From: Lophium mytilinum
Lineage: Eukaryota
DNA length: 64,000 nt
NCBI GenBank assembly: GCA_010093605.1
Contig: MU004182.1
Location: forward strand, 591,032-655,031
Reading direction: 5' to 3'
In this document: one piece after another, positions 1 to 64,000 of the stretch
How positions within the stretch are numbered: position 1 is the first letter of the stretch
How the letters are laid out: each line of letters opens with the position of its first letter
Translations under genes and position numbers: made by a program
Notes under the pieces: generated by a model
Database searches by the model: none
Seen by the model: only the letters and a program-made list of their open reading frames with translations
Told to the model about the DNA's origin: nothing

Positions 1-78
1 CTCTCTTATATTTATCTTTTATTAATATTAATACTATTTAATCTAATAATTCTAACATTCTAACCTTAAGCCCTAATA
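1..78 (+). repeat. 3' end of the 5' LTR
   Basis: Near-identical to 8452-8529 (offset 8451). Similarity stops after ...CTAATA, the expected RIP product of a terminal ...CA. Confidence 0.85.
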
Positions 79-3000
79 TAAGATAAATACCCTTCTAGCT
101 TCTAGAAGTAACGGAAGTAACCCTTAGAAAAAAATTTTCCGTAATAGAGTGCGCTCTTATAATAAGCTATAGTATATCTATACCTTCTTATATAGTAACT
201 ATTAGTAGAGTTATAGACCCCTAATAAAGACTATACTAATATAGTATTCTATTAGTAGTACTATAGGCCCCTAATAAAGTAATCTAACTATTATATATAA
301 TATTAGATAATAGATCTTATAACTATAGTAGACGCTCTAATAAGCCCCTATAATAGAGGGGTAGTAGTAGTACTCTAGAAAGTCCCTACTAATTTATTAA
401 TTACTTTAATAGCTCTATAACTTCTTTCTTTATCTATTTTACTATTACTGCATAGAGACTAACGCCCGGAAAGCTTAGTATTAATAATAGCGCGTGCGCG
501 CACCTAGTATTACTAACTAATTACTATTACTATATAGAGACTAACGCCTAGAAAGCTTAGTATAGATAATAGTAAGCCTATATATATACTTAGCGTTATA
601 GAATAAAGATCTATAGACTATCTATTTTCTATATACTTTTTATTATCTATATACTACCCATTTTATAAATAAACTAACTAACTTAATAATTTACTATAGC
701 TAACCTCCGCAATTAAGCGCAACTAGTATACTCCTCTAGAATAACTCTATAACTAGCTATAATAGGTACTAGTTTCTTAAGCCTTCTATACGCCGGCGCG
801 CGTAGTAAATAATCTAAATTTATTAATAGCTTGTATATAAATATAGCAGGCCGCCCCTATAAGCTTTCTCTCTTATATACTAATCTTTCTATATCTTATT
901 ATATAGCTAACTCTAACTACTATACTTTTAACTATACTAAAGCCCTATAGTTTAGTAACTCTATTTTAGGCGGACGCCCTTCTAGTAGACGTTCTCTTAG
1001 TAATATTAATTATATTCTAATTAATCCTCGCCGCATTATATTATACTAAGATAATAGTTCTTTTAACCTACGCTACCTTCTTACTAGAGATAATAATAAT
1101 AATATAATATAGATTAATTACGGCCTATAGCCTTCTCTTATTTAGCTAGTAAATCTACTATTATAAGGCGTAACTTAGTTATAGTTATAAACTTTAGCTA
1201 CTACTTTCTAACTAGCTCTATTTATTAGACTAGTCTCTTTTATAACGCCTACTAAGCTTTAATATTATTAAACTAAGTTTAGTACTATAGGCAAGCCTCT
1301 ACTAGTTACTCTAGCTCCTCTAGTATAAACTATTATAGAGAAAACTGCACTTTTACTTTTCTATATTAGTAGCTATATACTAGGCAACTTTAATTTACTA
1401 AATAGAATTAAGAATATAACTACCGGCCTTAATAATATAACTATCGCCTATAATAAGAACTTTTTCTCTAACTTTAACTCGGCCGATAAATATAACCGCT
1501 AAGAAGAGGAATATTAGTTTAGTAGTAATATAGATAATAAAGTTAATAAGCTCTAGATAGCCTACTAAGATATTAATATTAATATTAATACTTCTAATAT
1601 AATAGCCTACTATAATACTACCTCTAGGCCTAACTATTAGTCTTATAACCCTAACTATCTAAGAATAGTACCTTTTTATAGTATGCTCTCTTCTAATATA
1701 TCTCCCTTATAATACTAGTCTACCTGCATTAAGTCTATTACTAGATTTAATACCCCGGACCTAGCTTAGTAAGTAGCAGGTATAGAATAGAGTAATAAAA
1801 CTAAGACTACTATAATACGCATTAAAGACTATTAATAATTATATTTTATAATTACCTAGCGCGCTAATAGCTCTATCTTTAAGATATGCTATAGAGATAG
1901 AGCCTATAAGTAATATAAGCTATAGACTCTATAGAACCTTACTAATAACGTTTAACTTATACTATAATAGTAGTAGAACTATATTATATTAACTTATACT
2001 AAATATAAAGACTATAAGTATAAAATAGATATTACTATATAAGAGTAAAACGCCGCTAATACTATAGTTATTAGTCTTAATAAGAAATACTTACTTATAG
2101 ACAGTAAACTCTCTAAGCTTTATATGTAAGTTTATACCCTAGGTAATATACTAGAAGCTAAGAAGGTAAACTTAGTATGCATATATTATAGATATAATAA
2201 GAAATACACCTAATTCTAGGCTTAAATAGCTTAGCTTAACTAGCTAGGTATTATATACTAGTAAGCCTTAGATTAAATTACTTAGCTTAAAGCCTAACTT
2301 TATTATAATATACTAGTAGAAGGCAACCTATATATAGACCTAGATAGATATCTATCTAACTATAACTCTACTAATAACGGCTCCTCTTCTCTACTAAAGG
2401 GACTATATATTCTTAACCTAGAAAACTTCTAGCGTAACTATATTCTAGTATAATACTTTACTACTACTAGAGGTAGAGAAGAAGGTAATTCTAACCTAGA
2501 TAGCTTTATTTAACTATAAGTCTATAGCCCTATATATTCTTAATATAGATAATAAGGCCTCTAACCTAAATATATATACCTATAGAACTTTAAATTAGGG
2601 GTAAAGGTATATATAGTATAGAAGAACTATCTACTCTATTTAGTCTAGGTAGACTAATAGACCTATTCTAATACTATAATCTAAATCTAATTAGTAGTTA
2701 GCTATTATAAAGAACGCGCATATAAGGTTATAGAGGACTATAGTTTACTTATATCTAGTAATCTATACTATTTACTTAAAGAACTTATCTAAGACCTAGA
2801 CGCCGTATTCTAGAAAAAGAACTCTATCTAATATAACTGCCTTCTAGATTAACTTAATAGTAAAGGCATAAAATAGCGCTCTAATAAGTATATAGCTAAC
2901 TTTCTCTAATACCTTAATATAGTTCTTAATAGACTAAAGTATAATAAAACTAATAATAGACTTATAACCTAATACTATTATCTTAAGAAAACGCTACGCA

Positions 3001-6000
3001 TAGACCTTATTAATTAAATTAACTTTAGACTTAAAACCTAGTACTAAGTAAAGAATAATATTCTATATAAAGACTAATATTAACTTTAATATAAAAAGCG
3101 CGCTAAAAAGAAGCTTCTTATAGTATAAAGTATAGCACGCTAATTTAATAATATATATAGAAATAATAGCCGCCGTAATTTAAACCGCGCTTAATATAAA
3201 GTAGCTACTACTAAAACTAATAACCTTATTATAGTTAAGAAAACTACTATAGTTTTATTACTAAGCGTTCTACTATATATTTGCATGCGCCTTACTAAAG
3301 AAGGGCGTTACTTTAGCTATTTTAAGAAGAACTACTGCGTAGGTAATCTAGAGTATACTATAGCCGGTAAGACTATATTATAAACTTAGCGTAATAAGCG
3401 CTTAGCCGCCGCAGGTATTAATAATATAGAACTTAACGCCTTTAACTATAATAGTAATAATAAGTGCTAGTATAAATATAAATATAATAATAAATAAAGA
3501 TATAATAAGAATAACTATAAAGCTTACTCTAATAACTTAGAAAAAGCTTAATCTCTAATAAAAGTTATTATTAGAGATAGTTAGAAGATACGCTAGCTTA
3601 AGCTCTCGCATATATCTAGAAGCTTAAGCTACCTCCTCTAAAGCCTCTAGATATTAAACTCTCTACTTACGCTATAGGACTTGCGCTACTATCTAGTAAA
3701 TAAATAGACTTTAACTATAAGATTAAAACTTTAACTAGAATAGTTAAATCTATTATTCTTATAGACTCTAAATATAGAGGCTTTATATTTATATCTATAA
3801 GCTTTACTAAGTACTATAAGCTTAATATTTATAAGGCTACTCTATAGAATATTAAGCTACTAAATAGATCTATATCTATTATTAATAAAGCAGCTAAAGT
3901 TACTATATAAATTAAGGGTTACTATAATAAATTCTAGGCCCTAATTTATAACCTTAAAGGCTATAATATTATTCTTAGTATAGGCTAGCTTATTATATAC
4001 AACGCCTATATAAAATTTAGCACGCGCATAATATAACTAGATTCTAACTATTATTATTCTTAATACCTTATTAACTATAAACTAGTTTATATCTAGTCTA
4101 AAGACTCTATTACCTATACTAGTAAACGTCTATTTAAGTAGAAGCTTAATACCTAGCTTACTACTTTTAAGGCGCTTAATATTAGTATAGTATCTAGTAA
4201 TAAGTGCCTATACAACGCCTAGTAATTACTAGAGAAAGATACTATCTATATATAGCCTAAGCACTTTAAACTAGCGCTTATAGATAAGAAAGTAGAAGCC
4301 TAAGTATGCGCTTAAGAATAGTTATATAGCTATAATATTATTATAGGCCTAGCTAATTTTACTACTAATCTAGCTATAATTAGCCTCTATATAATATCTA
4401 AAGATAACTAGTAAAAGTTCTTTAAGAAAATAGAGCGTAAGCTAATAACGCGTAATAAACTTAAAGTACTAGTACCTATAGAATACTAGAGTCTCCTTAA
4501 TATATAGAATCTAAAAGAAGTAAATAAGCTTCTACTATATTATAAAGTAAAGAATAGTATAGATATTAACTACTATATTAATATTAAGCTAGAAACTAAG
4601 GCTCTAGCCTGTAAAGTCTATAGACTTTTATAAGATAAGACGCTTATTATTAAAATATTTATTAATAAGATATATAGTAAGGGCTATATTAGAAAAAGTA
4701 ATAGATAATATATAGCCCCTATTATTATTATCTATAAGCTAGGCGGAGGCCTACGCATCTATATTAATTATTAAGGCCTTAACGCGGTTATAATTAAGGC
4801 TTAAAATATTCCTCTAGCTATAAAGGATACTTTAGCCTTACTTAAAAACACTTAGTACTATACTAAGTTTAATGTTATTACTATCTTTAACACTATTTAT
4901 ATGTAAGAGGGCAATAAAAAGTATACTATATTTCTTACAAGATATAGCCTATTTAAATTTATAGTCCTCCCCTTTAGCTTATATAATACCCCGGCCACAT
5001 TCTAAGCCTTTATTAATAATATTCTATTAAAATACCTAGATAATTTCTATATAGCCTACCTTAATAATATTCTTATTTTTAGTAAAATACTTAAAGAATA
5101 TATCGGTTATATTAAGAAGATCCTCTAGCGGCTTTATAAAGCCGGCCTATTTCTTAATATTACTAAATGTAAATTCTATAAATAAGAGGTTAAATACTTA
5201 GGCGTTATTATTAGCGTTAACGGCCTTAAAATAGATCTAGCTAAAATTAAAATAGTTATTAACTAGCCCTAACTATAGAACCTGCAGAATATATAAGCGT
5301 TTCTAGGTTTCTATAATTTCTATAGATATTTTATTATAGCTTACTTAGATATTATAGGTTCTCTTACTAGGCTTACTAAGGCGGAAGTTTATAAGTAGTT
5401 TACTTTCCTATAGTAAAAAGGCAGCTTAAAAGACTTCTTCTTTAAGTAAATAAAGTAGGCGTTTATTAATACCCTATAGATAGCTTACTTTAATCTAGAT
5501 CTAGAGATATAGGTAGAATGCAACGCATTTAATACTATTATAGCAGCTATACTATCTTAAATATAGGCTAATAGCGTTTTATATTCTATTATATTTATAT
5601 TCTATTAAATAAGCGTAGCCTAACTTAACTATTAGATTTATAATAAAGAACTCCTAGTAATTATCCGCGCCTTTAAGAAATAGCGTATAGAACTCACTAG
5701 CTATAGATATAGTAATCTAATTAAAGTCCTTTTAAATTACTGCACCCTATAATACTTTATAGAAACTAAATAGCTTAACTAATAATAGGCTAGATAGGCC
5801 GAGTTTCTTTCTAAATTTAACTTTTAAATTACTTACTAACTAGATAAGGATAATAGTAAGGCTAATCTACTAACTAGACGCCTAGATAATATACTAGATT
5901 AAGATAATAAACGCTATAAAATCTAATAATAAATAATCTTAAAGAACTATAACCTAGAACTAGAAATATATTACGCTATTAACCTAGCCTATATTATAAT

Positions 6001-8027
6001 AGATAGCGTTACCTATAATATAGTTTTTCTTATAGTAATAATATATAACCTTAGTAAAGTAGAACTTAATTAAGAAAAGTCTTAGAGTAACCTTAATAAA
6101 GAACTATAGAAGCTACTAAGATAGAGGGAGTTATAGAGTAACTCTACTAAAGGTATAGTAGAGTAAGATATTATAGATTATATATAAGAAGTACTTATTA
6201 ATAATACTATTAGTAATGCTATTAAGAATGCTATTAGAGTAAGACTACGCCGTCTACTAATAGATATTATTAAAAACTATAGCGTTAAACTTAAGCTCTA
6301 TAACTATATAATTTATAATAGCCTAATTTTTATTTAAAAGAACTATCTATATATACCTACTAAGAAGAAACTCTAGATAGCTATTATTAAAAGCCTTTAT
6401 AAGCCCCCTCTAGTTAGCTATAGTAGAATAATATCTATATATAATTATATTTTAATATACTACTTCTAGCTATAGATAACTTATAACATTAATTAATATA
6501 TAAAGGCCTGCCACCCGTGCAACTATATTAAGTACGCTCGCGATATAAAGTAAGGCTTTCTTAAGCCGCTATCTATTCTAGATTAATACTAGACTAACCT
6601 TATAGTAGACTTTATAGAACCTCTACCTATATACTTTTAATTTAGAAGAGACTACTAATATATTATAGTAGTAGTTAATAGACTCTTTAAGATATATAAA
6701 TTTATTTCTATAATAATAACTAACGTAGAGGAAGTTACCTAAGCCTTTCTAGAATAGATCTAGTATATAGAAGGATACCTAGAATTAATTATATTTAATT
6801 AAGGCCCTTAATTTATTTTAACCTTTTAGTCTTACCTATATAAATATATTAGCACTAAGCTAAAACTATCTACTACTTTCTATTTTAATATAGATAGATA
6901 AACTAAAATTACTAATATAGGCCTAAAATAGTTTCTTAGAGCATATATTAACTACTAATAAGATAACTAGGTTAATTACCTTACTATTACTAAATTTAAG
7001 GCTAATTCTATAAAAAATACCTCTACTAGAGTAGCTCTCTTTATAGCTACTAAAGGCTATATTTTTAGTATAGGTACTATACTAGCTATATAACTACTAC
7101 CTAATATAAATATACTAATAATTTAGCTTATAGAATAAGTAGATAGACTTATAGATAGGCTTAATAAGCTATATACCTTCCTCTATTAAGAAATTAAATA
7201 GGCCTAAGCTAAGTAAAAGAAATATACTAATGCTAGATAATAACTAGCTTATATATACTATCTAGGTAATATAGTTATACTTAACACGCGCTATATTAAG
7301 ATAACTCGCCTAAATAAGAAGCTTAACTTTAAGAAGCTAGGTTCTTTTAAGATTCTATAAAGCTATAAAAATAGTAGTATATATAAGCTTAAGCTATCTA
7401 AGAGTATAGAAAACCTACACCCTATCTTTTATTCTTAGCTACTCTATCTAGCTAACGCCGTCCCTATAAAAGAATAGTATAATTCTAAGCCTCTACCTAT
7501 ATAGATAATACTAACTTATTAAAAAGGTAATACTAAAGAGATTATTAACTACTATCTTAATAGAAGATAACTTAATCTAGCTATAGATAAAAGAGGTATA
7601 CTCTAATATAAGATTAAATTTATTAGCTATAATAAGCTCTAATAGAATAATTATAAGTACGCTAATAGCTACCCCTGCCTTATTATAGACTTTTACTACC
7701 GCTATCTATATTCTAAGAAACTAAAACCTTATCTATTATTTAAACTACTATTAGACTAGAAACTAACCTTAGCTACTATTCTTACTATAATAGACCTCTA
7801 TATAACTAACGCTGCGGAAGCTATATAATTTAATTACTAGACTAGCAGTTAAATTAATTTATTAAGGAGGCCTAACTATAGATATATATAATAATTAATA
7901 TAATATAATAGTATAGATTATTATAAGTATCTAGTAGTAGACTAGCAGCTATAATAGCTATATAGCTTCTTACGGCCCCGTTATAGCCGGCCCTAGTTTA
8001 AATAGATAACTCTTATAAGGTAACGCA

Positions 8028-8086
8028 TAGTAATACTATATATAGTAATACTACGTATAGTAATACTATATATAGTAATACTACGC
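8028..8086. repeat. 15-bp tandem repeat (TAGTAATACTA(T/C)(A/G)TA, ~4 copies) in the retroelement 3' region
   Basis: Directly visible periodicity. Confidence 0.75.
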
Positions 8087-8329
8087 GTAAAAAATACTAC
8101 TAAGCTAATAATAGAAAGACTATACTAAGAGGTAAGGCTATAGAAGACTATATAAAATAGAAAGAATAAGTAATTCTTTATAAATTAATTTATTTTCTTT
8201 ATTTACTTATAATTAGAGTATAATCTAGCATTTATTTTATAGATATTTAAGTAATTATAGGTACTCTAGTATAGAAAGGACTCTCTCTTATAAAAAGCTT
8301 TAATAGGGGGCTTCTTTAGAAAAGGGAGA

Positions 8330-8529
8330 TATTATAGCTATATATTTATACTATAATATATAACTAGAGTTATATAATAGAGGCTCTATAGAACGGGTAA
8401 ATATTACTCCGCCCTTTAAAATATTATAATATCTATTCTAGAAACCTCTTTCTCTCTTATATTTATCTTTTATTAATATTAATACTATTTAATCTAATAA
8501 TTCTAACGTTCTAACCTTAAGCTCTAATA
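8330..8529 (+). repeat. 3' LTR (~200 bp) preceded by polypurine tract
   Basis: PPT AGAAAAGGGAGA at 8318-8329. Termini TATTATAG...CTCTAATA are an imperfect inverted pair consistent with RIP'd TG...CA. Last 78 bp match the window start. Confidence 0.8.
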
Positions 8530-9205
8530 CTTAGCTACTAATTTAGTAGTAGTAGAGCCTCTTTTATAACTAGTAGTAGAGCCTCTTTTATAGCTAGTAG
8601 AAGCTACTATAGTATCTAAAAGAGTACTACTACTTCTTATAGAGCCTTTTAAAGAGCCTTTTATAGCTTTAGACTTTTTATCTATAGCTTTATATATAGT
8701 AGTAGCTAATAGATATCTAGTAACTTAAGTCTCTACTTTATTCTATAATAGGTCTTTCTCTTTTATTAAGCGCGCCTTTTTTCTATATTAGGCGGCCTAC
8801 TCTACTATATATATCTATACTTTTATAGAAGTCTTTATAAGTATAGGTACCTTTATAAGTATAAATATCTTTATAAATACTATTATAGCCTTTAAAGCCT
8901 TTAGTATCTTTTTAAAAGTAGATATTAATATATCTAGAAAATTAGAAATAGCCTTATCTAAAGTACTAATAGTAGAGGTAGAGGCCTTCTAATTAAAGAA
9001 GATATAGTAGGCTTTACTATATATTAACTATATAGAAATATAGATATTAAAGGCTTTTAAAGATACTATAATACTAGAAAAAGTTAGTATATAGCCTCTA
9101 TAATAGTATTAATAGCCTTACTAATTATTAAGTTAGGTAGTATTAAGATGTAGTAAAAAAATTAAGTTCTCTAGGTAGAATCCTAACGTTCCTTATATAA
9201 ATTAA
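8530..9205. mobile_element. Additional RIP-mutated repeat relic flanking the LTR element
   Basis: Same TpA-rich composition continues past the LTR, with a duplicated TAGTAGTAGAGCCTCTTTTATA. Composition returns abruptly to normal at ~9200. Family not identifiable. Confidence 0.55.
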
Positions 9206-9700
9206 CGTGTGTGTGGTAGGGAGCTTTGCCAAGGATTCCGTGCTGTTTTGCACCCGACAAATTCTTATTCCCGATCAACCGACATCGGGCGCACCCGATC
9301 GGCTCTCGGCAGGGCAATAATCGACATTGACGCCTCATCTTACGTCTTTGCATCATGAATCGCTGTCGCTACAAACTTTTGCTCTTCAGTACTTCCTCAG
9401 GCAGATTTGACACACCTCATTAGCTCCATCATCCCAGACATGCAAGGGCAAGGACAAGTGCCGATCCTTTGCTTTCTCACACTGTAAATTTACATATCGC
9501 CTCCTATTGCAACCAAAACAAAGAGTTGATCGCTCTTTCTATTCGAATTTATCTGTGAGAGTCTATAGAAAACATATATATTGCCATCTTACTGCATTTG
9601 TCACTCGCGACACGTCAGTTGCGTTTTTACTTCAATCTTAATTACCTCTATGATCTCTATCCCAATCTTTCAAGACGGTTAAGGAGCGTTTGACTCGACG

Positions 9701-11017
9701 ATGAGTCATAACCTCGAGATCCAAGGCCAGGACGTCGAGAAAGGCCACACATCCGGACTATCATCAATAAAGTCCCCTCGATCAAGCATGGAGAGCAATA
9801 GTAAAGGAGATATAGAAAAAGCGGGAATGCAACAAACCACGGATCCAGAGCCAGAGCCCAAAACCTCGAAACTTGAGAATCAGATCAAAACCAAGGAGCC
9901 CGAACAGAATGGCCCCAAAAAATGGCTTACTTCCCTATTATGGCTCATCAAGGACCAATGGTTCCTTGTTGCTCTCGCCTGCCTCATAGCAATATCATCC
10001 CAAGCCCAAGTCCCCGAATCACATCAACACCTCAAGGAAACGGTCGTTACCTACCTCTGCGTCTCCATCATCTTCTTCATCACAGGCTGCACGCTCTCCA
10101 CCCGCGTGCTGATCGACAACTACTCCCGCTGGCGATTGCACATCTACGTGCAGGTCCAATGCTTCCTCATGACCTCCGCAACCACGTTCGCAGTCGTTAG
10201 CTTATGCGCGATGAACCCGAACTTCATGGATCCGTGGTTCCTTATCGGATTAATCTTCATGGGCTGTGTGCCAACAACCATATCCTCGAATGTGGTCATG
10301 ACGCGGCAAGCGCACGGCAACACCGCGCTGACAGTGGTGCAATCCACCCTGGGCAACTTCCTGGGACCGTTCTTGACGCCAGCGCTGGTCTCCATGTACA
10401 CGTCGACGGGAGCATGGTACACAGACGTCCTGCCAACCGGGGCGAACAACTACAGCGAGATCTACCGGCGCGTGTTCAAGCAACTAGGCCTCTCGCTTTT
10501 TCTTCCCATGGTCGTCGGACAGGTGGTGCAGAACGTTTTCCCGAAGCAGTGCAAGACCATTTTCACGACGTGGAAGCTGAGCAAAGTGAGCTCGGTGTCG
10601 CTGCTTATCATCATCTGGCAAACCTTCGACCAAGCCTTCGGTAGCGGCGCCTTTGAAAGCGCCAAAGCCTCGAACATGATCTTTATCGTCTTCATCTCGA
10701 TCGCATTCTTCATCCTTTGGCAGAGCATCACGCTTGCGACGTCGATATTTTGGCTGCCCAAGGTGGATGTCATAGCGTGCTGCTACTGCTGTCCGGCGAA
10801 GACGCCTGCGATGGGTGTCCCGTTGAGCACGGTCATGTATGTTGGACTGAGCAAGGTTCATGAGAGCAAGCTACAGATTCCTATGGTCATTTTTCAGGGG
10901 TTTCAGATAGCGTCGGGGAGCTTGTTGACCATTGCGTTCCGTCGGTGGGTGAGGGCGGAGGAGGAGAGAAAGGCAGCAGAGGCGGAGCGATTGAGGGCGG
11001 GGGAGGCCGCGTCTTAA
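9701..11017 (+). CDS. RCH1: SLC10A7/SBF-like sodium-bile-acid symporter family membrane protein (fungal RCH1-like)
   Basis: Intronless 438-aa ORF with many TM segments and family motifs IFFITGCTL, GCVPTTISSNVVMTRQAHGN, GPFLTP and CCPAKTPAMGVPL. Confidence 0.8.
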   Translation: MSHNLEIQGQDVEKGHTSGLSSIKSPRSSMESNSKGDIEKAGMQQTTDPEPEPKTSKLENQIKTKEPEQNGPKKWLTSLLWLIKDQWFLVALACLIAISSQAQVPESHQHLKETVVTYLCVSIIFFITGCTLSTRVLIDNYSRWRLHIYVQVQCFLMTSATTFAVVSLCAMNPNFMDPWFLIGLIFMGCVPTTISSNVVMTRQAHGNTALTVVQSTLGNFLGPFLTPALVSMYTSTGAWYTDVLPTGANNYSEIYRRVFKQLGLSLFLPMVVGQVVQNVFPKQCKTIFTTWKLSKVSSVSLLIIIWQTFDQAFGSGAFESAKASNMIFIVFISIAFFILWQSITLATSIFWLPKVDVIACCYCCPAKTPAMGVPLSTVMYVGLSKVHESKLQIPMVIFQGFQIASGSLLTIAFRRWVRAEEERKAAEAERLRAGEAAS

Positions 11018-12203
11018 ATTTTGATACTGCATGGCGGAAGCCTGATAGAGTCAAGGTTGCATATAGACATAGACATTAGACTGGGCAGGACTTTAATTAA
11101 TAATTTCTGTACGTCTGCTATCGTGGCGGCTTCCAATATTGAGCTACGATGATATGTGGATGATTATTGACACTAGCAGCAAGAAAGAATTGAACAACAG
11201 GAATTTATTTGCACACGACACCAAGAAAGCAAGAAAGCCTACTTTTCCCGAGTAGACATAGCAGACTAGGAATACTAGAATGCATCTGAAGCGTTGCACA
11301 ACGGTGTTGATTGCGTACACCATACCCATGCGGAGCTGAAAACGAGCGGACGGAGGACTAGGCTGACGAATAGCATGGCGGAGATGGGCTGTCAGCTTGC
11401 TCGAGCTGCATGCATATGCACTTGGACGGGCATAACATGCATAGCACATGTTCTAAGACTAGGGCTTGTTGATACTGGGAAGGGTAGTTCCCCTCGAAGA
11501 CAATGCTATTGTCGCCGTGGGTGTTCGAGTCGATGTGGCGTTGTGGAGCCATTCCGTCCCGATCTGAAGCCGAAGGGAACCATGCATCGCGAATGGATCA
11601 TGACTCTTAGACTGGTGAATTCGATCGATACTAAGCCCTTGAAGAACACTATTATGATGGTAAAGAACATGATGAAGAGGGTGAGATGACGAGGCCGTTG
11701 AGTGGTGTGGGGGCTATCGATTGGGTTGCCCCGCGAACGTACCTAAACAAGCAGCGATTTTAGCGCACACCACCCTGCCAACTCTCACCGTCTGCACACG
11801 CAGCTTTCGAACCGGCCCTTGCTTGCACCACCATCTTTCGAACCTCTACGCATCTGAACATCTCTCACCCCGATCACCACGCAGTCGCGCATCTCCAGAG
11901 GGACTGAACCACGCAATTCGAGCTGTCCGCCTCGCCGGGCATGCTCTGCATCCAGTGCTGACAGCCATTTTGTTGTGGATATCTCGCTCGCCCTACAAAC
12001 ACCGCCAGCACATCGCCAGCACCGGAGACAGGACCGTACATAATACTGAGACGACTTTACGATTATTCTTTCTTTGCGGACGCTTCTCGACTCCGATATT
12101 ATAATCTGCACATTCTTTTCCCGTCGTTCTCGAGCTCGGAGACTACTTCCGACTAGGCGCATTCATTTATCAGCTCTAGATAAAACCGACGCAACTCGCA
12201 ATC

Positions 12204-14736
12204 ATGGCAAACGCAGAGCTATCAGCCCCCGGAAGTAGTGTTTACGCATCCGACACTATGTACGTGGGAGATGGAACCTGGGATTCGTCAAGAAACACTT
12301 TCTTGCTGCCCAATCTGCAAGGCTTAAACCTTGCGACAACACAATACAATGGTCAGTCCCGTCCTATATATACCTCGAGGTTGTCAAACTAACACTCAAA
12401 TTCAGGCATGGGAAATCGATTCAAGAACATGCCCGGCTACCACAGCATCATCAAAGGGCATGCCATCGTCGCCGCTATCACTTTCCTGGGCGTCATACCA
12501 GCAGCTATCTTCATTGCCCGATTTTACCACCGCAATCCTCGCTTAGCTCTACGACTACATATATGGCTCCAAATTCTTACCGTGGCTTTGTCGACAGTGG
12601 TATTCATACTGGGCTTTCAGGCGGTTGGCTTGAAACGAAGCTTGACAAACCCACACCATGGCATAGGTGTTGCAATCTACACCCTCATTCTCATCCAGGC
12701 ATTTGCAGGAGGTTGTATTCATAGGAGCGAGAAGGGAAGAAACCGCACTAAGATACCTCTCAAACTAATGGTAAGAGTCATATCCCGCATATACAAATTG
12801 CAAGCTAATCTTTCAGCTTCACCAATGGTTTGGTCGCGCAATCGCAATCCTCGGTGTCATACAAGTAGCGTTAGGACTAACGCTCTATGGCTCGCCTAAA
12901 ACCTTGTTTATTCTCTACGCCATATGGGGATTCGTCTTACTAGCAGTGTACTTCATTCTTACCTACCGAAATCAACCTGAAATCGGCTTTGACGACCGTG
13001 GAACCTACATCAGCGAACGAACAGAGCGGACGGGCCGGACTCGTGAAGGAAAGCACCGTGGCCTCAAGGCTCTCGCCGGAGCCGGTGTTCTCGGAGCTGG
13101 TTTGGCGGCTTTGAGGAGACGGTCTCGAAGCCGTAGTCGCAGTCGCAGTCGCAGTCGACATGGTCAGGGTAGACCGGACGTCATTGGCTCACATCGCAGT
13201 TCTCGCCACTCCGAATCTTTCGTGGACGAGGAAAAGTATACCGAAGACGGTCATCGTGGCGAAAAGCGGACGTGGAGGGATCGTTTATTGGGAGTTGCTG
13301 CAGCCGGTGGTGCAATTGCTGCCGTGCGAGGTCTGATGGGACGCAAGAAACGCGATGATGATCACCTGAGCGACGTGAGCTACGGCCGACCACTTGGCGG
13401 AAACCACACTGTCAGCCAAACCGATCTGAGTAGGATCGAAGAAGGACTACCTCCAGAATCACCTGCCAATGATAGGCGACGCAGATATGAGGAACATAGC
13501 AACATCCCGCCTGCTGTGTTGACTGGAAGCCCACTTCGACAGACTCACCGGCCGCGCAGAAGCGAAATCTCCGAGGACTCCTACGACAGCAGGACTAGTT
13601 ATAGTGGTGAAGATGCTCGGCATGACGGTGGCGCGGGTGGTAGTGGAGGTCATGGCGTGCGGAACGGGATCCTTGGTCTCGGTGTGCTTGGCTTTGCTAG
13701 ACACAAGTGGAACCAGCGGAAGAACAAGAGAGACGAGGAACGAGTTGAAGCTATGAGACAAGAGGAGATTGAAAAAGAACGCATAGCTCGAGCAAACAGT
13801 AATCGGAGACACTATACCGGAGACGGTGCCCCTGGTCGAAGAGGCAGCCGAAGAGGCAGTCGGCCTCCACCCCCCGAATCCTCGGTGGGCGATTACACGG
13901 ACATAACCGGGACTAATCCAGCACTCTCCCGACACAACCTACCACCACCGCCTATGAACTTTCCGGGAAGCAGGACCAATGTTACAAACCCACAAATGTC
14001 ATCAGGAGGCTTAGCCATGCCACCACCACCCCACGATCCCTACGGCGTTCTTCACGATTCAGGATCGGAAGCCTATACATCAGCAGGTGGCGGCCGTCAC
14101 CACCGTCATCATGCCGGCCGCGATGCCGCATTAGCTGCTGGAGCTGGCGGACTCGCAGGCGCGGCTGTGGCATCATCTTCTCGTCCAGGCCGCAATGAGA
14201 GCCGACGTCGAAGCAGCAACAGCGGGAGCGTAGCATCTCCACCAGTGTCGGTAAAGGTTAAGATGCACAACGACGGACGGCACGTGACCTTGCGACGATT
14301 AGGCGAAGAAGAAGCGGCGGCGGAACGAGAGCGAAAGCGGAGGAATAATAGGGGTGGCAGCGTGAGCTCGCTGAGCAATACTGGTGATGAGCGGTGGCGG
14401 CGCACGGAGGCAATGGAAGCAGCACAGGCTCGTCAAGAGCAACAACAACAGCAGCAGCAAGCACCTATCCGCATGCCCGAGCCAACGATACCAGGCCCTC
14501 CCCCGTTACCTCCTCCACCTCAAATGTCGCTTGCTTCTCAGGAGACGTTCATACCGCCTCCCCCTCCGCCCATACCGGCCGCTGCTGCGAGTGGGATGAG
14601 TAGTCCGCCAGGAACGCAAACGTATGGAACGGAAACAGACGTCAGCAATTACGATAGTAATCGTAGGAGGCGGCGGGCGGAGAGGGCACAGGCGAAGCTA
14701 GCAAGGGGAAGCGGCAGTCGTGTCGAGTTCTCTTGA
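12204..14736 (+). CDS. Cytochrome b561-domain membrane protein with long Arg/Ser/Pro-rich disordered C-terminus (3 exons)
   Basis: Introns 12352-12405 and 12771-12816 (GT..CTAAC/CTAAT..AG) join three ORF pieces in frame. TM helices carry four spaced His (GHA, LHI, PHH, LHQ) as in b561 heme ligation. Confidence 0.75.
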
Positions 14737-17640
14737 GCTTTGTTCCCGCTGTGACTGTCGATGTTTGCATGAAAAAAGGGCTATGGGTGTACGGTAATTG
14801 GGTTAGTCGTTTTCCGCAAGGTATTGCGGGGGTGTCCGGGATCACGATGGGTGTTTGGCATGGCATATGGGAGCAAGGTGTTTGGAGGTTCTTTGTGTAA
14901 GGCTGGAATTCCTCTAGGTGGCCAGCCTTGCGGTTGCCACTAGTCATGCTTTTCCCACGGATGAGGTTGAGAAAAGGTACGCAGCCGGGGTGGACATACA
15001 TGCCTCCGTAGATATGTACAAATCTGGACGAATCATTTGCACGCTCAACGTCTGATGTGGCGATACGCGAGCACATCAGCGGACCACATGCCGTCTCTTG
15101 GCGGCTCCTTGCCTCTTCCAAGGTTTTCTGGGGTGATGCGCGAGGTGGAACGCTTATTCCCGATGCCTCTTCACCGATCCTCGCCTACACAAAGTCATGA
15201 TACCTATGACTCTGCTCACATATAAACGACTGGTGCCCGGCGCTGAGTCTGAATTTCCTCTACTCCACATAGCTGTCGTTCGACGGTATAATAATTCGGC
15301 CCGGGAGACGACCGGGAACCAACATCGGACATTTGTCGTGCAGGCAGCGGGAGATCCACCCTCGCTCCCGAGCAGGACCCTTTGCATTCACGATGGCGCC
15401 ATATTCCCGGTCCTCTGCACGAGACGTCACGGCAAAACGCTCTCCCGGCCTGTCAGCGACAGCCTCGAGGCCCGCAATTGCTAGCTTCGCGATACCTTCG
15501 CTATCCCACACCCTCTACCACTCGGCGGCTTTTCCACCGAAACGCCGTCGGTGCATCTCGACGCCTCTCTCGTGGCCAGGGCAAATACAGCAGCTGGAAC
15601 CGACCAAACCCGCCAAGTTGCGGAGCTGTCGCCGGCCAGGTCGGTGCTATCATTCGAGGTTCGGAGCGGCGCTTCTCGCGGATGCGGAGCATATCACTAA
15701 TACTCGAAAGCCCCATTATTCGCGAGAATGTGGGTGACAGCGTCCGACAAAGGCCCTTCAGCGGAGGAGGGGGATGAGTATATATACTCTGCCTTATTCG
15801 GACGTCCCACGAGGTTCATCGTGGCCACAACCACTCGCACAGTCGACTCGACTCCCGAGACTCGCACCCGACCCCGTATTCTATGACGAAGGCGGCTGAA
15901 CTATTTCACTACGCCTCAGCGCGAGCACATAACTATCCCAACGTCGCCTTCCCCGAGTCTACACCGAGTTGCACACTCGCTCAACGACACGACAGACTGG
16001 GCAACTGCAGCGCCTGCCTACCCGTGCCATCTCGGCTCTGCCAGCTGAACAGTGGACGCGCGGGGGCAGCAAGGTTTGCGCTTGCGGAAGCTGATGCATC
16101 CATACGAGGCAGACTGAGCTGCTCACGGTCGGCCGAGCCAGAAAACGGGAGGAAGGCCGTCGACGACGGGGCTCCTGGGATGCCTCAGACGGAGACTTTG
16201 ACCCAAAGTCGGAAGAGTCCTGCTCTAGAGCGCTTGAGACAGAACGAACAGCCACCCGGACCACTGGAATGGAGTCGCAGAAGCCATGACGGCAGATGCC
16301 GGGGCCACAAAGCTAGATGGTTCACCTTCCCCTTATCTGCTAATAAACCGATCGCATTGACGCGACGCGGAAAAAACGTACCGGACTCGTAGCCGCCCAC
16401 CATCGTCAAAAGGCCTGGAAGCTCGGGAGAAAAATTATCTAATTAGCGTCCGCCAGGCCCGACTCTCCGCGACCGTCCGCCCGCCATGCACGCCATGTCC
16501 GCGATAGCAATACGGCTCGATATGGGCGGCGGCCCAGCGTCATTTGCAAGCCTCTCTCCAGGGTCTTTTTTCGGGCGAACCGCGGTCTGGCGCGTGGGCA
16601 TGCGGATCGCGACTAGCAACAACCTTACTTGATACACGTCGCATCATTCGGAAGCCATCTCTGCGGCTTCGATCGGCAAAGTGGACTGAGATTTCGGGAG
16701 ATGTCCGGTTCTTCTCAGGGTCTCAGGGCAACGGGCGGCGCCAGCAGCAGCAGCAATGACAGCACGAGATGACGACGCGGGGGTCCGACGGGCACTACGG
16801 GCACTGGCACTGGCAGGCGTTGCACGAGGCGTGGGCGAGACGTGGGCGACGGCGACGGCGATGGCGACGGCGAGGGTGAGGGTGTGAGGGTGTGGCGGTG
16901 GGAGTGCAGCCCATCGCACAGGAGGACCGCGCGGGCGGATGGAGCAGCATGGAGCAGCCTCAGAGGGATAGACGCGACGCGCATCGTGGCCTTTTTCGGG
17001 GTCCTGGGGTCGTCGCTCTGCCGGCAGCACTTGGAATATCGATGAGGGCTCCCGGGGCCATGTGGGCGGTGAGAAAGGAGGCGCAACGGGTAAACGCTGG
17101 GCGGTGCAAGGCCTGGCAAGTGGCATTTCACAGCCCTCCACAGCGTAACGGCGCTCTTGGTCTTCGAGACGGCCCCCCCAGGAACCGTCTCCGCAGCCCA
17201 CCATTGGTCCGCGATCCGCCGACCACGAAACGCGGTAGGGTGCTGGAGGTGCTGTAGGCTGCTGTAGGGCTTGCAGTCTGGCCCGCTTCGGTCTCACTCC
17301 CGCCATTGTCCGCGAGCGGGCAGGCGCTGCAGCGCTGTGGCCACGCCAGCGATGGCTCTGCATGTCTTGGACAACATGCTGGTCCAGGGCCACAGGGCAT
17401 ATTTGCACTAGCACCTTAGCACCAAGGGCGATGCTAGGCAGGGTTGTGTGGGTCCGCCAAATCGTTCATCGCGACCAGTATCATGCCTCGCGCGAATGCC
17501 CTGCACCCTTCTTGCCCCATTCACTGTCCTTTTGTCCAGCCCTATTATTTGACCCTCGCCCTCAGAGGCCATGCGTTCCGTCAGACGCTGCATGCTGTTG
17601 ACGGGACTTGGGCCCCATACTCCGAACTTCCTCTGCGACC

Positions 17641-20020
17641 ATGTCTTCGACCTCGTCCATCACCACCCCTCCCGTCAAGCGAGCCTGCGACAGGTGCGTT
17701 GTCATTGCTGTTGTCCCCTCCCAGCACTCCCCGCTCACCATGTCACAGCTGTCACCGTCGGAAGGTGCGGTGCATTGGCGAAGGCACTAATCCGTGCAAA
17801 AACTGCATCTCAGCCGGCCTGACGTGTACCTACAATGCCATTCCGCAGAAGAAAGGCCCCAAGGGCAGCCGCGCAAAGGTCCTGTCCGAGCTGCGAGAGA
17901 CCCAGAGGCAGTCTCATCTCGCCAGCGGCTACTCTCCCGATTTGAGCTTCGATGGACGTCCGCTGCCGACGTCATTTGCACGTACCCCGGGCCTGCTTCC
18001 TCCTGGCCTGGTGGAGAGCTGCATCGACTTCTTCTTCTCCAACCTGTACCCTTCTCAGCCTATTCTGCAGCGCCAGCGCCTCCAGGACTCCGTCATGAGC
18101 ATGGACCAGAATGCTGGCTCCTACTGTATGATTGTGGCCCTCTGCGCCTATGTTATGATCCAGTCGAACATGAGCGTGCCTCCTACCGTCCACATGCATC
18201 CGGAGATGAGCCACATGCCGGTCATTAGTTTGGGCATCACTTTGCTCGAGGAAGCTGTGCGCGTTCGGAAGGGGCATGAATACGCTGAGAACCCCTCCAC
18301 CACCGCCATCGTCACCTCTTTCTTCTTCTACGGGAGTTACTTCTGCCTAGACAAGGACAACAGCGCGTGGTTCCACTTGCGAGAGGCGACTACCATGGCC
18401 CAGCTCATTGGCATGCATGACGAGGGGACCTACAAGACGGCAGACACTGTCGAATGTGCCAATAGACGGCGCATTTACTGGCTTCTAATCATTACTGAAA
18501 GGTTCGCGGCCCTTGCTATTTACTCACCACCCACCGCACGAAGATGCCAGAGCCGTCGAAACGCGTTTTCTAACTGAAAGCTAGGGCATATGCGCTCCAC
18601 AAGCACCGTCCTGTGACCCTTCACGCGACCATTCACCCGCCCTCTCTCGACGAAGACCCCTCGGATAGCATGGCTCTCTCCGGGTTCCTACAGCTGCTAG
18701 ACCTTTACAAGCCCTTCGACGATTCATTCATCGCCCTCTGGAACAAGACGACGCCGAGTGGCACTGGTGGTGCTAACCCTTCATGGCTCGCCTCTCTGCA
18801 AGTTCAGCTGCAAGAAATGCTTCCTGCATACCTCGATTGCACGGAAATCCAGGCTGCAGATCTTCGCGTTACGCAGCAATGGCTCAGGACGGTTGTTTGG
18901 CAGCTGTGCGTCAGTCAGGGCTTTGTGAGCAGCCTGGCGACCGACCCCGGCATGACCTTCAAATACCCAATTGAGATTTCGAATGATCTGCTTAGCATGA
19001 CGCAGCATATCTCACAGCAGGCGATGGAGGTGCATGGCGTGGGACTCGTATGTTGACTTGAGATTTCAATTTCACTCCCGCACAACCTCCCTAATCGCAT
19101 TCGATCTCCCAAAAAAGCAACCTGTCAGAAGCTCCCCAACAATCGCAACAGAATTCTATGAAGGTTTGGGCTAACACCAACAGATCGAAAAACTCTTCGA
19201 CATCTCCTGCTGCCTCACCGACGTCATCGCCGTCATCCCCTTCTCCCCGACAACCTTCTCCATGGGCCCGCGCGACTTCCTCTCCCGCTTCGTCGCCCTG
19301 ATCTCGACCCTCCGCAACGGCCAAACCCGCTACGCGCCGCTCCTCCACGCCAAAATCAACGACGTCCTCCCCAACCTCAACATTCCCGTGCCGCCCATCC
19401 ACCCCAACCCGGCACTCCAAATCGCACCCCACCCGCACTCCGTCTCGTCCAGCGTCTCCAGCGCCAGCATTCCCGAATACAAGTTGCCCGCGCAAGCCCT
19501 CAACATGCCCGGCACCTCCGGCGACCTGATGCGCCAGCTGCAATCGCAGATCTCCGCCCAAGGCGGGCCGCTCCGCCAGCAACAACAACAAGCCGCCTCC
19601 CTCCTGCCCCCCTCCTCCCGCATCGAGGACATGTCCCTCTACGACTCTTCCGCCCCGCACAGCACCCACTCCGCCTCGGCACCCGCCTCCCACGAAGCGA
19701 CCCCCATCCCGGGCGGCGCGGCGGCTGGGGGCGCCTATGATTCGAGTCCCGGTAGCTCGCTCGGCCACCACGGGCACCATCCCCAGGCGCATGGCGGCCA
19801 CGGGCACCATCTGCAGCCGCAGCCGCATATGGGCGCGGGGATGCCGTATGAGCTCAGCCCGAGCATGCGGTTCCAGACCTTTGGGGTGGGGGCCGCGATG
19901 GGGTTTCAGGGCGAGCAGGGCGCGGATGAGCAGGGCAGGCATGCGAGGGGGCATCAGCAGCAGCCCGGGCCGCCGGGGGCGGCGGGGCAGCATGGGGGCG
20001 GGTATCAGGGGGCGCAATGA
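17641..20020 (+). CDS. Zn(II)2Cys6 transcription factor, COL-26/BglR/InuR (MAL-activator-like sugar regulator) type (4 exons)
   Basis: Introns 17694-17748, 18502-18584 and 19048-19183. Spliced N-terminus KRACDSCHRRKVRCIGEGTNPCKNCISAGLTCTYNAIPQKKGPKGSRAKVLSELRE, then a fungal TF middle domain (AWFHLREATT, RRRIYWLL) and a Q/H/G-rich tail. Confidence 0.85.
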
Positions 20021-20082
20021 CAATGATTTTCTTGTGCGTGTGTGGGGGGGATGGAGATGCGTTGCGGAGCACATGCGTGTGT

Positions 20083-20111
20083 TTGTGTGTGAGAGAGAGA
20101 GAGAGAGAGAG
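20083..20111. repeat. (GT)n/(GA)n microsatellite in TF 3' region
   Basis: GTGTGT followed by ~10 GA units. Confidence 0.9.
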
Positions 20112-23100
20112 CTATTTTAGAGAATTCGGCTCAGCGCATTGAATCACTGGGCGAGACGAGAAAGGATCGTTGAAGAGCCCTGTGCGAGAGGAAGAGATGG
20201 CATTGTTTGATTGGGTCTACTACTATCAAAAGAAGCTGGGGTGTGCAAGCTTTCTGGCATTTAACGATGCTGGGGTTCTCGAAGAGAAAACGAGGCGGCT
20301 CCGGACGATTCCTACAACGAACACGATTACGTCACGATTAAAGCTGACCAGACACCCCCGTCAACGGATCCTAGTACCTGCCAAAAGAAGAGGAAAGCGA
20401 GGAAGCGAACGAGGGAGCAAAACAACCGTTTCAGCCACGGCAGTCGTTATAGGCGTAAGCGAGTGGCGCATCCGCAAAATGCCCAGGCCAGGCCCCCAGC
20501 AAGGGGTGGCGGGCGGGCAGGCCGTTGGTGTTGCGGCTGATGAGGCTGAGGCGCGAAGGATCCGCGAGGCTGAGTTGTCCGTGTGGAGAACAGACAGGCT
20601 TTCGCCACCCACCAAGAAGACAGGTTGGTTTCGCATAAACGTCGGTTACAGAGAAAACCAAAGATAGAAACACGGGTCTGTGGGTATTGGGTGGGTGCAT
20701 ACACGAAACATTTTCCTTTGTGTTCTTCTGTATTGGGTGGCTGTCTGAACTGTCAAAATTTTCATCACTCGCAAGGCGTTTTTACTCTTTTTAGATCGGC
20801 GTGCTGCATTTGCGGAGGTGGGCGGGAGGTTAGCTTGCTATTCGTTTTTTCACCGCCGGGGGCTCAAAACGGAATCACGATTGTAGGGGAAATCGATTTT
20901 CCTGTCCTGGTACTGGATATTGCATATGCCCGTGGTTCAACCTTTCGTCGTTTGGTGTAACTCGGTGGAACGTCGGGCGTGAGAGGCAATGGATATCTTG
21001 GTTGTTGGGTCCCCTTTCCCTTGCCGTATGGTGCAATCCGGTAGATAGTCGGGCGTAAGAGGCGATGAGGGGAAATGGATTATCTGACACGTTGGTGCAA
21101 TCCAGTAGAAGGCGGGTGTGAGAGGAGCTGCATTCCTTGTGGTTGTTGGTCCATTCCCGTGTCGGTTGATGCAACTCGGCAGATATTCGGACGTGAGAAG
21201 AAAATATTAGTTACTGCCCATGTCGTCAGTTCTCATGTGGGCGCAGCTATCGCAATCCGGGCGATCCGGGAAAATGGAGAAGATGTAGTCATGGAGAATG
21301 AGATCGGCTTCCGAGCACAAAAGCGGTCTCGAACTCCTTTTCTCCATCTCAGATCTCAGTGATTTGCATCATCGGGCATTTTTCCGACGTTGGAGTATTC
21401 TCGGCGCTGGCGGGCTGATTGGACGGGACCCCTTCGTGCCAAGCGCGGCACTCGATACGGCTGTGGCGGCCAGAGATCAACGGCTGTGGATACGACCGGG
21501 ATCTTGTCGAATCGTCAGCGGGGGTTGGCCGACGATCTTGCCGGCCAACACGTCCGTTTGCAGTATCAACCGAATACGAGATTTCGAAATTGTAAACTGC
21601 TGCCGCGATCGGCGGTGTGGCCTGAGATTTCAGCCTCGGCACATTTGCTTTGGCTGTGAATGTGAATGTGGAAGCCTGGAGCGATGCGATCTGAGGGGAA
21701 GTGGTTCCCCAGACTGGGCGATCCTCGGTAACGTGAATACGGGTAGCATCGGAAAATCGCATGTGCTTGAGTGCTGAAAAAGGGTCCTGCTGGTTGTTTT
21801 GATCCATTCGCGACCTCGGGAACGCTTTAGGCGAACTCTCTCAACGAGGTCAAACACGCGAGCCAAAAATAGTTACCCCTTGTGGGGGTTAACGTGACTA
21901 TTGAATTCCTACCATACGTACCTTGAGGATTGCCCTTGTTTGCGCGTCATGGACGTACCCAGGATCGACGCGTCCAGAGCGATGTTGAGTACGTAAGCTT
22001 AGAGAGCCCGTACGTCAGTGCCGCAGTCGAATCCATGGAAGCGATCAAGATCGGGAAAAGGAAATACCTGGGAAAATGTACTTGCCAAGACGTCCAAATC
22101 TGATATGTGGTCTTGGCCAGCCAGTAAAACTGTGGGGATAGGCGCGCGTCACATCCATAGCCTCGCGTCCAGGCGTGCCAGGGTGATCGGGAAGATCGCG
22201 AAGATGGATGCGCACAAGATCTGCGGCATGTATGGGAACCCCATACGACCGGATGCGCGGAGGGGCCTGTTACCGTTGGCGGTGAGCGTTTCGGCAGTTG
22301 GATTACGATCATGTCAAGCATTTCTGTCCGGACGGAAGACTTACGCCCTATCCCTGTCCGTTGACGTTGGTTGTGGCCGTGTTTGTTTTTCTGGATTGCT
22401 TGACCGTAAAAGTCATCTGCACGGCGGAATCTTGAGTTCGCCAATCACACGTGGTAAGAATGGGGAAGCTAGAGTTGAATCAGGATGGCAATCTAATCTT
22501 GCGTCTTTTTGCACATGGAAATGGTTGACAGTGCAGGAGTGGCTGAAACCGTCACGACGGTACAGTGCTGAAGCCGCCTCAGAGAACCCAATAGCGGCAT
22601 GCAGAAGGATTCCAGGCCATGCAAGCGTGCAATAATTAGGCCGGGAGACAGCCTGGCGCCAACTCTGAATGCACCGCATTGTTCGCATCATCTTCGAGTT
22701 GAGGGGGTTCTGCATCCTCCTCAGTGGATTGAGGGATTTTGAGGTTAAGAAATTGGCTCGCGGTGGGGGATTTTCCTTGGTTCTCAGCCTGAGCTCGTCT
22801 CTATCCCGCTTTTTGAGGCTTTATTGACACTTTGATTTCGTACGAAGGGAACCACGGTCGTAACGTGGGCAAGAGTGGCATCAGGAACACGCACCTTTCC
22901 GCATTGGCCCTGGCTTCATGCGATGTCTTTCCAAGGGCAGATCTGCAGCGTTAGTGATGCATAGCAAGTGGTTGCATGCGTCCCGAAAAGTTTGCATGGC
23001 AAGTGGTTGCGTGCCGTCTTGGATATTTTGCGCAGTCAGCCAATGTGGTGGCTGGGAGCGCGACTGCAACACCATGACCATGACATCGTGTATAGAGACG

Positions 23101-23840
23101 GCGGCGCAGGCGGAGGCGTCGCCGACTTACTCGTAGCTCCCGCAAGGCCGCGCCTGTCAAGTGTCCGCCACAAGCCCGCCAGGCTGCCCGGAGCAGCGGT
23201 TCGGCAGATGGGACCCGTAGGCCTCCCCTGGCGTGGCGTTAGGGCGTGCATTGCAGATTAGAGTTGGAGCCAGTAGAAGCTGTCAAGGCTGCAAGCGGTA
23301 AGCCGTGGCGCTGGCGGAGAGACGTGGCAGGGAGTCCCCGTATCGAGGCCGCGGCGAGAAGTTGTGCCTGAAGATGATCCGGTGACGGCGCTAGTCTAGA
23401 GAAGGAGACGAAGATGCTCATACAAGAACGCTGCTTTTGCCTGCAGCCACCGTATTGCTTCTTGAATGCACCTGCTACAGCACACGGCCTTATTGATAGA
23501 GGGCTCACACCCTATCAATGGCTGGTCAGAGTCTTGAAGTGCGTTGTGTGGTCGCATCGTGAACGGAAGTGAAGGAAAAAACAACGTACCAGTTCCTAAC
23601 GCGGTATGGCACGGCGGTAAGATTATATTGGTGAGGTGGCTGGACGGTATCTCCCGTACGCAGACCGGCAAACCTTCCCCCATCCTCCGCCTCGACCTCC
23701 GCCTCAACCTCGCCCACCCTGCGTTGGACATCAAAAGTGGTGAAGAAAGGCGAGGAGGCAGCACTGGAGAGGGCAGCTCGCCGGAGGTTGCCATATTCCA
23801 GCGCGCACGGGCCCGCGCCTGGTGCATCTGCTGCATCTCT

Positions 23841-24032
23841 TACTATGGTATCAGGCGTATCTTTTGTATGTGGGGATTGTGGCGCTTTAATTTCGGAACG
23901 CGCACGGTTACGCGGTAAAGCAGATGCTGAAGAGTTGATTGGTGACAGGCCTTGTATTGGTCTGTGTTTTGATCCCCTGTTGCTGACGTGCCTCGGTCTC
24001 CACATACAAAAGATACGCCTGATACCATAGTA
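23841..24032. mobile_element. 192-bp MITE-like fold-back element with perfect 33-bp terminal inverted repeats
   Basis: TACTATGGTATCAGGCGTATCTTTTGTATGTGG (23841-23873) is the exact reverse complement of 24000-24032. Both ends are TA (possible Tc1/mariner TSD). No coding capacity. Confidence 0.65.
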
Positions 24033-25006
24033 CACCTCATCGTCTGACTCGGCCGTCCCGACACCACGTGGCCAGATGGAGAAAGCTGCAAGAGTAGAGC
24101 GTGCAGCCGCCGTGTGAATGACTCTGCAGTGTGCCACCACACCGCCGTCTGCAGCCGTGGCATGATGGCTGAGGTCGACGCGGACGGAATCCCCCGTCTC
24201 GAGAAGCGGGAGAGAAGCTTCCAATTGTGGCATGGATCGGCCTCATCGTGGCACAACACCATCGACTTACGACGGCCTCATAAGAACAGGCCTCCGCGCC
24301 CGCATCTGTTGTCCAACCTTCGCTGCAGCCGTCCCGCAGACGCCGTGTCTCAACCACTGCCCTCGACGGGGCTCTCCTCCGTAATATAGTCGGCGTCCTG
24401 CAAGCCCAGCCAGAAAACACTCCGTCGACAAGCGGACCAACTTCAGTGACCCGTCTGCGTATGGGATGCCTCTGTCGTGCATTGGCGCCATCTCATCGGA
24501 GGTCCAGCCCGCTGGAGACGACAAGGCTGCCAAGCATCGCCGACGCCCAGGTATAAGGCTGGCAAGGACGTGTTCTAGAACGCTGTGGATCAGATGCCTC
24601 AGCGTCCATTCCTGTTATCTCAGCACACGTCCTGCCCCGACGTCATGATCAGCTGCATGTCCAGCGCAACCGCGAATGCTTTGCTCTCGTGCTCGACGCC
24701 ATCACAGTGCCAGCTGCCTCACCGTCAAGGCGTGGACGATCCAGCGCCCATGATACGACTCTAAGACCCCATCACGGGGGTGGTGCGGGTGGCTGCGTCG
24801 AGTGCTGAAGTCGTGACGCCATGGCGATGCGCCCGCCAACTGATAACAGCGACGTGCACCGCCTTCAAAACGCGCCCGTTCTCCTCGTGTGACTGCTGCT
24901 GCCATTTCCCCTGATATCCGACAGTTGACATCTGCGAACTCCTGTCAACCTCACATCTCGCGCATCTGGTACTATCAAATACAATCTCGTAAAGTTCAAT
25001 ATCAGA

Positions 25007-26231
25007 ATGAAATCTTCAACTCTCTTGGCTCTGCCTCCCGAGCTCCTCGTCCACATTCTCTCCTTCCTCCCAGTAAAATCGCTCCTAAAGTTCTCTGAAA
25101 CTTCACACGCCTCTCATGCTCTCGCAACATCAAGCTTACACACCCTTTCTCTGTCTATCCACACCACCCGGATCGGGGGTATTATGAGCCGTCTAGGAGC
25201 CACCACCCTCCCAATCCCAAAAGACACCGCCTCCGCATTTGCCTCTGCCCGGAACCCCCTATCCGCCTCTCTCGCCGAGAGTATCCCTCGCAGCAGCCGC
25301 AGCTCGCAATCCAGCTTCGCCCTCGCCGAAGACTCCATCCTGCACTGCGACCCACACGCCGTGCACGTCCTAATCCCAGACGCCCACACTTTCGACCCCT
25401 CAACGCTTCTAGCCTTCCACAACGCCCTCATTTCCAGCGTGATCACGCGCCATAAGACCACTCTGCGCCATTTAGACCTCTCCCTTTGGAGCCTGACCCC
25501 CCAAATCGCCCACGCTCTGAAGGCATTACCCGCCCTCCGCACGCTCTCCCTTCGCATCGAGGATCCACACGCTCGCTCAACCTCGCGCCGTATCCGTCTC
25601 GCGCACCGCCTGGAGGAGTGTGTGGCGTGGGATATCCTCGCCGAAGACGCGGGCTGGGCGGCTGCGCTGCGAGCTCTGCGGATCGATGGCGCGCAGATTG
25701 GTACTGCACAGCTAGGTAGGATACTGAGCTGTAATCGGCTTTGCCGCGAACTCTGGGTCTGCAAGTGCCATAATGTCGACAGGGGCGTGTGGAGATATCT
25801 AGGAGGCGAGTGGAAAGGCCGAAAGGGGTTGCAGGTGTTGGGGGTGTTGAAGAGCTTTGTTGATGTCGAGGAGGAGGATTTGAGGTTTATTGGCGGATTG
25901 GACGGCTTAAAGGTAGGCTTCAACTATTTTCTTTCGGCTTTGACGTTCAGCGACTCGATGTCTGACTTGATATCACGTCACGTGATCCCCTGTTGGAACC
26001 CCTTTCCCCGTCTCCAGGCAAGCAAATGCAAGACAAAGCATTGCTAATGTATCTCAGTTCTTAGCACTGCAAGGCTGCAATGGCCCAGACAACGATGTCT
26101 TCGACGAAAGGAATCGGGACGTCTGGCATATCCCAGAACTGATCCCGCCGCAGCCCTCGTCGCGGGGTAGCTCTGTTCCTGCGTTTATTGAGGTCGATCC
26201 GGCGTATCAAGCAGCTTTAAACATTGCCTAG
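25007..26231 (+). CDS. F-box protein with LRR-like C-terminal region (2 exons)
   Basis: N-terminal F-box LLALPPELLVHILSFLPVKSLLKFSETS and LxxLxL repeats (LRHLDLSL, LRTLSLRI, LRALRID). Intron 25913-26057 extends the frame to TAG at 26229-26231. Confidence 0.8.
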
Positions 26232-26400
26232 AAGCCGCTGAAACTAGAGGGTTTTATAGGCTTATAAATAATAGTAGCGGACGATGACTTAACCACATAT
26301 CCCCAAATATAACCGAGTATCATCAAGTCTTTCTTCTTCGTACTAGCTAACTCACATATCCGCCTACAACGTGAATACCAAAGTAATAATAATCAAAAGT

Positions 26401-26533
26401 CGGAATGAACGCGACTCGAACCAGCGACCTTGTGTGACAAAAAACTCAGGCCGCGGCCCTACAAAAACCCCGCAGGGTTTTTACTGTGTAAGCTGTTGAC
26501 TGTCGGTGACTTGAGCCACTGGGCTAAGGATCC
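26401..26533 (-). pseudogene. Degenerate tRNA-like sequence (Pol III A/B boxes)
   Basis: Minus strand has A-box TAGCCCAGTGG near the 5' end and AGGTCGCTGGTTCGAGTC (variable loop + B-box) near the 3' end. Acceptor and T stems pair poorly; no anticodon can be assigned. Confidence 0.35.
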
Positions 26534-26881
26534 TGACTGAGCTACTGTACTGCTACTCGAAAGTTGCAGCCCCCCGAAAGGGACTCGACCTAGAAAATAA
26601 TGGGGTATATGAGGCCTATGGTGTGGTTCGGTTAGTGCCGTTAATTAAATTGCTGTTTATAGAGCAGAAGGGCAATGACCTGGACAATGCATCATAGTAC
26701 TTGGTGGTATATAGTTTATGCACGAAGCTTGTAAGTAAGTGCAAGCTTCCTAGCCGATAAAGTAAAGCAGTATGTCTACTAAAGTGAAATGTGCTTCTAG
26801 TCATAAGGAGATCTATGCCGTACTATTTACACATCTATGCCTTATCTCTCTAGCCCATACCATTATATGTCATCTTCTAGC

Positions 26882-28180
26882 TCATACCAACCTATGCAGT
26901 AGCTCCCTCCCATCTAACCACCTCTCCAAATTCTCCGCACTCTCCTCATACCACGTGTTCATCGTCCCCTCCTCCACATACCCCATATGAGGAGTTAATA
27001 AGACCCTGCTCTTCCCCGGCTCATCCCAGTCCTCCGTCCGCCACGGGCTATCCACCGGCAACGGCTCAATATCAAACACATCCAACGCCGCGCCCTTAAT
27101 TCTCCCCGCCCTGAGCGTCTCAAACAACGCCTTCTCCTCCACCAACGGCCCCCTCGACGTATTCACAAAAAAGGCCTCCGCCTTCATCGCCCCCAACTCC
27201 CTCTCCCCTACCATCCCCCTCGACCGCTCCGAAAGCACATAATGCACCGTAACCACATCCGCCTGCCGAAACAACTCCTCCTTCCCCACGAACCTAAACG
27301 TCCTCTCCCCCTCCTCCGCCAACCCACCCCCCTTAACCGGCAACCCCATCTCCCCCGCCATCTTATCCGCCTTCTCCTGCGTCAGATTCTCGCTCCAGCA
27401 CACCACCCGCATCCCAAACGCCAGCACGCCCACCCTCGCCACCGCCGCCCCCAGCCGGCCTAACCCCACCACCCCAAGCACCTTCCCCTGCAACCCCGTC
27501 GCCAGCGTCGTCTGCCAGGGTGGGCTGGGTGCTGGGGCGGGTGGGCCACCCTTCCTCTTCCCCTTCACCACCGCATCATCCCCCGCCACATTCCGCACCA
27601 ACCCCAGTATCAGCGCCCACGCATGCTGCGTCGTCGGATGCCCGCCCCCATCCCGCGCCGACCCCACCAAGCCCCGCCCAGCCCACTTCCCTGTGCCGTC
27701 GACGCGGCCGCGGGCGGGGGCGGCGACGAGCGCGATGTTGAGGTCGCGCATGGCGGGTTTGTCGAACGTCTCGAACTGCGAGCCGGTGGCGAGGACGAGG
27801 CGGAGGTTGGGGAGGGTCTCGAGGAGGGTGCGGGGGAGCGGGGTGCGCTCGCGCATGGTGGAGAGGATGGTGTAGGGGGCCAGGGTTTCAGTGTAGAGGG
27901 GGAGGGTGGAGGGGGTCAAGGGGGGGAGGGGCGCGAGGCGGGTTGTGGAGAGGGTGGTGGCGGGGATGTGGGAGAAGTGGGGAGCGGCGAGGGAGAGGTA
28001 GTCGTCGAGGATGGCCATTTTTGGGGGGGAGGGGGTGGTGGTGGACATTTTGCGGGTGTGTGTCCTAGGGAAGGGAGTGATTGTGGTTGTGAGAGTAGGT
28101 TTCGGGGGCTGGTTGAGGGTTCGCGTGAGGAGGGCGAGTCGGCGGGACGTTTGGTGGGAAGGGAGGGAGAGTCGTGACAT
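26882..28180 (-). CDS. D-isomer-specific 2-hydroxyacid dehydrogenase (NAD-binding), likely mitochondrial presequence
   Basis: GVVGLGRLG Rossmann motif, ADVVTVH, FVNTSRGPLV, GAALDVFDIEPL and LTPHMGY catalytic His. N-terminus is Arg/Ser/Thr-rich and lacks acidic residues. Confidence 0.9.
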   Translation of the reverse strand: MSRLSLPSHQTSRRLALLTRTLNQPPKPTLTTTITPFPRTHTRKMSTTTPSPPKMAILDDYLSLAAPHFSHIPATTLSTTRLAPLPPLTPSTLPLYTETLAPYTILSTMRERTPLPRTLLETLPNLRLVLATGSQFETFDKPAMRDLNIALVAAPARGRVDGTGKWAGRGLVGSARDGGGHPTTQHAWALILGLVRNVAGDDAVVKGKRKGGPPAPAPSPPWQTTLATGLQGKVLGVVGLGRLGAAVARVGVLAFGMRVVCWSENLTQEKADKMAGEMGLPVKGGGLAEEGERTFRFVGKEELFRQADVVTVHYVLSERSRGMVGERELGAMKAEAFFVNTSRGPLVEEKALFETLRAGRIKGAALDVFDIEPLPVDSPWRTEDWDEPGKSRVLLTPHMGYVEEGTMNTWYEESAENLERWLDGRELLHRLV

Positions 28181-28879
28181 GGTGGGATTCGTGATTGAGG
28201 GGGCTGGTGGTTGTTTCTAGCTAGGTAAGTTTATATCCGTAAGCGCATTGCGGCGGACTTCCGCCCGAGGTGCGAGGGGCTCAAGATCTGCGTCTGGCTT
28301 CTGGCTGTTGATATTCAATGCGTCGGGATGATGAAACGGTATCTCCTCGTTCCGATTCAAAGCTTAGATGCCATTGTGGACGAAGTTGTCTAGATTTCGA
28401 GTCGAAGAGCAATCGCGAGGTCGGCTGTTGCTTTACCGGAGCGATGATAATGCGTCACGTGAATATATCCCTATTGGTTCACCGATTCAAAGGTTTTCAC
28501 AGATTCGACGAATGAGGGGCCTTAAAGCATCAAATATAAGTGCTTTTGTTCTTGAAAGCTGTAAACGAAAGTCGGCTCAGCTACGCCGTTTGGCCAAACC
28601 CGCGGGGCAACTCGGCTTACCTTCCCTAACCTCAGCCCTCTCCATCCCCATCCCATCATCGTGACTGCGGGGAGTCTACGTAACCCCACACTTGCTTGAG
28701 CCGCACCTTCTATTCGTCCGTGATTCGAGGTTCCTGTAATAGGAATGCATCACGCGTCAAAGGCAGTTGGACCCTTTGGGCACCTCATGAGTCTTATCTA
28801 CCTCGTGCTTCCTTCTTAAACCTGATGTCCTACTCTCTCAATTTCCTTCTCTGCCTCACACTCCACAGACCAAGCCAGA

Positions 28880-30842
28880 ATGTCTTTTGATACTGAAGTT
28901 CTTATTATTGGGGGCGGCATGTCGGGCTTAGGCCTGGCTGTCCAGCTCATCAAGAAGTATGGCGTTCGCGACTTCGAGATCATCGAGAAGTCGGATGACG
29001 TTGGAGGGACGTGGTTGGCGAACACGTACCCTGGGTGTGGATGTGATGTAGAGTCCCCTCTCCCTTTCTTCCTAACTTACTTTGCTGACGATGGACTTAG
29101 GTAGCATCTCACTTCTACTCCTACTCTTTTGCTCTCAACCCCGACTGGACCCGGAAATACTCTATGCGCCCGGAGATCCAGCAGTACTTCCGGTCCGTAG
29201 CTGAGCAATACAAGATTCTCGAGAATGTCCGCTTCCAGTCTTTCGTCGAGAAGGCGATCTGGGACGAGCTGAGCGAGACTTGGGTCGTCACTATTAAGGA
29301 CCAGAAGACCAAGGAGCGGATTACCCGTCGTGCTAAGATTGTTATCTCTGCGGTTGGTGCGTTGTCGGTGCCAAAAGAGTGTGATACGCCTGGAGCTGAG
29401 AGCTTTGAGGGACCCATTTTCCACTCTGCGAAGTGGGATCATAGCTTTGATTGGCAGAATAAGGATGTCGTGGTGATTGGTAAGATTCCCTACTATTCGT
29501 GTGATTGAGTATATGTTCAGGTTATATATGCTAAATGAAACCTTAGGAAACGGATGCTCAGCAACGCAATTCGTTCCCATCATGAGTGGTGGCCCAAAGG
29601 CAACCAAGCAACTCACCCAATTTGCCCGTCAATCCCATTGGCTATCAGAGCGAGAGAACCCGTACTACTCCTCAACTTTCAAGAAGCTCATGCGATACGT
29701 ACCGCTAGCTATGCGCTTGTACCGTGCGAAGTTGTATTGGGATATGGAGAAGGACTTCGCCGGTTTCAATATCCAGAGCGGACGAAACATACGAGCAGAT
29801 CTTGTCAAGACTAATCAGGAGTACGTGAAGAGAGTAGCCCCCAAGAAATACTGGGATGTGCTCATTCCGAAGACTGAGATCGGGTGCAAGAGGAAGGTAC
29901 TGGATACCGATTATCTAGCTTGCCTGCATCGCCCAAATGTGGAACTCGTCGCCACTGATCCGATAGACGAGATCACTCCTAGTGGTGTGCGGACGAAGTC
30001 TGGAAGAGAGGTCAAGGCCGACGCGATTGTTCTTGCAATCGGGTTTGCTACGAGCCAACTGCTGTTCCCTATGGATATTAGGGGCAAGAACGGTATCAGC
30101 CTGAACAAACACGTAAGACTCTCAAATCTTTTTAAACTACTCAGCTGACCAGAAACAAGTGGGACTCTGAGAGCCAAGGCGTCGCACAGGCGTACTTCGG
30201 CACATGTGTACCTGGCTTCCCTAACTTCTTCATCATGATGGGCCCGTAAGTCCTCCTTCCATGCTGTTTCGAAAACTCTTACTCAACAATCTCCCCAGTA
30301 ATACAACCACCGGCCATCTCTCCGTCATCTACACTGTCGAGTGCCAAATCAACTTCACCCTCAGCCTAATCGAGCCCATCATCAAGACCCTCCCATCCTA
30401 CCGCAGCCGCTCCATCCTCCCATCTCTCTTACTGTTCAACCCAGTCCCATCAGTCGTTGAGGTCAAGCCCGAGGCTGCCCGCCTCGACAGCGCCTGGACC
30501 CAACTCGAATGTAAGAAGCTCGTCTGGTCCTCCGGCTGCACCAACTGGGCCATGGACCCGAAAACCGGCATGAACATTATGATGTACCCTGACTGGCAGT
30601 TCCTGTACTGGTGGCGCAGTATCTTCTACAAGAAGCAGGACTTTGTGTACACGGAAGCGAAGAGTGGGAAGGAGGTCAAGCCGTGGAGTCCATCTCCACT
30701 GGGGCTGGTCGCGCGCGTGGCGGCGGTGGGATTACTGGTGAGTAGTGGGCTATTTGCGGCCGGAGTGCTGGATCGAGATGCTGTGGAGGATGGTGCGAAG
30801 CATCTGATCGCGAGTGCGAAGGAACTAGTAAAATGGCGTTGA
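28880..30842 (+). CDS. Flavin-binding monooxygenase (FMO/BVMO family), ~5 exons, C-terminal membrane anchor
   Basis: [22 protein letters not shown] across intron 29048-29100; fingerprint [32 protein letters not shown]. Hydrophobic C-terminal segment. Confidence 0.88.
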
Positions 30843-31629
30843 GGTACATTTTCAATTTTTTAAATTCTTCCTGAAGGGCACGTGGCGTTGTTGATATATA
30901 CTAAGAGTTGATGCAGCAATTGAGAATCTAGACCAGTTCTGTGTGTTTACTCTTTTATAATCCACAGAAATTGCGAAGCTGAGTATAGACGGCTTTGTTT
31001 GTTGTTACCCAAGAAATATTTGATGCCCCAGTCTGAAGTGCCCCAAAACTCCTCCCTGCCACGCTGCCAAGACCTCACGATAGCAGAAGGTTCTTCAACA
31101 TGGGTCTCTTCAAAGTGTGAATATACTGGTAGTGGGACGCAGCTGTGTAACGGTATTAAAAATCTTTCATATGTGAGGTCGCAACTGCAGAGATCGATGC
31201 TGTTGGGTGCGGTCTCTTGTGAGATTTTACTTCCTCACTTCACCCGCTCCATTACATCATTCACAGACGCACAATAGGAAGGCTGCCGCGGTATTGAAGC
31301 AGAACCCTCTCGCAGCCATCCTCGCACTTTCTCCTCACCTCACCTCTTTCTGTTCCGTCGTCCATCCTCACATCTCTGCTTGTGAGAGTTCTTTCTTTCC
31401 TGTTCGCTCCTAAGCGCAGTTCAGCAGTTCTCTCTCAAAGTGGCATTCGACGCCAATTGCTTATTTCCAGCGACATCAACCGACCCGTTCTCCCAAGCCG
31501 CAACACTGCGCAGACATACGTCCATCGACAACAGCGAAAGTTCATCGTTTCGGCCATCAGCGCTACGTGGTGCTTCTCTCTCGAAAGTTCCTTTCTTCGT
31601 CCTTGGTCATCCAATTCGTTCTACCCATC

Positions 31630-33045
31630 ATGTCCTCGTCCTACAGCAGAACCTCCACCATGAACTCCGAGAGCGCGACCTCCTCAAAGTCCATGGGATC
31701 TGGCAGCGGCGTCTTCTCCATAGCGGAGCCGGGACCGACCTCTCTCCCCCCGATTGCCTCTCCAGCACAGTTCCGGAGGCATCCAGCTCTTCATGAGTCC
31801 CTGGCCAAGCAACGCATCATCAAGACTGCAAACTATCTGGTCCTCCACGAGACCAACAGCGCCGCGCTCATCAAGCAAGAGAAAGAAGGAGACGCCATCA
31901 CTCTCAAATACCTCCTCGAGCGTCTCCACGCCGGCAAGCTCTGCCCCGGCCCAGTCACCCCCATGCACCGCAACGACATCAACCACCCAAGCCAGCGCGC
32001 CCTCCGCTACATCACCGCCACCACGGCCGAGCGTCCCCTCAGCGACTTCGAAGACGTCTGGTACCTCGCCATCGCCAAGATCCAAGACCTGCACACCCAC
32101 TTCCAAAAATTCATGGAGCACCCCATCCTCCAGCTCCGCATCCTACACTACCTCGGCCCCAAGCTCGAAGACAACATGATCCCCTTCACAGTCCGCATGC
32201 TCTACGACTACCTCTCCAGCGCATGGACCAAACTCACCGACCCAAGCCTGATGCACGCTCTGGACAAAGCCGTCGTCTACAACCGCATCAAGCACGCCCA
32301 AGCCATCGCCCTCTCCCCAACCTTCGACCCCTTCGACAACTCCCCCCAGCGCACCGCCCTCACCCGCGCCCGCTTCCGCGTCCGCGGCCGCCTCTCCGAC
32401 GACGCCTTCGCGGGCATCTGGGACTGCGCTAACCGCTCCGTCGCGATGATCCGCGCGGACGTTAATTGGAAGTACCGCGCGCTTGTCGGCGAGGAGAAGC
32501 GCGTCAGCGGCCAGGCGATCCGCTCTCCGGACTGCGAGTGCCATGCGCTTTGTCTCTGTCAGGCGGGCTGCTACATGGAGCCTGATGAGCGCTGTGCGTG
32601 CAAGCGCAGCGCGCAGTTCCGCGCTGAGGCGCTGGCGCAGGATGCAAGGCGTGAGGAGGGGCTGGATGTGTCGACGCCGGGGGTGGTGGTGCCGCTGCGG
32701 TCTAGTGGGATGTCGACGGTCGGGGTGGTGCCACCGCCGCCGCTGTTTAGTGGGATGGAGAGGGCGCGCATGCCGAGTGACCATGCGGCGGAGGAGGTGA
32801 TGAAGACGTTGGAGAGGATGTGTGCGCCGAAGACGGCGGAGGCGGGGGCGAGACGGGAGGAGGGGTGGGAGGCGGAGTCGCCGTCGAGGAAGGCGAAGAC
32901 GGTGGTGAAGAGTGTGGTGTTTGCGGAGTGGGAGGCGGAGCGGGAGCAGAAGGAGTGGATGAATGCGGGGATTGTGGTGGAGAGGGAGGGGAGGTTTAAG
33001 AGGGCTGTTGGGAAGTTGATGCGGTCGTTGAGCCATAATAAGTAG
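31630..33045 (+). CDS. Hypothetical protein with Cys-rich motif
   Basis: Long intronless ORF with strong codon bias (first ATG at 31630) containing CECHALCLCQAGCYMEPDERCAC. No family recognised. Confidence 0.65.
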   Translation: MSSSYSRTSTMNSESATSSKSMGSGSGVFSIAEPGPTSLPPIASPAQFRRHPALHESLAKQRIIKTANYLVLHETNSAALIKQEKEGDAITLKYLLERLHAGKLCPGPVTPMHRNDINHPSQRALRYITATTAERPLSDFEDVWYLAIAKIQDLHTHFQKFMEHPILQLRILHYLGPKLEDNMIPFTVRMLYDYLSSAWTKLTDPSLMHALDKAVVYNRIKHAQAIALSPTFDPFDNSPQRTALTRARFRVRGRLSDDAFAGIWDCANRSVAMIRADVNWKYRALVGEEKRVSGQAIRSPDCECHALCLCQAGCYMEPDERCACKRSAQFRAEALAQDARREEGLDVSTPGVVVPLRSSGMSTVGVVPPPPLFSGMERARMPSDHAAEEVMKTLERMCAPKTAEAGARREEGWEAESPSRKAKTVVKSVVFAEWEAEREQKEWMNAGIVVEREGRFKRAVGKLMRSLSHNK

Positions 33046-33399
33046 GTGCAGTCTGGGTGGGCTTCTGGAGGTTGGCTTTTCGGGCCTTGGATGACTTGTT
33101 GTTCTGGTTGATACGTCTGAGGACGGGGTGAGAGTTGAGTTGGCTGTAGTAGCTGAGGTTTGGTAGTTATACCCTGAAATGGAAATGAGACTATGATTGA
33201 TGCTGAGTTCAAATACACCACCGTGCTATGAATGTACCTCCAGTCTTGTGCCACCGCGCGTCGTGTTCTTATATGTATTAAGAAAGCTAGAGCAATGCAT
33301 TACGCTTCAAAATGACATACATCACTGATTTGAGTTCAGGGCCTCTAACATAACACTGCTTGAACTTCATTCTTGCTCGCTTGACGCTACTGTACGGAG

Positions 33400-33990
33400 A
33401 AGCCCAGCTAGCAGATAAGTAGCCAGTCAAAAGGCAGCCCACTTTCCAATGCGTTCACCTTTACATCGTATTTGGAGTTTGAAAAGCCCATCGGCGTGCC
33501 TCAAGCAGTGGTAAGAAAGTGCCGAAACGGAAGTCACAGCACTGTGATCTACGGCATCCTGTTAGCCTCTACGCCTGGTCGCTGATATTGCAGTAACTGG
33601 ACTTGGGGATTACGTGCTTGTAAGCACTTTAAGGAGCCCAGCCATCTGGTCATTAGTCAGTCAAGAGGTAGCCCGATTTTGACTGTATCATCATTGGCAT
33701 TGTGCCTAAAATTTTGAAAATGCATGGGGGTGCCCCAGGCGGTGGCAAAAGCGTGAAATAAGTCACAGCACTGTAATCTACGGCAGTCTATGACCTTTTA
33801 CACCTTGTCACTGATATTGCAAGCACTAACCATAGGTTCTACCTGTTTGTAGCACTTCGAGGAGGAGCCCCACGAACAGGTTGCCAGTCAGTCAAGAGGT
33901 AGCCCAATTCCAATCGTATCATCATTGACATCGTGCTAGAGGTCTTGAAAATACACAGGGGTACCCCAAGCGGTGGCAAACGAGTGACCA
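33400..33990. repeat. Three tandem diverged copies of a ~232-bp element (fourth copy at ~34800-34900)
   Basis: Core AGTCAARAGGYAGYCC at 33425, 33659, 33890 and 34808. AGTCACAGCACTGTRATCTACGGCA shared at ~33532 and ~33761. GCRGTGGYAA-like block in all copies. Confidence 0.85.
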
Positions 33991-34040
33991 ATCTCATCCT
34001 CCAGGAATGTGATACTCAGCATCCTGTACTCACTATACTT

Positions 34041-35117
34041 TTACTCTGCAACACTCAGCTCCTCCATCGCTTCCTCCAATTTTGGCCCCATAATGACGTC
34101 CCACTGCCTCCACTTGCAGAACCCCATGCCCATCCAGCGCAAATACTCACCGGCCACTTCAGCAGCCAAACGGCACTCATCTAGCCTCGCCCACGTGTTT
34201 GGATCAACGTGAATTGCGAGGACGTTCTTGGTGTCTAATGCTGGCTGGTCGACTATGATGAGAACACTGGGCCACGTCTGGTTGAGGACATCTGCATCTT
34301 CGTCAGAGCCGAGCGTGTCTTTGTCAATGTACCTGGCAATTTGTGGATCATGGTCTTCAGATCGCCTCTTGTTGATGCCAGCATTGATCGTCTTCATGAT
34401 ATCTTTGAAGGCCTCCTCGTCCCCGTCCTCTGCCCCATCGCCGTTTGCGAGGTTGAAGACACCGGCGGGTAACTCCGGAAAGTGTTTGTAGCCTTGTCTC
34501 ACAAAGCGCTCGTTCTTGTCCCAATTGAACCAATCGTTCCACTTCATGTTTGCTATGTCCAGATTGGTGCAGGCAGAGCTAGCTTCGCCAATTGGCAAAC
34601 GAAGGACGTCTGGGGCGCCTTCTTCATCGAGGGTGACCACAAAGACGTCGGATTTTGGCTCCCATTTTGGGTCGTCGATGATGATGAAGTATTGCCTTGA
34701 GTAAAGTCAGTATTTCTTGTCGGTATCTCGAATCTGTCACTGCCGGGCTCCAATTTTGCTCGCTGGACACCACTGTCGGGGGTAGCTTGGCCGCTGAGCA
34801 GCCATCTAGTCAAGAGGCAGTCCGATCTGCACTACTTGAAAGTCGACATCGCCCTTGATTTTTCAGAATCCGGCGGGGGCACCCAAACAGTGGCGAAACA
34901 GTGTTCCCAGACTTATGGCTTGTCACTGTACTTACCCCCCTGAGTTCGGATCGTTACGGTGATAGTCTACGATCTTGACGACGGATTTGCCAATGTGAGA
35001 GTCGAAGTTGGCAGCTAGACGGAAGTGGTCCCACTCAATCTTGAGGTAGGGCGGTCCTGTTTTCAAAGCGCCTAAGACGGCGTCCACGTCGACTGGCATG
35101 GTAGAGTAGACTCTCAT
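34041..35117 (-). CDS. Hypothetical ~278-aa protein with two internal repeats (DUF6924-like motif NLDIANMxW), 2 exons
   Basis: Exon 35117-34936 (GG|GTAAGT) splices in frame to exon 34695-34041 (CTGAC...CAAG|G). Repeated FIIIDD..VFVV..R..A and LIIVDQ..VLAI..R..A blocks. DUF assignment is from memory and unverified. Confidence 0.6.
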
Positions 35118-35335
35118 CGCCGTCTTGAGAAAGTCTGTGATGTGGAGGTGTGGAGTAATGTAGGTTGCAGTAGGAAACGCAGGTGTGTAGACAGGTGGAG
35201 TGGAAATCGGGCAGGCCAGGAAAAGGACGGTTGTGCTTTATCTGTTATCCGCCTTTTTGTCAAGATGGTGAATGTCTATATCTCGAGAGGTAGACATTTC
35301 AAAGTCGTACTGGTGATGATACTAAACGTCCGTTT

Positions 35336-35820
35336 ACGCGGTAAGATCCGAGACTCTTTCCAATAAAAATGACTACGCTGGGTGTACCCCTTTGCGTGCA
35401 CGCCAGGTCTGGTAAAGAGTCCTCGTGCGCGGTTGAATCCGAGACTTCTTCCAGTTGAAGGAACTGCAGTGGGTACACGTAGCGTACCCCTTCACGTGCC
35501 CTCTGTGCTTAGTAAAGTCATTTAACGCGGTCAGATCCGTGACTTGCTCCCAAAAAAGGAACTATGTTAGCTGTACACCGCGTAAACCCTTGCGTGGCCT
35601 CAACGTATATCCAAGGTTTTCTCCCGCGGTCACATCAGAGAAATCTTTCACTAAAAGCTACGACGTTGGGTACACGTAGCGTGCCGCTTTGCGTGCCCTC
35701 TACGTCTGTAAAATGTTGTCTTGAGCGAGCAAATCTGTGGTTTGTTCTAACAAGAGAACCCATGTTAGGTATATTTAGTGTGCCCTTTTACGTGTCCTCT
35801 AAGCCGGAGAGTATGTTTAA
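35336..35820. repeat. Degenerate ~99-bp tandem array, 5 copies
   Basis: Units start near 35336, 35427, 35525, 35624 and 35723. They share CGCGGT.A.ATCCG.GA and GGGTACACGTAGCGT.CCCCTT..CGTGCC-like blocks. Confidence 0.75.
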
Positions 35821-36691
35821 GGAGGCACTGACACAAACGCGGTTAGTGTGAACCTAGTAGCAGCGAGCGGTCTGCTCTATAGTCCACCACGATTTGATGG
35901 GGGACATGAAATCCGGGACGAGAAATTTAGCTCGAAGAGGAGGGAGGAAATGATACCACTGACGGTGTAGTAGTGTTAGAAGGCATGGGGGGTCCTCCAG
36001 CGCGACGTGTCCAGGCGGTCATACTGGCAGTGTGCTAAGCTAGAAATAGGCGTGAAATGAGGAGCAAGTCTGGCTTCAAGTGTCTTAAACTCAGAGTTAT
36101 GAGGCTCCTAAGTCATTCCAGCACAGAAGGCGCGGCTCGAGCAAATGCGGGCCATAGAGGCTGAATTGCCTGGTCTAATAGGTGAGCTCTATTCAGACAG
36201 ATACTAGATGAATACTTCCTCGCAGGTACTGATAGTTGACGCCGAGGCGAGACTTGCCACTCAGAGTCGTCATCTCAATGATAAAGTTTATTACTATGTG
36301 GTATCAGTACCAGCTCCTTCACGGGGCCATGGAGTTAGCGCTCTAATTAGACGGTCAGTTCTTTATAGCAGCCAAGGCAAAGCACGATTCATCATATCGG
36401 CGAGTGTGCCCTACGCCTTTGAACTTTGAGTGATTTGACTGGCGATTAAGACTGACCAGAAGAGATCATTCTGATGTTTCCTGAATGCAGTTATGGCGAC
36501 GGTTTGACCTATGCCATTCGGAGATTTCCTGAGGATTTGGTCCCAAGAACAGCTACAGCTACTGGTACTCAATAAGCCAAGTGGCCTGCATGAGAGTATG
36601 AACGAATCATCAAGCATCATATCGGTGCTGAGCGTGACTAAGAAAATTGCAGTACCGAGCGATTCTCGAACCCAAATCACACCACGATACA

Positions 36692-38696
36692 CTACCACGT
36701 GACCTTGGAAAGAATTTCTGCATCGCCGGCGTAAGCATCCTGCTGCCCCTCAGTTCGGATTATCTCTTCGTATTTGGGATCGCGCAGGTTGAAGTTAACG
36801 TCAAATGGCTTAAGATGGGCGACAATGCCCGGTATGTATTCCGTTTTAGGCGTGATTTCTTTCCCGTCCGGTCCCACCGGCGAGGTCATGGTGTAAGCAG
36901 CGAGAGTTTGTGCGATGGTCACAAACATTGCACTGTCAGCCAGAAGGCGTCCTGGGCAAATGCGTCGTCCCCAACCGAAAATGTTCTCGGTAGGGTCTGC
37001 CTCCCGTCGGTGGCCGGGGCTGTCGAGGAATCTCTCAGGCCGGAATGTTCGTGGCTCAGGGTATGTAGCCGGGTCGTTGTTATACAGCCTGCAAGACAAA
37101 CCTCAGCCACAAGAAAACAGGATAAGGGCAGCAAACCTGCAAGATACTAATAGTTGGGCAAGGAAGAGGTTTTGAACGGTATAGGAGAAGACAAAACACC
37201 TACCAGGCATTAGGCATCAAAGTGGCACCTTTGGGTATAAGATTGCCCCTGTAGATGATGTCTTCATCTGCCCTGTGAGGTAAGGCTATTGGGCCTGCCG
37301 TGTGCCAACGCATAGTTTCTAGAACCATCGCGTTTAGGTAGGGAAGTTCGTCACGATCAGAAAGAAGCGGAAGACGATCACGACCGATGACACGGTCGAT
37401 TTCCTCTTGACCTTTTCGTTGCACCTCAGGGAAGAGTAACATGGCAAGCAGAAACCCTTTCAGCGAAGCAACGGTCTGTTTAAGTACAATTAGTGGCGAG
37501 ATTTGCGTGAGGAGTGGGTGAGTTGCGTGTGCATACCGTGTCAGCACCAGCAAGATACATCCCCATTGCAGTCCACGCCACATCGCTGTGTAGCTCATTG
37601 TCGTCAAGAAGGTCTGACGCATAGGAAGGCACGTGATTGTTTTGTTTCCTCTGGTGTATCGTGAAGGCTAGTGGTTTCTCAATGACTTCGTCCACATGTG
37701 CGTGCACCTCCCGTGCGGCTTTCTTGAACCCGCCTCCGGGAAACCACTCCGGTATGTGGCGCACTATCGGACGGGTGGTTTAGTATTCGCAAAGCCGTCT
37801 TTACACAGGCCAAGATACTTACTAAATGGAAAGAAATCGACCAGCCACTTTCCGGGCAAGGTACTGTACACAAACCAATCGAGAGCAGATTCGGACAGAG
37901 AGACCAGTGGGTCAATTTCTTCGGGCAAGATGGAATAACCGTAGGTGACTTTTAGAATGAAGGCCCCGGCTTCTCTGATACAAGATCCATCGTTAGTCGT
38001 CATCACTTTAAAGAGGATTTGAGACAAGTTTGTGCCGGCACCTACCTTCGAAGATGTTCAGGATAGTGTTTAGGGTCCTTTAGTAGCCGCAATAAGAACC
38101 GTTGGGACTCTAGTTCTTGCAATGGGTGGAATTTTGCGACCGCAATCTTCGAGCCTAGCACCTTCGCCATAGCTTTACGGTACTGCCGGAAAAGCCTTCT
38201 GTCCCTTGTCAAAGCAAGTGACTTCTTCCAACCAGCACTGCGGGAGAAGATTCGTGTCAGCATGAAGTGATCCTTTACCGCTAATATCGCAATGAAGTGG
38301 GGGAAATACAATTCGTATGCAAACACTGATTCCGGCCGAGATGAAGTCTTGGCAGACTCTTTATCCAGGATATCAGTTGCATATTGCTTGTCATTGATGA
38401 GGACAATTGTAGTGCCGAGTATCGTCAAAGAGCTGATTGGGCCTATTCACCCCCTGGTCAGATTCTACTCAGCTTCTGATTGATGAAACGCTCAACGAAC
38501 CGTAAAGCTCCCTGTGCTTTATCCAGGTCAAAAAATCCACAGATCCTTCCGGTGGAAGATCATAGAGGTTTCCCACTATTGGGAGTCCTTTTGGACCTGG
38601 TGGTAGAGGGAGAGACCTGGGCTTGGTTTGTGATCTCCATAAAAGATAAAGGCCGATAATCGCGACAGCAAGGCTGGCCGTTGACGCAAAACCCAT
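36692..38696 (-). CDS. Cytochrome P450 (OrdA-like/CYP64-clan type), multi-exon
   Basis: TM anchor + LPPGPKGLPIVGNL, I-helix AGADT, ETMRWH (ExxR), FRPERF and heme motif FGWGRRICPG, spread across ORF pieces separated by GT-AG introns. Confidence 0.92.
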
Positions 38697-39442
38697 GATT
38701 GCTGAGTGTGAGAGTGAGAAGGAGTGCTCTCGCAGCCCGACAGCACTTATGGAAATGTGGTGTGATATGAACTGCTAACCCGGGGATAATCTGGGGTAGC
38801 GGGGCCTTCGATTTTGTCGCTTATCGCTGTGGCTTTAACACCAAATGCTCGCCATCCACCTATATCCTCCCTTCATACTATTGAACTCCTGGGCTTTCTA
38901 TGTTCCGAGGTGTCAGGTTGAGGTGGGAGTCTTCGGCAAATCCTAAAGCTATGACGCGGGGTGAATTGATATCACACATATGCGAAGTACCATCGTCTTT
39001 GGGTCGGGAGTCTATGAACCGGGAAATTATTTCCAATCAGAGTTCAAGTTTGTCACTAGATTTGACTTATTATTCAAGCACAGAGCTTTGTAGCTTTCGC
39101 CGGCTCGGCAGTCTCTTCTACCCGGACCCCCTGGTACGGATAATTGATGTTCAGTCATGAACGATCGCATTATGTTCAGATGCTGTGATATTTAGGGTTA
39201 CTAGAGGATGTGCAGATGCGGGGAAGAGTCGATCATTTTCCAACCAATTACCAAGTCACTAATCAATATCTATTCGGCACCACCAGCTCGGGAAGTCTTG
39301 CCTCCAGTCTTGCTAGCTTGACGCTACTACCTGTCCTTGCAGTAAGCTGCTATATTGCTGCTTCCTACGCTGGGCTGGACAATCACGACGTACAGCTTCA
39401 ATACACATATATAGGAGAGCTGCCAGATTTCAGAGTGGCACC

Positions 39443-40897
39443 ATGAGTTCGACACCACCCCGACGAGTATTGGTGATTGGCAGTGGCGGCGCTGGTGTGG
39501 CAGCAGCACTAGAAGCCAGCCGTCACGGTGCGGAAGTCATCCTGCTTGAATCAAAAGATCAACTTGGCGGCGCGACTTCCATGTCAGGCGGAATTATATA
39601 TGCAGGGGGAACTAAGACGCAGAAGGAGGCCGGAGTCCAGGACACCAAGGAGGAGCTCCTTGCATATCTTTCAGCTATTTGCCAATGGACGGTCAGCCCG
39701 AAGCTTCTGGAGACGACGGTAGAAGGTTGCGTTGATCTTATTCCGTGGCTGGAGGACTTGGGTGTGGTATTCAAACCCGGAGATCTATACGTCGCCGGCA
39801 TGGAGAAGAGTCCTAGAGGTCACAAGCCCAGTGGGGACACTGGTGGGAGAGGTCCAGCTGGAGGTGCCGTTCTCATCAACGCCATTGTGAATGCCTTTGA
39901 CGAACAAAAAGTGCAAGTTCACACAAACACCAGGATCACTGGCATTACGAGGAGTACTGGTGGTGGGATCAAAGTCACCTCAGAGAATGGGGGAAAATTT
40001 CACGGGGACTCAGTTGTCTTTGCATCGGGGGGCTTTGGCGCGAGCGTGAAGAAGCTGGCTCAGTATTATCCAGACGCCGTCAAGCATGAGGGCTGGACTC
40101 GGTACATCGGACCAGACTCGAACCAAGGCGATGCTATTGACCTGGCTCTTTCGGTAGGAGGAACGGTAGTGAACGAGAACACCGGAGGTCTTGACGCCAC
40201 ACCCAACTTTATCCAGGATATCGACCTGTACATGCCTCCGTGGCTGCTATATCTCAACCTTCATGGGCGGCGATTCATCAACGAGATGGCTCCTTATTCT
40301 TTCGGTGGGCCCACCCTTGTGGCACAGCCAGAATCCAGGTGTTGGGCAGTCTTTGACACTCGAGCTCTCACCTATGCCACCGACCACCCTCTCGACCCTG
40401 ATCCGTACGGTCTAGGATTCAAAATGCGCTCGAACTGGGAAGCGGACACGCTTCACAAAGAGATCGCGAGCGGACGCATCATCAAGGCCGATTCGCTTTC
40501 TGAATTGGCCCGCCTAACCGGAATGCCTGTCGAGAGTGTGGAATATACGATTTCGAAGTGGAACCAGGATGCTGTCCATGGAAAGGATCCTGAGTTTGGG
40601 AAGAAGTCCTCCGAAATGATGCCACTCGACCAAGCGCCCTATTACGCTGCTGATGTGCGCTCGCACGTGGTGGGAATCACTTACGCAGGGCTGAAGGTTG
40701 ACGAGGAGGCACGCCTGCTTGATCAGTTCGGTCGGCCCATTCCTCATTTCTATGCTGCTGGTGAAGCTGTTGGTGGTCTCGAAAAGTCAATCTACCCTGG
40801 AGGGGGCTATTCAATCGGTGTAGCACTCTTGTTTGGAAGAATTGCTGGCAAGAACGCAGCATCTGAGGGCAAGCAGCACCTTAACGGACGTCTATGA
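39443..40897 (+). CDS. FAD_binding_2 flavoprotein (3-ketosteroid dehydrogenase/flavocytochrome c-like), intronless
   Basis: IGSGGAG, GGATSMSGG, ASGGFG, GRRFINE, GLKVD, FYAAGE and YPGGGYSIGVALLFGRIAG. Lacks the SdhA covalent-FAD His motif. Ends -GRL. Confidence 0.85.
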   Translation: MSSTPPRRVLVIGSGGAGVAAALEASRHGAEVILLESKDQLGGATSMSGGIIYAGGTKTQKEAGVQDTKEELLAYLSAICQWTVSPKLLETTVEGCVDLIPWLEDLGVVFKPGDLYVAGMEKSPRGHKPSGDTGGRGPAGGAVLINAIVNAFDEQKVQVHTNTRITGITRSTGGGIKVTSENGGKFHGDSVVFASGGFGASVKKLAQYYPDAVKHEGWTRYIGPDSNQGDAIDLALSVGGTVVNENTGGLDATPNFIQDIDLYMPPWLLYLNLHGRRFINEMAPYSFGGPTLVAQPESRCWAVFDTRALTYATDHPLDPDPYGLGFKMRSNWEADTLHKEIASGRIIKADSLSELARLTGMPVESVEYTISKWNQDAVHGKDPEFGKKSSEMMPLDQAPYYAADVRSHVVGITYAGLKVDEEARLLDQFGRPIPHFYAAGEAVGGLEKSIYPGGGYSIGVALLFGRIAGKNAASEGKQHLNGRL

Positions 40898-41253
40898 AGA
40901 GAGGCGTTTCTACGTCTAGGTACTGCAGCAAATTTTGACCTGACTCTCAAGATTATCAGCACTGAGAGGATAATCTGTATTCAGTTCACACTAAGTCATA
41001 AAGATCCTTCATGCTAGTAGTGGGACCTGTTTTTGATACTAATCTGTTGGATAAAGTAACTCGGTTTGTCACATAGTAATAAAAGAAGAGGATGATATGT
41101 TCTTGTTATGACTGTTTCCCACGTACGATTAGGACAATATATTTTGGTCACAATACGCAAATGGCTAGTTTGTGTCTATAGCTACCGAGTTTTGACCTGG
41201 GGATGGAGTCAAGTTTCTGCCTGAACTTCAAAACTAAAGCCTTTGCTAGAGCT

Positions 41254-42481
41254 TTAATACGTAGTTGTATTGACCGTAAAGCCACTAGTGAATACGAGTC
41301 AGTATGTTAGTGTCAAAGATGGACCGTGGGAAACTCACCCATCGACGACAAGATTTTGACCATTGACAAGGCTCATTTGGTTCGAGGACAACAACGCAAC
41401 TGCGTCACCGATCTCCTGTGGTTGCCCCGTTCGACCTTGGCGGGCCTCGAACATCTTCCATGCCTCGAAAACCTGGGGATCTGATTTGACTATTGGCTCG
41501 GCGATTTTTGTCAAGATGAAACCTGGCGATAGCGAATTGACTCTTATTCCATACTGTCGAGCTTCTAATGCTGCCTTCAAAGGTGGGGGTTGGAACGTTA
41601 GCACCTTTTCCCCCATAGCTGTAACAAGGCAAGTGTACAAGAGAATCAGGGATATGCACTTACAGCCTTAGTAAGACCAGCAACAGCATGCTTTGACGCT
41701 GTATATACGCCAGTCCCAGCCATAGCTTGAATCGAATTCACCGAAGCGCAGTTCACGATGGAACCCCTAACGGCCACGCGTCCAGCTTCCCTGGATCAGA
41801 ACCAGATGTATTAGCACAATGAAGAAAAGGATCGTCGATGAGGTTGTAGATGTTTTGCTCTTACCATTCGATAGGGTCTTGTTTCATCATCTGCAACAGC
41901 TGATGTTTTGTGCTAATGAACACCCCTGTCGTGTTGACGGCCATTACTTTTTCCCACTCTTCCACACTGATCTCTGAAATAGGTTTATGTGGGCCGCCCA
42001 CTCCTGCGAAGTTGCTGGGTGTCAGTCAGTCACGTGTCGCATTAAACTAGGTCAGTCCCGTACGCTGTGTAGTCAATACGTCCAAACTCTGCGACCGTTT
42101 TAGCAATGGCGCTCTCGAAATCCTTCTCGTCTGTGACATTGGCTTTGATGGGCAAACATTTGACCTGTCACAGCGTCCAGTTTCTCGTAAGCAAGCTATG
42201 CAAGAAACACAGAACATTCATCAAATTCTGCTAAAACTTGCCTGGTTTCCCTGAGATTCGACTTCCGTCTTCGCGCTTTCCATGGTTTCATCATCCTGGA
42301 TGTCAACGATCACAACACCTCTTGCCCCTGATTTCGCAAAGGACACAGCAATTGCGAGCCCCAGGCCACGTCCACCACCTGTTACGAAGGCAACTCCCGG
42401 CAAAAGCGAGGATGATTGGTGTGTTGACGCCTTTGAAAAAAGTCAGAACTTGAGATACTGCAAAAGGGAGCTACTTACCAT
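41254..42481 (-). CDS. Classical short-chain dehydrogenase/reductase, multi-exon
   Basis: ATG micro-exon at 42481-42479 followed by GTAAGT. Motifs TGGGRGLG, NFAG, YTASKHA (YxxxK), GIRVNSLSPG and LVVDGGF. Last exon 41284-41254. Confidence 0.85.
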
Positions 42482-43040
42482 TTTTGTGTGAGCTCTATTG
42501 ATGAGAAGCGGACTTCAGAAAAGTTATTCAACGTTAAGAGCGCTCTCCACGTGTATTTTCAAATCCACCGTTTACCTGTGCTTGGAAAAATTACTTTGGG
42601 GACAGACCGGGTGGTAGGATACTCCGAGTTCCGAAAGGCGGATTATCTACACGGGAGCGATGGAGAGACGACCTTCTTCCCAAAGGGTGCAATGCGCCAA
42701 GACGGTAGACCAGTTTCGAGCGTACGTCTATCGGGTATTTAGTCGTGCATTTGAAAATTTGGCAGTGATCCGGAAAGCTGATAGTAAAGGCAGCCTTTGT
42801 CTACCCCCGGAGGACAGGGGTATCCTAACCCTAAGGCCCATTCCGACTGGCTCGGGTATATTACTAGTTACCATTAGACGCATCGCCCGAATTTTCGGGA
42901 GCACAACCGTGAGACATGCTGGCTAGCTAAATGCTCCTCTATTGGCTCCCAAGTAATTTCTTCAACTTCTTCCCTCTTTGGTCTCTGCGGCTACTTCCCT
43001 CGTCCACTACCGTCCGCCAGGCAGCAAACTTTTCCACAGA

Positions 43041-44693
43041 ATGAGTTGGGATAGCGAATATGATATCATCTGTGTTGGGTCCGGGGTTGGGGGTCTATCG
43101 GCAGCCTTGACAGGCGCACAGCAGGGTGCTAGTGTCCTTGTACTGGATAAATTTCACCTTATTGGCGGAGTGTCGGCGTTGTCTTCGGGTCAACTTTGGC
43201 CAGGTCCAACCCATCTTTCCAAGGCAGAAGGAATTGAAGACAATGACAGCGACGCACAAGCTTACATCAACCATCTCTCACAAGGCTTTTCTGATCCAGA
43301 CTTACGGGAGTCCTATCTCGCCCAATGTCGGGGGGCGATCAAGTACTTCACCGACACCATTGGCTTGGAGCTGCAAGTGATCAAAGATCTGCCCGATTAC
43401 TACTACCCAGCGGTGAAGGGCTCTGCTCCTCAGGGGCGTTTTCTCGAAATCAAACCTTTTCCAGCAACAAAACTTCCTGGGGAATGGGCCTCCAAGATCT
43501 TAACATCTCCATATGGCGACGGTTTCAGCTACGTAACCGGGAATGAATTTGTATCAATGCAGTTGAAAGGCGGAGAGCATGTCGGCACAGTCCTCCAGCG
43601 CCATGTCAAAGCAGACGAACGGACTTCCGGGGCAGGCCTAGCAGCCGCACAGGTATATGCCGCTTTACAGCGCGGAGTCAAGATTCAACCATCGACCGAG
43701 GTGGTTGACCTTGTTGTCGAAGGGGGGAGGATTACAGGAGTGATAGCACGCGATGCCTCCTCCTCCTCCACAAAACGCATTCGGGCTCGACTCGGTGTTC
43801 TTCTTGCGACTGGAGGTTATGATCTCCAGCCCAACATGGTACGCGGCTTTGACAACCTGATCAACGCCGGCAATATGACGATACCCACTATCACAGGAGA
43901 TCATCTTACTTTGGCAGCCAAAGTAGGCGCTGTTCCATATCCAGCTCATCCCTCAGCCTTGACTGCGATCTTTGTCGGATACCAAATTCCTGGTGAGATT
44001 ATTTACGGTAAACCAACCTGGCGGTTACTTCTCCCTGGAGCGCCACACTCATTCATTGTCAACTCGCGAGGTAATCGCTTCGCCAATGATTCCTTTTACC
44101 CCGATGTCTCGGCCAAAGCCGGACGCTACGATGGACAAGAACAGGGTTTGGTGAACTGGCCGGCATGGCTTGTCTTCGACCATAACTTTGTTGAAAAATA
44201 CAATCTGCTACCAGCCTACCCAGGCCAGCCATTACCTCAGGGAATCGCTGTGAGCTCAGACACGCTCCGCGGTCTGGCCGAAGTGGCAGAGATCGATGCC
44301 GACGGGCTTTTGAGCACAGCAGAACGATTCAACGGCTTCTGCAAAACCGGGGTAGATGAAGACTTCGGACGTGGATCTCTGCCATGGGGCACGATCATGA
44401 CTGGCGATTACAGCCTCCCCCATCCTAGCTTCGCCGAGCTAGCGAAGGCGCCATTCTATGCAGTCAAGCTTCATCGTGTTACCGTGGGTGTCCCAACCGC
44501 GGGTTTGCCCACCAACGGCGACGGGAGTGTCATCAGTGCGGCTGGCCATGTTGTCCCCGGCCTTTACGCCACCGGTAATTCTGCAGCGTACCGCGACTGG
44601 GGAGCTGGATATAATAGCGGGGTTGCGAATATGCGTGGAATGCTTTACGGTTATAAAGCATCCTTACATATGGTTAAAGAAGCAGGTCTGTAG
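43041..44693 (+). CDS. 3-ketosteroid-delta1-dehydrogenase (KstD)-like FAD oxidoreductase, intronless
   Basis: MSWDSEYDIICVGSGVGG, GGVSALSSGQLWPG, PDYY, LATGGY, GNRFAND, DEDFGRG, GLYATGN and GYNSG. First ATG at 43041. Confidence 0.85.
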   Translation: MSWDSEYDIICVGSGVGGLSAALTGAQQGASVLVLDKFHLIGGVSALSSGQLWPGPTHLSKAEGIEDNDSDAQAYINHLSQGFSDPDLRESYLAQCRGAIKYFTDTIGLELQVIKDLPDYYYPAVKGSAPQGRFLEIKPFPATKLPGEWASKILTSPYGDGFSYVTGNEFVSMQLKGGEHVGTVLQRHVKADERTSGAGLAAAQVYAALQRGVKIQPSTEVVDLVVEGGRITGVIARDASSSSTKRIRARLGVLLATGGYDLQPNMVRGFDNLINAGNMTIPTITGDHLTLAAKVGAVPYPAHPSALTAIFVGYQIPGEIIYGKPTWRLLLPGAPHSFIVNSRGNRFANDSFYPDVSAKAGRYDGQEQGLVNWPAWLVFDHNFVEKYNLLPAYPGQPLPQGIAVSSDTLRGLAEVAEIDADGLLSTAERFNGFCKTGVDEDFGRGSLPWGTIMTGDYSLPHPSFAELAKAPFYAVKLHRVTVGVPTAGLPTNGDGSVISAAGHVVPGLYATGNSAAYRDWGAGYNSGVANMRGMLYGYKASLHMVKEAGL

Positions 44694-44805
44694 CTAGAAC
44701 TTGCGAGCGGTGGTAACGGCGGACATTTTTTTCTAGTTTTATGTTGAGTAAGCCTCTTAGCTAAGTTATCTTTAATGTGGAGGGGCGAGCACATAGCCCT
44801 CAAAC

Positions 44806-44835
44806 CCCCCCCCCCCCCCCCCCCCNNNNNNNNNN
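44806..44835. other. Poly-C run followed by 10-N assembly gap
   Basis: N at 44826-44835. Confidence 0.95.
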
Positions 44836-45188
44836 CCAGAGAAACAATATGTAAAATTTATGTCTATGCCAGGCTCTACGTGCGTGAGTCGTTATGACTG
44901 GTTGAATTTATCCGCGCTAGGCGGGAGAAGAAAAATGGCAACGATAACTTCTCCCTGGGAATTGCAAGTTGAGCCTACAGACAATTTCATGCAAGCTTGG
45001 AACTCGATAACGATATCCGGGTAGTTCGATGCATTGATAAACGGAAGGAAGCTGTTCTGCCGAGGCCTGGGAGACCAGAGTAGTATAAAGCCGCCCATGG
45101 CGCCCTCGAGAGGGGTACGAATACCCTTCTACTCAGGTTCAGTACGCACGTGCAGTGTAAACAGAAAGATTTTCCTCATTAACTAATC

Positions 45189-46524
45189 ATGCCAACTCCT
45201 GTACCATTCAAAATTGCAGTACCTGAAGAGAAGCTTCGTATCTTGCATCAGAAACTTTCCCTGACTGAATTGCCGGATGAAGTACCACTCAAGAAGCCTC
45301 GAAGTCGCGGCGCGCCTCTCCGAGATGTCAAAAATCTTGTTGATTATTGGCTGCATTCCTTCGACTGGCGAGCGCAAGAGAGCAAACTCAACCAGTTTCC
45401 TCAATTCACCACCGACATAGACGTGGACAGATTCGGCACATATAACGTTCATTTCATCCATCAAAGAAGCGCCGTCCCGAATGCGATCCCATTGATCTTC
45501 CTTCATGGCTGGCCTGGCAGTTTTATCGAAGTCACCAAAATTCTCCCCGAGTTGATCCAAGGGGGCCCAAATTTCCCAGCCTTCCACGTCGTGGCCCCGA
45601 GCCTCATTGACTATGGCTTCTCCCAGGGAAATACAAAAGTGAGTAGTATTGACGTCTAGCATGTTGTTGGACTGCAACCTAAAATCACTCAAGGAAGGAT
45701 TCAACCTCGATCAACACGCAGAAGCATACCACAAGCTGATGCTAAGTCTTGGATATTCTGAATATGGTAAGTGACACTCTAGCCTATTATTCATACTTGC
45801 GTTATGCTAATAAGAGTACGCAACAGTGGCTCAGGGTGGCGACATTGGTAATTTCCTGACCAGGTTTCTAGCTCTCAAGTATCCCGAATCCTGCAAAGCC
45901 CATCATACGAACATGCCGACGCCGAATCCACCGGATCCATCCAAGCACGCAGACCTCATCGCTAAAATTGAGGCTGAAGGCGGCCTGAGCGAGGAAGACC
46001 GAAATCGGTTGGCATCCACCCAAGAACACCAGGCCGACGGAATGGGGTACTCGACGGAGCACATGACGCGGCCACAAACCATCGGATACAGTCTGACTGA
46101 CAGCCCGGTGGGCTTGCTTTCATGGATTTACGAGAAGTTAGTGGACTGGGCAGCAGATTATCCATGGACCGCTGATGAAGTCTTGACCTGGGTCTCGATT
46201 TATCGTTTCTCACGCGCAGGTTCTGCTGCTCCTCAACGCATCTACTATGACATGATGCATCGGGAACCCATGTCACTCGTTGACGTGACGGCACAGTATA
46301 TCGATGTGCCTTTGGGTACTTCGCACTTCAAAAAGGACCTTTTCCGCCTTCCATCACGCTGGGATGCTACTCTTGGTCCGATCGCTTTTCAGGCGGAGCA
46401 TGACAAGGGTGGCCATTTTGCTGCATGGGAGTGCCCAAAAGAGTTAGTCAAGGACCTACGTGACATGTTTGGCAAAGAGAGTCCAATTCATGGCTGCGTG
46501 ACTGGGCAGAGTGGCTTTACATAA
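45189..46524 (+). CDS. Microsomal-type epoxide hydrolase (EHN + alpha/beta hydrolase), 3 exons
   Basis: FDWRAQE, HGWPGSF oxyanion motif, AQGGDIG nucleophile Asp, TRPQTIGY and GGHFAAWE catalytic His. Introns 45639-45693 and 45767-45825. Confidence 0.92.
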
Positions 46525-47298
46525 GTCTGCTGGGGACGGGAAGTTCTGCGTTCGAGTCTCATCGAGATAAAGGGTCAAAATCGACAGCGTTTGACGGGAT
46601 TGGTTCCGTCAATAGACTGGAACTGCTGAAAAACTTCTACCGCTGTGCTGGTTCCATTATTATGCCGTAATGCTACTTGAGCATAAAACAACGGCAACTG
46701 CTTCAGACACTCTGCTTTACTGTATTTACTCTATGTGCATTAGATGAAACCAGAATTAGGACGATATCTCACCGGCAACGGATAAATATAGATCCTGACA
46801 CACTAATGCTCGGAGGAGGAGTACGAGGAGGGAGGAGGAAGCGATACGTATTAGCTGTGAAGCATCGACTAGGATAGTGTCAAATACCCGAAACCTAGTT
46901 TGGACACTACTGACTATCAAAGACGGACCCTTCTGATTTGACGGGAGGCTTGATTTATCCGATACCCACAGCAGACTACGAGGTTCACGTCTAGTGCTCT
47001 TCCGCCGGTAGAATCCGGGTCAGATATCATGTTCTGCACAAAGACAGAACATCATAAATGTTGATAGGATTTAATTCATAGCATGTTACGGTAAACTCGG
47101 ATGTTTCAAGCGTAAAACTTTGACGAGGTGCGTTCCTAATTCTTCCCTACCCAGTGATCGGAGAGCAATGTGAGTGTACAAAGAGCCTGTCGCCGCCGCC
47201 CCACAAGAGTTATACGCAATTCTCAAAGACTCGTATTTTCCCATATACTTGATAACGGCCTCGCTGACCGGACAGTAGAGTCAAGAGACAGTCCTACC

Positions 47299-49284
47299 AT
47301 GACCACCGACACAGCACCGTTAGCGGCAGGGAAACCGGACGTGAATGTCCTTGCGCGCAAGTACGCCGAAGAGCGCGATAAACGATATGCAGCACGAGCA
47401 GAACACCAATATCTTTCTTTGCGAGAGATCAAGGACGCCAAATTTGCGAAAGACCCCTTCGTAGACTATGAGCACGCCCGAGCCAATGAGACCGAGATCC
47501 ACGACGGAGAATTTCGGCAGTTTGTCATCATAGGCGCCGGCCACAACGGACTACTCTTTGCAGTTCGCCTGATTGAAGCTGGAATCAGCGCGGACAAGAT
47601 TCTCCTAATCGACAATGCCAGTGGGTATGGAGGAGTGTGGTACTGGAATCGCTATCCCGGCCTGATGTGCGATGTGGAAAGCTACATCTATCTACCGCTC
47701 CTCGAGGAGACTGGCTTTGTTCCCAAACACAGATACTCGTATGGAGAAGAGATTCGGACCAATGCTGAGTCGATTGCCAAGAAGTTTAACCTTCAGACTC
47801 TTTTCACCACGACTGCCACGCGAATGGACTGGGACGATGATTGTGTGGAATGGACGACCCAGGTGACTCGCGATTTTGGCCCGAATGAGGATAAGGTCGA
47901 CCTGAAGATCAAGTCTCAGTTCCTGTTTATTGCAGCTGGGCCCTTGACCGTACCAAAAATGCCCGACGTGCCGGGCTTGGACGAATACCTGGAGGCTGGC
48001 GGGCATATTTTTCACAGCGCTCGCTGGGATTATGAGCTGACGGGGGGTACGCAACAAAATCCGGAAATGACTAAATTAAGAGACAAGAAGGTGGCTGTAG
48101 TTGGCACTGCCGCAACCGCTGTTCAAGTAATTCCTGAAGTGGCCAAGTATGCCGAGAAGCTGTACGTGTGCCAACGGACGCCCTCGTACGTCGGGATTAG
48201 AGGCCAAAAGGAGACTACCCCAGACGAGTGGAAGCGTGTGGCCCGGGGTAAAGGATGGCAAGCAGCTCGAGCTGACAACTTCAATCTGCAGATTTCGAAT
48301 GACCCGGAACCCGAGAACCTTGTCGCCGATGGTTGGACAGAGACTGGAGCAAATGCTGCCTTTCAGGGCGGCAAGGGGAAATATCCCATCGTCACACCAG
48401 AGGTGGTAGAGGACCATGTCGCCTACTTTCAGCAGATGGATGTCGAACAAGCGAACAACAAACGAGCCCTGGTGGACCAAATAGTTGCGGATAAGGCCGT
48501 GGCCGAAAAACTGAAACCTTGGTATGCTGGGTGGTGTAAGCGGCCCGTCTTCAACGATAACTACCTTCCAACGTTCACGAAGCCCAACGTGCAGCTCGTA
48601 GACCTTGACGGCAAAAGTATCGAAAAATTCACAAGCAAGGGGATCGTCGCAAATGGAATCGACTACGACGTTGACATTATTGTTCTTGCTACCGGCTTCG
48701 AGCTTCTGCCCGAAGCGAGCGCATCTACACGGGCAAACGCCCCGATTCGGGGTCGGAATGGTAGACTGCTGGATGACAAGTGGAATTCGTTCGAGTTCGG
48801 CACTCTGCACGGCTACATGACCCATGACTTCCCCAATTTGTTTTTCCAGGGCGTCTTTGGGCAAGCATCATCGTCAAACTTGACTAGGCTATACGATTTC
48901 CAGGCAGAGCATTGTGCCTTTGTAGTGGAGAAGGCGCTCTCATCCGCACCGAAGGGCGAAAAGGCGATTGTCGAAACGTCCAAAGCCGCGGAAGATGAGT
49001 TCGGCCAGGAGCTCTCTAAGCGGGCAATGTTTTTCAGCGCATTGCCGCTCTGTACCCCGGGGTACTTTACGGGAGACGCACAGCTCAAGCCTCCGGCGAC
49101 TTTGGAGGAAGCCGCGCTGATGGCAAAGCGGATCCAATGGCCCGGTGGTGTTACCGATTATGGTAGACTCCTCGGTCGATGGAGGGACGCTGGAGAGTGG
49201 AAAAAGGTGATTTCCGCGAGGTCGGTCGCGCCCACGAACGGTATCGATAAGCTCACAGTTGCTGTTCTTGCTGAAAATATGTGA
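47299..49284 (+). CDS. Type I Baeyer-Villiger monooxygenase (cyclopentadecanone MO / PtlE-like long N-terminus clade), intronless
   Basis: KYAEERDKR N-terminal extension, GAGHNG, GGVWYWNRYPGLMCDVESYIY, GHIFHSARWD fingerprint, QRTPS, LKPWY..WCKRP and CTPGY. Confidence 0.9.
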   Translation: MTTDTAPLAAGKPDVNVLARKYAEERDKRYAARAEHQYLSLREIKDAKFAKDPFVDYEHARANETEIHDGEFRQFVIIGAGHNGLLFAVRLIEAGISADKILLIDNASGYGGVWYWNRYPGLMCDVESYIYLPLLEETGFVPKHRYSYGEEIRTNAESIAKKFNLQTLFTTTATRMDWDDDCVEWTTQVTRDFGPNEDKVDLKIKSQFLFIAAGPLTVPKMPDVPGLDEYLEAGGHIFHSARWDYELTGGTQQNPEMTKLRDKKVAVVGTAATAVQVIPEVAKYAEKLYVCQRTPSYVGIRGQKETTPDEWKRVARGKGWQAARADNFNLQISNDPEPENLVADGWTETGANAAFQGGKGKYPIVTPEVVEDHVAYFQQMDVEQANNKRALVDQIVADKAVAEKLKPWYAGWCKRPVFNDNYLPTFTKPNVQLVDLDGKSIEKFTSKGIVANGIDYDVDIIVLATGFELLPEASASTRANAPIRGRNGRLLDDKWNSFEFGTLHGYMTHDFPNLFFQGVFGQASSSNLTRLYDFQAEHCAFVVEKALSSAPKGEKAIVETSKAAEDEFGQELSKRAMFFSALPLCTPGYFTGDAQLKPPATLEEAALMAKRIQWPGGVTDYGRLLGRWRDAGEWKKVISARSVAPTNGIDKLTVAVLAENM

Positions 49285-49954
49285 TGTAAGGAGCTAAGTC
49301 AGGTGGCCCGCAAAGTAGAAACACAGATAATTTGATAGCATGGCTTATCTAGAGGCGTGTTGGTATCCTTTCTGCCAAGCTGGTGGACTCTCATCCCACT
49401 CAATTCTACGCGGCAGATGAGTTATGATTACTACTTTCAAGCTTCGGGCCGCCGCATCTTCTGTGATATCAAGGAGCTCATGTTAACAGCTACCTTAGCG
49501 AGCCCAGATATACTTACGTATGGCTAGGCCCGATGTTGATTTAGTCGATTCCTCGTTGGGGCCTAGTCCATCCTTAGCGCGCTTGGTAGCGAACCATTCA
49601 GATTCACGTCTAAGGTCGCTAAGGTAATATCGACATGGGTTTGAGGTTAGTTATCCGGCTCTCTTTTTATCCGTACGCTGCTGGCACTGGGCAAGCCATC
49701 GGTAGCGGGTCTTACAAGTACCCACCTACGTTCCCCTGCTCGGGTCATACACTTCTATGCGCGACTGTGGGTTTACAGTGCAATTCACACGTAGATTTAT
49801 GTAATAAATGTACTTAGTTTTCTTTGAACGTGTTCCGAAAAACCGAATCACCTCAATCAATAGTATGGGGTTATTCGAGGTTTTCCTTTCCATCTCTTAG
49901 GATTTCACCACCCTTACTCCGTACGGTCCTGGGCCTGCGGCGACTTTATGGACT

Positions 49955-51809
49955 ATGTCCTTGACTAGGCTGCGGCAGCCCCGACCAATACTCTCTTTCA
50001 AGCGTGTACGGGTACCTGTTGCATTATTTAGGCAAAAACGGAGCGCATCCGGGCAGCCCGTAGGCAATCCCTTTCCATCTCTGCACTGCTCATTGCGGAT
50101 CAGGTCTGACATGGCCATCTTAGTCCTCTCAGGATCTCAAAAGCTATGATGTCGTAGTGGTGGGTTCCGGCTGTGCTGGACTCAGTGCCGCGGTTGTAGC
50201 AGCGAAGTACGGCTTGAAAGTTCTTGTTGCGGAAAAAAGTAACTACTTTGGAGGCACTACCGCATACTCACTTGGTGGAGCATGGATCCCCGTAAACAAA
50301 TACCAGAAGGTACTCGGAATCGAAGACAATGTCCAAAAGGCCGATGGGTACATTCGGCTGGTTCTGGAAGACCTGTACAACGAGAAGAAGGTCAAGGCAT
50401 TTTTGTCCAGCGCTCCAGAAATGGTAGAATGGATGGAGGCCAATTCTGCCATGCAGTTTGCGCCCATGCCTATCCCTGATTATCATGTGGCGAAAGAAGG
50501 AGCTTCTGTTGGCCGAACAGTCTCGGTCGAGGCCTTTGACGGACGACTTCTGGGTCGGCAAACCCTGAGGGATGTGAGATATACTCTCCAGGGCTTTCAT
50601 GCCTTTGGCTCCATGCAAGCTAGACCATGGGATATTCCGATGTTGACCAACCCTTTTGGCAGCTGGAGCAACTTTCACTTTGCGACCAGCAAATTCGTCA
50701 GATACGTGTTTGACGTGCTGCGGTATGGGAAAGGATCCGAGCTGTGCAATGGCAACGCAATCATCGGTCGTTTACTGCACGCTTGCAAAGAAGCCGGTGT
50801 CGACCTGCGCAAGAACTCCCCGGTCCTAAGAACAGTGCTAGACGAGAAGAGAAGGGTTAGCGGTGTTATGATTGGACTGGGTGATAGCGATGCTACGGAG
50901 CAGATACACGTCAATCGGGGCGTGGTACTCGCCAGTGGAGGATTCGGCCGGTCCAAAGACGCCAGGAAATATCTACCTCACGACTGGTCAGCTTGCCCCA
51001 AGCATAACGTGGGCGACGGGAACCGCATCGGCATTGAAAGCGGCGCGGTGATGCCTCCACCAAATCCAGACAACGGAATCTACGCGCCACTTTCTCTGCT
51101 AAGCAAGAAGACAAAAAAGGGCCATCAGGTCTGGCGATATCCGCACTTTTCGCAGGACAGAGCCAAACCAGGGGCGATCATTATCGGACAAGATGGACGC
51201 CGTTTTGCCAACGAATCCAAGCCGTATCAAGAGTTCGTCAGGGACATGCACGCAAAAGGCATCGAAAAGGCATATTTGATCGCCGATCGGCCGTTTCTGC
51301 GCAAGTACGGCATGGGCATGGGCTTGCCCGCACCATATCCCGTTCGACACTTCATTCGAAACGGATATATCATAGAGGCTCCTGATCTTCAGACGCTTGC
51401 CGCCAAGATTGGGGTACCTGTCAACACCTTGTCTCAAACGGTCTCTAACTGCAACAAATATGCCACGGAAGGGAAAGACCCCGAATTTCACCGCGGAGAG
51501 AACGCTTATGATCTGATGCTTGGAGATCCCAACACAGGACTGCCAAATCCAACTCTTGGTCTTTGTGTTAAAGCGCCTTTCTATGCACTGCCACTTTACC
51601 CGGGCAATGTTAGCACTGTATATGGCCTTTCCACGGATGAAAATGCTCAGTGTCTGGATAAAGAGGGCAAGCCGGTCTCAGGTCTCTATGCCGTGGGCCT
51701 CGATCAGAATTCAGTCATGTGTGGGACCTATCCTGGGGGAGGGTCCAGTATTGGGCCAGCAATGACTTTTGGGTATCGCGCGGGAATGCATATAGCTGGG
51801 GAAATATAA
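49955..51809 (+). CDS. KstD-like FAD_binding_2 dehydrogenase with N-terminal mitochondrial-type presequence exon
   Basis: Exon 49955-50059 (MSLTRLRQPRPILSFKRVR...) splices via GTAGGC..CTGAC..AG in frame to YDVVVVGSGCAG. Motifs GGTTAYSLGGAWIP, PDYH, GRRFANE, DPEFHRG and YPGGGSSIGPAMTFGY. Confidence 0.85.
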
Positions 51810-52510
51810 TTTTATAATTTAGGATGCCCCAATGTCCCAGTGGGAACACATAGCGTTCCAAGTCCTACTGATACTGATACATCATGAGAAAGATATGAGA
51901 AGTACCAAATTGAAACTAGCAATATAGTACAAGTGTATATCATCACGTGATGTACCGCTCAAACCGCAGTTTCGAAAGGGCATTTCGAAACCACGTTTCT
52001 GCAAGTAGAGATCCTTCGTTGATATGGCTAGATTGTGTAGAACCGGGGTGAAGCTCGCGATTATCTTCGTAAGGCTGAAAAGTCGCCCAAACAGGCCACT
52101 TTCTTGGAAACGGTGCCTGGCGCTCCAATTCGCTGGCCCGCCACGAGTCCGAAGGTCCGAGCTGGATATGGATGTTAATTCTCTGGGTATTTTGTCGGTT
52201 TCGATGGCAAAATCGGAGGGTCGAAATTCTCCGGGTAATTATCTGGTTTCTTGTTCCGAACAGCCATGGAGGTCGCGATCTTGACTTTGCGAAGCATAGT
52301 ACACCGCCCACGGCAAACAAGTGCGGACAGATGATCGATTTGATACCGAGATTTGAGTGTGGCATTCCAAGTCCCACAAGTCCCGCTCCCAGTTGAACAG
52401 CGTCCTTTGCACGTTCACATCCTACGTGAAAAACATCAGCTTGGCCTGCTCCCAGGTTTGACCAATTCCCGTCACCCATAATCTCACAAGCCTTTCTACC
52501 ATTAAAAGAA

Positions 52511-53434
52511 ATGTCTACTCATCGTTACGCGGCAAAAGGTGCCTTCAAGGGCCGTACAGTCCTCATCACCGGCGGTGGTGGTGCTATTGGTAGAGCCGCT
52601 TCGTTAGCTTTTGCCGACGCAGGTGCAAATGTGGTGGTGAATGATCTTCCAGGCAAGACAGGTGAAGGGCCAGCGGAGCGTACGGTCAAGGAGGTCAAGT
52701 CACGCGGAGGATCAGCTATCGCGGTACCTGGAAGCTCGGCGGAAGGCGAAAAGCTCGTGGACGCTGCGATCAAGGAGTTCGGTCGCATCGATGTCATCGT
52801 GGCCCTTGCAGGTACGCATGCAGCCACGCTGTTCGAAAATCATACCATGGACGACTTCAATCGGGTGCTCGGGGTCAACACTCTTGGGATGATTTCTCCC
52901 GTTCTAGCAGCGTGGCCACACTTCCAGAAGCAAAAATATGGACGTATCGTTATCACCACGTCCGACACCATCTTTGGCACCACAAGACTCACTTCGTATC
53001 TCTTCTCGAGAGGCGCCAACTTCGTCGGGGCTCGCGGGCTTGCGATAGAGGGCGCGGAACACGGCATACTGGTCAACTCGATCGCGCCCGTAGCTGCCTC
53101 CGCCTTGTCTTTCGATTATATCAAGGATATGGAACCTGAAGTAAGGACACAATACGAGGATCAGTTGCGCAGCAAGTTCCCACCGGAAGGGAATGTACCC
53201 ATGATCCTCGCTTTAGCTCATGAGTCAAGCGCAATAACGGGGGAGTCTTTCAGTCTTGGGGCCTATTGTGCGTCAAGGATCGTGCTCGGCTTCCAGGACG
53301 GTGTGACCAATGTGCGTACCATGGAGGAGATTTTTGAACGGAAAGACGAAATACTGGGATCTCCAGACAAGCAGGTCAAAATTCCAACGAGCAGTGACGA
53401 GGAGATGCAGATGCTTCAGCGAGCCCAGTTGTAA
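52511..53434 (+). CDS. SDR related to the peroxisomal MFE-2/17-beta-HSD4 dehydrogenase domain, intronless
   Basis: TGGGGAIG, GANVVVND, AWPHFQKQKYGRIV and GILVNSIAP. Catalytic motif reads YLFSR. Ends -AQL (PTS1-like). Confidence 0.85.
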   Translation: MSTHRYAAKGAFKGRTVLITGGGGAIGRAASLAFADAGANVVVNDLPGKTGEGPAERTVKEVKSRGGSAIAVPGSSAEGEKLVDAAIKEFGRIDVIVALAGTHAATLFENHTMDDFNRVLGVNTLGMISPVLAAWPHFQKQKYGRIVITTSDTIFGTTRLTSYLFSRGANFVGARGLAIEGAEHGILVNSIAPVAASALSFDYIKDMEPEVRTQYEDQLRSKFPPEGNVPMILALAHESSAITGESFSLGAYCASRIVLGFQDGVTNVRTMEEIFERKDEILGSPDKQVKIPTSSDEEMQMLQRAQL

Positions 53435-53621
53435 CAGTGTGCACATAGAGCAGTATCGTTGAATCAACTATTCTTTCCGCCACACTTTTCTATTGTATTG
53501 TCAAGCTTGGAGCTATGAGGTCGTCTAGTAGCCAATGGTTTATCTTTCCAAGGTAGCCCAGTTCGAAGTGGGGAGTGAAAAAAGTTACATCGAGAGAGTC
53601 TTAGCTCAGGATGCCAGATTA

Positions 53622-53960
53622 TCATCCTGGCGAGGCAAAGTGAAATTGATCGACATCCCTAGTCATAATAGTGAAGAAGTAGGCGCGAGCAGTTCTTGAC
53701 GTGCAATAGGTATAAGTGTCGCCCACGTGGGAAAGCGCGATTACGCAGGCTACATCTACAATAGAATAGTGCGGGTCTCTTGGCATGGCGTTGATCGCTC
53801 GAACCTGTGCTCTCGTGCAGTAGAGACGCCGTGGATATTGATTCCCATTACTCTCTTCCATAGCTCAATTGTCGCTTCGAGAACATGAGGAGCATTTCTC
53901 GAACTTGTTGCTCGTGTAAGTCTTGCTACGTTCGCGGAAACGTGTACTGGACCGTCTTTG
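53622..53960 (-). pseudogene. Frameshifted SDR fragment
   Basis: LWKRVMGINIHGV in one frame continues in another as YCTRAQVRA..SIVDVA..YTYCTSR..ASPG. This matches SDR W..VM.IN..G, SIVNxxS and YxxSK blocks. No intact N-terminus. Confidence 0.55.
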
Positions 53961-54332
53961 GACCTGGATGATCTTGGTCGAGGGGCGTTGCCGCTAGGAA
54001 ATTGCATGTGATTTGCTACATCTCGTCAGTTCTGTTAAATTAAGCTACACCGTTCTCTTTACTTGGACGCGAGCCAAAAAATTCGGATAAGCCCGGAATA
54101 CCGAGGATTTATCCGGCAGCCTCGTGGCTCCTCGCCAACCTCTCACAGTGACGGATAAAGTTCTATGTAACAAGGAGGTCCCGGGCGAACAAAAACCACT
54201 GCGATATTCTATAGAGTACAAAACCTGTCAGTCGCACAAACCGAAGAAACCATAGCTCCAAGTCCATACCTCCAGAACGCAACACTATCGTGGAACAAAA
54301 ATCTTTCAATTTCACAACCCAATCAGCCCACA

Positions 54333-55163
54333 ATGCTGCATAGCTTGAAATTCGAGGAATACAAGGATGCCTTTCGCTATCTCACTCTCCGACGAGAAAA
54401 TGGTATCCTCGAGGTTAGAATGCATTACAATGACGGTCCAGCCAAATGGTCGGGATATGATGTGTCTCTGCACTCAGAACTTCCGGAGCTGTTTCAATGC
54501 GTCACCAAGGACCCTGAAAACAAAATTATGATCTTTACCGGCACCGGACACGAGTTCCTCGCGGAATGGGATCGAACCGATGAGACTGAGGTCCTTGTCT
54601 CACCACAACAATGGCATCGACTTTACAAGGATGGGAAAGAGCTCATTCACTGGTTCTTGGACATTGAAATCCCCATCATTGCCGCGGTGAATGGAAAGTG
54701 TTTCATTCATCCTGAGCTACCAACTCTCTGTGACGTTGTGATTGCCTCAGAGACTTCGGTTTTTGCGGACAAAGCACACTTGACGGACACCCGGGCCGTT
54801 CCTGGAGATGGATCACACGTTTGGTGGCCGATGCTGCTTGGACCCAATCGCGGCCGCTCATTTCTCATTCTCGGAGAAGAGATCCCAGCAGCAGAAGCAA
54901 AGACACTCGGGTTTGTGGCTGAAGTTGTCCCCCAGGATGCTGTGTTGGATCGTGCTTGGGAAATTGCTCGCACACTCATCACCCACGACCCTCTGGTGCT
55001 GAAGTACACCCGGATCTCCCTGACCCAGCATATGAAACGGCGGTTCCTCGACGACCTAGGCTACGGCTTGGCACTTGAAGGATTGGGCATTTTGTCTCTG
55101 GCACAGAACGCATCGAAGAGCAAAGGATGGAGCTTTAGCTTACCAAGTGGAACATCGGGATAA
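54333..55163 (+). CDS. 6-oxocamphor hydrolase-like beta-diketone hydrolase (crotonase superfamily), intronless
   Basis: Colinear with Rhodococcus 6-oxocamphor hydrolase as recalled: F.EY...L.R..G.L, W, H.EL, D.ENK..I.TGTG, IE.P.IAAVNG, HPE, D..H, VPGDG.HV.WP..LG.NRGR.FL, RAWE.AR and DL..GLA.E. Confidence 0.85.
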   Translation: MLHSLKFEEYKDAFRYLTLRRENGILEVRMHYNDGPAKWSGYDVSLHSELPELFQCVTKDPENKIMIFTGTGHEFLAEWDRTDETEVLVSPQQWHRLYKDGKELIHWFLDIEIPIIAAVNGKCFIHPELPTLCDVVIASETSVFADKAHLTDTRAVPGDGSHVWWPMLLGPNRGRSFLILGEEIPAAEAKTLGFVAEVVPQDAVLDRAWEIARTLITHDPLVLKYTRISLTQHMKRRFLDDLGYGLALEGLGILSLAQNASKSKGWSFSLPSGTSG

Positions 55164-55649
55164 TGAATACCACTTTGACAAAGCCATTTACATAAGACGG
55201 AAAGATCTGCTGGTTCTCTTGATATCTGTTCCTTTGCTGTTTCATCTTGGTCGAATGACTGTTCCTGGGCACTTGTGTGGGTATTCAGGGTTGTGGGACA
55301 CTATCGACTGACTTTTTTCTTCGCAGCTGCCACCAGCAGCAAATAAAACTGTACATTATGATGGAACATCCTATTTCTCTATAAGCTATGCATATTTCCG
55401 ACACCGTAAACCTACTTGACGAAGGCCCCATGTCCTTTCCAGACTATCCTCGTATCTCATCATTCATCAAGCAAGCGGAGGTAGATCCCCCAGCCTGGTA
55501 ATATAGAGAATTCTCATATTTCATAGGTTTCACGGACGGGAAATTGGCGTTGTCCAATGTTTTCAGTAAACTGCGTTGCCAGTAGGGTATCAGTGAACTG
55601 ATTGCCTTGTTCTTGTCTTCTTCGCTGTACATACTACTCGGCGGCACAT

Positions 55650-56793
55650 CTAAGAGCTTGCGTATAGTTTTTGAAGCACGTCCTTCACCGTCAACGGCTT
55701 AATCTCCGGAAACTCTGCGTTCAGATCCAGACTTCCTTGTTCTGGGTGCAAATTGAACGCTCCTCCATCAAACCATAGACCGAACACCGCGAAAACGAAC
55801 TGGAGTTGCTCCTTGGGGAAATATGGGTAGACTGGGACATGTGCAGGAAGCTCCGTAATCTGTCCCTTCTGAAGTGACTCAATTGAGTCGTACTGGACGT
55901 TGAACTTGACCCCTAGATTATGGCAACAGCTATTAATAAAGGCATCACCCAGGATCTGGAATGGATTCTTCAAGGGCTCTTTCTGGCTTACCTTTGGTCT
56001 TCTCCGCCAGAGCAACGAAATCATTCCAAGTGATTTTGTCACCAATCGTGTAGCTATCAGGCTTCCACTTGGCAATGTCGAGGAGCTTGGAGACATAGCG
56101 AGCGACATCTGTCGTGTGGGTGAATGCGACGGGAGTATTTCCCTCACCCGGGATACCAGCGGTGTTGTTGTTGAGATCGAGCACTATAGTAGTGGGCTGA
56201 AGAAACGACTCTATCTTCGGTATTCCGAAGTAGTCCAAGAAGAAGCCACAGTTGACTCGGGTGTGTTCAAGGGTGGACTTCTTGAGCTTGGACAGCACCT
56301 CAAGTTTCAAGCCGGCTGGTGGAAACAGCTGTCCCTGTCTAACAGCAAAGGCTTCATGAGCACAGGCGGCGTCACTTCACCATAGAGGAAAAAGGTGGCA
56401 AAAGGGCACTCACTCTTCCGTATACGCTATTCCCCAGGAGCTTGGTATGAATCTCTTTGTGTACGAAGAGGCCTCAGCGGCCGAGACCAAGTTGATCTCA
56501 GCTTCGTTGGAGGTGAGCACAGCAAGAGTCGAGATAACAGTCTCGATGCCGTGGGATTTGAGTACATCTTCCAAAGATGCTGTATCCGTATAGTCGACTT
56601 GTACTACAGGAGCGCCTTGTACACTTTCCGCCGACGACTGTGCATTTTATCAGTGCGCCGAACCATGTCTTATCAGGATAGCATTCTATACCTTTCTGCT
56701 CAAGATCACAACCTTTTTCCCATCTGCAACGAGAGCCTGGACAATGGCTCGTCCGATTCCACCAGTGCCACCAGCCACCGCAATGGTCGCCAT
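55650..56793 (-). CDS. NmrA-like/isoflavone-reductase family NAD(P)-binding protein, multi-exon
   Basis: MATIAVAGGTGGIGRAIV start, RFIPSSWG, LEHTRVNCGFFLDY, FTHTTDVARYV and FPEIKPLTVKD. Confidence 0.85.
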
Positions 56794-58597
56794 TTCCGCT
56801 TTGTTTTCTAACTGATCGAGGATGAAATATCTGTATCTCTTTCTCTCACGCTTTCGTTAGTGACTTTGAGTAGGTACTTTCCGAGAGAGGGCGTTTAAAG
56901 CTGCAGTAAATATGGACTTGTTGGCAAGTGAGCAAAATGGCTAGCCTATGGTGTGATTTGCAATACACTCTGTGCCGTTCGAATCTTTTCCTACGCTCGC
57001 CGGCGAATGCTGGGTGCGTCAAGCACCCGCGCGGCCATTTCAGGGTTTCGGGTCGGAAGACACTGTAAAAACCCGTTTGGTGGACCGTATGGCCAGCAAT
57101 GGCGGATGATCATCGTATCACGTGAGTACCACTCCAGTCGCTGCAAGCGCACATGCTAGAGTTGCTGACCCAGATTCTTTTCCCATATGCAGTACCACAG
57201 AAGTGTCACACATAGAAGCTAGTTGAAATCGCGTAACTGGCCAGCCTGATCAGAGTTCTTGGTGTTATAATCTCTTCATCACTCCGACGCATCAACATGC
57301 GTAATATCTTCTTCTTGACGAAAGTCAGTTCCATCGTCCGTGCCGTACTTGGCGTTGAAACGGAGACTTTCAAGCGTTTCAAGTTTTCGTGGATGTATTC
57401 GTCCAATGTACTGACCTCTTCGCCAGAGTGGTAAGTGAGTGTGAGCGATGCTCGTAACCACGACGAAGGACCTGAAAGAGGCTCTCGATGCCGCACTTGA
57501 TGCGTTCAAAACCTAAAGTCAGATTCCACTCGGAAGGAAGGCGTAAATGCACTGGAACAGTTCTCATGCTTGGGTATTTTGTATTTGTGGTTTGCCTACG
57601 ACTCAGCCGGGACTGGCCTGGAAACCTCATTTAACTCCTTTCATAAAGTTCCCGGAAACAAGATATACCTCAAGATTCGCTGATAGTGAAATCAATCGTG
57701 AGTTTGAAGCTACCTAAAAGCAAGTCGAAATGCACCAACGAGAGATCTCTACACTAACGCCAATACGATCGGTGCCGCTTTCACAGATCTCCCTATAAGC
57801 TCTCCTGGGGATCATAGTCACGCCGTCACCTTTCACTCACGCTCTATGCTGTCCATACAACCGTGGATAGATATGATTGAAGCCATGAAGCGTGTTAATG
57901 CCTCCTTGATGGCCCTTGGTGCGAGCGTCTGGTGCAAGGACATAAAACGAGCGAATGGGAAGGCCAGTCAATTGAATGCAGGATACTTTTTCATTAATCG
58001 CGCGGAAACGCTGAAGATTCGTGCTCCCTTTGGCGAGTTCAAAACAATCAAAGCTCATGGCAGCGAATAACCCAATTTTTGGGGAAACAGAGCCTAGACG
58101 AGATTGCGAAGATCGATAACGAGCTTAGGTTTTTCCAAGCTGGACGAGAGAAAGTCAAGAGTGACCTTGCGCGTACTCCTAGCTGGCGCTGTGAGTTCTT
58201 GATTGGGAACTGAGTAGCTGTACCAATTTTTTCCGAACAATCCGTTCATGTTCGTCCATCCGGCTCGATAGGCGCAATGCCGTGCCGAGAAATCTGACCC
58301 TTGTCCACCACTGGCATCGTCTTCGCAACAGCTCATCCGGCTTCGGCACATGTTCCGGCAACTTGCGTTACATCTTGCTGACCAGTGGATGACAAGGTGG
58401 CACCCCGATCTGGTCTCTCCTAGCGTCCCATATGCACTCCGGTCTTACAGTGAAAGGTACTCCGGAGGAAGTTGCATGCAACACTGATAAAACCTCTCAG
58501 GGTGACATTACTACCAGCCTAGAGTTCTGCCACCTGCCTGCTTTCTGGTCTTGTAAGATTGATTCTAGTCGGTATCCATCTTCCTTCTATCAAGAAA

Positions 58598-60850
58598 ATG
58601 GGCTCCATTCCTCCCAGTGAGCTGCGAGTGCCGTCTAATCCGGGGGAGCGGGCCATCAATGACTATCGCCCGATCAAGGCCATATGCATTGGTGCTGGTA
58701 TGAGTGGTATAACTGCAGGCTGCATGCTTCCACAGAAAATCCCTAATTTAGAGCTCGTCATATACGAGAAGAACGACGATGTCGGCGGGGGGTGGTACGA
58801 GAACCAGTGAGTCGAAAGCCAAAAATGGTCATGGCTATTCTTGACTGACCAGACACTCAGTTATCCTGGAGTACAGCCTGGTAAGAGCGACATCGTCCCA
58901 CACGCGTTCAGTTCGCGTATCGAGCATTGACTGATGCGAGCAAGATTTGACGCCGCATACGTACCAATACACATTTGCCAGCAATCCTCGCTGGAGCCGG
59001 TTCTACCCTCCTGGACGCGAATTCGAGCATTATCTGAAGGTGGTAGCGAAGAGATTTGGGGTTTATGATCGGACCAAGTTCCGCCACAAGTTTTTGACCG
59101 CGAGATGGATCGAGGATGATGGGCAATGGGAGGTGGAGGTTCTTCGTCTCGACGACAACGTCGTGAGTCAAATCAATCTCCAGTCTCAACGCTTGTCCAA
59201 AGCAGCAGACTGATGTTTCTTTCTCCATCTAGGTGGTCAGAGACCGGGCAGAGGTTCTCATCAGGTGTATGGGTCTGGTGAATGACTGGAGATTTCCCGA
59301 CATCCCAGGGCGACAAGATTACCAGGGCAAAATGATACACACGGCTAGATGGGATGACTCGTATGATGTCACTGGAAAGCGGGTGGCAGTCATCGGCTAT
59401 GGTGCCACTGGGGTTCAGATCATGCCGGCAATCCAGCCCTTAGTCAAGTCTGTCGACCACTACGTACGCGGTCCATTCTGGATAGCGCCGGCCGGCGGAA
59501 CGGCGATGGAGGAAATTCTCGAACGTGGAGAGCGGTTGAACTGTAAGTGTTTCCGCCCCCCTTATGGTCGTCGCGCAGCCTTCGATTGACCAAATGTGAA
59601 AAGTCGATCATCCGGCCGAGGAAATCGAGAAATTCTCCGAAAAGCCACTCACGTACTTGACCTATCGCAAAAAGATCGAACATCTGTGTAACGGGTATCA
59701 AGCCGGGTTGATGAGGGACACTGAGGCTCATGCGCAGCTCCACGCCATAATTGAGGCCAACATGAAAGCGACGTTGGCGCCAAAAGAGGGCTATTTTGAA
59801 CTCCTAAAACCTGAATACGAGGTCGGTTGTCGCCGGTTGGTCATGGGTCAGCGTTGGATGGAAGCGCTCGTTCAACCCAACGCCACTCTCTTCAAATGCG
59901 ATATTGCTCGCTTCACCAAGGAGGGAATCGAGCACCCGGATGGAACCATTCGAGAATATGATGCCATCATATGTGCGACCGGCTTTGACACGTAAGCAAA
60001 ACCACCAAAGACTAGCAAGCACGCTTTTCATTACGTTCATGAGCACGGCTGACAAGGATTTGCAAAGTAAACTCGACAACGCGAATACTCCGATTCTTGG
60101 ACAAGGTGGCATCACACTCGCCGAACAATGGGATCCCGAACCCGTCGCGTATCTCTCTGTTGCGGTGCCAAAGTTCCCCAACATGTTCCAGCTATTCGGC
60201 CCCAATTCGGCCCCAGTGGCTGGCTCAATCTGCCATACAATGGAGGGCGCTTGTGGCTTTGTTATTAAATCAATTTTGAAGCTCCAGCAAGAATATCTCA
60301 AGTCCATTGTCGTCAGGTTAGTTGGCCGTAGTTGTTTTCTGCATTCCTTTCTCTTTCCGCCGCCTTCTCTACTACTACCTTGTGGAACTGTTTCTAACGA
60401 GAGTGCGATTGTAGCCCAAGAGCGGCGCAAGACTGGATGAACCAGGTCGACTACTGGACCAGTAAAACTGTCATTTCAGGGACGGTGAGTAACGCAATGC
60501 GAAGCGTATTTCATTATCTGTCTAGTATGTGGAATGATGCCTGCTTCTAACACAAAGGATTTTGCCAGTGTCGTACATGGTTCAAGCGGAACATCGAGAA
60601 AGGTCGATCCATTATCAACTGGCCAGGCTCGGCCATGCATGCCTACCGTGCATGGAGCAACCCTCGATGGGAAGATTTTGAATACGAGTCGTGGCTGCCA
60701 GAAGGCCAATCACTGCGTTGGATGGGGAACGGCATGACCTACTCTGAACAGCATGGAACTGATACCACCGATTACATGTCATTCACCGATGAAGCGACTG
60801 TTCTTACGGAAGAAGACTTCAAGGCTGTTGAGGACAAACTCACCAAGTGA
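58598..60850 (+). CDS. Flavin-binding monooxygenase/BVMO (StcW-like), multi-exon
   Basis: IGAGMSG, GGGWYEN-YPG, fingerprint YQGKMIHTARWD, IGYGATG, GCRRL, ATGFD, FPNMF..GPN and PRWEDFEY. Many short introns. Confidence 0.88.
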
Positions 60851-61350
60851 GTGAGTGCAGAGAGAAGGACTGGTTTTCGGAACTAACTGGCATTCTGCTA
60901 CGAGTGATCGGTCGCGATAACTCACGGTATCGATGGAGGAGATCACATCTGAGAACATAGATAGAGGGGTTTATCGGATGATTCATACTGCTAGAATTTC
61001 TTCTTTGGGGGTTGCCCCTTGTTGGGTACTATGTGTCATTTTAACAGTTCACTCTTCTATTAGTTTGATTTCAAATGAGCATGACTGGTCAAGTCGGCAC
61101 GACATAGCGTTGTGCCAAGATTCTCTCTCATAGCAAATAAGAGTGACACTGTGATATGAAAGAAGTCGTCTATATCGGCGGTTTCCTTACATATGACCCT
61201 AGACTTATTCTTCGAGAATTAAGACCGGCGTCCATACATATACGCTATGTCTCTGAATTCGAACCTCGGTCTTCAATTGGGAAAGACACAGGGATTCTTC
61301 CATAGCTTTGAAGTAGAGGAGTGTCATTCATGTTGCGCAATATGTCATTC

Positions 61351-61995
61351 TTACTCTTCCTGCAGCAACTTCATGAGTGGGCCAGAGTCCTAGACATTGT
61401 TGAGATTGCTTAGCTACCCGGCCAATTTTGCAAAGGAGAAGATAAGGAAGAATGGAGTGCTGAACATACCCCCCAGACTTGGAAATGTTTCATCTTGAGG
61501 TTGGACGATTTGATATCCTCAAATATGATTCGACTGAGAAAATTCCCTTCCAGGTGTTTGCCGTTGACAAGGCCCATTTTGGCGAGGCCAATGTTCAAAA
61601 GATCAGAAGCATCCTCAGTACAGGTATACACCTTGAGAATCTTATGCTGTCTCTCTGAAACAACTTTCCAGGCCGCGATGCGCGAGACCTTGATTTCTGT
61701 GAGCCATACAAATTTAGCACTGCTGCATAAACATCAACGTTCTTTGGAAGAAGAGACTGAGACCCAAAAGGTAATGTGAAAAATAAATCTGCACACCTTC
61801 CGATCCCACATATGTTCCTCCTGATAGTATAAAGGTTGCCGTGGGTGTGAAGAAGTCAGCTGCCAGCTTGGCCCCAGCATCGGGGGTATTGTTATCCATG
61901 ACCACGAAGAAATCATCGAGGAACTTCTTGACAGTCGAGGGCACGGTGGTCGACGAGGGCCACTCCGTGTCTGAGGTGGCGAAATCGGTCGTCAT
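61351..61995 (-). CDS. Small NTF2/SnoaL-like protein (3 exons)
   Basis: VKKFLDDFFVVMD...FTPTATF...GSE / EIKVSR.AAW...H.ILKVY / DSGPLMKLLQEE*, joined by GT-AG introns. Fold call is by pattern only. Confidence 0.6.
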
Positions 61996-62545
61996 ACTGA
62001 CAGCAGTCACTATATAAGCAGACCAGTAGGTGCGAGACGTAGACACAAGTATACGAGAGAAAGTAACGCTATTGCAGCGAATATGAATATATCTTTGTAG
62101 CGTACCGCACGTCTAGGGTTCTACGCGGTCTATTTATCGCTAAAATGACATCAGTAGCTCCCTGGCGACGAGCTCCCAAAAAATCAGTGGTCCTCATTGA
62201 TGTTTCAGCTTCCCGCCCACCTTCCTTGGGGGGTACCGGAACGGGACTCTAATATGTCATATGAGAAAGAGGGAAGAGCAGACTGCGACAATCCGGATAA
62301 ACTTGCGTCCCGTAGATCCCAACGAGGCTGGAAAGCCTGAAGTTGCTGATCTCGGCATTCCTTCTCTGAGTTCGCGCTGTCACAGGATGGATGCCCCGGA
62401 TACGTCTCTTCGTTTGTTCATTGGGCTAGGCTCCTTCCAATCCCCTCAATCTAGATTATAATATGAAATGATCGCCCCAGGCCCAGCCCCGTCCCAACCG
62501 AAATTTTGATCCGTCTCTTTTCGCACTCCAAACAGTAACTGGACC

Positions 62546-64000
62546 ATGGCGACCCAATACAGCGATGAGTATGATGTCGTCGTTGCCGGATCTGGAATTG
62601 GTGGTCTTTCAGCCGCCATCACCGCCGCCGAGCGAGGTGCGCGTGTTCTCGTAGTAGAAAAGCTCGATAAGCTGGGAGGGGTCACCGCATTGTCGTCTGG
62701 AGTATTATGGCCAGGACCCAATTCGCTTTCAGAGAGCTTGGGCTTTGAAGACTCAGTTGAAGAAGCCCAAGCATATATGAACACGATTACGCGCGGCTTG
62801 GCCAAGGAGGACCTGAAGCTGGGATATCTCGCTAGGAGTCGTGAAGCCATTCAATACTTTACCGACAAGATTGGGGTTGAATTACAGGTCATTCGAGGCG
62901 TGCCAGACTATTATCACCCGTCTGTCCAAGGTTCCAAGGTCGAGGGGCGCTTTCTGGAAAGCAAGCCTTTTTCTGGCAAGCGCTTGGGGATGTGGACTGA
63001 CAAGGTGCTCACCTCACCATATGGACCCGCCTTCAGCTATGTCACAGGCACAGAATGGGCTGCGTCGCAGACCGGTAAGGCGAACATCGTCGAGAGCCTT
63101 CAACAGCACGTCCAGGAAGATGAACGCTGTGGGGGCGCTGGATTGTCGGCCGCCCTCGTCTACGCCGCGCTCCAGCACAACGTGGAGTTTCGGACTTCGA
63201 CCGCGCTCGCGGATTTGATTGTGGAAGATGGAAGAGTTGTAGGAGTGCTTATTGAACCAGTGGCGTCCTCGTCAGGGGGGGATGGGGTTACGAATGACAC
63301 TACGAAAGGAACTGGGAATCATGAAAAAGCACTTCGGCTGCAAGTACGGCAAGGAGTAGTTATGGCAATAGGGGGTTACGATTGGCGAAAGGATCTAGTA
63401 CAGGCATTTGACGGACTGAAGGAGTGTTCCACCATGGTGCCACCTACAATCACCGGAGACCACATCGTCATGGCATCAAAGGTCGGTGCTATTCCGATCC
63501 CGGCACGACTTCCAGGCCAAAGTCCTATATTCGTCGGGTATCGCGTTCCAGGAGAGGTCATCTTTGGGTATCCGTCATCACGTTTATTACTGGCAGGCGC
63601 TCCCCACAGCATTATCGTGAATCGAAAGGGGCTCAGATTTGCGAACGACGGCTTTTATCCCCACGTTGTCGAGCAGGTTACCCGATATGGCAGCCAGATG
63701 ACACACATGCCCAATTGGCCCGCCTGGCTGGTGTTCGACCAGAGCATGCTCGACAAGTATGGTTTGGCACCGACCTATCCTGGACAGCCACTTCCCGAAG
63801 GCCTTGCCATACAGGCCGATAGCATCAAAGAGCTTGCTGAGCGCGCTGGCATTGACTCAACCGGTCTGAGCGAAACTGTGGACCGATACAACGGCTACTG
63901 TGAAACAGCCACGGACCCTGAATTTGGCCGCGGCACGTATCCCTGGTCTGCAATTATGGTGGGCGACTATCGATTGAGGAACCCCAACATGGCAGAGCTT
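62546..64000 (+). CDS. KstD-like FAD oxidoreductase, paralogue of 43041-44693; runs off the window end
   Basis: Open frame from ATG 62546 with no stop before 64000, hence absent from the ORF track. Motifs EYDVVVAGSGIGG, GGVTALSSGVLWPG, PDYY, LTSPYG..FSYVTG, PTITGDH, GAPHSIIVN, NWPAWLVFD and DPEFGRG are all shared with the 43041 protein. Confidence 0.9.
   Translation, partial: MATQYSDEYDVVVAGSGIGGLSAAITAAERGARVLVVEKLDKLGGVTALSSGVLWPGPNSLSESLGFEDSVEEAQAYMNTITRGLAKEDLKLGYLARSREAIQYFTDKIGVELQVIRGVPDYYHPSVQGSKVEGRFLESKPFSGKRLGMWTDKVLTSPYGPAFSYVTGTEWAASQTGKANIVESLQQHVQEDERCGGAGLSAALVYAALQHNVEFRTSTALADLIVEDGRVVGVLIEPVASSSGGDGVTNDTTKGTGNHEKALRLQVRQGVVMAIGGYDWRKDLVQAFDGLKECSTMVPPTITGDHIVMASKVGAIPIPARLPGQSPIFVGYRVPGEVIFGYPSSRLLLAGAPHSIIVNRKGLRFANDGFYPHVVEQVTRYGSQMTHMPNWPAWLVFDQSMLDKYGLAPTYPGQPLPEGLAIQADSIKELAERAGIDSTGLSETVDRYNGYCETATDPEFGRGTYPWSAIMVGDYRLRNPNMAEL

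Follow-up and report, generated by a model that had tools for sequence, protein, structure and literature searches.

Fungal breakdown of resin is described as poorly defined in a source that lists Mytilinidion, Lophium and Sarea as resinicolous (PMC13348985), and the habitat given for Mytilinidion resinicola is resinous Larix bark (PMC11514609). A terpene-responsive cluster of about 30 genes has been reported in Grosmannia clavigera, with two Baeyer-Villiger monooxygenases (BVMOs) implicated in limonene detoxification (PMC3680317, PMC8120277), so the remark in a preliminary description of our locus that no such fungal cluster was known is wrong or goes too far. Here, in a 64,000-nt stretch of Lophium mytilinum DNA (the window), we found 13 consecutive genes over 27.3 kb (36692–64000), each an enzyme gene: a P450, four FAD_binding_2 flavoproteins, two SDRs, an epoxide hydrolase, two type I BVMOs, a crotonase-type beta-diketone hydrolase (BDH), an NmrA-like protein and an NTF2-fold protein, to which an ALDH relic is added. 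Pfam was run on 146 stop-to-stop ORFs (68 aa or longer) in the 36–64 kb part and, upstream of it, on 119 ORFs of 85 aa or more, and gene models were built by hand under the constraint of RNA splice joints. The resulting features are as follows.

28826–30839: third BVMO-like gene, 6 kb upstream of the cluster.
36692–38696, minus strand: cytochrome P450, 522 aa, 7 exons and 6 introns, N-terminal membrane anchor (Pfam p450 on two exons, 3e-15 and 3.7e-22).
39443–40897, plus strand: FAD1, soluble FAD_binding_2 flavoprotein of the fumarate reductase/urocanate reductase/Kst4D type, 484 aa, intronless (Pfam FAD_binding_2 1.1e-45).
41335–42481, minus strand: SDR1, classical short-chain dehydrogenase, 269 aa, 5 introns, one of them GC-AG (Pfam adh_short and adh_short_C2 on exons).
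43041–44693, plus strand: FAD2, divergent KstD-family flavoprotein, 550 aa, intronless (Pfam FAD_binding_2 2.1e-49; PDB 7p18 7.8e-49).
44826–44835: 10-N scaffold gap separating the FAD2 and epoxide hydrolase genes, within the cluster.
45189–46524, plus strand: epoxide hydrolase, EHN type, 406 aa, 2 introns (Pfam EHN 1.7e-38).
47299–49284, plus strand: BVMO1, long PockeMO-like type I BVMO, 661 aa, intronless (PDB 5mq6 1.7e-154 over residues 15–635).
49955–51809, plus strand: FAD3, KstD-type flavoprotein, 596 aa (PDB 7p18 4.2e-84, aligned end to end).
52511–53434, plus strand: SDR2, MFE-2/17beta-HSD4-like dehydrogenase, 307 aa, intronless (Pfam adh_short 2.6e-27; PDB 2et6 4.5e-63, 1zbq 2.9e-38).
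54333–55163, plus strand: BDH, CoA-independent, crotonase fold, 276 aa, intronless (PDB ABDH 2j5g 3.6e-62, OCH 1o8u 3.9e-53).
55650–56793, minus strand: NmrA-like NAD(P)-binding reductase, 311 aa, 3 introns (Pfam NmrA 6.4e-06 on one exon, just under the curated cut-off).
57708–58067, plus strand: ALDH relic, C-terminal fragment only (Pfam Aldedh 3.7e-09, profile positions 374–439 of 461).
58598–60850, plus strand: BVMO2, type I BVMO, 581 aa, 7 introns including a 20-nt micro-exon (exon 4 against CHMO 6era, 1.9e-17).
61351–61995, minus strand: NTF2-fold protein, 154 aa, 2 introns (CT..AC joint 61696/61797).
62546–64000, continuing beyond, plus strand: FAD4, FAD2 paralogue cut by the window end (Pfam FAD_binding_2 9.9e-40).

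These models agree with the preliminary description in the number of genes and in the family calls. The P450 translation carries FGWGRRICPG, AGADTT and ETMR, which we take to be P450 motifs; TGGGRGLG and YTASK in SDR1 and HGWP, GGDIG and GGHF in the epoxide hydrolase are likewise taken as motifs of their families, and BVMO2 contains YQGKMIHTARWD, presumably the BVMO fingerprint. The best structural relatives of SDR2 act on CoA esters. A wood-decay metatranscriptome contributed 219 contigs (85–100% identity) over 29 of the 30 bins of 44900–64000, with canonical splice joints in the epoxide hydrolase (GT..AG, 45765/45826), NmrA-like (CT..AC, 56338/56414 and 56637/56692), BVMO2 (59991/60068 and 60483/60568) and NTF2 genes; these are transcripts of relatives, which inform on presence and splicing and not on expression rank or co-regulation. 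The gene order across the 10-N gap is supported by the order of locus tags in Capronia epimyces (FAD2 = 00984, FAD3 = 00981). Only short ORFs surround the ALDH relic, and tblastn with three bacterial ALDHs gave no match at its site; its presence shows that the cluster is partly decaying. Gap, relic and upstream BVMO-like gene were all absent from the preliminary description.

The four flavoproteins had all been called KstD-like, which treats them too much alike. FAD1 scored highest with flavocytochrome c fumarate reductase, urocanate reductase and 3-ketosteroid delta4-(5alpha)-dehydrogenase (Kst4D; PDB 1qo8 1.2e-39, 6t85 9.8e-37, 4at0 9.7e-35) and fell below every NCBIfam cut-off, as did all seven proteins scanned. 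FAD3 is, by alignment, the sole one of the four with equivalents of all four KstD catalytic residues (KstD1 Tyr119, Tyr318, Tyr487 and Gly491), among which Tyr318 and Tyr487 have described catalytic roles (PMC8220720); its Arg-rich N-terminal extension, encoded by exon 1, is lacking in bacterial homologues. No Tyr of FAD2 or FAD4 aligned at the Tyr318 or Tyr487 column. FAD2 and FAD4 (571 aa at full length, judging from P0503) are 52% identical to each other, and models of 4-oxocyclohexanecarboxylate desaturase score them almost as high as KstD models do, so a steroid substrate is not implied. The four are not equivalent KstDs, and FAD2 and FAD4 are divergent paralogues.

BDH residues H47, D146, H149, D159 and E249 align with H43, D141, H144, D153 and E243, the active-site residues of ABDH (PMC3584854), and none of the five varies in alignment A1; the ABDH/OCH active site is intact in the predicted protein, in line with the beta-diketone hydrolase assignment made earlier. 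BVMO1 reached 459.6 bits against the NCBIfam PtlE model, whose cut-off is 1100; its PDB match 5mq6 is, we take it, PockeMO. That enzyme oxidises steroid A and D rings (PMC7570940). For the NTF2-fold protein the earlier call was right as to the fold, although the gene itself has no Pfam match: its gene model can be aligned over the full length to homologues of about 150 aa, and the AF2 model of homologue P0384 (pLDDT 94.8) gave exclusively NTF2-like Foldseek matches, including LEH, SdnG, Trt14, LinA and a putative scytalone dehydratase (TM 0.56–0.70), so that the fold of the cluster protein is predicted through this homologue only.

Homologues scattered through other fungi with no conserved linkage would have told against the preliminary description; linkage is instead kept in two genomes, which favours it. 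In M. resinicola (Dothideomycetes), FAD3 (KAF2810600.1, 90% identity), BDH (KAF2810603.1, 96%) and FAD4 (KAF2810609.1, 89%) lie together on a 1,991,248-bp contig, and in C. epimyces (Eurotiomycetes), BDH (A1O3_00978, 84%), FAD3 (A1O3_00981, 82%) and FAD2 (A1O3_00984, 79%) lie together on a 4,994,026-bp contig. Both have one extra tag between FAD3 and BDH, for which we found no matching gene in the window. Four FAD_binding_2 genes among 13 neighbours, together with this linkage, are not due to chance. Orthologues of the two species are 81–86% identical to each other despite the difference in class, whereas homologues in other Chaetothyriales (C. immunda and C. psammophila) reach just 57–60%, those of C. 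psammophila being dispersed over three contigs, a pattern that points to transfer of the cluster across fungal classes. In the FAD2 tree, the window protein and C. epimyces 00984 (SH-aLRT 100) are nested amid Mytilinidiales rows.

Several intronless cluster genes have bacterial relatives at 50–60% identity, and a Sphingobium fontiphilum protein is 60% identical to FAD2. The relatives of BDH, FAD2/FAD4 and FAD3 at 50–60% identity sit in loci of catabolic-type content, with TonB receptors, Rieske oxygenases, ALDH and AraC/GntR/TetR regulators. The bacterial contig L119 shares five families with the fungal cluster within 12 kb, where it carries a BVMO (41% identical to BVMO1), an FAD_binding_2 protein, SnoaL_4, a lactonase, a BDH and an EHN epoxide hydrolase, while at locus L006 the BDH is flanked by two long BVMOs, both 35–36% identical to BVMO1. 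Partners of BDH differ from one bacterial locus to another: in eight BDH loci, with partial Pfam coverage for L001 and L007, SDR occurred in four, SnoaL in three, and P450, BVMO and FAD_binding_2 in two each.

A catabolic reading of the cluster is plausible on sequence grounds, and we lean, at somewhat better than even confidence, towards a functional non-biosynthetic (catabolic or detoxifying) cluster of a resin- and wood-associated ascomycete that oxidises and then opens alicyclic or polycyclic ketone rings, most likely of a conifer-derived mono-, sesqui- or diterpenoid and possibly of a steroid-like compound. Each step of the flow is one that we infer from enzyme families only. The P450 would hydroxylate or epoxidise the hydrocarbon skeleton, with the epoxide hydrolase opening epoxides, and SDR1, SDR2 or the NmrA-like protein would form the ketone. 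By one route, FAD3, perhaps also FAD2 and FAD4, would introduce a double bond alpha,beta to the ketone, the enone would take up water, a step for which the NTF2-fold protein is a candidate, an SDR would turn the beta-hydroxyketone into a cyclic 1,3-diketone, and BDH would cleave the C–C bond by retro-Claisen hydrolysis; by the other, BVMO1 and BVMO2 would lactonise ring ketones. FAD1 may reduce or introduce a further C=C bond. The preliminary description had proposed desaturation, 1,3-diketone formation and retro-Claisen cleavage beside a parallel BVMO route, which is consistent with the gene content except at hydration, no recognised enone hydratase being found among the cluster genes. The cluster was probably built in part from genes of bacterial origin (BDH, FAD2/FAD4 and FAD3) and has probably passed as a unit from one fungal class to another.

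It is unlikely, in our estimate, that the region is instead a loose island of independent oxidoreductases and hydrolases, an accessory region in which duplication and transfer brought together genes that form no single pathway. A 9.6-kb AT-rich block (26–33% GC) borders the cluster, the cluster contains the relic and the FAD2/FAD4 pair, the third BVMO-like gene stands amid unrelated genes, and the changing BDH partners, the unlinked FAD4-like gene of C. epimyces (A1O3_06673, 71%) and the dispersal in C. psammophila fit such an assembly. At least BDH, FAD3 and FAD2 or FAD4 nevertheless stay linked and in order across two classes at 79–96% identity, the families match successive steps of known ring-opening chemistry, and the same set recurs on L119. 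A promoter motif common to several genes also speaks against independence:

44907, 46779, 46954, 49666, 54108, 54152 and 62294 (span 44907–62301): seven CGGATAAA sites in cluster promoter regions.

The window has no copy of CGGATAAA outside these regions. The motif occurs in five of ten promoter regions, a level that 3 of 100 shuffles reached; found post hoc, it is a candidate shared cis-element. Inside the 27-kb cluster we found no pathway-specific transcription factor or transporter, which weighs against the catabolic reading, and unrelated genes separate it from the closest Zn2Cys6 gene (17438–19053) and SBF-like transporter (9683–11014).

Less likely still is that the 13 genes supply the tailoring half of a secondary-metabolite cluster (a meroterpenoid, fusidane-like triterpenoid or sordarin-like diterpenoid, for example) with its core synthase past 64 kb, since, although P450, SDR, BVMO, KstD-type and NTF2-fold enzymes are all known from fungal terpenoid pathways, Trt14 and SdnG are among the Foldseek matches, biosynthetic clusters also typically transfer as units, and the window ends within FAD4 with the right border outside it, the 54 kb of gene-bearing window holds no core enzyme (no PKS, NRPS or terpene-synthase Pfam family in the 146 and 119 ORFs, as described earlier) and no acyl-, methyl- or prenyltransferase was found, the cluster has a C–C-cleaving hydrolase and three or four redundant desaturases, and the bacterial relatives of BDH, FAD2/FAD4 and FAD3 sit in catabolic-type loci.

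On the catabolic reading, the cluster would let the fungus break down cyclic ketones of terpenoid or steroid-like type, a process for which few fungal genes are known. It would differ from the bacterial cyclohexanol route of Alicycliphilus denitrificans, which has a molybdenum enone hydratase that the cluster lacks, and the terpene cluster of G. clavigera provides a fungal precedent.

Pfam searches were run on 146 stop-to-stop ORFs of at least 68 amino acids from 36–64 kb and on 119 upstream ORFs of at least 85 amino acids. Within 36692–64000 they identified a P450, four FAD_binding_2 flavoproteins (FAD1–4), two SDRs, an EHN-type epoxide hydrolase, two proteins resembling Baeyer–Villiger monooxygenases (BVMO1 and BVMO2), an ECH_1 protein (BDH, encoded at 54333–55163) and an NmrA-like protein. 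The gene families listed for this interval in the preliminary description are thus present by Pfam, save the NTF2-like one, which had no Pfam hit and whose fold was assigned through the AlphaFold model of a homologue. We read the locus as a catabolic or detoxifying ring-opening cluster; the alternatives are the tailoring half of a biosynthetic cluster and a loose xenobiotic island. Across the 64-kb window, Pfam detected no PKS, NRPS, terpene synthase or cyclase, or prenyltransferase among the 146 + 119 ORFs, in keeping with the earlier remark that no PKS, NRPS or terpene cyclase is in view, and the same ORFs contained no Amidohydro_2 or molybdopterin family.

The candidate for ring opening is BDH, which matched the Anabaena beta-diketone hydrolase (ABDH) with an E-value of 3.6e-62 and 6-oxocamphor hydrolase (OCH) with 3.9e-53, while enoyl-CoA hydratases scored 1e-16 or weaker and Pfam ECH_1 2.7e-22. 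The active site of ABDH comprises H43, D141, H144, D153 and E243 (PMC3584854). BDH residues H47, D146, H149, D159 and E249 align with these positions once the ABDH chain is shifted by 10, an offset read from the alignment, and none of the five varies among the 22 sequences of the BDH alignment. By fold and active-site residues, BDH belongs to the CoA-independent OCH/ABDH crotonase family, and it is predicted to catalyze the retro-Claisen cleavage of a cyclic 1,3-diketone. BDH shares 50–56% identity with thousands of mostly metagenomic proteins that are about 253 amino acids long, and 43–53% with genome loci of Sphingomonadales, Porticoccaceae and others. A metagenome scan for fungal relatives of BDH recovered bacterial-type loci only, at no more than 56% identity, or 63% for partial ones. 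A 231,680-bp JGI contig seems to carry homologues of both BDH and FAD3. A 1363-residue 'fused' BDH model from Fusarium mundagurra was considered as a clue to neighboring genes and set aside, its extra part having neither a Pfam family nor a match in the window. The literature searched describes neither a crotonase-type beta-diketone hydrolase from a fungus nor any eukaryotic member of the OCH family.

FAD3 aligned end to end with PDB 7p18, which we take to be AcmB, at 4.2e-84, and FAD2 matched the same structure at 7.8e-49. PDB 8am3, presumably the cyclohexanone dehydrogenase of Alicycliphilus denitrificans, was matched by FAD3 at 1.4e-33 and by FAD2 at 7.3e-22, more weakly than the steroid KstDs. 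FAD4 is a paralogue of FAD2 (52% identity), and the best scores of FAD1 were with flavocytochrome c fumarate reductase, urocanate reductase and 3-ketosteroid delta4-(5alpha)-dehydrogenase (Kst4D). The alignment revealed that equivalents of KstD1 Tyr119, Tyr318, Tyr487 and Gly491 are all present in FAD3, Tyr119 and Gly491 being, we assume, catalytic-site positions. In KstD, Tyr318 acts as the base and Tyr487 binds the 3-keto group (PMC8220720). FAD2 and FAD4 keep the PDYY motif and have no tyrosine in the Tyr318 or Tyr487 columns; a tyrosine lies one residue off or within an insertion that both proteins carry at the Tyr318 position. The earlier count of four KstD-like flavoproteins therefore needs qualification: it stands with a full active site for FAD3 and by family, though not by the aligned tyrosines, for FAD2 and FAD4, and it does not stand for FAD1, which resembles fumarate reductase and Kst4D. 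KstD models of NCBIfam gave 367, 287 and 230 bits for FAD3, FAD2 and FAD4, respectively, below the cut-off of 789; the best NCBIfam model for FAD3 was the unnamed PRK06134 (538.6 bits, below the cut-off of 747), and none of the seven single-exon cluster proteins scanned reached an NCBIfam cut-off. Since models of the ChcC1/ChcC2 cyclohexanone-carboxylate (4-oxocyclohexanecarboxylate) desaturases score close to the KstD models, a steroid substrate is not implied by these matches.

BVMO1 matched PDB 5mq6, which we take to be PockeMO, the polycyclic ketone monooxygenase of Thermothelomyces thermophila, over its full length including the long N-terminal extension (1.7e-154), and matched PAMO, STMO and CHMO at 1e-38 to 1e-47. 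Its sole NCBIfam match was the pentalenolactone BVMO model PtlE, below cut-off. Exon 4 of BVMO2 matched CHMO at 1.9e-17. The BVMO translations contain GHIFHSARWD and YQGKMIHTARWD, which presumably represent the BVMO fingerprint, and by sequence both proteins are type I Baeyer–Villiger monooxygenases. PockeMO itself is described as oxidizing steroid A and D rings (PMC7570940). SDR2 resembles the dehydrogenase domain of MFE-2/17beta-HSD4. Homologues of some 150 residues can be aligned with the 154-residue NTF2-like model over its entire length, and one of them, P0384, has an AlphaFold model with a pLDDT of 94.8; Foldseek matches of this model are NTF2-fold enzymes including limonene epoxide hydrolase (LEH), SdnG, Trt14, LinA and a putative scytalone dehydratase (TM 0.56–0.70). 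Another homologue, P0381 from Lepidopterella palustris (904 residues), carries an annotation that joins the NTF2-fold protein to an F-box-like one. Two gene models may have been merged here, and the occurrence of a FAD2 homologue (P0263) on a contig of the same size, 96,842 bp, hints at linkage in a third genome.

The window opens with a 9.6-kb AT-rich block (1–9600, 26–33% GC), which is followed by gene-bearing DNA of 47–62% GC. Genes at 10–28 kb have 52–62% GC, against about 47–53% in the cluster. The following genes lie upstream of the cluster, with family-less ORFs interspersed among them:
9683–11014, SBF-like transporter (Pfam)
17438–19053, Zn2Cys6 factor (Pfam)
upstream of the cluster, F-box protein (Pfam)
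26885–28216, minus strand, 2-hydroxyacid dehydrogenase, adjoining the third BVMO-like gene
28826–30839, third BVMO/FMO-like gene, 6 kb upstream of the cluster (Pfam)
upstream of the cluster, DUF6924 protein (Pfam)
The Starship 'captain' family DUF3435 was absent from the 119 upstream ORFs by Pfam, which is weak evidence as short exons fall outside such a scan.

Gene models were built by hand from canonical splice sites and from joints seen in RNA contigs. Six genes are intronless (FAD1, FAD2, BVMO1, SDR2, BDH and, as far as the window reaches, FAD4), FAD3 has one intron, and the remaining genes have two to seven. SDR1, on the minus strand, has an apparent GC-AG intron at 42165–42241 (donor GCAAGT), its four other introns being GT-AG. 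A 10-N scaffold gap at 44826–44835, within the cluster, separates FAD2 from the epoxide hydrolase gene. A contig from the source DNA run reaches about 21.7 kb beyond the right end of the window. In a 1.8-kb stretch containing only short ORFs, Pfam recognized a 65-residue C-terminal fragment of an aldehyde dehydrogenase (ALDH) at 57708–58067, which probably remains from a cluster gene since lost; a tblastn probe with three bacterial ALDHs gave no match to it, and its support comes from Pfam.

Synteny was read from protein names and accessions, with three of the 13 genes checked in each of two genomes, those of Capronia epimyces (Eurotiomycetes) and Mytilinidion resinicola (Dothideomycetes). The orthologues and their identities to the window proteins are:
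Capronia epimyces BDH, A1O3_00978, 84%, on a 4.99-Mb contig
Capronia epimyces FAD3, A1O3_00981, 82%, on the same 4.99-Mb contig
Capronia epimyces FAD2, A1O3_00984, 79%, on the same 4.99-Mb contig
Mytilinidion resinicola FAD3, KAF2810600.1, 90%, on a 1.99-Mb contig
Mytilinidion resinicola BDH, KAF2810603.1, 96%, on the same 1.99-Mb contig
Mytilinidion resinicola FAD4, KAF2810609.1, 89%, on the same 1.99-Mb contig
The three M. resinicola orthologues fall within 10 consecutive accessions and those of C. epimyces within seven locus tags, and the FAD2–FAD3 spacing in C. epimyces is that of the window. The preliminary description held that homologues scattered without conserved linkage would speak against a cluster; for the three of 13 genes checked in each genome, linkage is kept in both M. 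resinicola and C. epimyces. Tags in both syntenic relatives outnumber the window's genes between BDH and FAD4; from FAD3 to BDH, each relative has three tags or accessions against two genes in the window. A search for an extra gene in both gaps of 51810–54332, between FAD3 and BDH, yielded no convincing model.

By FAD3, BDH and FAD4 identity, M. resinicola is the nearest named relative of the window. The C. epimyces matches had first suggested a Chaetothyriales black yeast, a reading given up in view of the closer M. resinicola orthologues (89–96%). Orthologues of C. epimyces and M. resinicola share 81% (FAD3) and 86% (BDH) identity across the two classes, while homologues from other Chaetothyriales, C. 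immunda and C. psammophila, show only 57–60% identity, those of C. psammophila being spread over three different contigs. In a quick tree of the FAD2 family (43 rows), the 13 labeled fungal rows group in a single clade (SH-aLRT 99) next to bacterial rows; window FAD2 and C. epimyces A1O3_00984 (support 100) are nested together among Mytilinidiales rows, and window FAD4 pairs with M. resinicola. A quick tree of the BDH family (62 rows, with every third protein of P0010–P0120 taken and the bacterial loci L001 and L007 omitted for stops in the translated match) likewise places the 13 fungal rows in one clade (support 96) among bacterial lineages. Judged from these sequences, all or much of the cluster has probably moved between fungal classes by horizontal transfer. 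On direction, the two trees differ: that of FAD2 suggests a move from Mytilinidiales into Capronia, while in that of BDH the basal rows are from Chaetothyriales. On another contig, C. epimyces carries a FAD4-like gene (A1O3_06673, P0374, 71%) near a FAD3-like paralogue (A1O3_06691, P0143, 60%), 18 tags apart, and this locus may be a second, related cluster. Sarea resinae, Lophium mytilinum and Claussenomyces also have homologues.

The wider affinities of these genes are bacterial: FAD2 shares 60% identity with a Sphingobium fontiphilum protein, and FAD3 about 50% with Paraburkholderia and Novosphingobium proteins. Key cluster genes, namely BDH and the KstD-type desaturases, are probably of bacterial ancestry. 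Fungal FAD3 proteins have an Arg-rich N-terminal extension that is missing in the bacterial homologues; in the window it forms a separate exon 1 (49955–50059, about 35 residues), perhaps a targeting presequence gained once the bacterial-type gene had been taken up. Transfer of a whole bacterial operon was rejected: the 134 loci searched by tblastn with 12 pieces of window proteins, and the eight BDH loci scanned by Pfam, included none with the fungal gene order. The families found beside BDH homologues at these eight loci, with Pfam coverage of L001 and L007 incomplete, are:
SDR, 4 of 8 loci
luciferase-like monooxygenase, 4 of 8 loci
SnoaL-like, 3 of 8 loci
P450, 2 of 8 loci
BVMO, 2 of 8 loci
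FAD_binding_2, 2 of 8 loci
EHN, 1 of 8 loci
At L001:15698–16960, Rieske and P450 genes are close by. In L119, a rhizosphere metagenome locus (1–12000), a BVMO, FAD_binding_2, SnoaL_4, an SMP-30-type lactonase, BDH and an EHN epoxide hydrolase are encoded within 12 kb. In the sphingomonad locus L006, BDH lies between two long BVMOs, each 35–36% identical to BVMO1, and in another sphingomonad locus, L135, a 60%-identical FAD2 orthologue is found amid P450, SDR, GMC and ALDH genes. These three uncharacterized loci differ from the cluster in that none matches the fungal gene order, and identities range from 28% to 60%.

RNA evidence came from two contig sets, X4 and X3; a third, X5, had no contig that aligned. 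In X4, a wood-decay metatranscriptome, 219 contig pieces cover 29 of the 30 bins of 44900–64000 (14 pieces at ≥99% identity, 46 at 95–99%, 79 at 90–95% and 80 below 90%), and GT..AG or CT..AC joints were seen in the genes for the epoxide hydrolase, NmrA, BVMO2 and NTF2 proteins. X3 contributed 12 low-depth pieces, 8 of them at ≥99%, and two splice joints common to X4. Cover is absent at 49359–49995 and very low at 57003–58913 and 62099–62735, which is not evidence of silence. The contigs, which cannot rank or correlate genes, show that in decaying wood relatives transcribe the cluster genes and splice the transcripts. In a motif search made post hoc, CGGATAAA turned up in 5 of 10 promoter regions, and sharing by at least five arose in 3 of 100 shuffles. 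All seven copies in the window (44907, 46779, 46954, 49666, 54108, 54152 and 62294) lie in cluster promoters, with 2.25 expected over the whole 64 kb. Ahead of the BDH gene, two sites are arranged as an inverted pair with a spacing of about 37 bp, and CGGATAA variants occur at 39137, 49651 and 54084. As a sign of co-regulation, the motif is suggestive only.

We propose a ring-opening scheme with two routes, in both of which the P450 and the epoxide hydrolase would act first and an SDR would then form a ketone. In the first route, a KstD-type enzyme would desaturate the ring next to the ketone, water would be added to the enone, an SDR would oxidize the hydration product to a 1,3-diketone, and BDH would split the latter by retro-Claisen hydrolysis. 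The NTF2-fold protein is put forward, purely by inference, as the candidate hydratase because of scytalone dehydratase and LEH chemistry and because SnoaL-like genes accompany bacterial BDHs. In the second route, BVMO1 and BVMO2 would turn ring ketones into lactones. Conifer terpenoids are the favored substrate, given the PockeMO- and PtlE-like BVMO, the wood-decay transcripts and the ecology of the relatives; the substrate is possibly steroid-like. M. resinicola lives on resinous Larix bark (PMC11514609), and a list of resinicolous fungi includes Mytilinidion, Lophium and Sarea (PMC13348985).

The degradation of conifer resin terpenoids by fungi is described as poorly defined past the initial P450 step (PMC13348985), and a RefSeq genome survey reports no fungal pathway for degradation of the steroid nucleus (PMC4810484). 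The cluster offers a testable candidate, with 13 genes, active sites intact in BDH and FAD3, and a C–C-cleaving hydrolase family that we have not found described in fungi, and its interest is raised by inter-class transfer and the putative bacterial ancestry of key genes. The most far-reaching claim would be that this is the first eukaryotic retro-Claisen pathway for carbocycle opening, a fungal equivalent of the bacterial cyclohexanol and 2,3-seco steroid routes, in which a crotonase-type BDH and KstD-type desaturases, both of bacterial origin, move as a unit between classes and provide the genetic basis for the breakdown of resin diterpenoids, terpenoid ketones or the sterol nucleus by resinicolous fungi; taken whole, we consider it rather unlikely. 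If confirmed, the cluster would give fungal catabolism a further way of opening rings, provide a case of a catabolic module passing from bacteria to fungi and from one fungus to another, and supply biocatalysts in the form of a PockeMO-like BVMO, KstD-type desaturases and a desymmetrizing diketone hydrolase. The bacterial counterpart L119 deserves a study of its own.

Among known systems, the closest in setting is Grosmannia clavigera, a conifer-associated ascomycete with a terpene-responsive cluster of about 30 genes, thought to metabolize terpenes, and with limonene-related BVMOs, CMQ_7007 and CMQ_6956, characterized as detoxifying enzymes (PMC3680317, PMC8120277). The earlier statement that no such fungal cluster is known must be withdrawn in this respect, since a fungal terpene cluster is not new as a kind. 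Grosmannia belongs to a different class, the Sordariomycetes, and the likeness is one of description. Its cluster is not known to hold KstD-type flavoproteins or a beta-diketone hydrolase, and the literature searched yielded no description of a fungal cluster joining a crotonase-type BDH, KstD-type desaturases and BVMOs. Rhodococcus OCH and Anabaena ABDH (Alr4455) share the crotonase-fold, CoA-independent family with BDH and differ in being bacterial enzymes. The camphor route of Rhodococcus proceeds through a P450, then a dehydrogenase, then OCH, which parallels the P450, SDR and BDH content of the cluster. PockeMO is likened to BVMO1 by the whole-length match.

In the cyclohexanol pathway of Alicycliphilus denitrificans, as in our first route, desaturation of a monocyclic ketone by a KstD-family enzyme leads on to hydration, 1,3-dione formation and hydrolysis; the hydratase, however, is a molybdenum enzyme. 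For the cyclohexanol-type pathway, PMC11780191 gives the 1,3-dione hydrolase gene as unknown. The same source describes the bacterial anaerobic 2,3-seco steroid route, comprising the delta1-dehydrogenase AcmB, reduction to the 1-ene, the Mo-dependent 1-TDH and the ring A hydrolase SRAH (PMC11780191). The cluster resembles that route in its predicted order, from a desaturated 3-ketone to a cyclic 1,3-dione and hydrolysis, and in that FAD3 is like 7p18 and FAD1 like Kst4D. It differs in that SRAH is an amidohydrolase_2 protein (PMC11780191) whereas BDH is a crotonase, that oxidation there uses a Mo enzyme whereas the cluster has no Mo hydratase or dehydrogenase, and that its host is an aerobic fungus with BVMOs and a P450 in the cluster. 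Having neither SRAH nor 1-TDH, the cluster is not a member of the 2,3-seco pathway by its sequence, but it may work like it.

Follow-up and report, generated by a model that had tools for sequence, protein, structure and literature searches.

The open reading frame described here raises two questions, namely, which reaction its product (P0001) catalyzes and how it came to lie among the redox genes that surround it in the window, by which we mean the whole stretch of 64,000 nucleotides that was analyzed. The frame begins at the first ATG past an in-frame stop and ends with TAA. In phmmer alignments, its product matches two bacterial enzymes, ABDH (residues 17 to 261) and OCH (residues 7 to 254), end to end with gaps of at most 3 residues, so that no intron is needed; a preliminary description of this DNA had proposed an intronless 276-residue crotonase-fold frame, and this proved correct. 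A tblastn search found no second copy in the window, returning the gene itself and one 44-residue match at chance level. The gene is transcribed. RNA-derived contigs from two runs cover parts of the frame without any joint (X1, 90 to 99% alike; X2, 99% or more), and both runs contain the spliced form of a 75-nt intron (56339-56413) in the neighboring NmrA-like gene, with the joint 56338>56414 present in X1 and a loose end of X2 matching 56318-56338. Within 50000-56500, only the stretches covered by contigs of X1 or X2 count here; uncovered stretches and a third run, X3, in which no contig matched, carry no weight. Transcripts from the region are present in a wood-decay metatranscriptome. Since the GC3 of the gene (0.54) matches that of its neighbors (0.51 to 0.60, versus 0.70 to 0.89 for bacterial homologues) and the neighboring genes have introns, it is not contamination. 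These introns, a gene for a Zn2Cys6 factor in the window, and Capronia epimyces as the closest named relative (in an 89% cluster) also back the earlier designation of P0001 as a fungal homologue; the last of these points to a black yeast of the Chaetothyriales type.

Among solved structures, the best phmmer match to P0001 is ABDH (Alr4455 of Anabaena, PDB 2j5g/2j5s; 42 to 43% identity and an E value of 3.6e-62 for 2j5g), followed by OCH (CamK) of Rhodococcus sp. NCIMB 9784 (PDB 1o8u/1szo; 38 to 40% identity and 3.9e-53 for 1o8u). The best CoA-dependent crotonase comes next at 9.6e-17, a gap that excludes a chance resemblance to OCH and ABDH. The AF2 model (pLDDT 86, pTM 0.85) has the ClpP/crotonase fold. 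Superposition on OCH, suggested as a check in the preliminary description, gave an rmsd of 1.6 to 1.7 Å over ~250 residues (1.6 to 1.8 Å with ABDH included; TM-target 0.94 to both 1o8u and 2j5g). The first 11 Foldseek matches are all OCH/ABDH chains (TM-target 0.92 to 0.95, rmsd 1.6 to 2.1 Å, E ~1e-26), and those after them stand at ~1e-16; in both searches P0001 is thus closer to OCH and ABDH than to any CoA-dependent crotonase. Its Pfam family is ECH_1 (1.7e-22), and its relatives are annotated publicly as "enoyl-CoA hydratase." P0001 stays below the cutoff of every NCBIfam model. The best, NF005595, scores 98.6 bits against a required 292, which rules out membership in the EchA15 group; crotonases of that type (PDB 3q1t, 3qk8, and 7m3w) are the next-best structures (E ~1e-16 to 1e-15) and have been proposed as possible beta-diketone hydrolases (PMC3584854). 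Sequence and modeled fold together place P0001 in the OCH/ABDH branch of the crotonase superfamily, probably as a beta-diketone hydrolase that needs no CoA, with a predicted activity and substrate, and the assignment to this C-C hydrolase subfamily rather than to the enoyl-CoA hydratases thus holds up. P0001 differs from OCH in having a fungal host and ~20 extra disordered C-terminal residues (pLDDT <50). It falls in another subclade than ABDH, for which we know of no natural substrate, and its bacterial relatives at 50 to 56% identity are much closer. Because its identity to the two characterized enzymes is just 38 to 43%, its substrate range may differ from theirs.

The active site points in the same direction. 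Six OCH residues were previously listed as present in P0001, whose translation contains AKW, LHSEL, HPE, DKAH...VPGDG, and LALEG, and all six can be aligned: W39, H47, H126, H149, D159, and E249 of P0001 correspond in the phmmer alignment to W40, H45, H122, H145, D154, and E244 of OCH, a protein of similar length. Across 28 relatives of P0001, W39 is at least 90% conserved and the other five are invariant. The set comprises the His/Asp dyad (H145/D154 in OCH and H144/D153 in ABDH), present as H149 and D159, and the auxiliary residues H47, H126, E249, and W39; we take H122 and W40 of OCH to have auxiliary roles in its active site. The catalytic residues of ABDH, H43, H144, D153, and E243 (PMC3584854), align with H47, H149, D159, and E249. 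Tables in the same paper equate E164 of ECH with ABDH H144, by which the second catalytic Glu of enoyl-CoA hydratase is replaced by H149 in P0001; judged at this second position, P0001 lacks the Glu pair of enoyl-CoA hydratase proper. By analogy with OCH and ABDH, the H149/D159 dyad would activate a water molecule for attack on one carbonyl of a 1,3-diketone, and retro-Claisen cleavage, assisted by H47, H126, E249, and W39, would give a keto-acid, so that the C-C bond would be hydrolyzed without CoA.

The neighborhood of the gene contains four genes for KstD-like flavoproteins, three for BVMO/FMO-like proteins (one of them PockeMO-like), two for SDRs, and one each for a P450 and an epoxide hydrolase (Table 1). 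KstD-like flavoprotein c has as its best PDB match the 3-oxosteroid 1-dehydrogenase 7p18, a Sterolibacterium enzyme (4.2e-84), with all of its NCBIfam matches under their cutoffs. Flavoprotein b reaches 288 bits with the 3-ketosteroid-delta1-dehydrogenase model (cutoff, 789), and the Baeyer-Villiger monooxygenase reaches 459 bits with the PtlE-type model (cutoff, 1100). The epoxide hydrolase gene, which probably has one intron judging from its two open frames, matches by tblastn the contiguous epoxide hydrolase of a bacterial locus, L081. The SDR encoded next to P0001 matches a (3R)-hydroxyacyl-CoA dehydrogenase (2et6, 1.1e-62) and 17beta-HSD4 (3.4e-38) and is a candidate partner for oxidizing a beta-hydroxy to a beta-keto group. 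Pfam scans of open frames, which could miss small or heavily spliced genes and covered frames of at least 70 aa at 28 to 39.3, 40.9 to 42.95, and 55.2 to 62.5 kb plus selected long frames elsewhere, found no PKS, NRPS, or terpene cyclase near P0001, that is, no core synthase of a fungal secondary-metabolite biosynthetic cluster. The region looks catabolic.

Table 1. Genes in the vicinity of P0001, with positions in the window
Feature	Position	Strand	Basis or remarks
Second FMO/BVMO-like flavoprotein gene, in pieces	28826..30839	+	Pfam NAD_binding_8 and FMO-like
Cytochrome P450 gene with introns	36414..38446	-	Pfam p450 3.7e-22 and 3e-15, separate frames
FAD_binding_2 flavoprotein a (flavocytochrome c/KstD superfamily)	39317..40897	+	Pfam 1.1e-45; NCBIfam
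Second SDR gene, in pieces (introns)	41338..42442	-	Pfam adh_short_C2 3.3e-16 and adh_short 6.4e-08, separate frames
KstD-like FAD flavoprotein b	42957..44693	+	Pfam FAD_binding_2 2.1e-49
Epoxide hydrolase, two open frames (45183-45659 and 45814-46524)	45183..46524	+	Pfam EHN 1.7e-38
Type I Baeyer-Villiger monooxygenase, PockeMO-like (open frame)	47158..49284	+	PDB 5mq6 2e-154
KstD-like FAD flavoprotein c (cyclic-ketone alpha,beta-desaturase family)	50124..51809	+	Pfam FAD_binding_2 3.2e-74
SDR dehydrogenase, MFE-2/17beta-HSD4 type (open frame, start not fixed)	52430..53434	+	Pfam adh_short 2.6e-27
P0001, probable OCH/ABDH-type crotonase-fold beta-diketone hydrolase	54333..55163	+	276 aa, intronless; sequence and model
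NmrA-like NAD(P)-binding protein gene	55653..56845	-	Pfam NmrA 6.4e-06
Third FMO/BVMO-like flavoprotein gene, in pieces	58523..60437	+	Pfam NAD_binding_8 and FMO-like (weak), successive frames
KstD-like FAD flavoprotein d, runs off the window	62510..64000	+	Pfam FAD_binding_2 9.9e-40; NCBIfam

The best explanation, to which we assign a probability of roughly 0.6, is that P0001 is a hydrolase of the OCH/ABDH type, derived from bacteria, that opens cyclic 1,3-diones among enzymes of ring-ketone redox chemistry. In the camphor pathway, OCH acts after a P450 hydroxylase and a dehydrogenase. P450 and SDR genes are found in the window as well, although P0001 has KstD-like and BVMO genes as neighbors where OCH has the camphor operon. 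In the proposed sequence, the P450 would introduce a hydroxyl group beta to a ketone; alternatively, desaturation by a KstD-like enzyme would produce an enone for subsequent hydration, with no hydratase for the latter route evident in the window. The adjacent 17beta-HSD4/MFE-2-type SDR would then oxidize the resulting beta-hydroxy ketone, giving a cyclic 1,3-dione whose ring P0001 would open. From the gene neighborhood, it is plausible that P0001 provides the ring-opening step of the cluster, and we infer that it cooperates with the neighboring genes and acts on an alicyclic terpenoid or steroid-like compound.

It is also conceivable, if unlikely, that the neighborhood is coincidental and that P0001 is an OCH-type hydrolase working independently on other natural beta-dicarbonyls, such as linear beta-diketones or the acyl-cyclohexanedione or triketone extractives of wood and plants. 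The transcripts in decaying wood are in keeping with this, and so is the distribution of the linkage in related fungi, as read from NCBI locus tags and contigs. In Capronia epimyces, A1O3_00978 and A1O3_00981, the latter an orthologue of flavoprotein c, are on the same 4,994,026-bp contig. In Cladophialophora psammophila and C. immunda, however, the best listed homologue of flavoprotein c and the homologue of the hydrolase are on contigs of different length, and Fusarium nygamai and F. agapanthi have no row among the 120 flavoprotein c matches listed; linkage of the hydrolase and KstD-like genes is therefore shown for the Capronia group only. The contexts of bacterial homologues likewise vary, with TonB receptors, sulfotransferase-family genes, and a carboxylic acid reductase-like gene among them. 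Against coincidence stands the adjacency of an SDR, which is kept in the window and across bacteria: an SDR lies within 1.5 kb of the homologue in 30 of the 59 bacterial loci with enough flank, and SDR density, counted over loci that are related to one another and not independent, falls from 1.90 per 10 kb close to the homologue to 0.45 per 10 kb at distances above 3 kb (~4-fold). The families of the window (BVMO, epoxide hydrolase, and FAD_binding_2) also recur beside bacterial homologues at L001, L049, and L081. A BVMO is adjacent to the homologue at L001 and found alongside it at L081, where an epoxide hydrolase lies 3 nt downstream and a FAD_binding_2 gene is present too. Other alcohol oxidoreductases occur as an abutting GMC gene (L059) or as the next gene (PQQ-ADH at L049 and Zn-ADH at L001), and L001 has an Amidohydro_2 gene three genes downstream of the OCH-like gene.

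To our knowledge, only two members of the CoA-independent OCH/ABDH branch have been characterized, and both are bacterial. No publication on a eukaryotic one was found, consistent with the preliminary description, and the origin of P0001 was addressed by phylogeny. In a careful maximum-likelihood tree (65 rows), a single clade (UFBoot/SH-aLRT, 100/99) unites the 10 fungal-type rows, 9 of which are fungal going by their names or near kin and 1 of which has no name. This clade sits several nodes deep (95/87 and 100/97) among successively branching bacterial and metagenomic rows, the latter mostly without a taxon label, and the 47-row clade that encloses it (95/87) includes Sphingobium and Porticoccaceae sequences; support for its bacterial sister grouping is low (57/70). 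A quick tree of 94 rows agrees in nesting the fungal rows among bacteria. Fungal names account for 4 of the 120 P0001 matches listed, with only five fungal species named among the matches listed, and the nearest Atlas clusters are 94 to 100% Bacteria. The bacterial homologue loci have bacterial flanks (TonB receptors, IclR, AraC, and RNase E; coding fraction, ~1; GC, 0.61 to 0.67). A search of genome contigs with P0001 alone returned 34 loci at no more than 48% identity, mostly from a distant Bacillota-type group, and a metagenome search with alignment A1 returned at least 80 loci at 43 to 56% identity, with no close fungal contig among the 80 listed. A bacterial origin of the gene is thus supported by the nesting of the fungal clade among bacteria and the mere five fungal species named among the matches listed, and the donor was probably of the proteobacterial type.

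Horizontal acquisition had been proposed from the outset, and the nested clade upholds this as regards bacterial origin but not as a recent event in this genome. The gene is fully ameliorated, with GC3 like that of its neighbors, and on this compositional evidence the transfer is old, being common to Cladophialophora and two Fusarium species. The ancestor of P0001 would have passed from bacteria into ascomycete fungi and later become compositionally fungal, and in the Capronia lineage the gene now lies among genes for ring-ketone redox enzymes. The missing compositional trace could also be expected of an anciently fungal gene, inherited vertically and lost from nearly all fungi, as could the monophyly of the fungal rows and an AU test in which constraining the Chaetothyriales rows together, relative to Fusarium, was not rejected (P = 0.083). 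We consider this history improbable. The fungal clade is nested deep inside the bacterial rows and is not their sister, and the few fungal species named for P0001 contrast with ~37 fungal names, from many orders, among the 120 matches listed for neighboring flavoprotein c. The broad, vertically inherited fungal crotonase clade that would have spoken for such a history was not found. Separately, co-transfer of the adjacent SDR with P0001 was ruled out, as this SDR is just 30 to 37% identical to those neighboring bacterial homologues and its nearest structures are eukaryotic MFE-2/17beta-HSD4 enzymes.

Certain crotonases that act when bacteria break down steroid rings C and D open beta-keto-acyl-CoA rings. 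P0001 might in the same way act on a CoA thioester, opening, by hydrolysis or retro-Claisen cleavage, the ring of a beta-keto-acyl-CoA supplied by the MFE-2-type SDR, whose best structure is a hydroxyacyl-CoA dehydrogenase; the ECH_1 family of P0001 and the database names of its relatives would suit such a role. This is quite improbable given that the two CoA-independent enzymes are nearest by ~40 orders of magnitude, that P0001 keeps their full His/Asp/His/His/Glu set, and that Pfam scans of open frames, with the coverage given above, found no CoA ligase or CoA transferase in the window. That P0001 serves fatty-acid metabolism as an ordinary enoyl-CoA hydratase/isomerase, the role implied by ECH_1 and the public annotations, is very improbable indeed, with ordinary hydratases reaching no better than 1e-16 where ABDH reaches 1e-62, a His at the second catalytic Glu position (by the PMC3584854 equivalence), and the best NCBIfam score far below its cutoff.

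As a bacterial-derived hydrolase, P0001 and its small fungal clade extend the OCH/ABDH family to eukaryotes. Fungi are known mainly to decorate terpenoids and steroids, and the KstD-like, Baeyer-Villiger, SDR, P450, and epoxide hydrolase neighbors make P0001 a testable candidate for fungal carbocycle cleavage. A bolder and rather doubtful proposal is that the Capronia lineage opens the rings of alicyclic or steroid-type ketones hydrolytically, by a route that arose when a bacterial OCH-type hydrolase was grafted into a native fungal cluster for ring-ketone oxidoreductases; KstD-type desaturation or P450 hydroxylation would come first, an HSD-type oxidation would then yield a cyclic 1,3-dione, and retro-Claisen hydrolysis would follow. 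If true, this would offer a first genetic entry to how fungi cleave, rather than simply decorate, the carbocycles of such compounds, and it would be a crotonase-based parallel in eukaryotes to the 2,3-seco ring-A cleavage of bacteria, for which a nonhomologous amidohydrolase is used. SRAH of Sterolibacterium denitrificans, described in PMC11780191 as an amidohydrolase-2 family enzyme, would be a functional analogue of P0001 under the steroid ring-opening reading only. For black yeasts, 109 candidate catabolic gene transfers are reported in Cladophialophora immunda (PMC5595782), to which P0001 would be a concrete addition; CLAIMM_00103, 00104, and 00105 are absent from one supplementary file of that paper. 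Finally, OCH is known for desymmetrizing prochiral diketones (title of Grogan 2001, cited in PMC11780191), and P0001 may be useful in the same application.

The hydrolase gene (P0001) is a single forward open frame of 276 codons that runs from the first ATG past an in-frame stop to a TAA. The preliminary description had taken its product for a homologue of the Rhodococcus 6-oxocamphor hydrolase (OCH) with an intact active site, and the motifs that it quoted are all found in the translation. When we compared the protein with all PDB chains by phmmer, the best match was the Anabaena beta-diketone hydrolase (ABDH; 2j5g; E = 3.6e-62), followed by OCH itself (1o8u; 3.9e-53), both CoA independent; the top CoA-dependent crotonase reached 9.6e-17. 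In the phmmer alignments, W39, H47, H126, H149, D159, and E249 correspond to W40, H45, H122, H145, D154, and E244 of OCH. The ABDH catalytic residues named in PMC3584854 (H43, H144, D153, and E243) fall on H47, H149, D159, and E249 after a 10-residue chain-tag offset. Across 28 aligned relatives, H47, H126, H149, D159, and E249 never vary, and conservation of W39 is 90% or higher. From this alignment, AlphaFold2 gave a model with a mean pLDDT of 86.1 and a pTM of 0.85, in which only the last 13 residues had a pLDDT below 50. Superposing such a model on OCH had been proposed as a check, and Foldseek placed OCH and ABDH chains alone in ranks 1 to 11 of the PDB (TM-target, 0.92 to 0.95; rmsd, 1.6 to 2.1 Å), with the next crotonases ten orders of magnitude worse in E-value. 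The preliminary observation is fully confirmed. Pfam recognized only a generic ECH_1 domain, and no NCBIfam model reached its cutoff (best, NF005595, with 98.6 bits versus 292). By every sequence and structure criterion that could be tested, the protein belongs to the OCH/ABDH branch, with beta-diketone hydrolysis as its predicted activity. It differs from both enzymes in sequence (38 to 43% identity), in a disordered 20-residue tail, in its eukaryotic host, and in its gene neighborhood. A full-text search, with subscription journals largely outside its reach, turned up no published member of this type from fungi or any other eukaryote. Among the database relatives, P0150, P0152, P0183 (515 to 524 aa), and P0162 (765 aa) aligned with the query over two or three distinct segments and apparently consist of two or three OCH-like domains fused in tandem.

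To the hydrolase query, a word-indexed protein search returned 6857 candidates, 5847 of them at an E-value of 1e-10 or better. Among the best 120, which were listed, four relatives were 82 to 91% identical and one was 66% identical. The four organism-named rows in this list were all fungal (Cladophialophora immunda, 60%; Fusarium nygamai, 58%; C. psammophila, 57%; F. agapanthi, 55%), and the rest were metagenome proteins of ~250 aa with 49 to 57% identity. Named members of the metagenome-type group are bacterial (Porticoccaceae and Sphingobium fontiphilum), the three nearest Atlas clusters are 94 to 100% Bacteria, and an exhaustive search of 50%-identity representatives gave 183 clusters at 1e-30 or better. 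The annotated metagenomic homologue loci are unmistakably bacterial, with a coding fraction of ~1 and a GC content of 0.61 to 0.67, and carry TonB-dependent receptors, IclR and AraC regulators, and RNase E. As a control, the best 120 matches of the neighboring KstD-like gene included ~37 with fungal names, drawn from many orders, and 2 with bacterial names. We built two maximum likelihood trees, a quick one of 94 rows and a more careful LG+C20 PMSF tree of 65 rows, from which 9 distant loci and 20 representative rows with long branches were left out. Both trees unite the 10 fungal-type rows (9 fungal by name or close kinship, plus P0006) in a single clade (100/99), which is nested in larger clades of 47 rows (95/87) and 54 rows (100/97) with bacterial and metagenomic members; the node joining the fungal clade to its immediate sister had a support of only 57/70. 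Inside the fungal clade, C. psammophila grouped with the two Fusarium species (99/91) and C. immunda with the Capronia set (97/94), and an AU test did not reject a tree with the Chaetothyriales rows constrained together (p = 0.083). The gene has a GC content of 0.51 and a GC3 of 0.54, compared with a GC3 of 0.51 to 0.60 for its neighbors and 0.70 to 0.89 for six bacterial homologues. Patchy occurrence in fungi, nesting among bacteria, and full amelioration argue for an old bacterium-to-fungus transfer, so that the horizontal acquisition suggested earlier is well supported as an old event. Within fungi, the later history of the gene may involve loss or passage from fungus to fungus. Transfer from bacteria to black yeasts has been published (PMC5595782; PMC11898892); the hydrolase gene was not found in the accessible text of these articles, nor the C. 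immunda locus tag in the one supplement file at hand.

The hydrolase gene is today an ordinary gene of its fungal host and is transcribed. Capronia epimyces CBS 606.96 A1O3_00978 belongs to its 89%-identity cluster, and the window also carries intron-split genes, a 9-kb AT-rich stretch, and a Zn2Cys6 transcription factor, the sole regulator recognized there; the analysis read these features as those of a Chaetothyriales-type ascomycete. Contigs matching the locus came from two RNA-derived runs: 70 from a wood-decay metatranscriptome (X1), 90 to 99% alike, and 4 from a second run (X2), 3 of them 99% or more alike. They overlie parts of KstD-c (the KstD-like flavoprotein gene c), the SDR gene, the hydrolase frame, and the NmrA-like gene. 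Cover of the hydrolase frame by the contigs shown is partial (X1, 54313-54653 and 54776-55004; X2, 54665-54894), and no joint was reported within the parts spanned. In the NmrA-like gene, an X1 joint excises 56339-56413 (GT..AG on the minus strand), and a loose X2 end at 56414 fits 56318-56338 with one mismatch; both runs therefore contain spliced transcripts, from this locus or from a closely related one.

Features of the window, called from open frames by Pfam, PDB, and NCBIfam searches or from base composition
Feature	Position	Strand	Remarks
AT-rich stretch	1-9000		~9 kb; GC 0.26-0.33 vs 0.47-0.62 elsewhere
SBF-like transporter	9683-11014	+	Pfam SBF_like, 7.5e-89
Zn2Cys6 transcription factor	17438-18574	+	Zn_clus and Fungal_trans
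FMO/BVMO-like gene	28.8-30.8 kb
P450	36.4-38.4 kb	-
FAD_binding_2 flavoprotein a	39.3-40.9 kb (39317-40897)
SDR	41.3-42.4 kb	-
KstD-like b	43.0-44.7 kb (42957-44693)
Epoxide hydrolase	45.2-46.5 kb
BVMO	47.2-49.3 kb		Best structure PockeMO 5mq6, E 2e-154
KstD-like c	50.1-51.8 kb (50124-51809)	+	Best structure 3-oxosteroid 1-dehydrogenase 7p18, E 4.2e-84
SDR	52.4-53.4 kb		Closest to MFE-2 and 17beta-HSD4
Hydrolase	54.3-55.2 kb (54333-55163)	+
NmrA-like gene	55.7-56.8 kb	-
Aldehyde dehydrogenase fragment	57708-58067	+	Isolated 120-aa frame; matches only profile positions 374-439
Third FMO/BVMO-like gene	58.5-60.4 kb
KstD-like d	62510 to window end (64000)

Among the open frames scanned, no PKS, NRPS, or terpene cyclase was found, so the region has the look of an island for the catabolism or biotransformation of ring ketones and not of a biosynthetic cluster. 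Four FAD_binding_2/KstD-like genes, each one long open frame, lie inside 25 kb; their family is widespread in fungi at 50 to 60% identity, with a few bacterial members at ~50%. The aldehyde dehydrogenase frame could be a gene remnant or a single exon of a spliced gene. The transporter, of the sodium/bile-acid symporter superfamily, is ~20 to 25 kb to the left of the closest redox genes, and a steroid- or acid-type transporter close to a KstD-rich region may be noteworthy. The AT-rich stretch looks like RIP-degraded repeat DNA flanking the gene-rich part. In C. epimyces, the KstD-c orthologue (A1O3_00981; 82% identity) follows the hydrolase orthologue by three locus tags, on a contig of equal length, and relatives of both genes have as their longest contig a JGI one of 231,680 bp, which is suggestive only. 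The listed KstD-c homologues of C. psammophila and C. immunda are on contigs that differ in length from those of their hydrolase homologues, and F. nygamai and F. agapanthi have no row among the KstD-c matches listed; linkage is therefore established for the Capronia group only.

Bacterial contexts were surveyed by tblastn of 14 window frames against 114 fetched loci, followed by Pfam annotation of seven loci picked by length or tblastn matches rather than at random. The hydrolase homologue abuts an SDR gene in L036 and a GMC oxidoreductase gene in L059, sharing the boundary base in each. L081 has a BVMO, then FAD_binding_2 and SnoaL genes, then the hydrolase, with an epoxide hydrolase 3 nt after it; L049 has a TonB receptor, hydrolase, PQQ-ADH, SnoaL, and KstD-like gene. 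L044 carries an SDR, a small ORF, and the hydrolase with a P450 nearby; L042, a carboxylic-acid-reductase-like gene, hydrolase, MFS transporter, and SDR; and L001, a BVMO, hydrolase, Zn-ADH, SDR, amidohydrolase-2, and luciferase-type monooxygenase. With five SDR queries, and with 26 distant Bacillota-type loci (L009-L034) excluded, an SDR lay within 1.5 kb of the homologue in 30 of the 59 loci whose near flank measures 2 kb or more, and SDR density per 10 kb was 1.90 near the homologue versus 0.45 beyond 3 kb. Since the loci are mutually related, this count reflects conserved synteny and not independent events.

The fold, the residue set, and the recurring partnership with alcohol dehydrogenases are shown by the analysis. 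If the enzyme works as OCH and ABDH do, its His149/Asp159 dyad would activate water for attack on a 1,3-diketone carbonyl, and retro-Claisen C-C cleavage would then yield a keto-acid. Gene context suggests that the diketone is cyclic and that the adjacent SDR may make it from a beta-hydroxy ketone, which could arise through P450 hydroxylation or through a KstD-like desaturase giving an enone that is then hydrated. The first route has the order of the Rhodococcus camphor pathway, in which P450 hydroxylation precedes oxidation by a dehydrogenase. [quoted passage not shown] In a minor alternative, the pathway would work on CoA esters, the kind of compound on which the nearest structural relatives of the adjacent SDR act. 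Ring opening within a ring-ketone redox island is a plausible role for the hydrolase; on the boldest reading, fungi would cleave the carbocycles of terpenoid or steroid ketones by a hydrolytic route of this kind. In addition to its BVMO and OCH-like genes, which adjoin each other, L001 carries an Amidohydro_2 gene (4175-5308, plus strand), and since this is the family of SRAH, two unrelated diketone-hydrolase families may occur in one operon.
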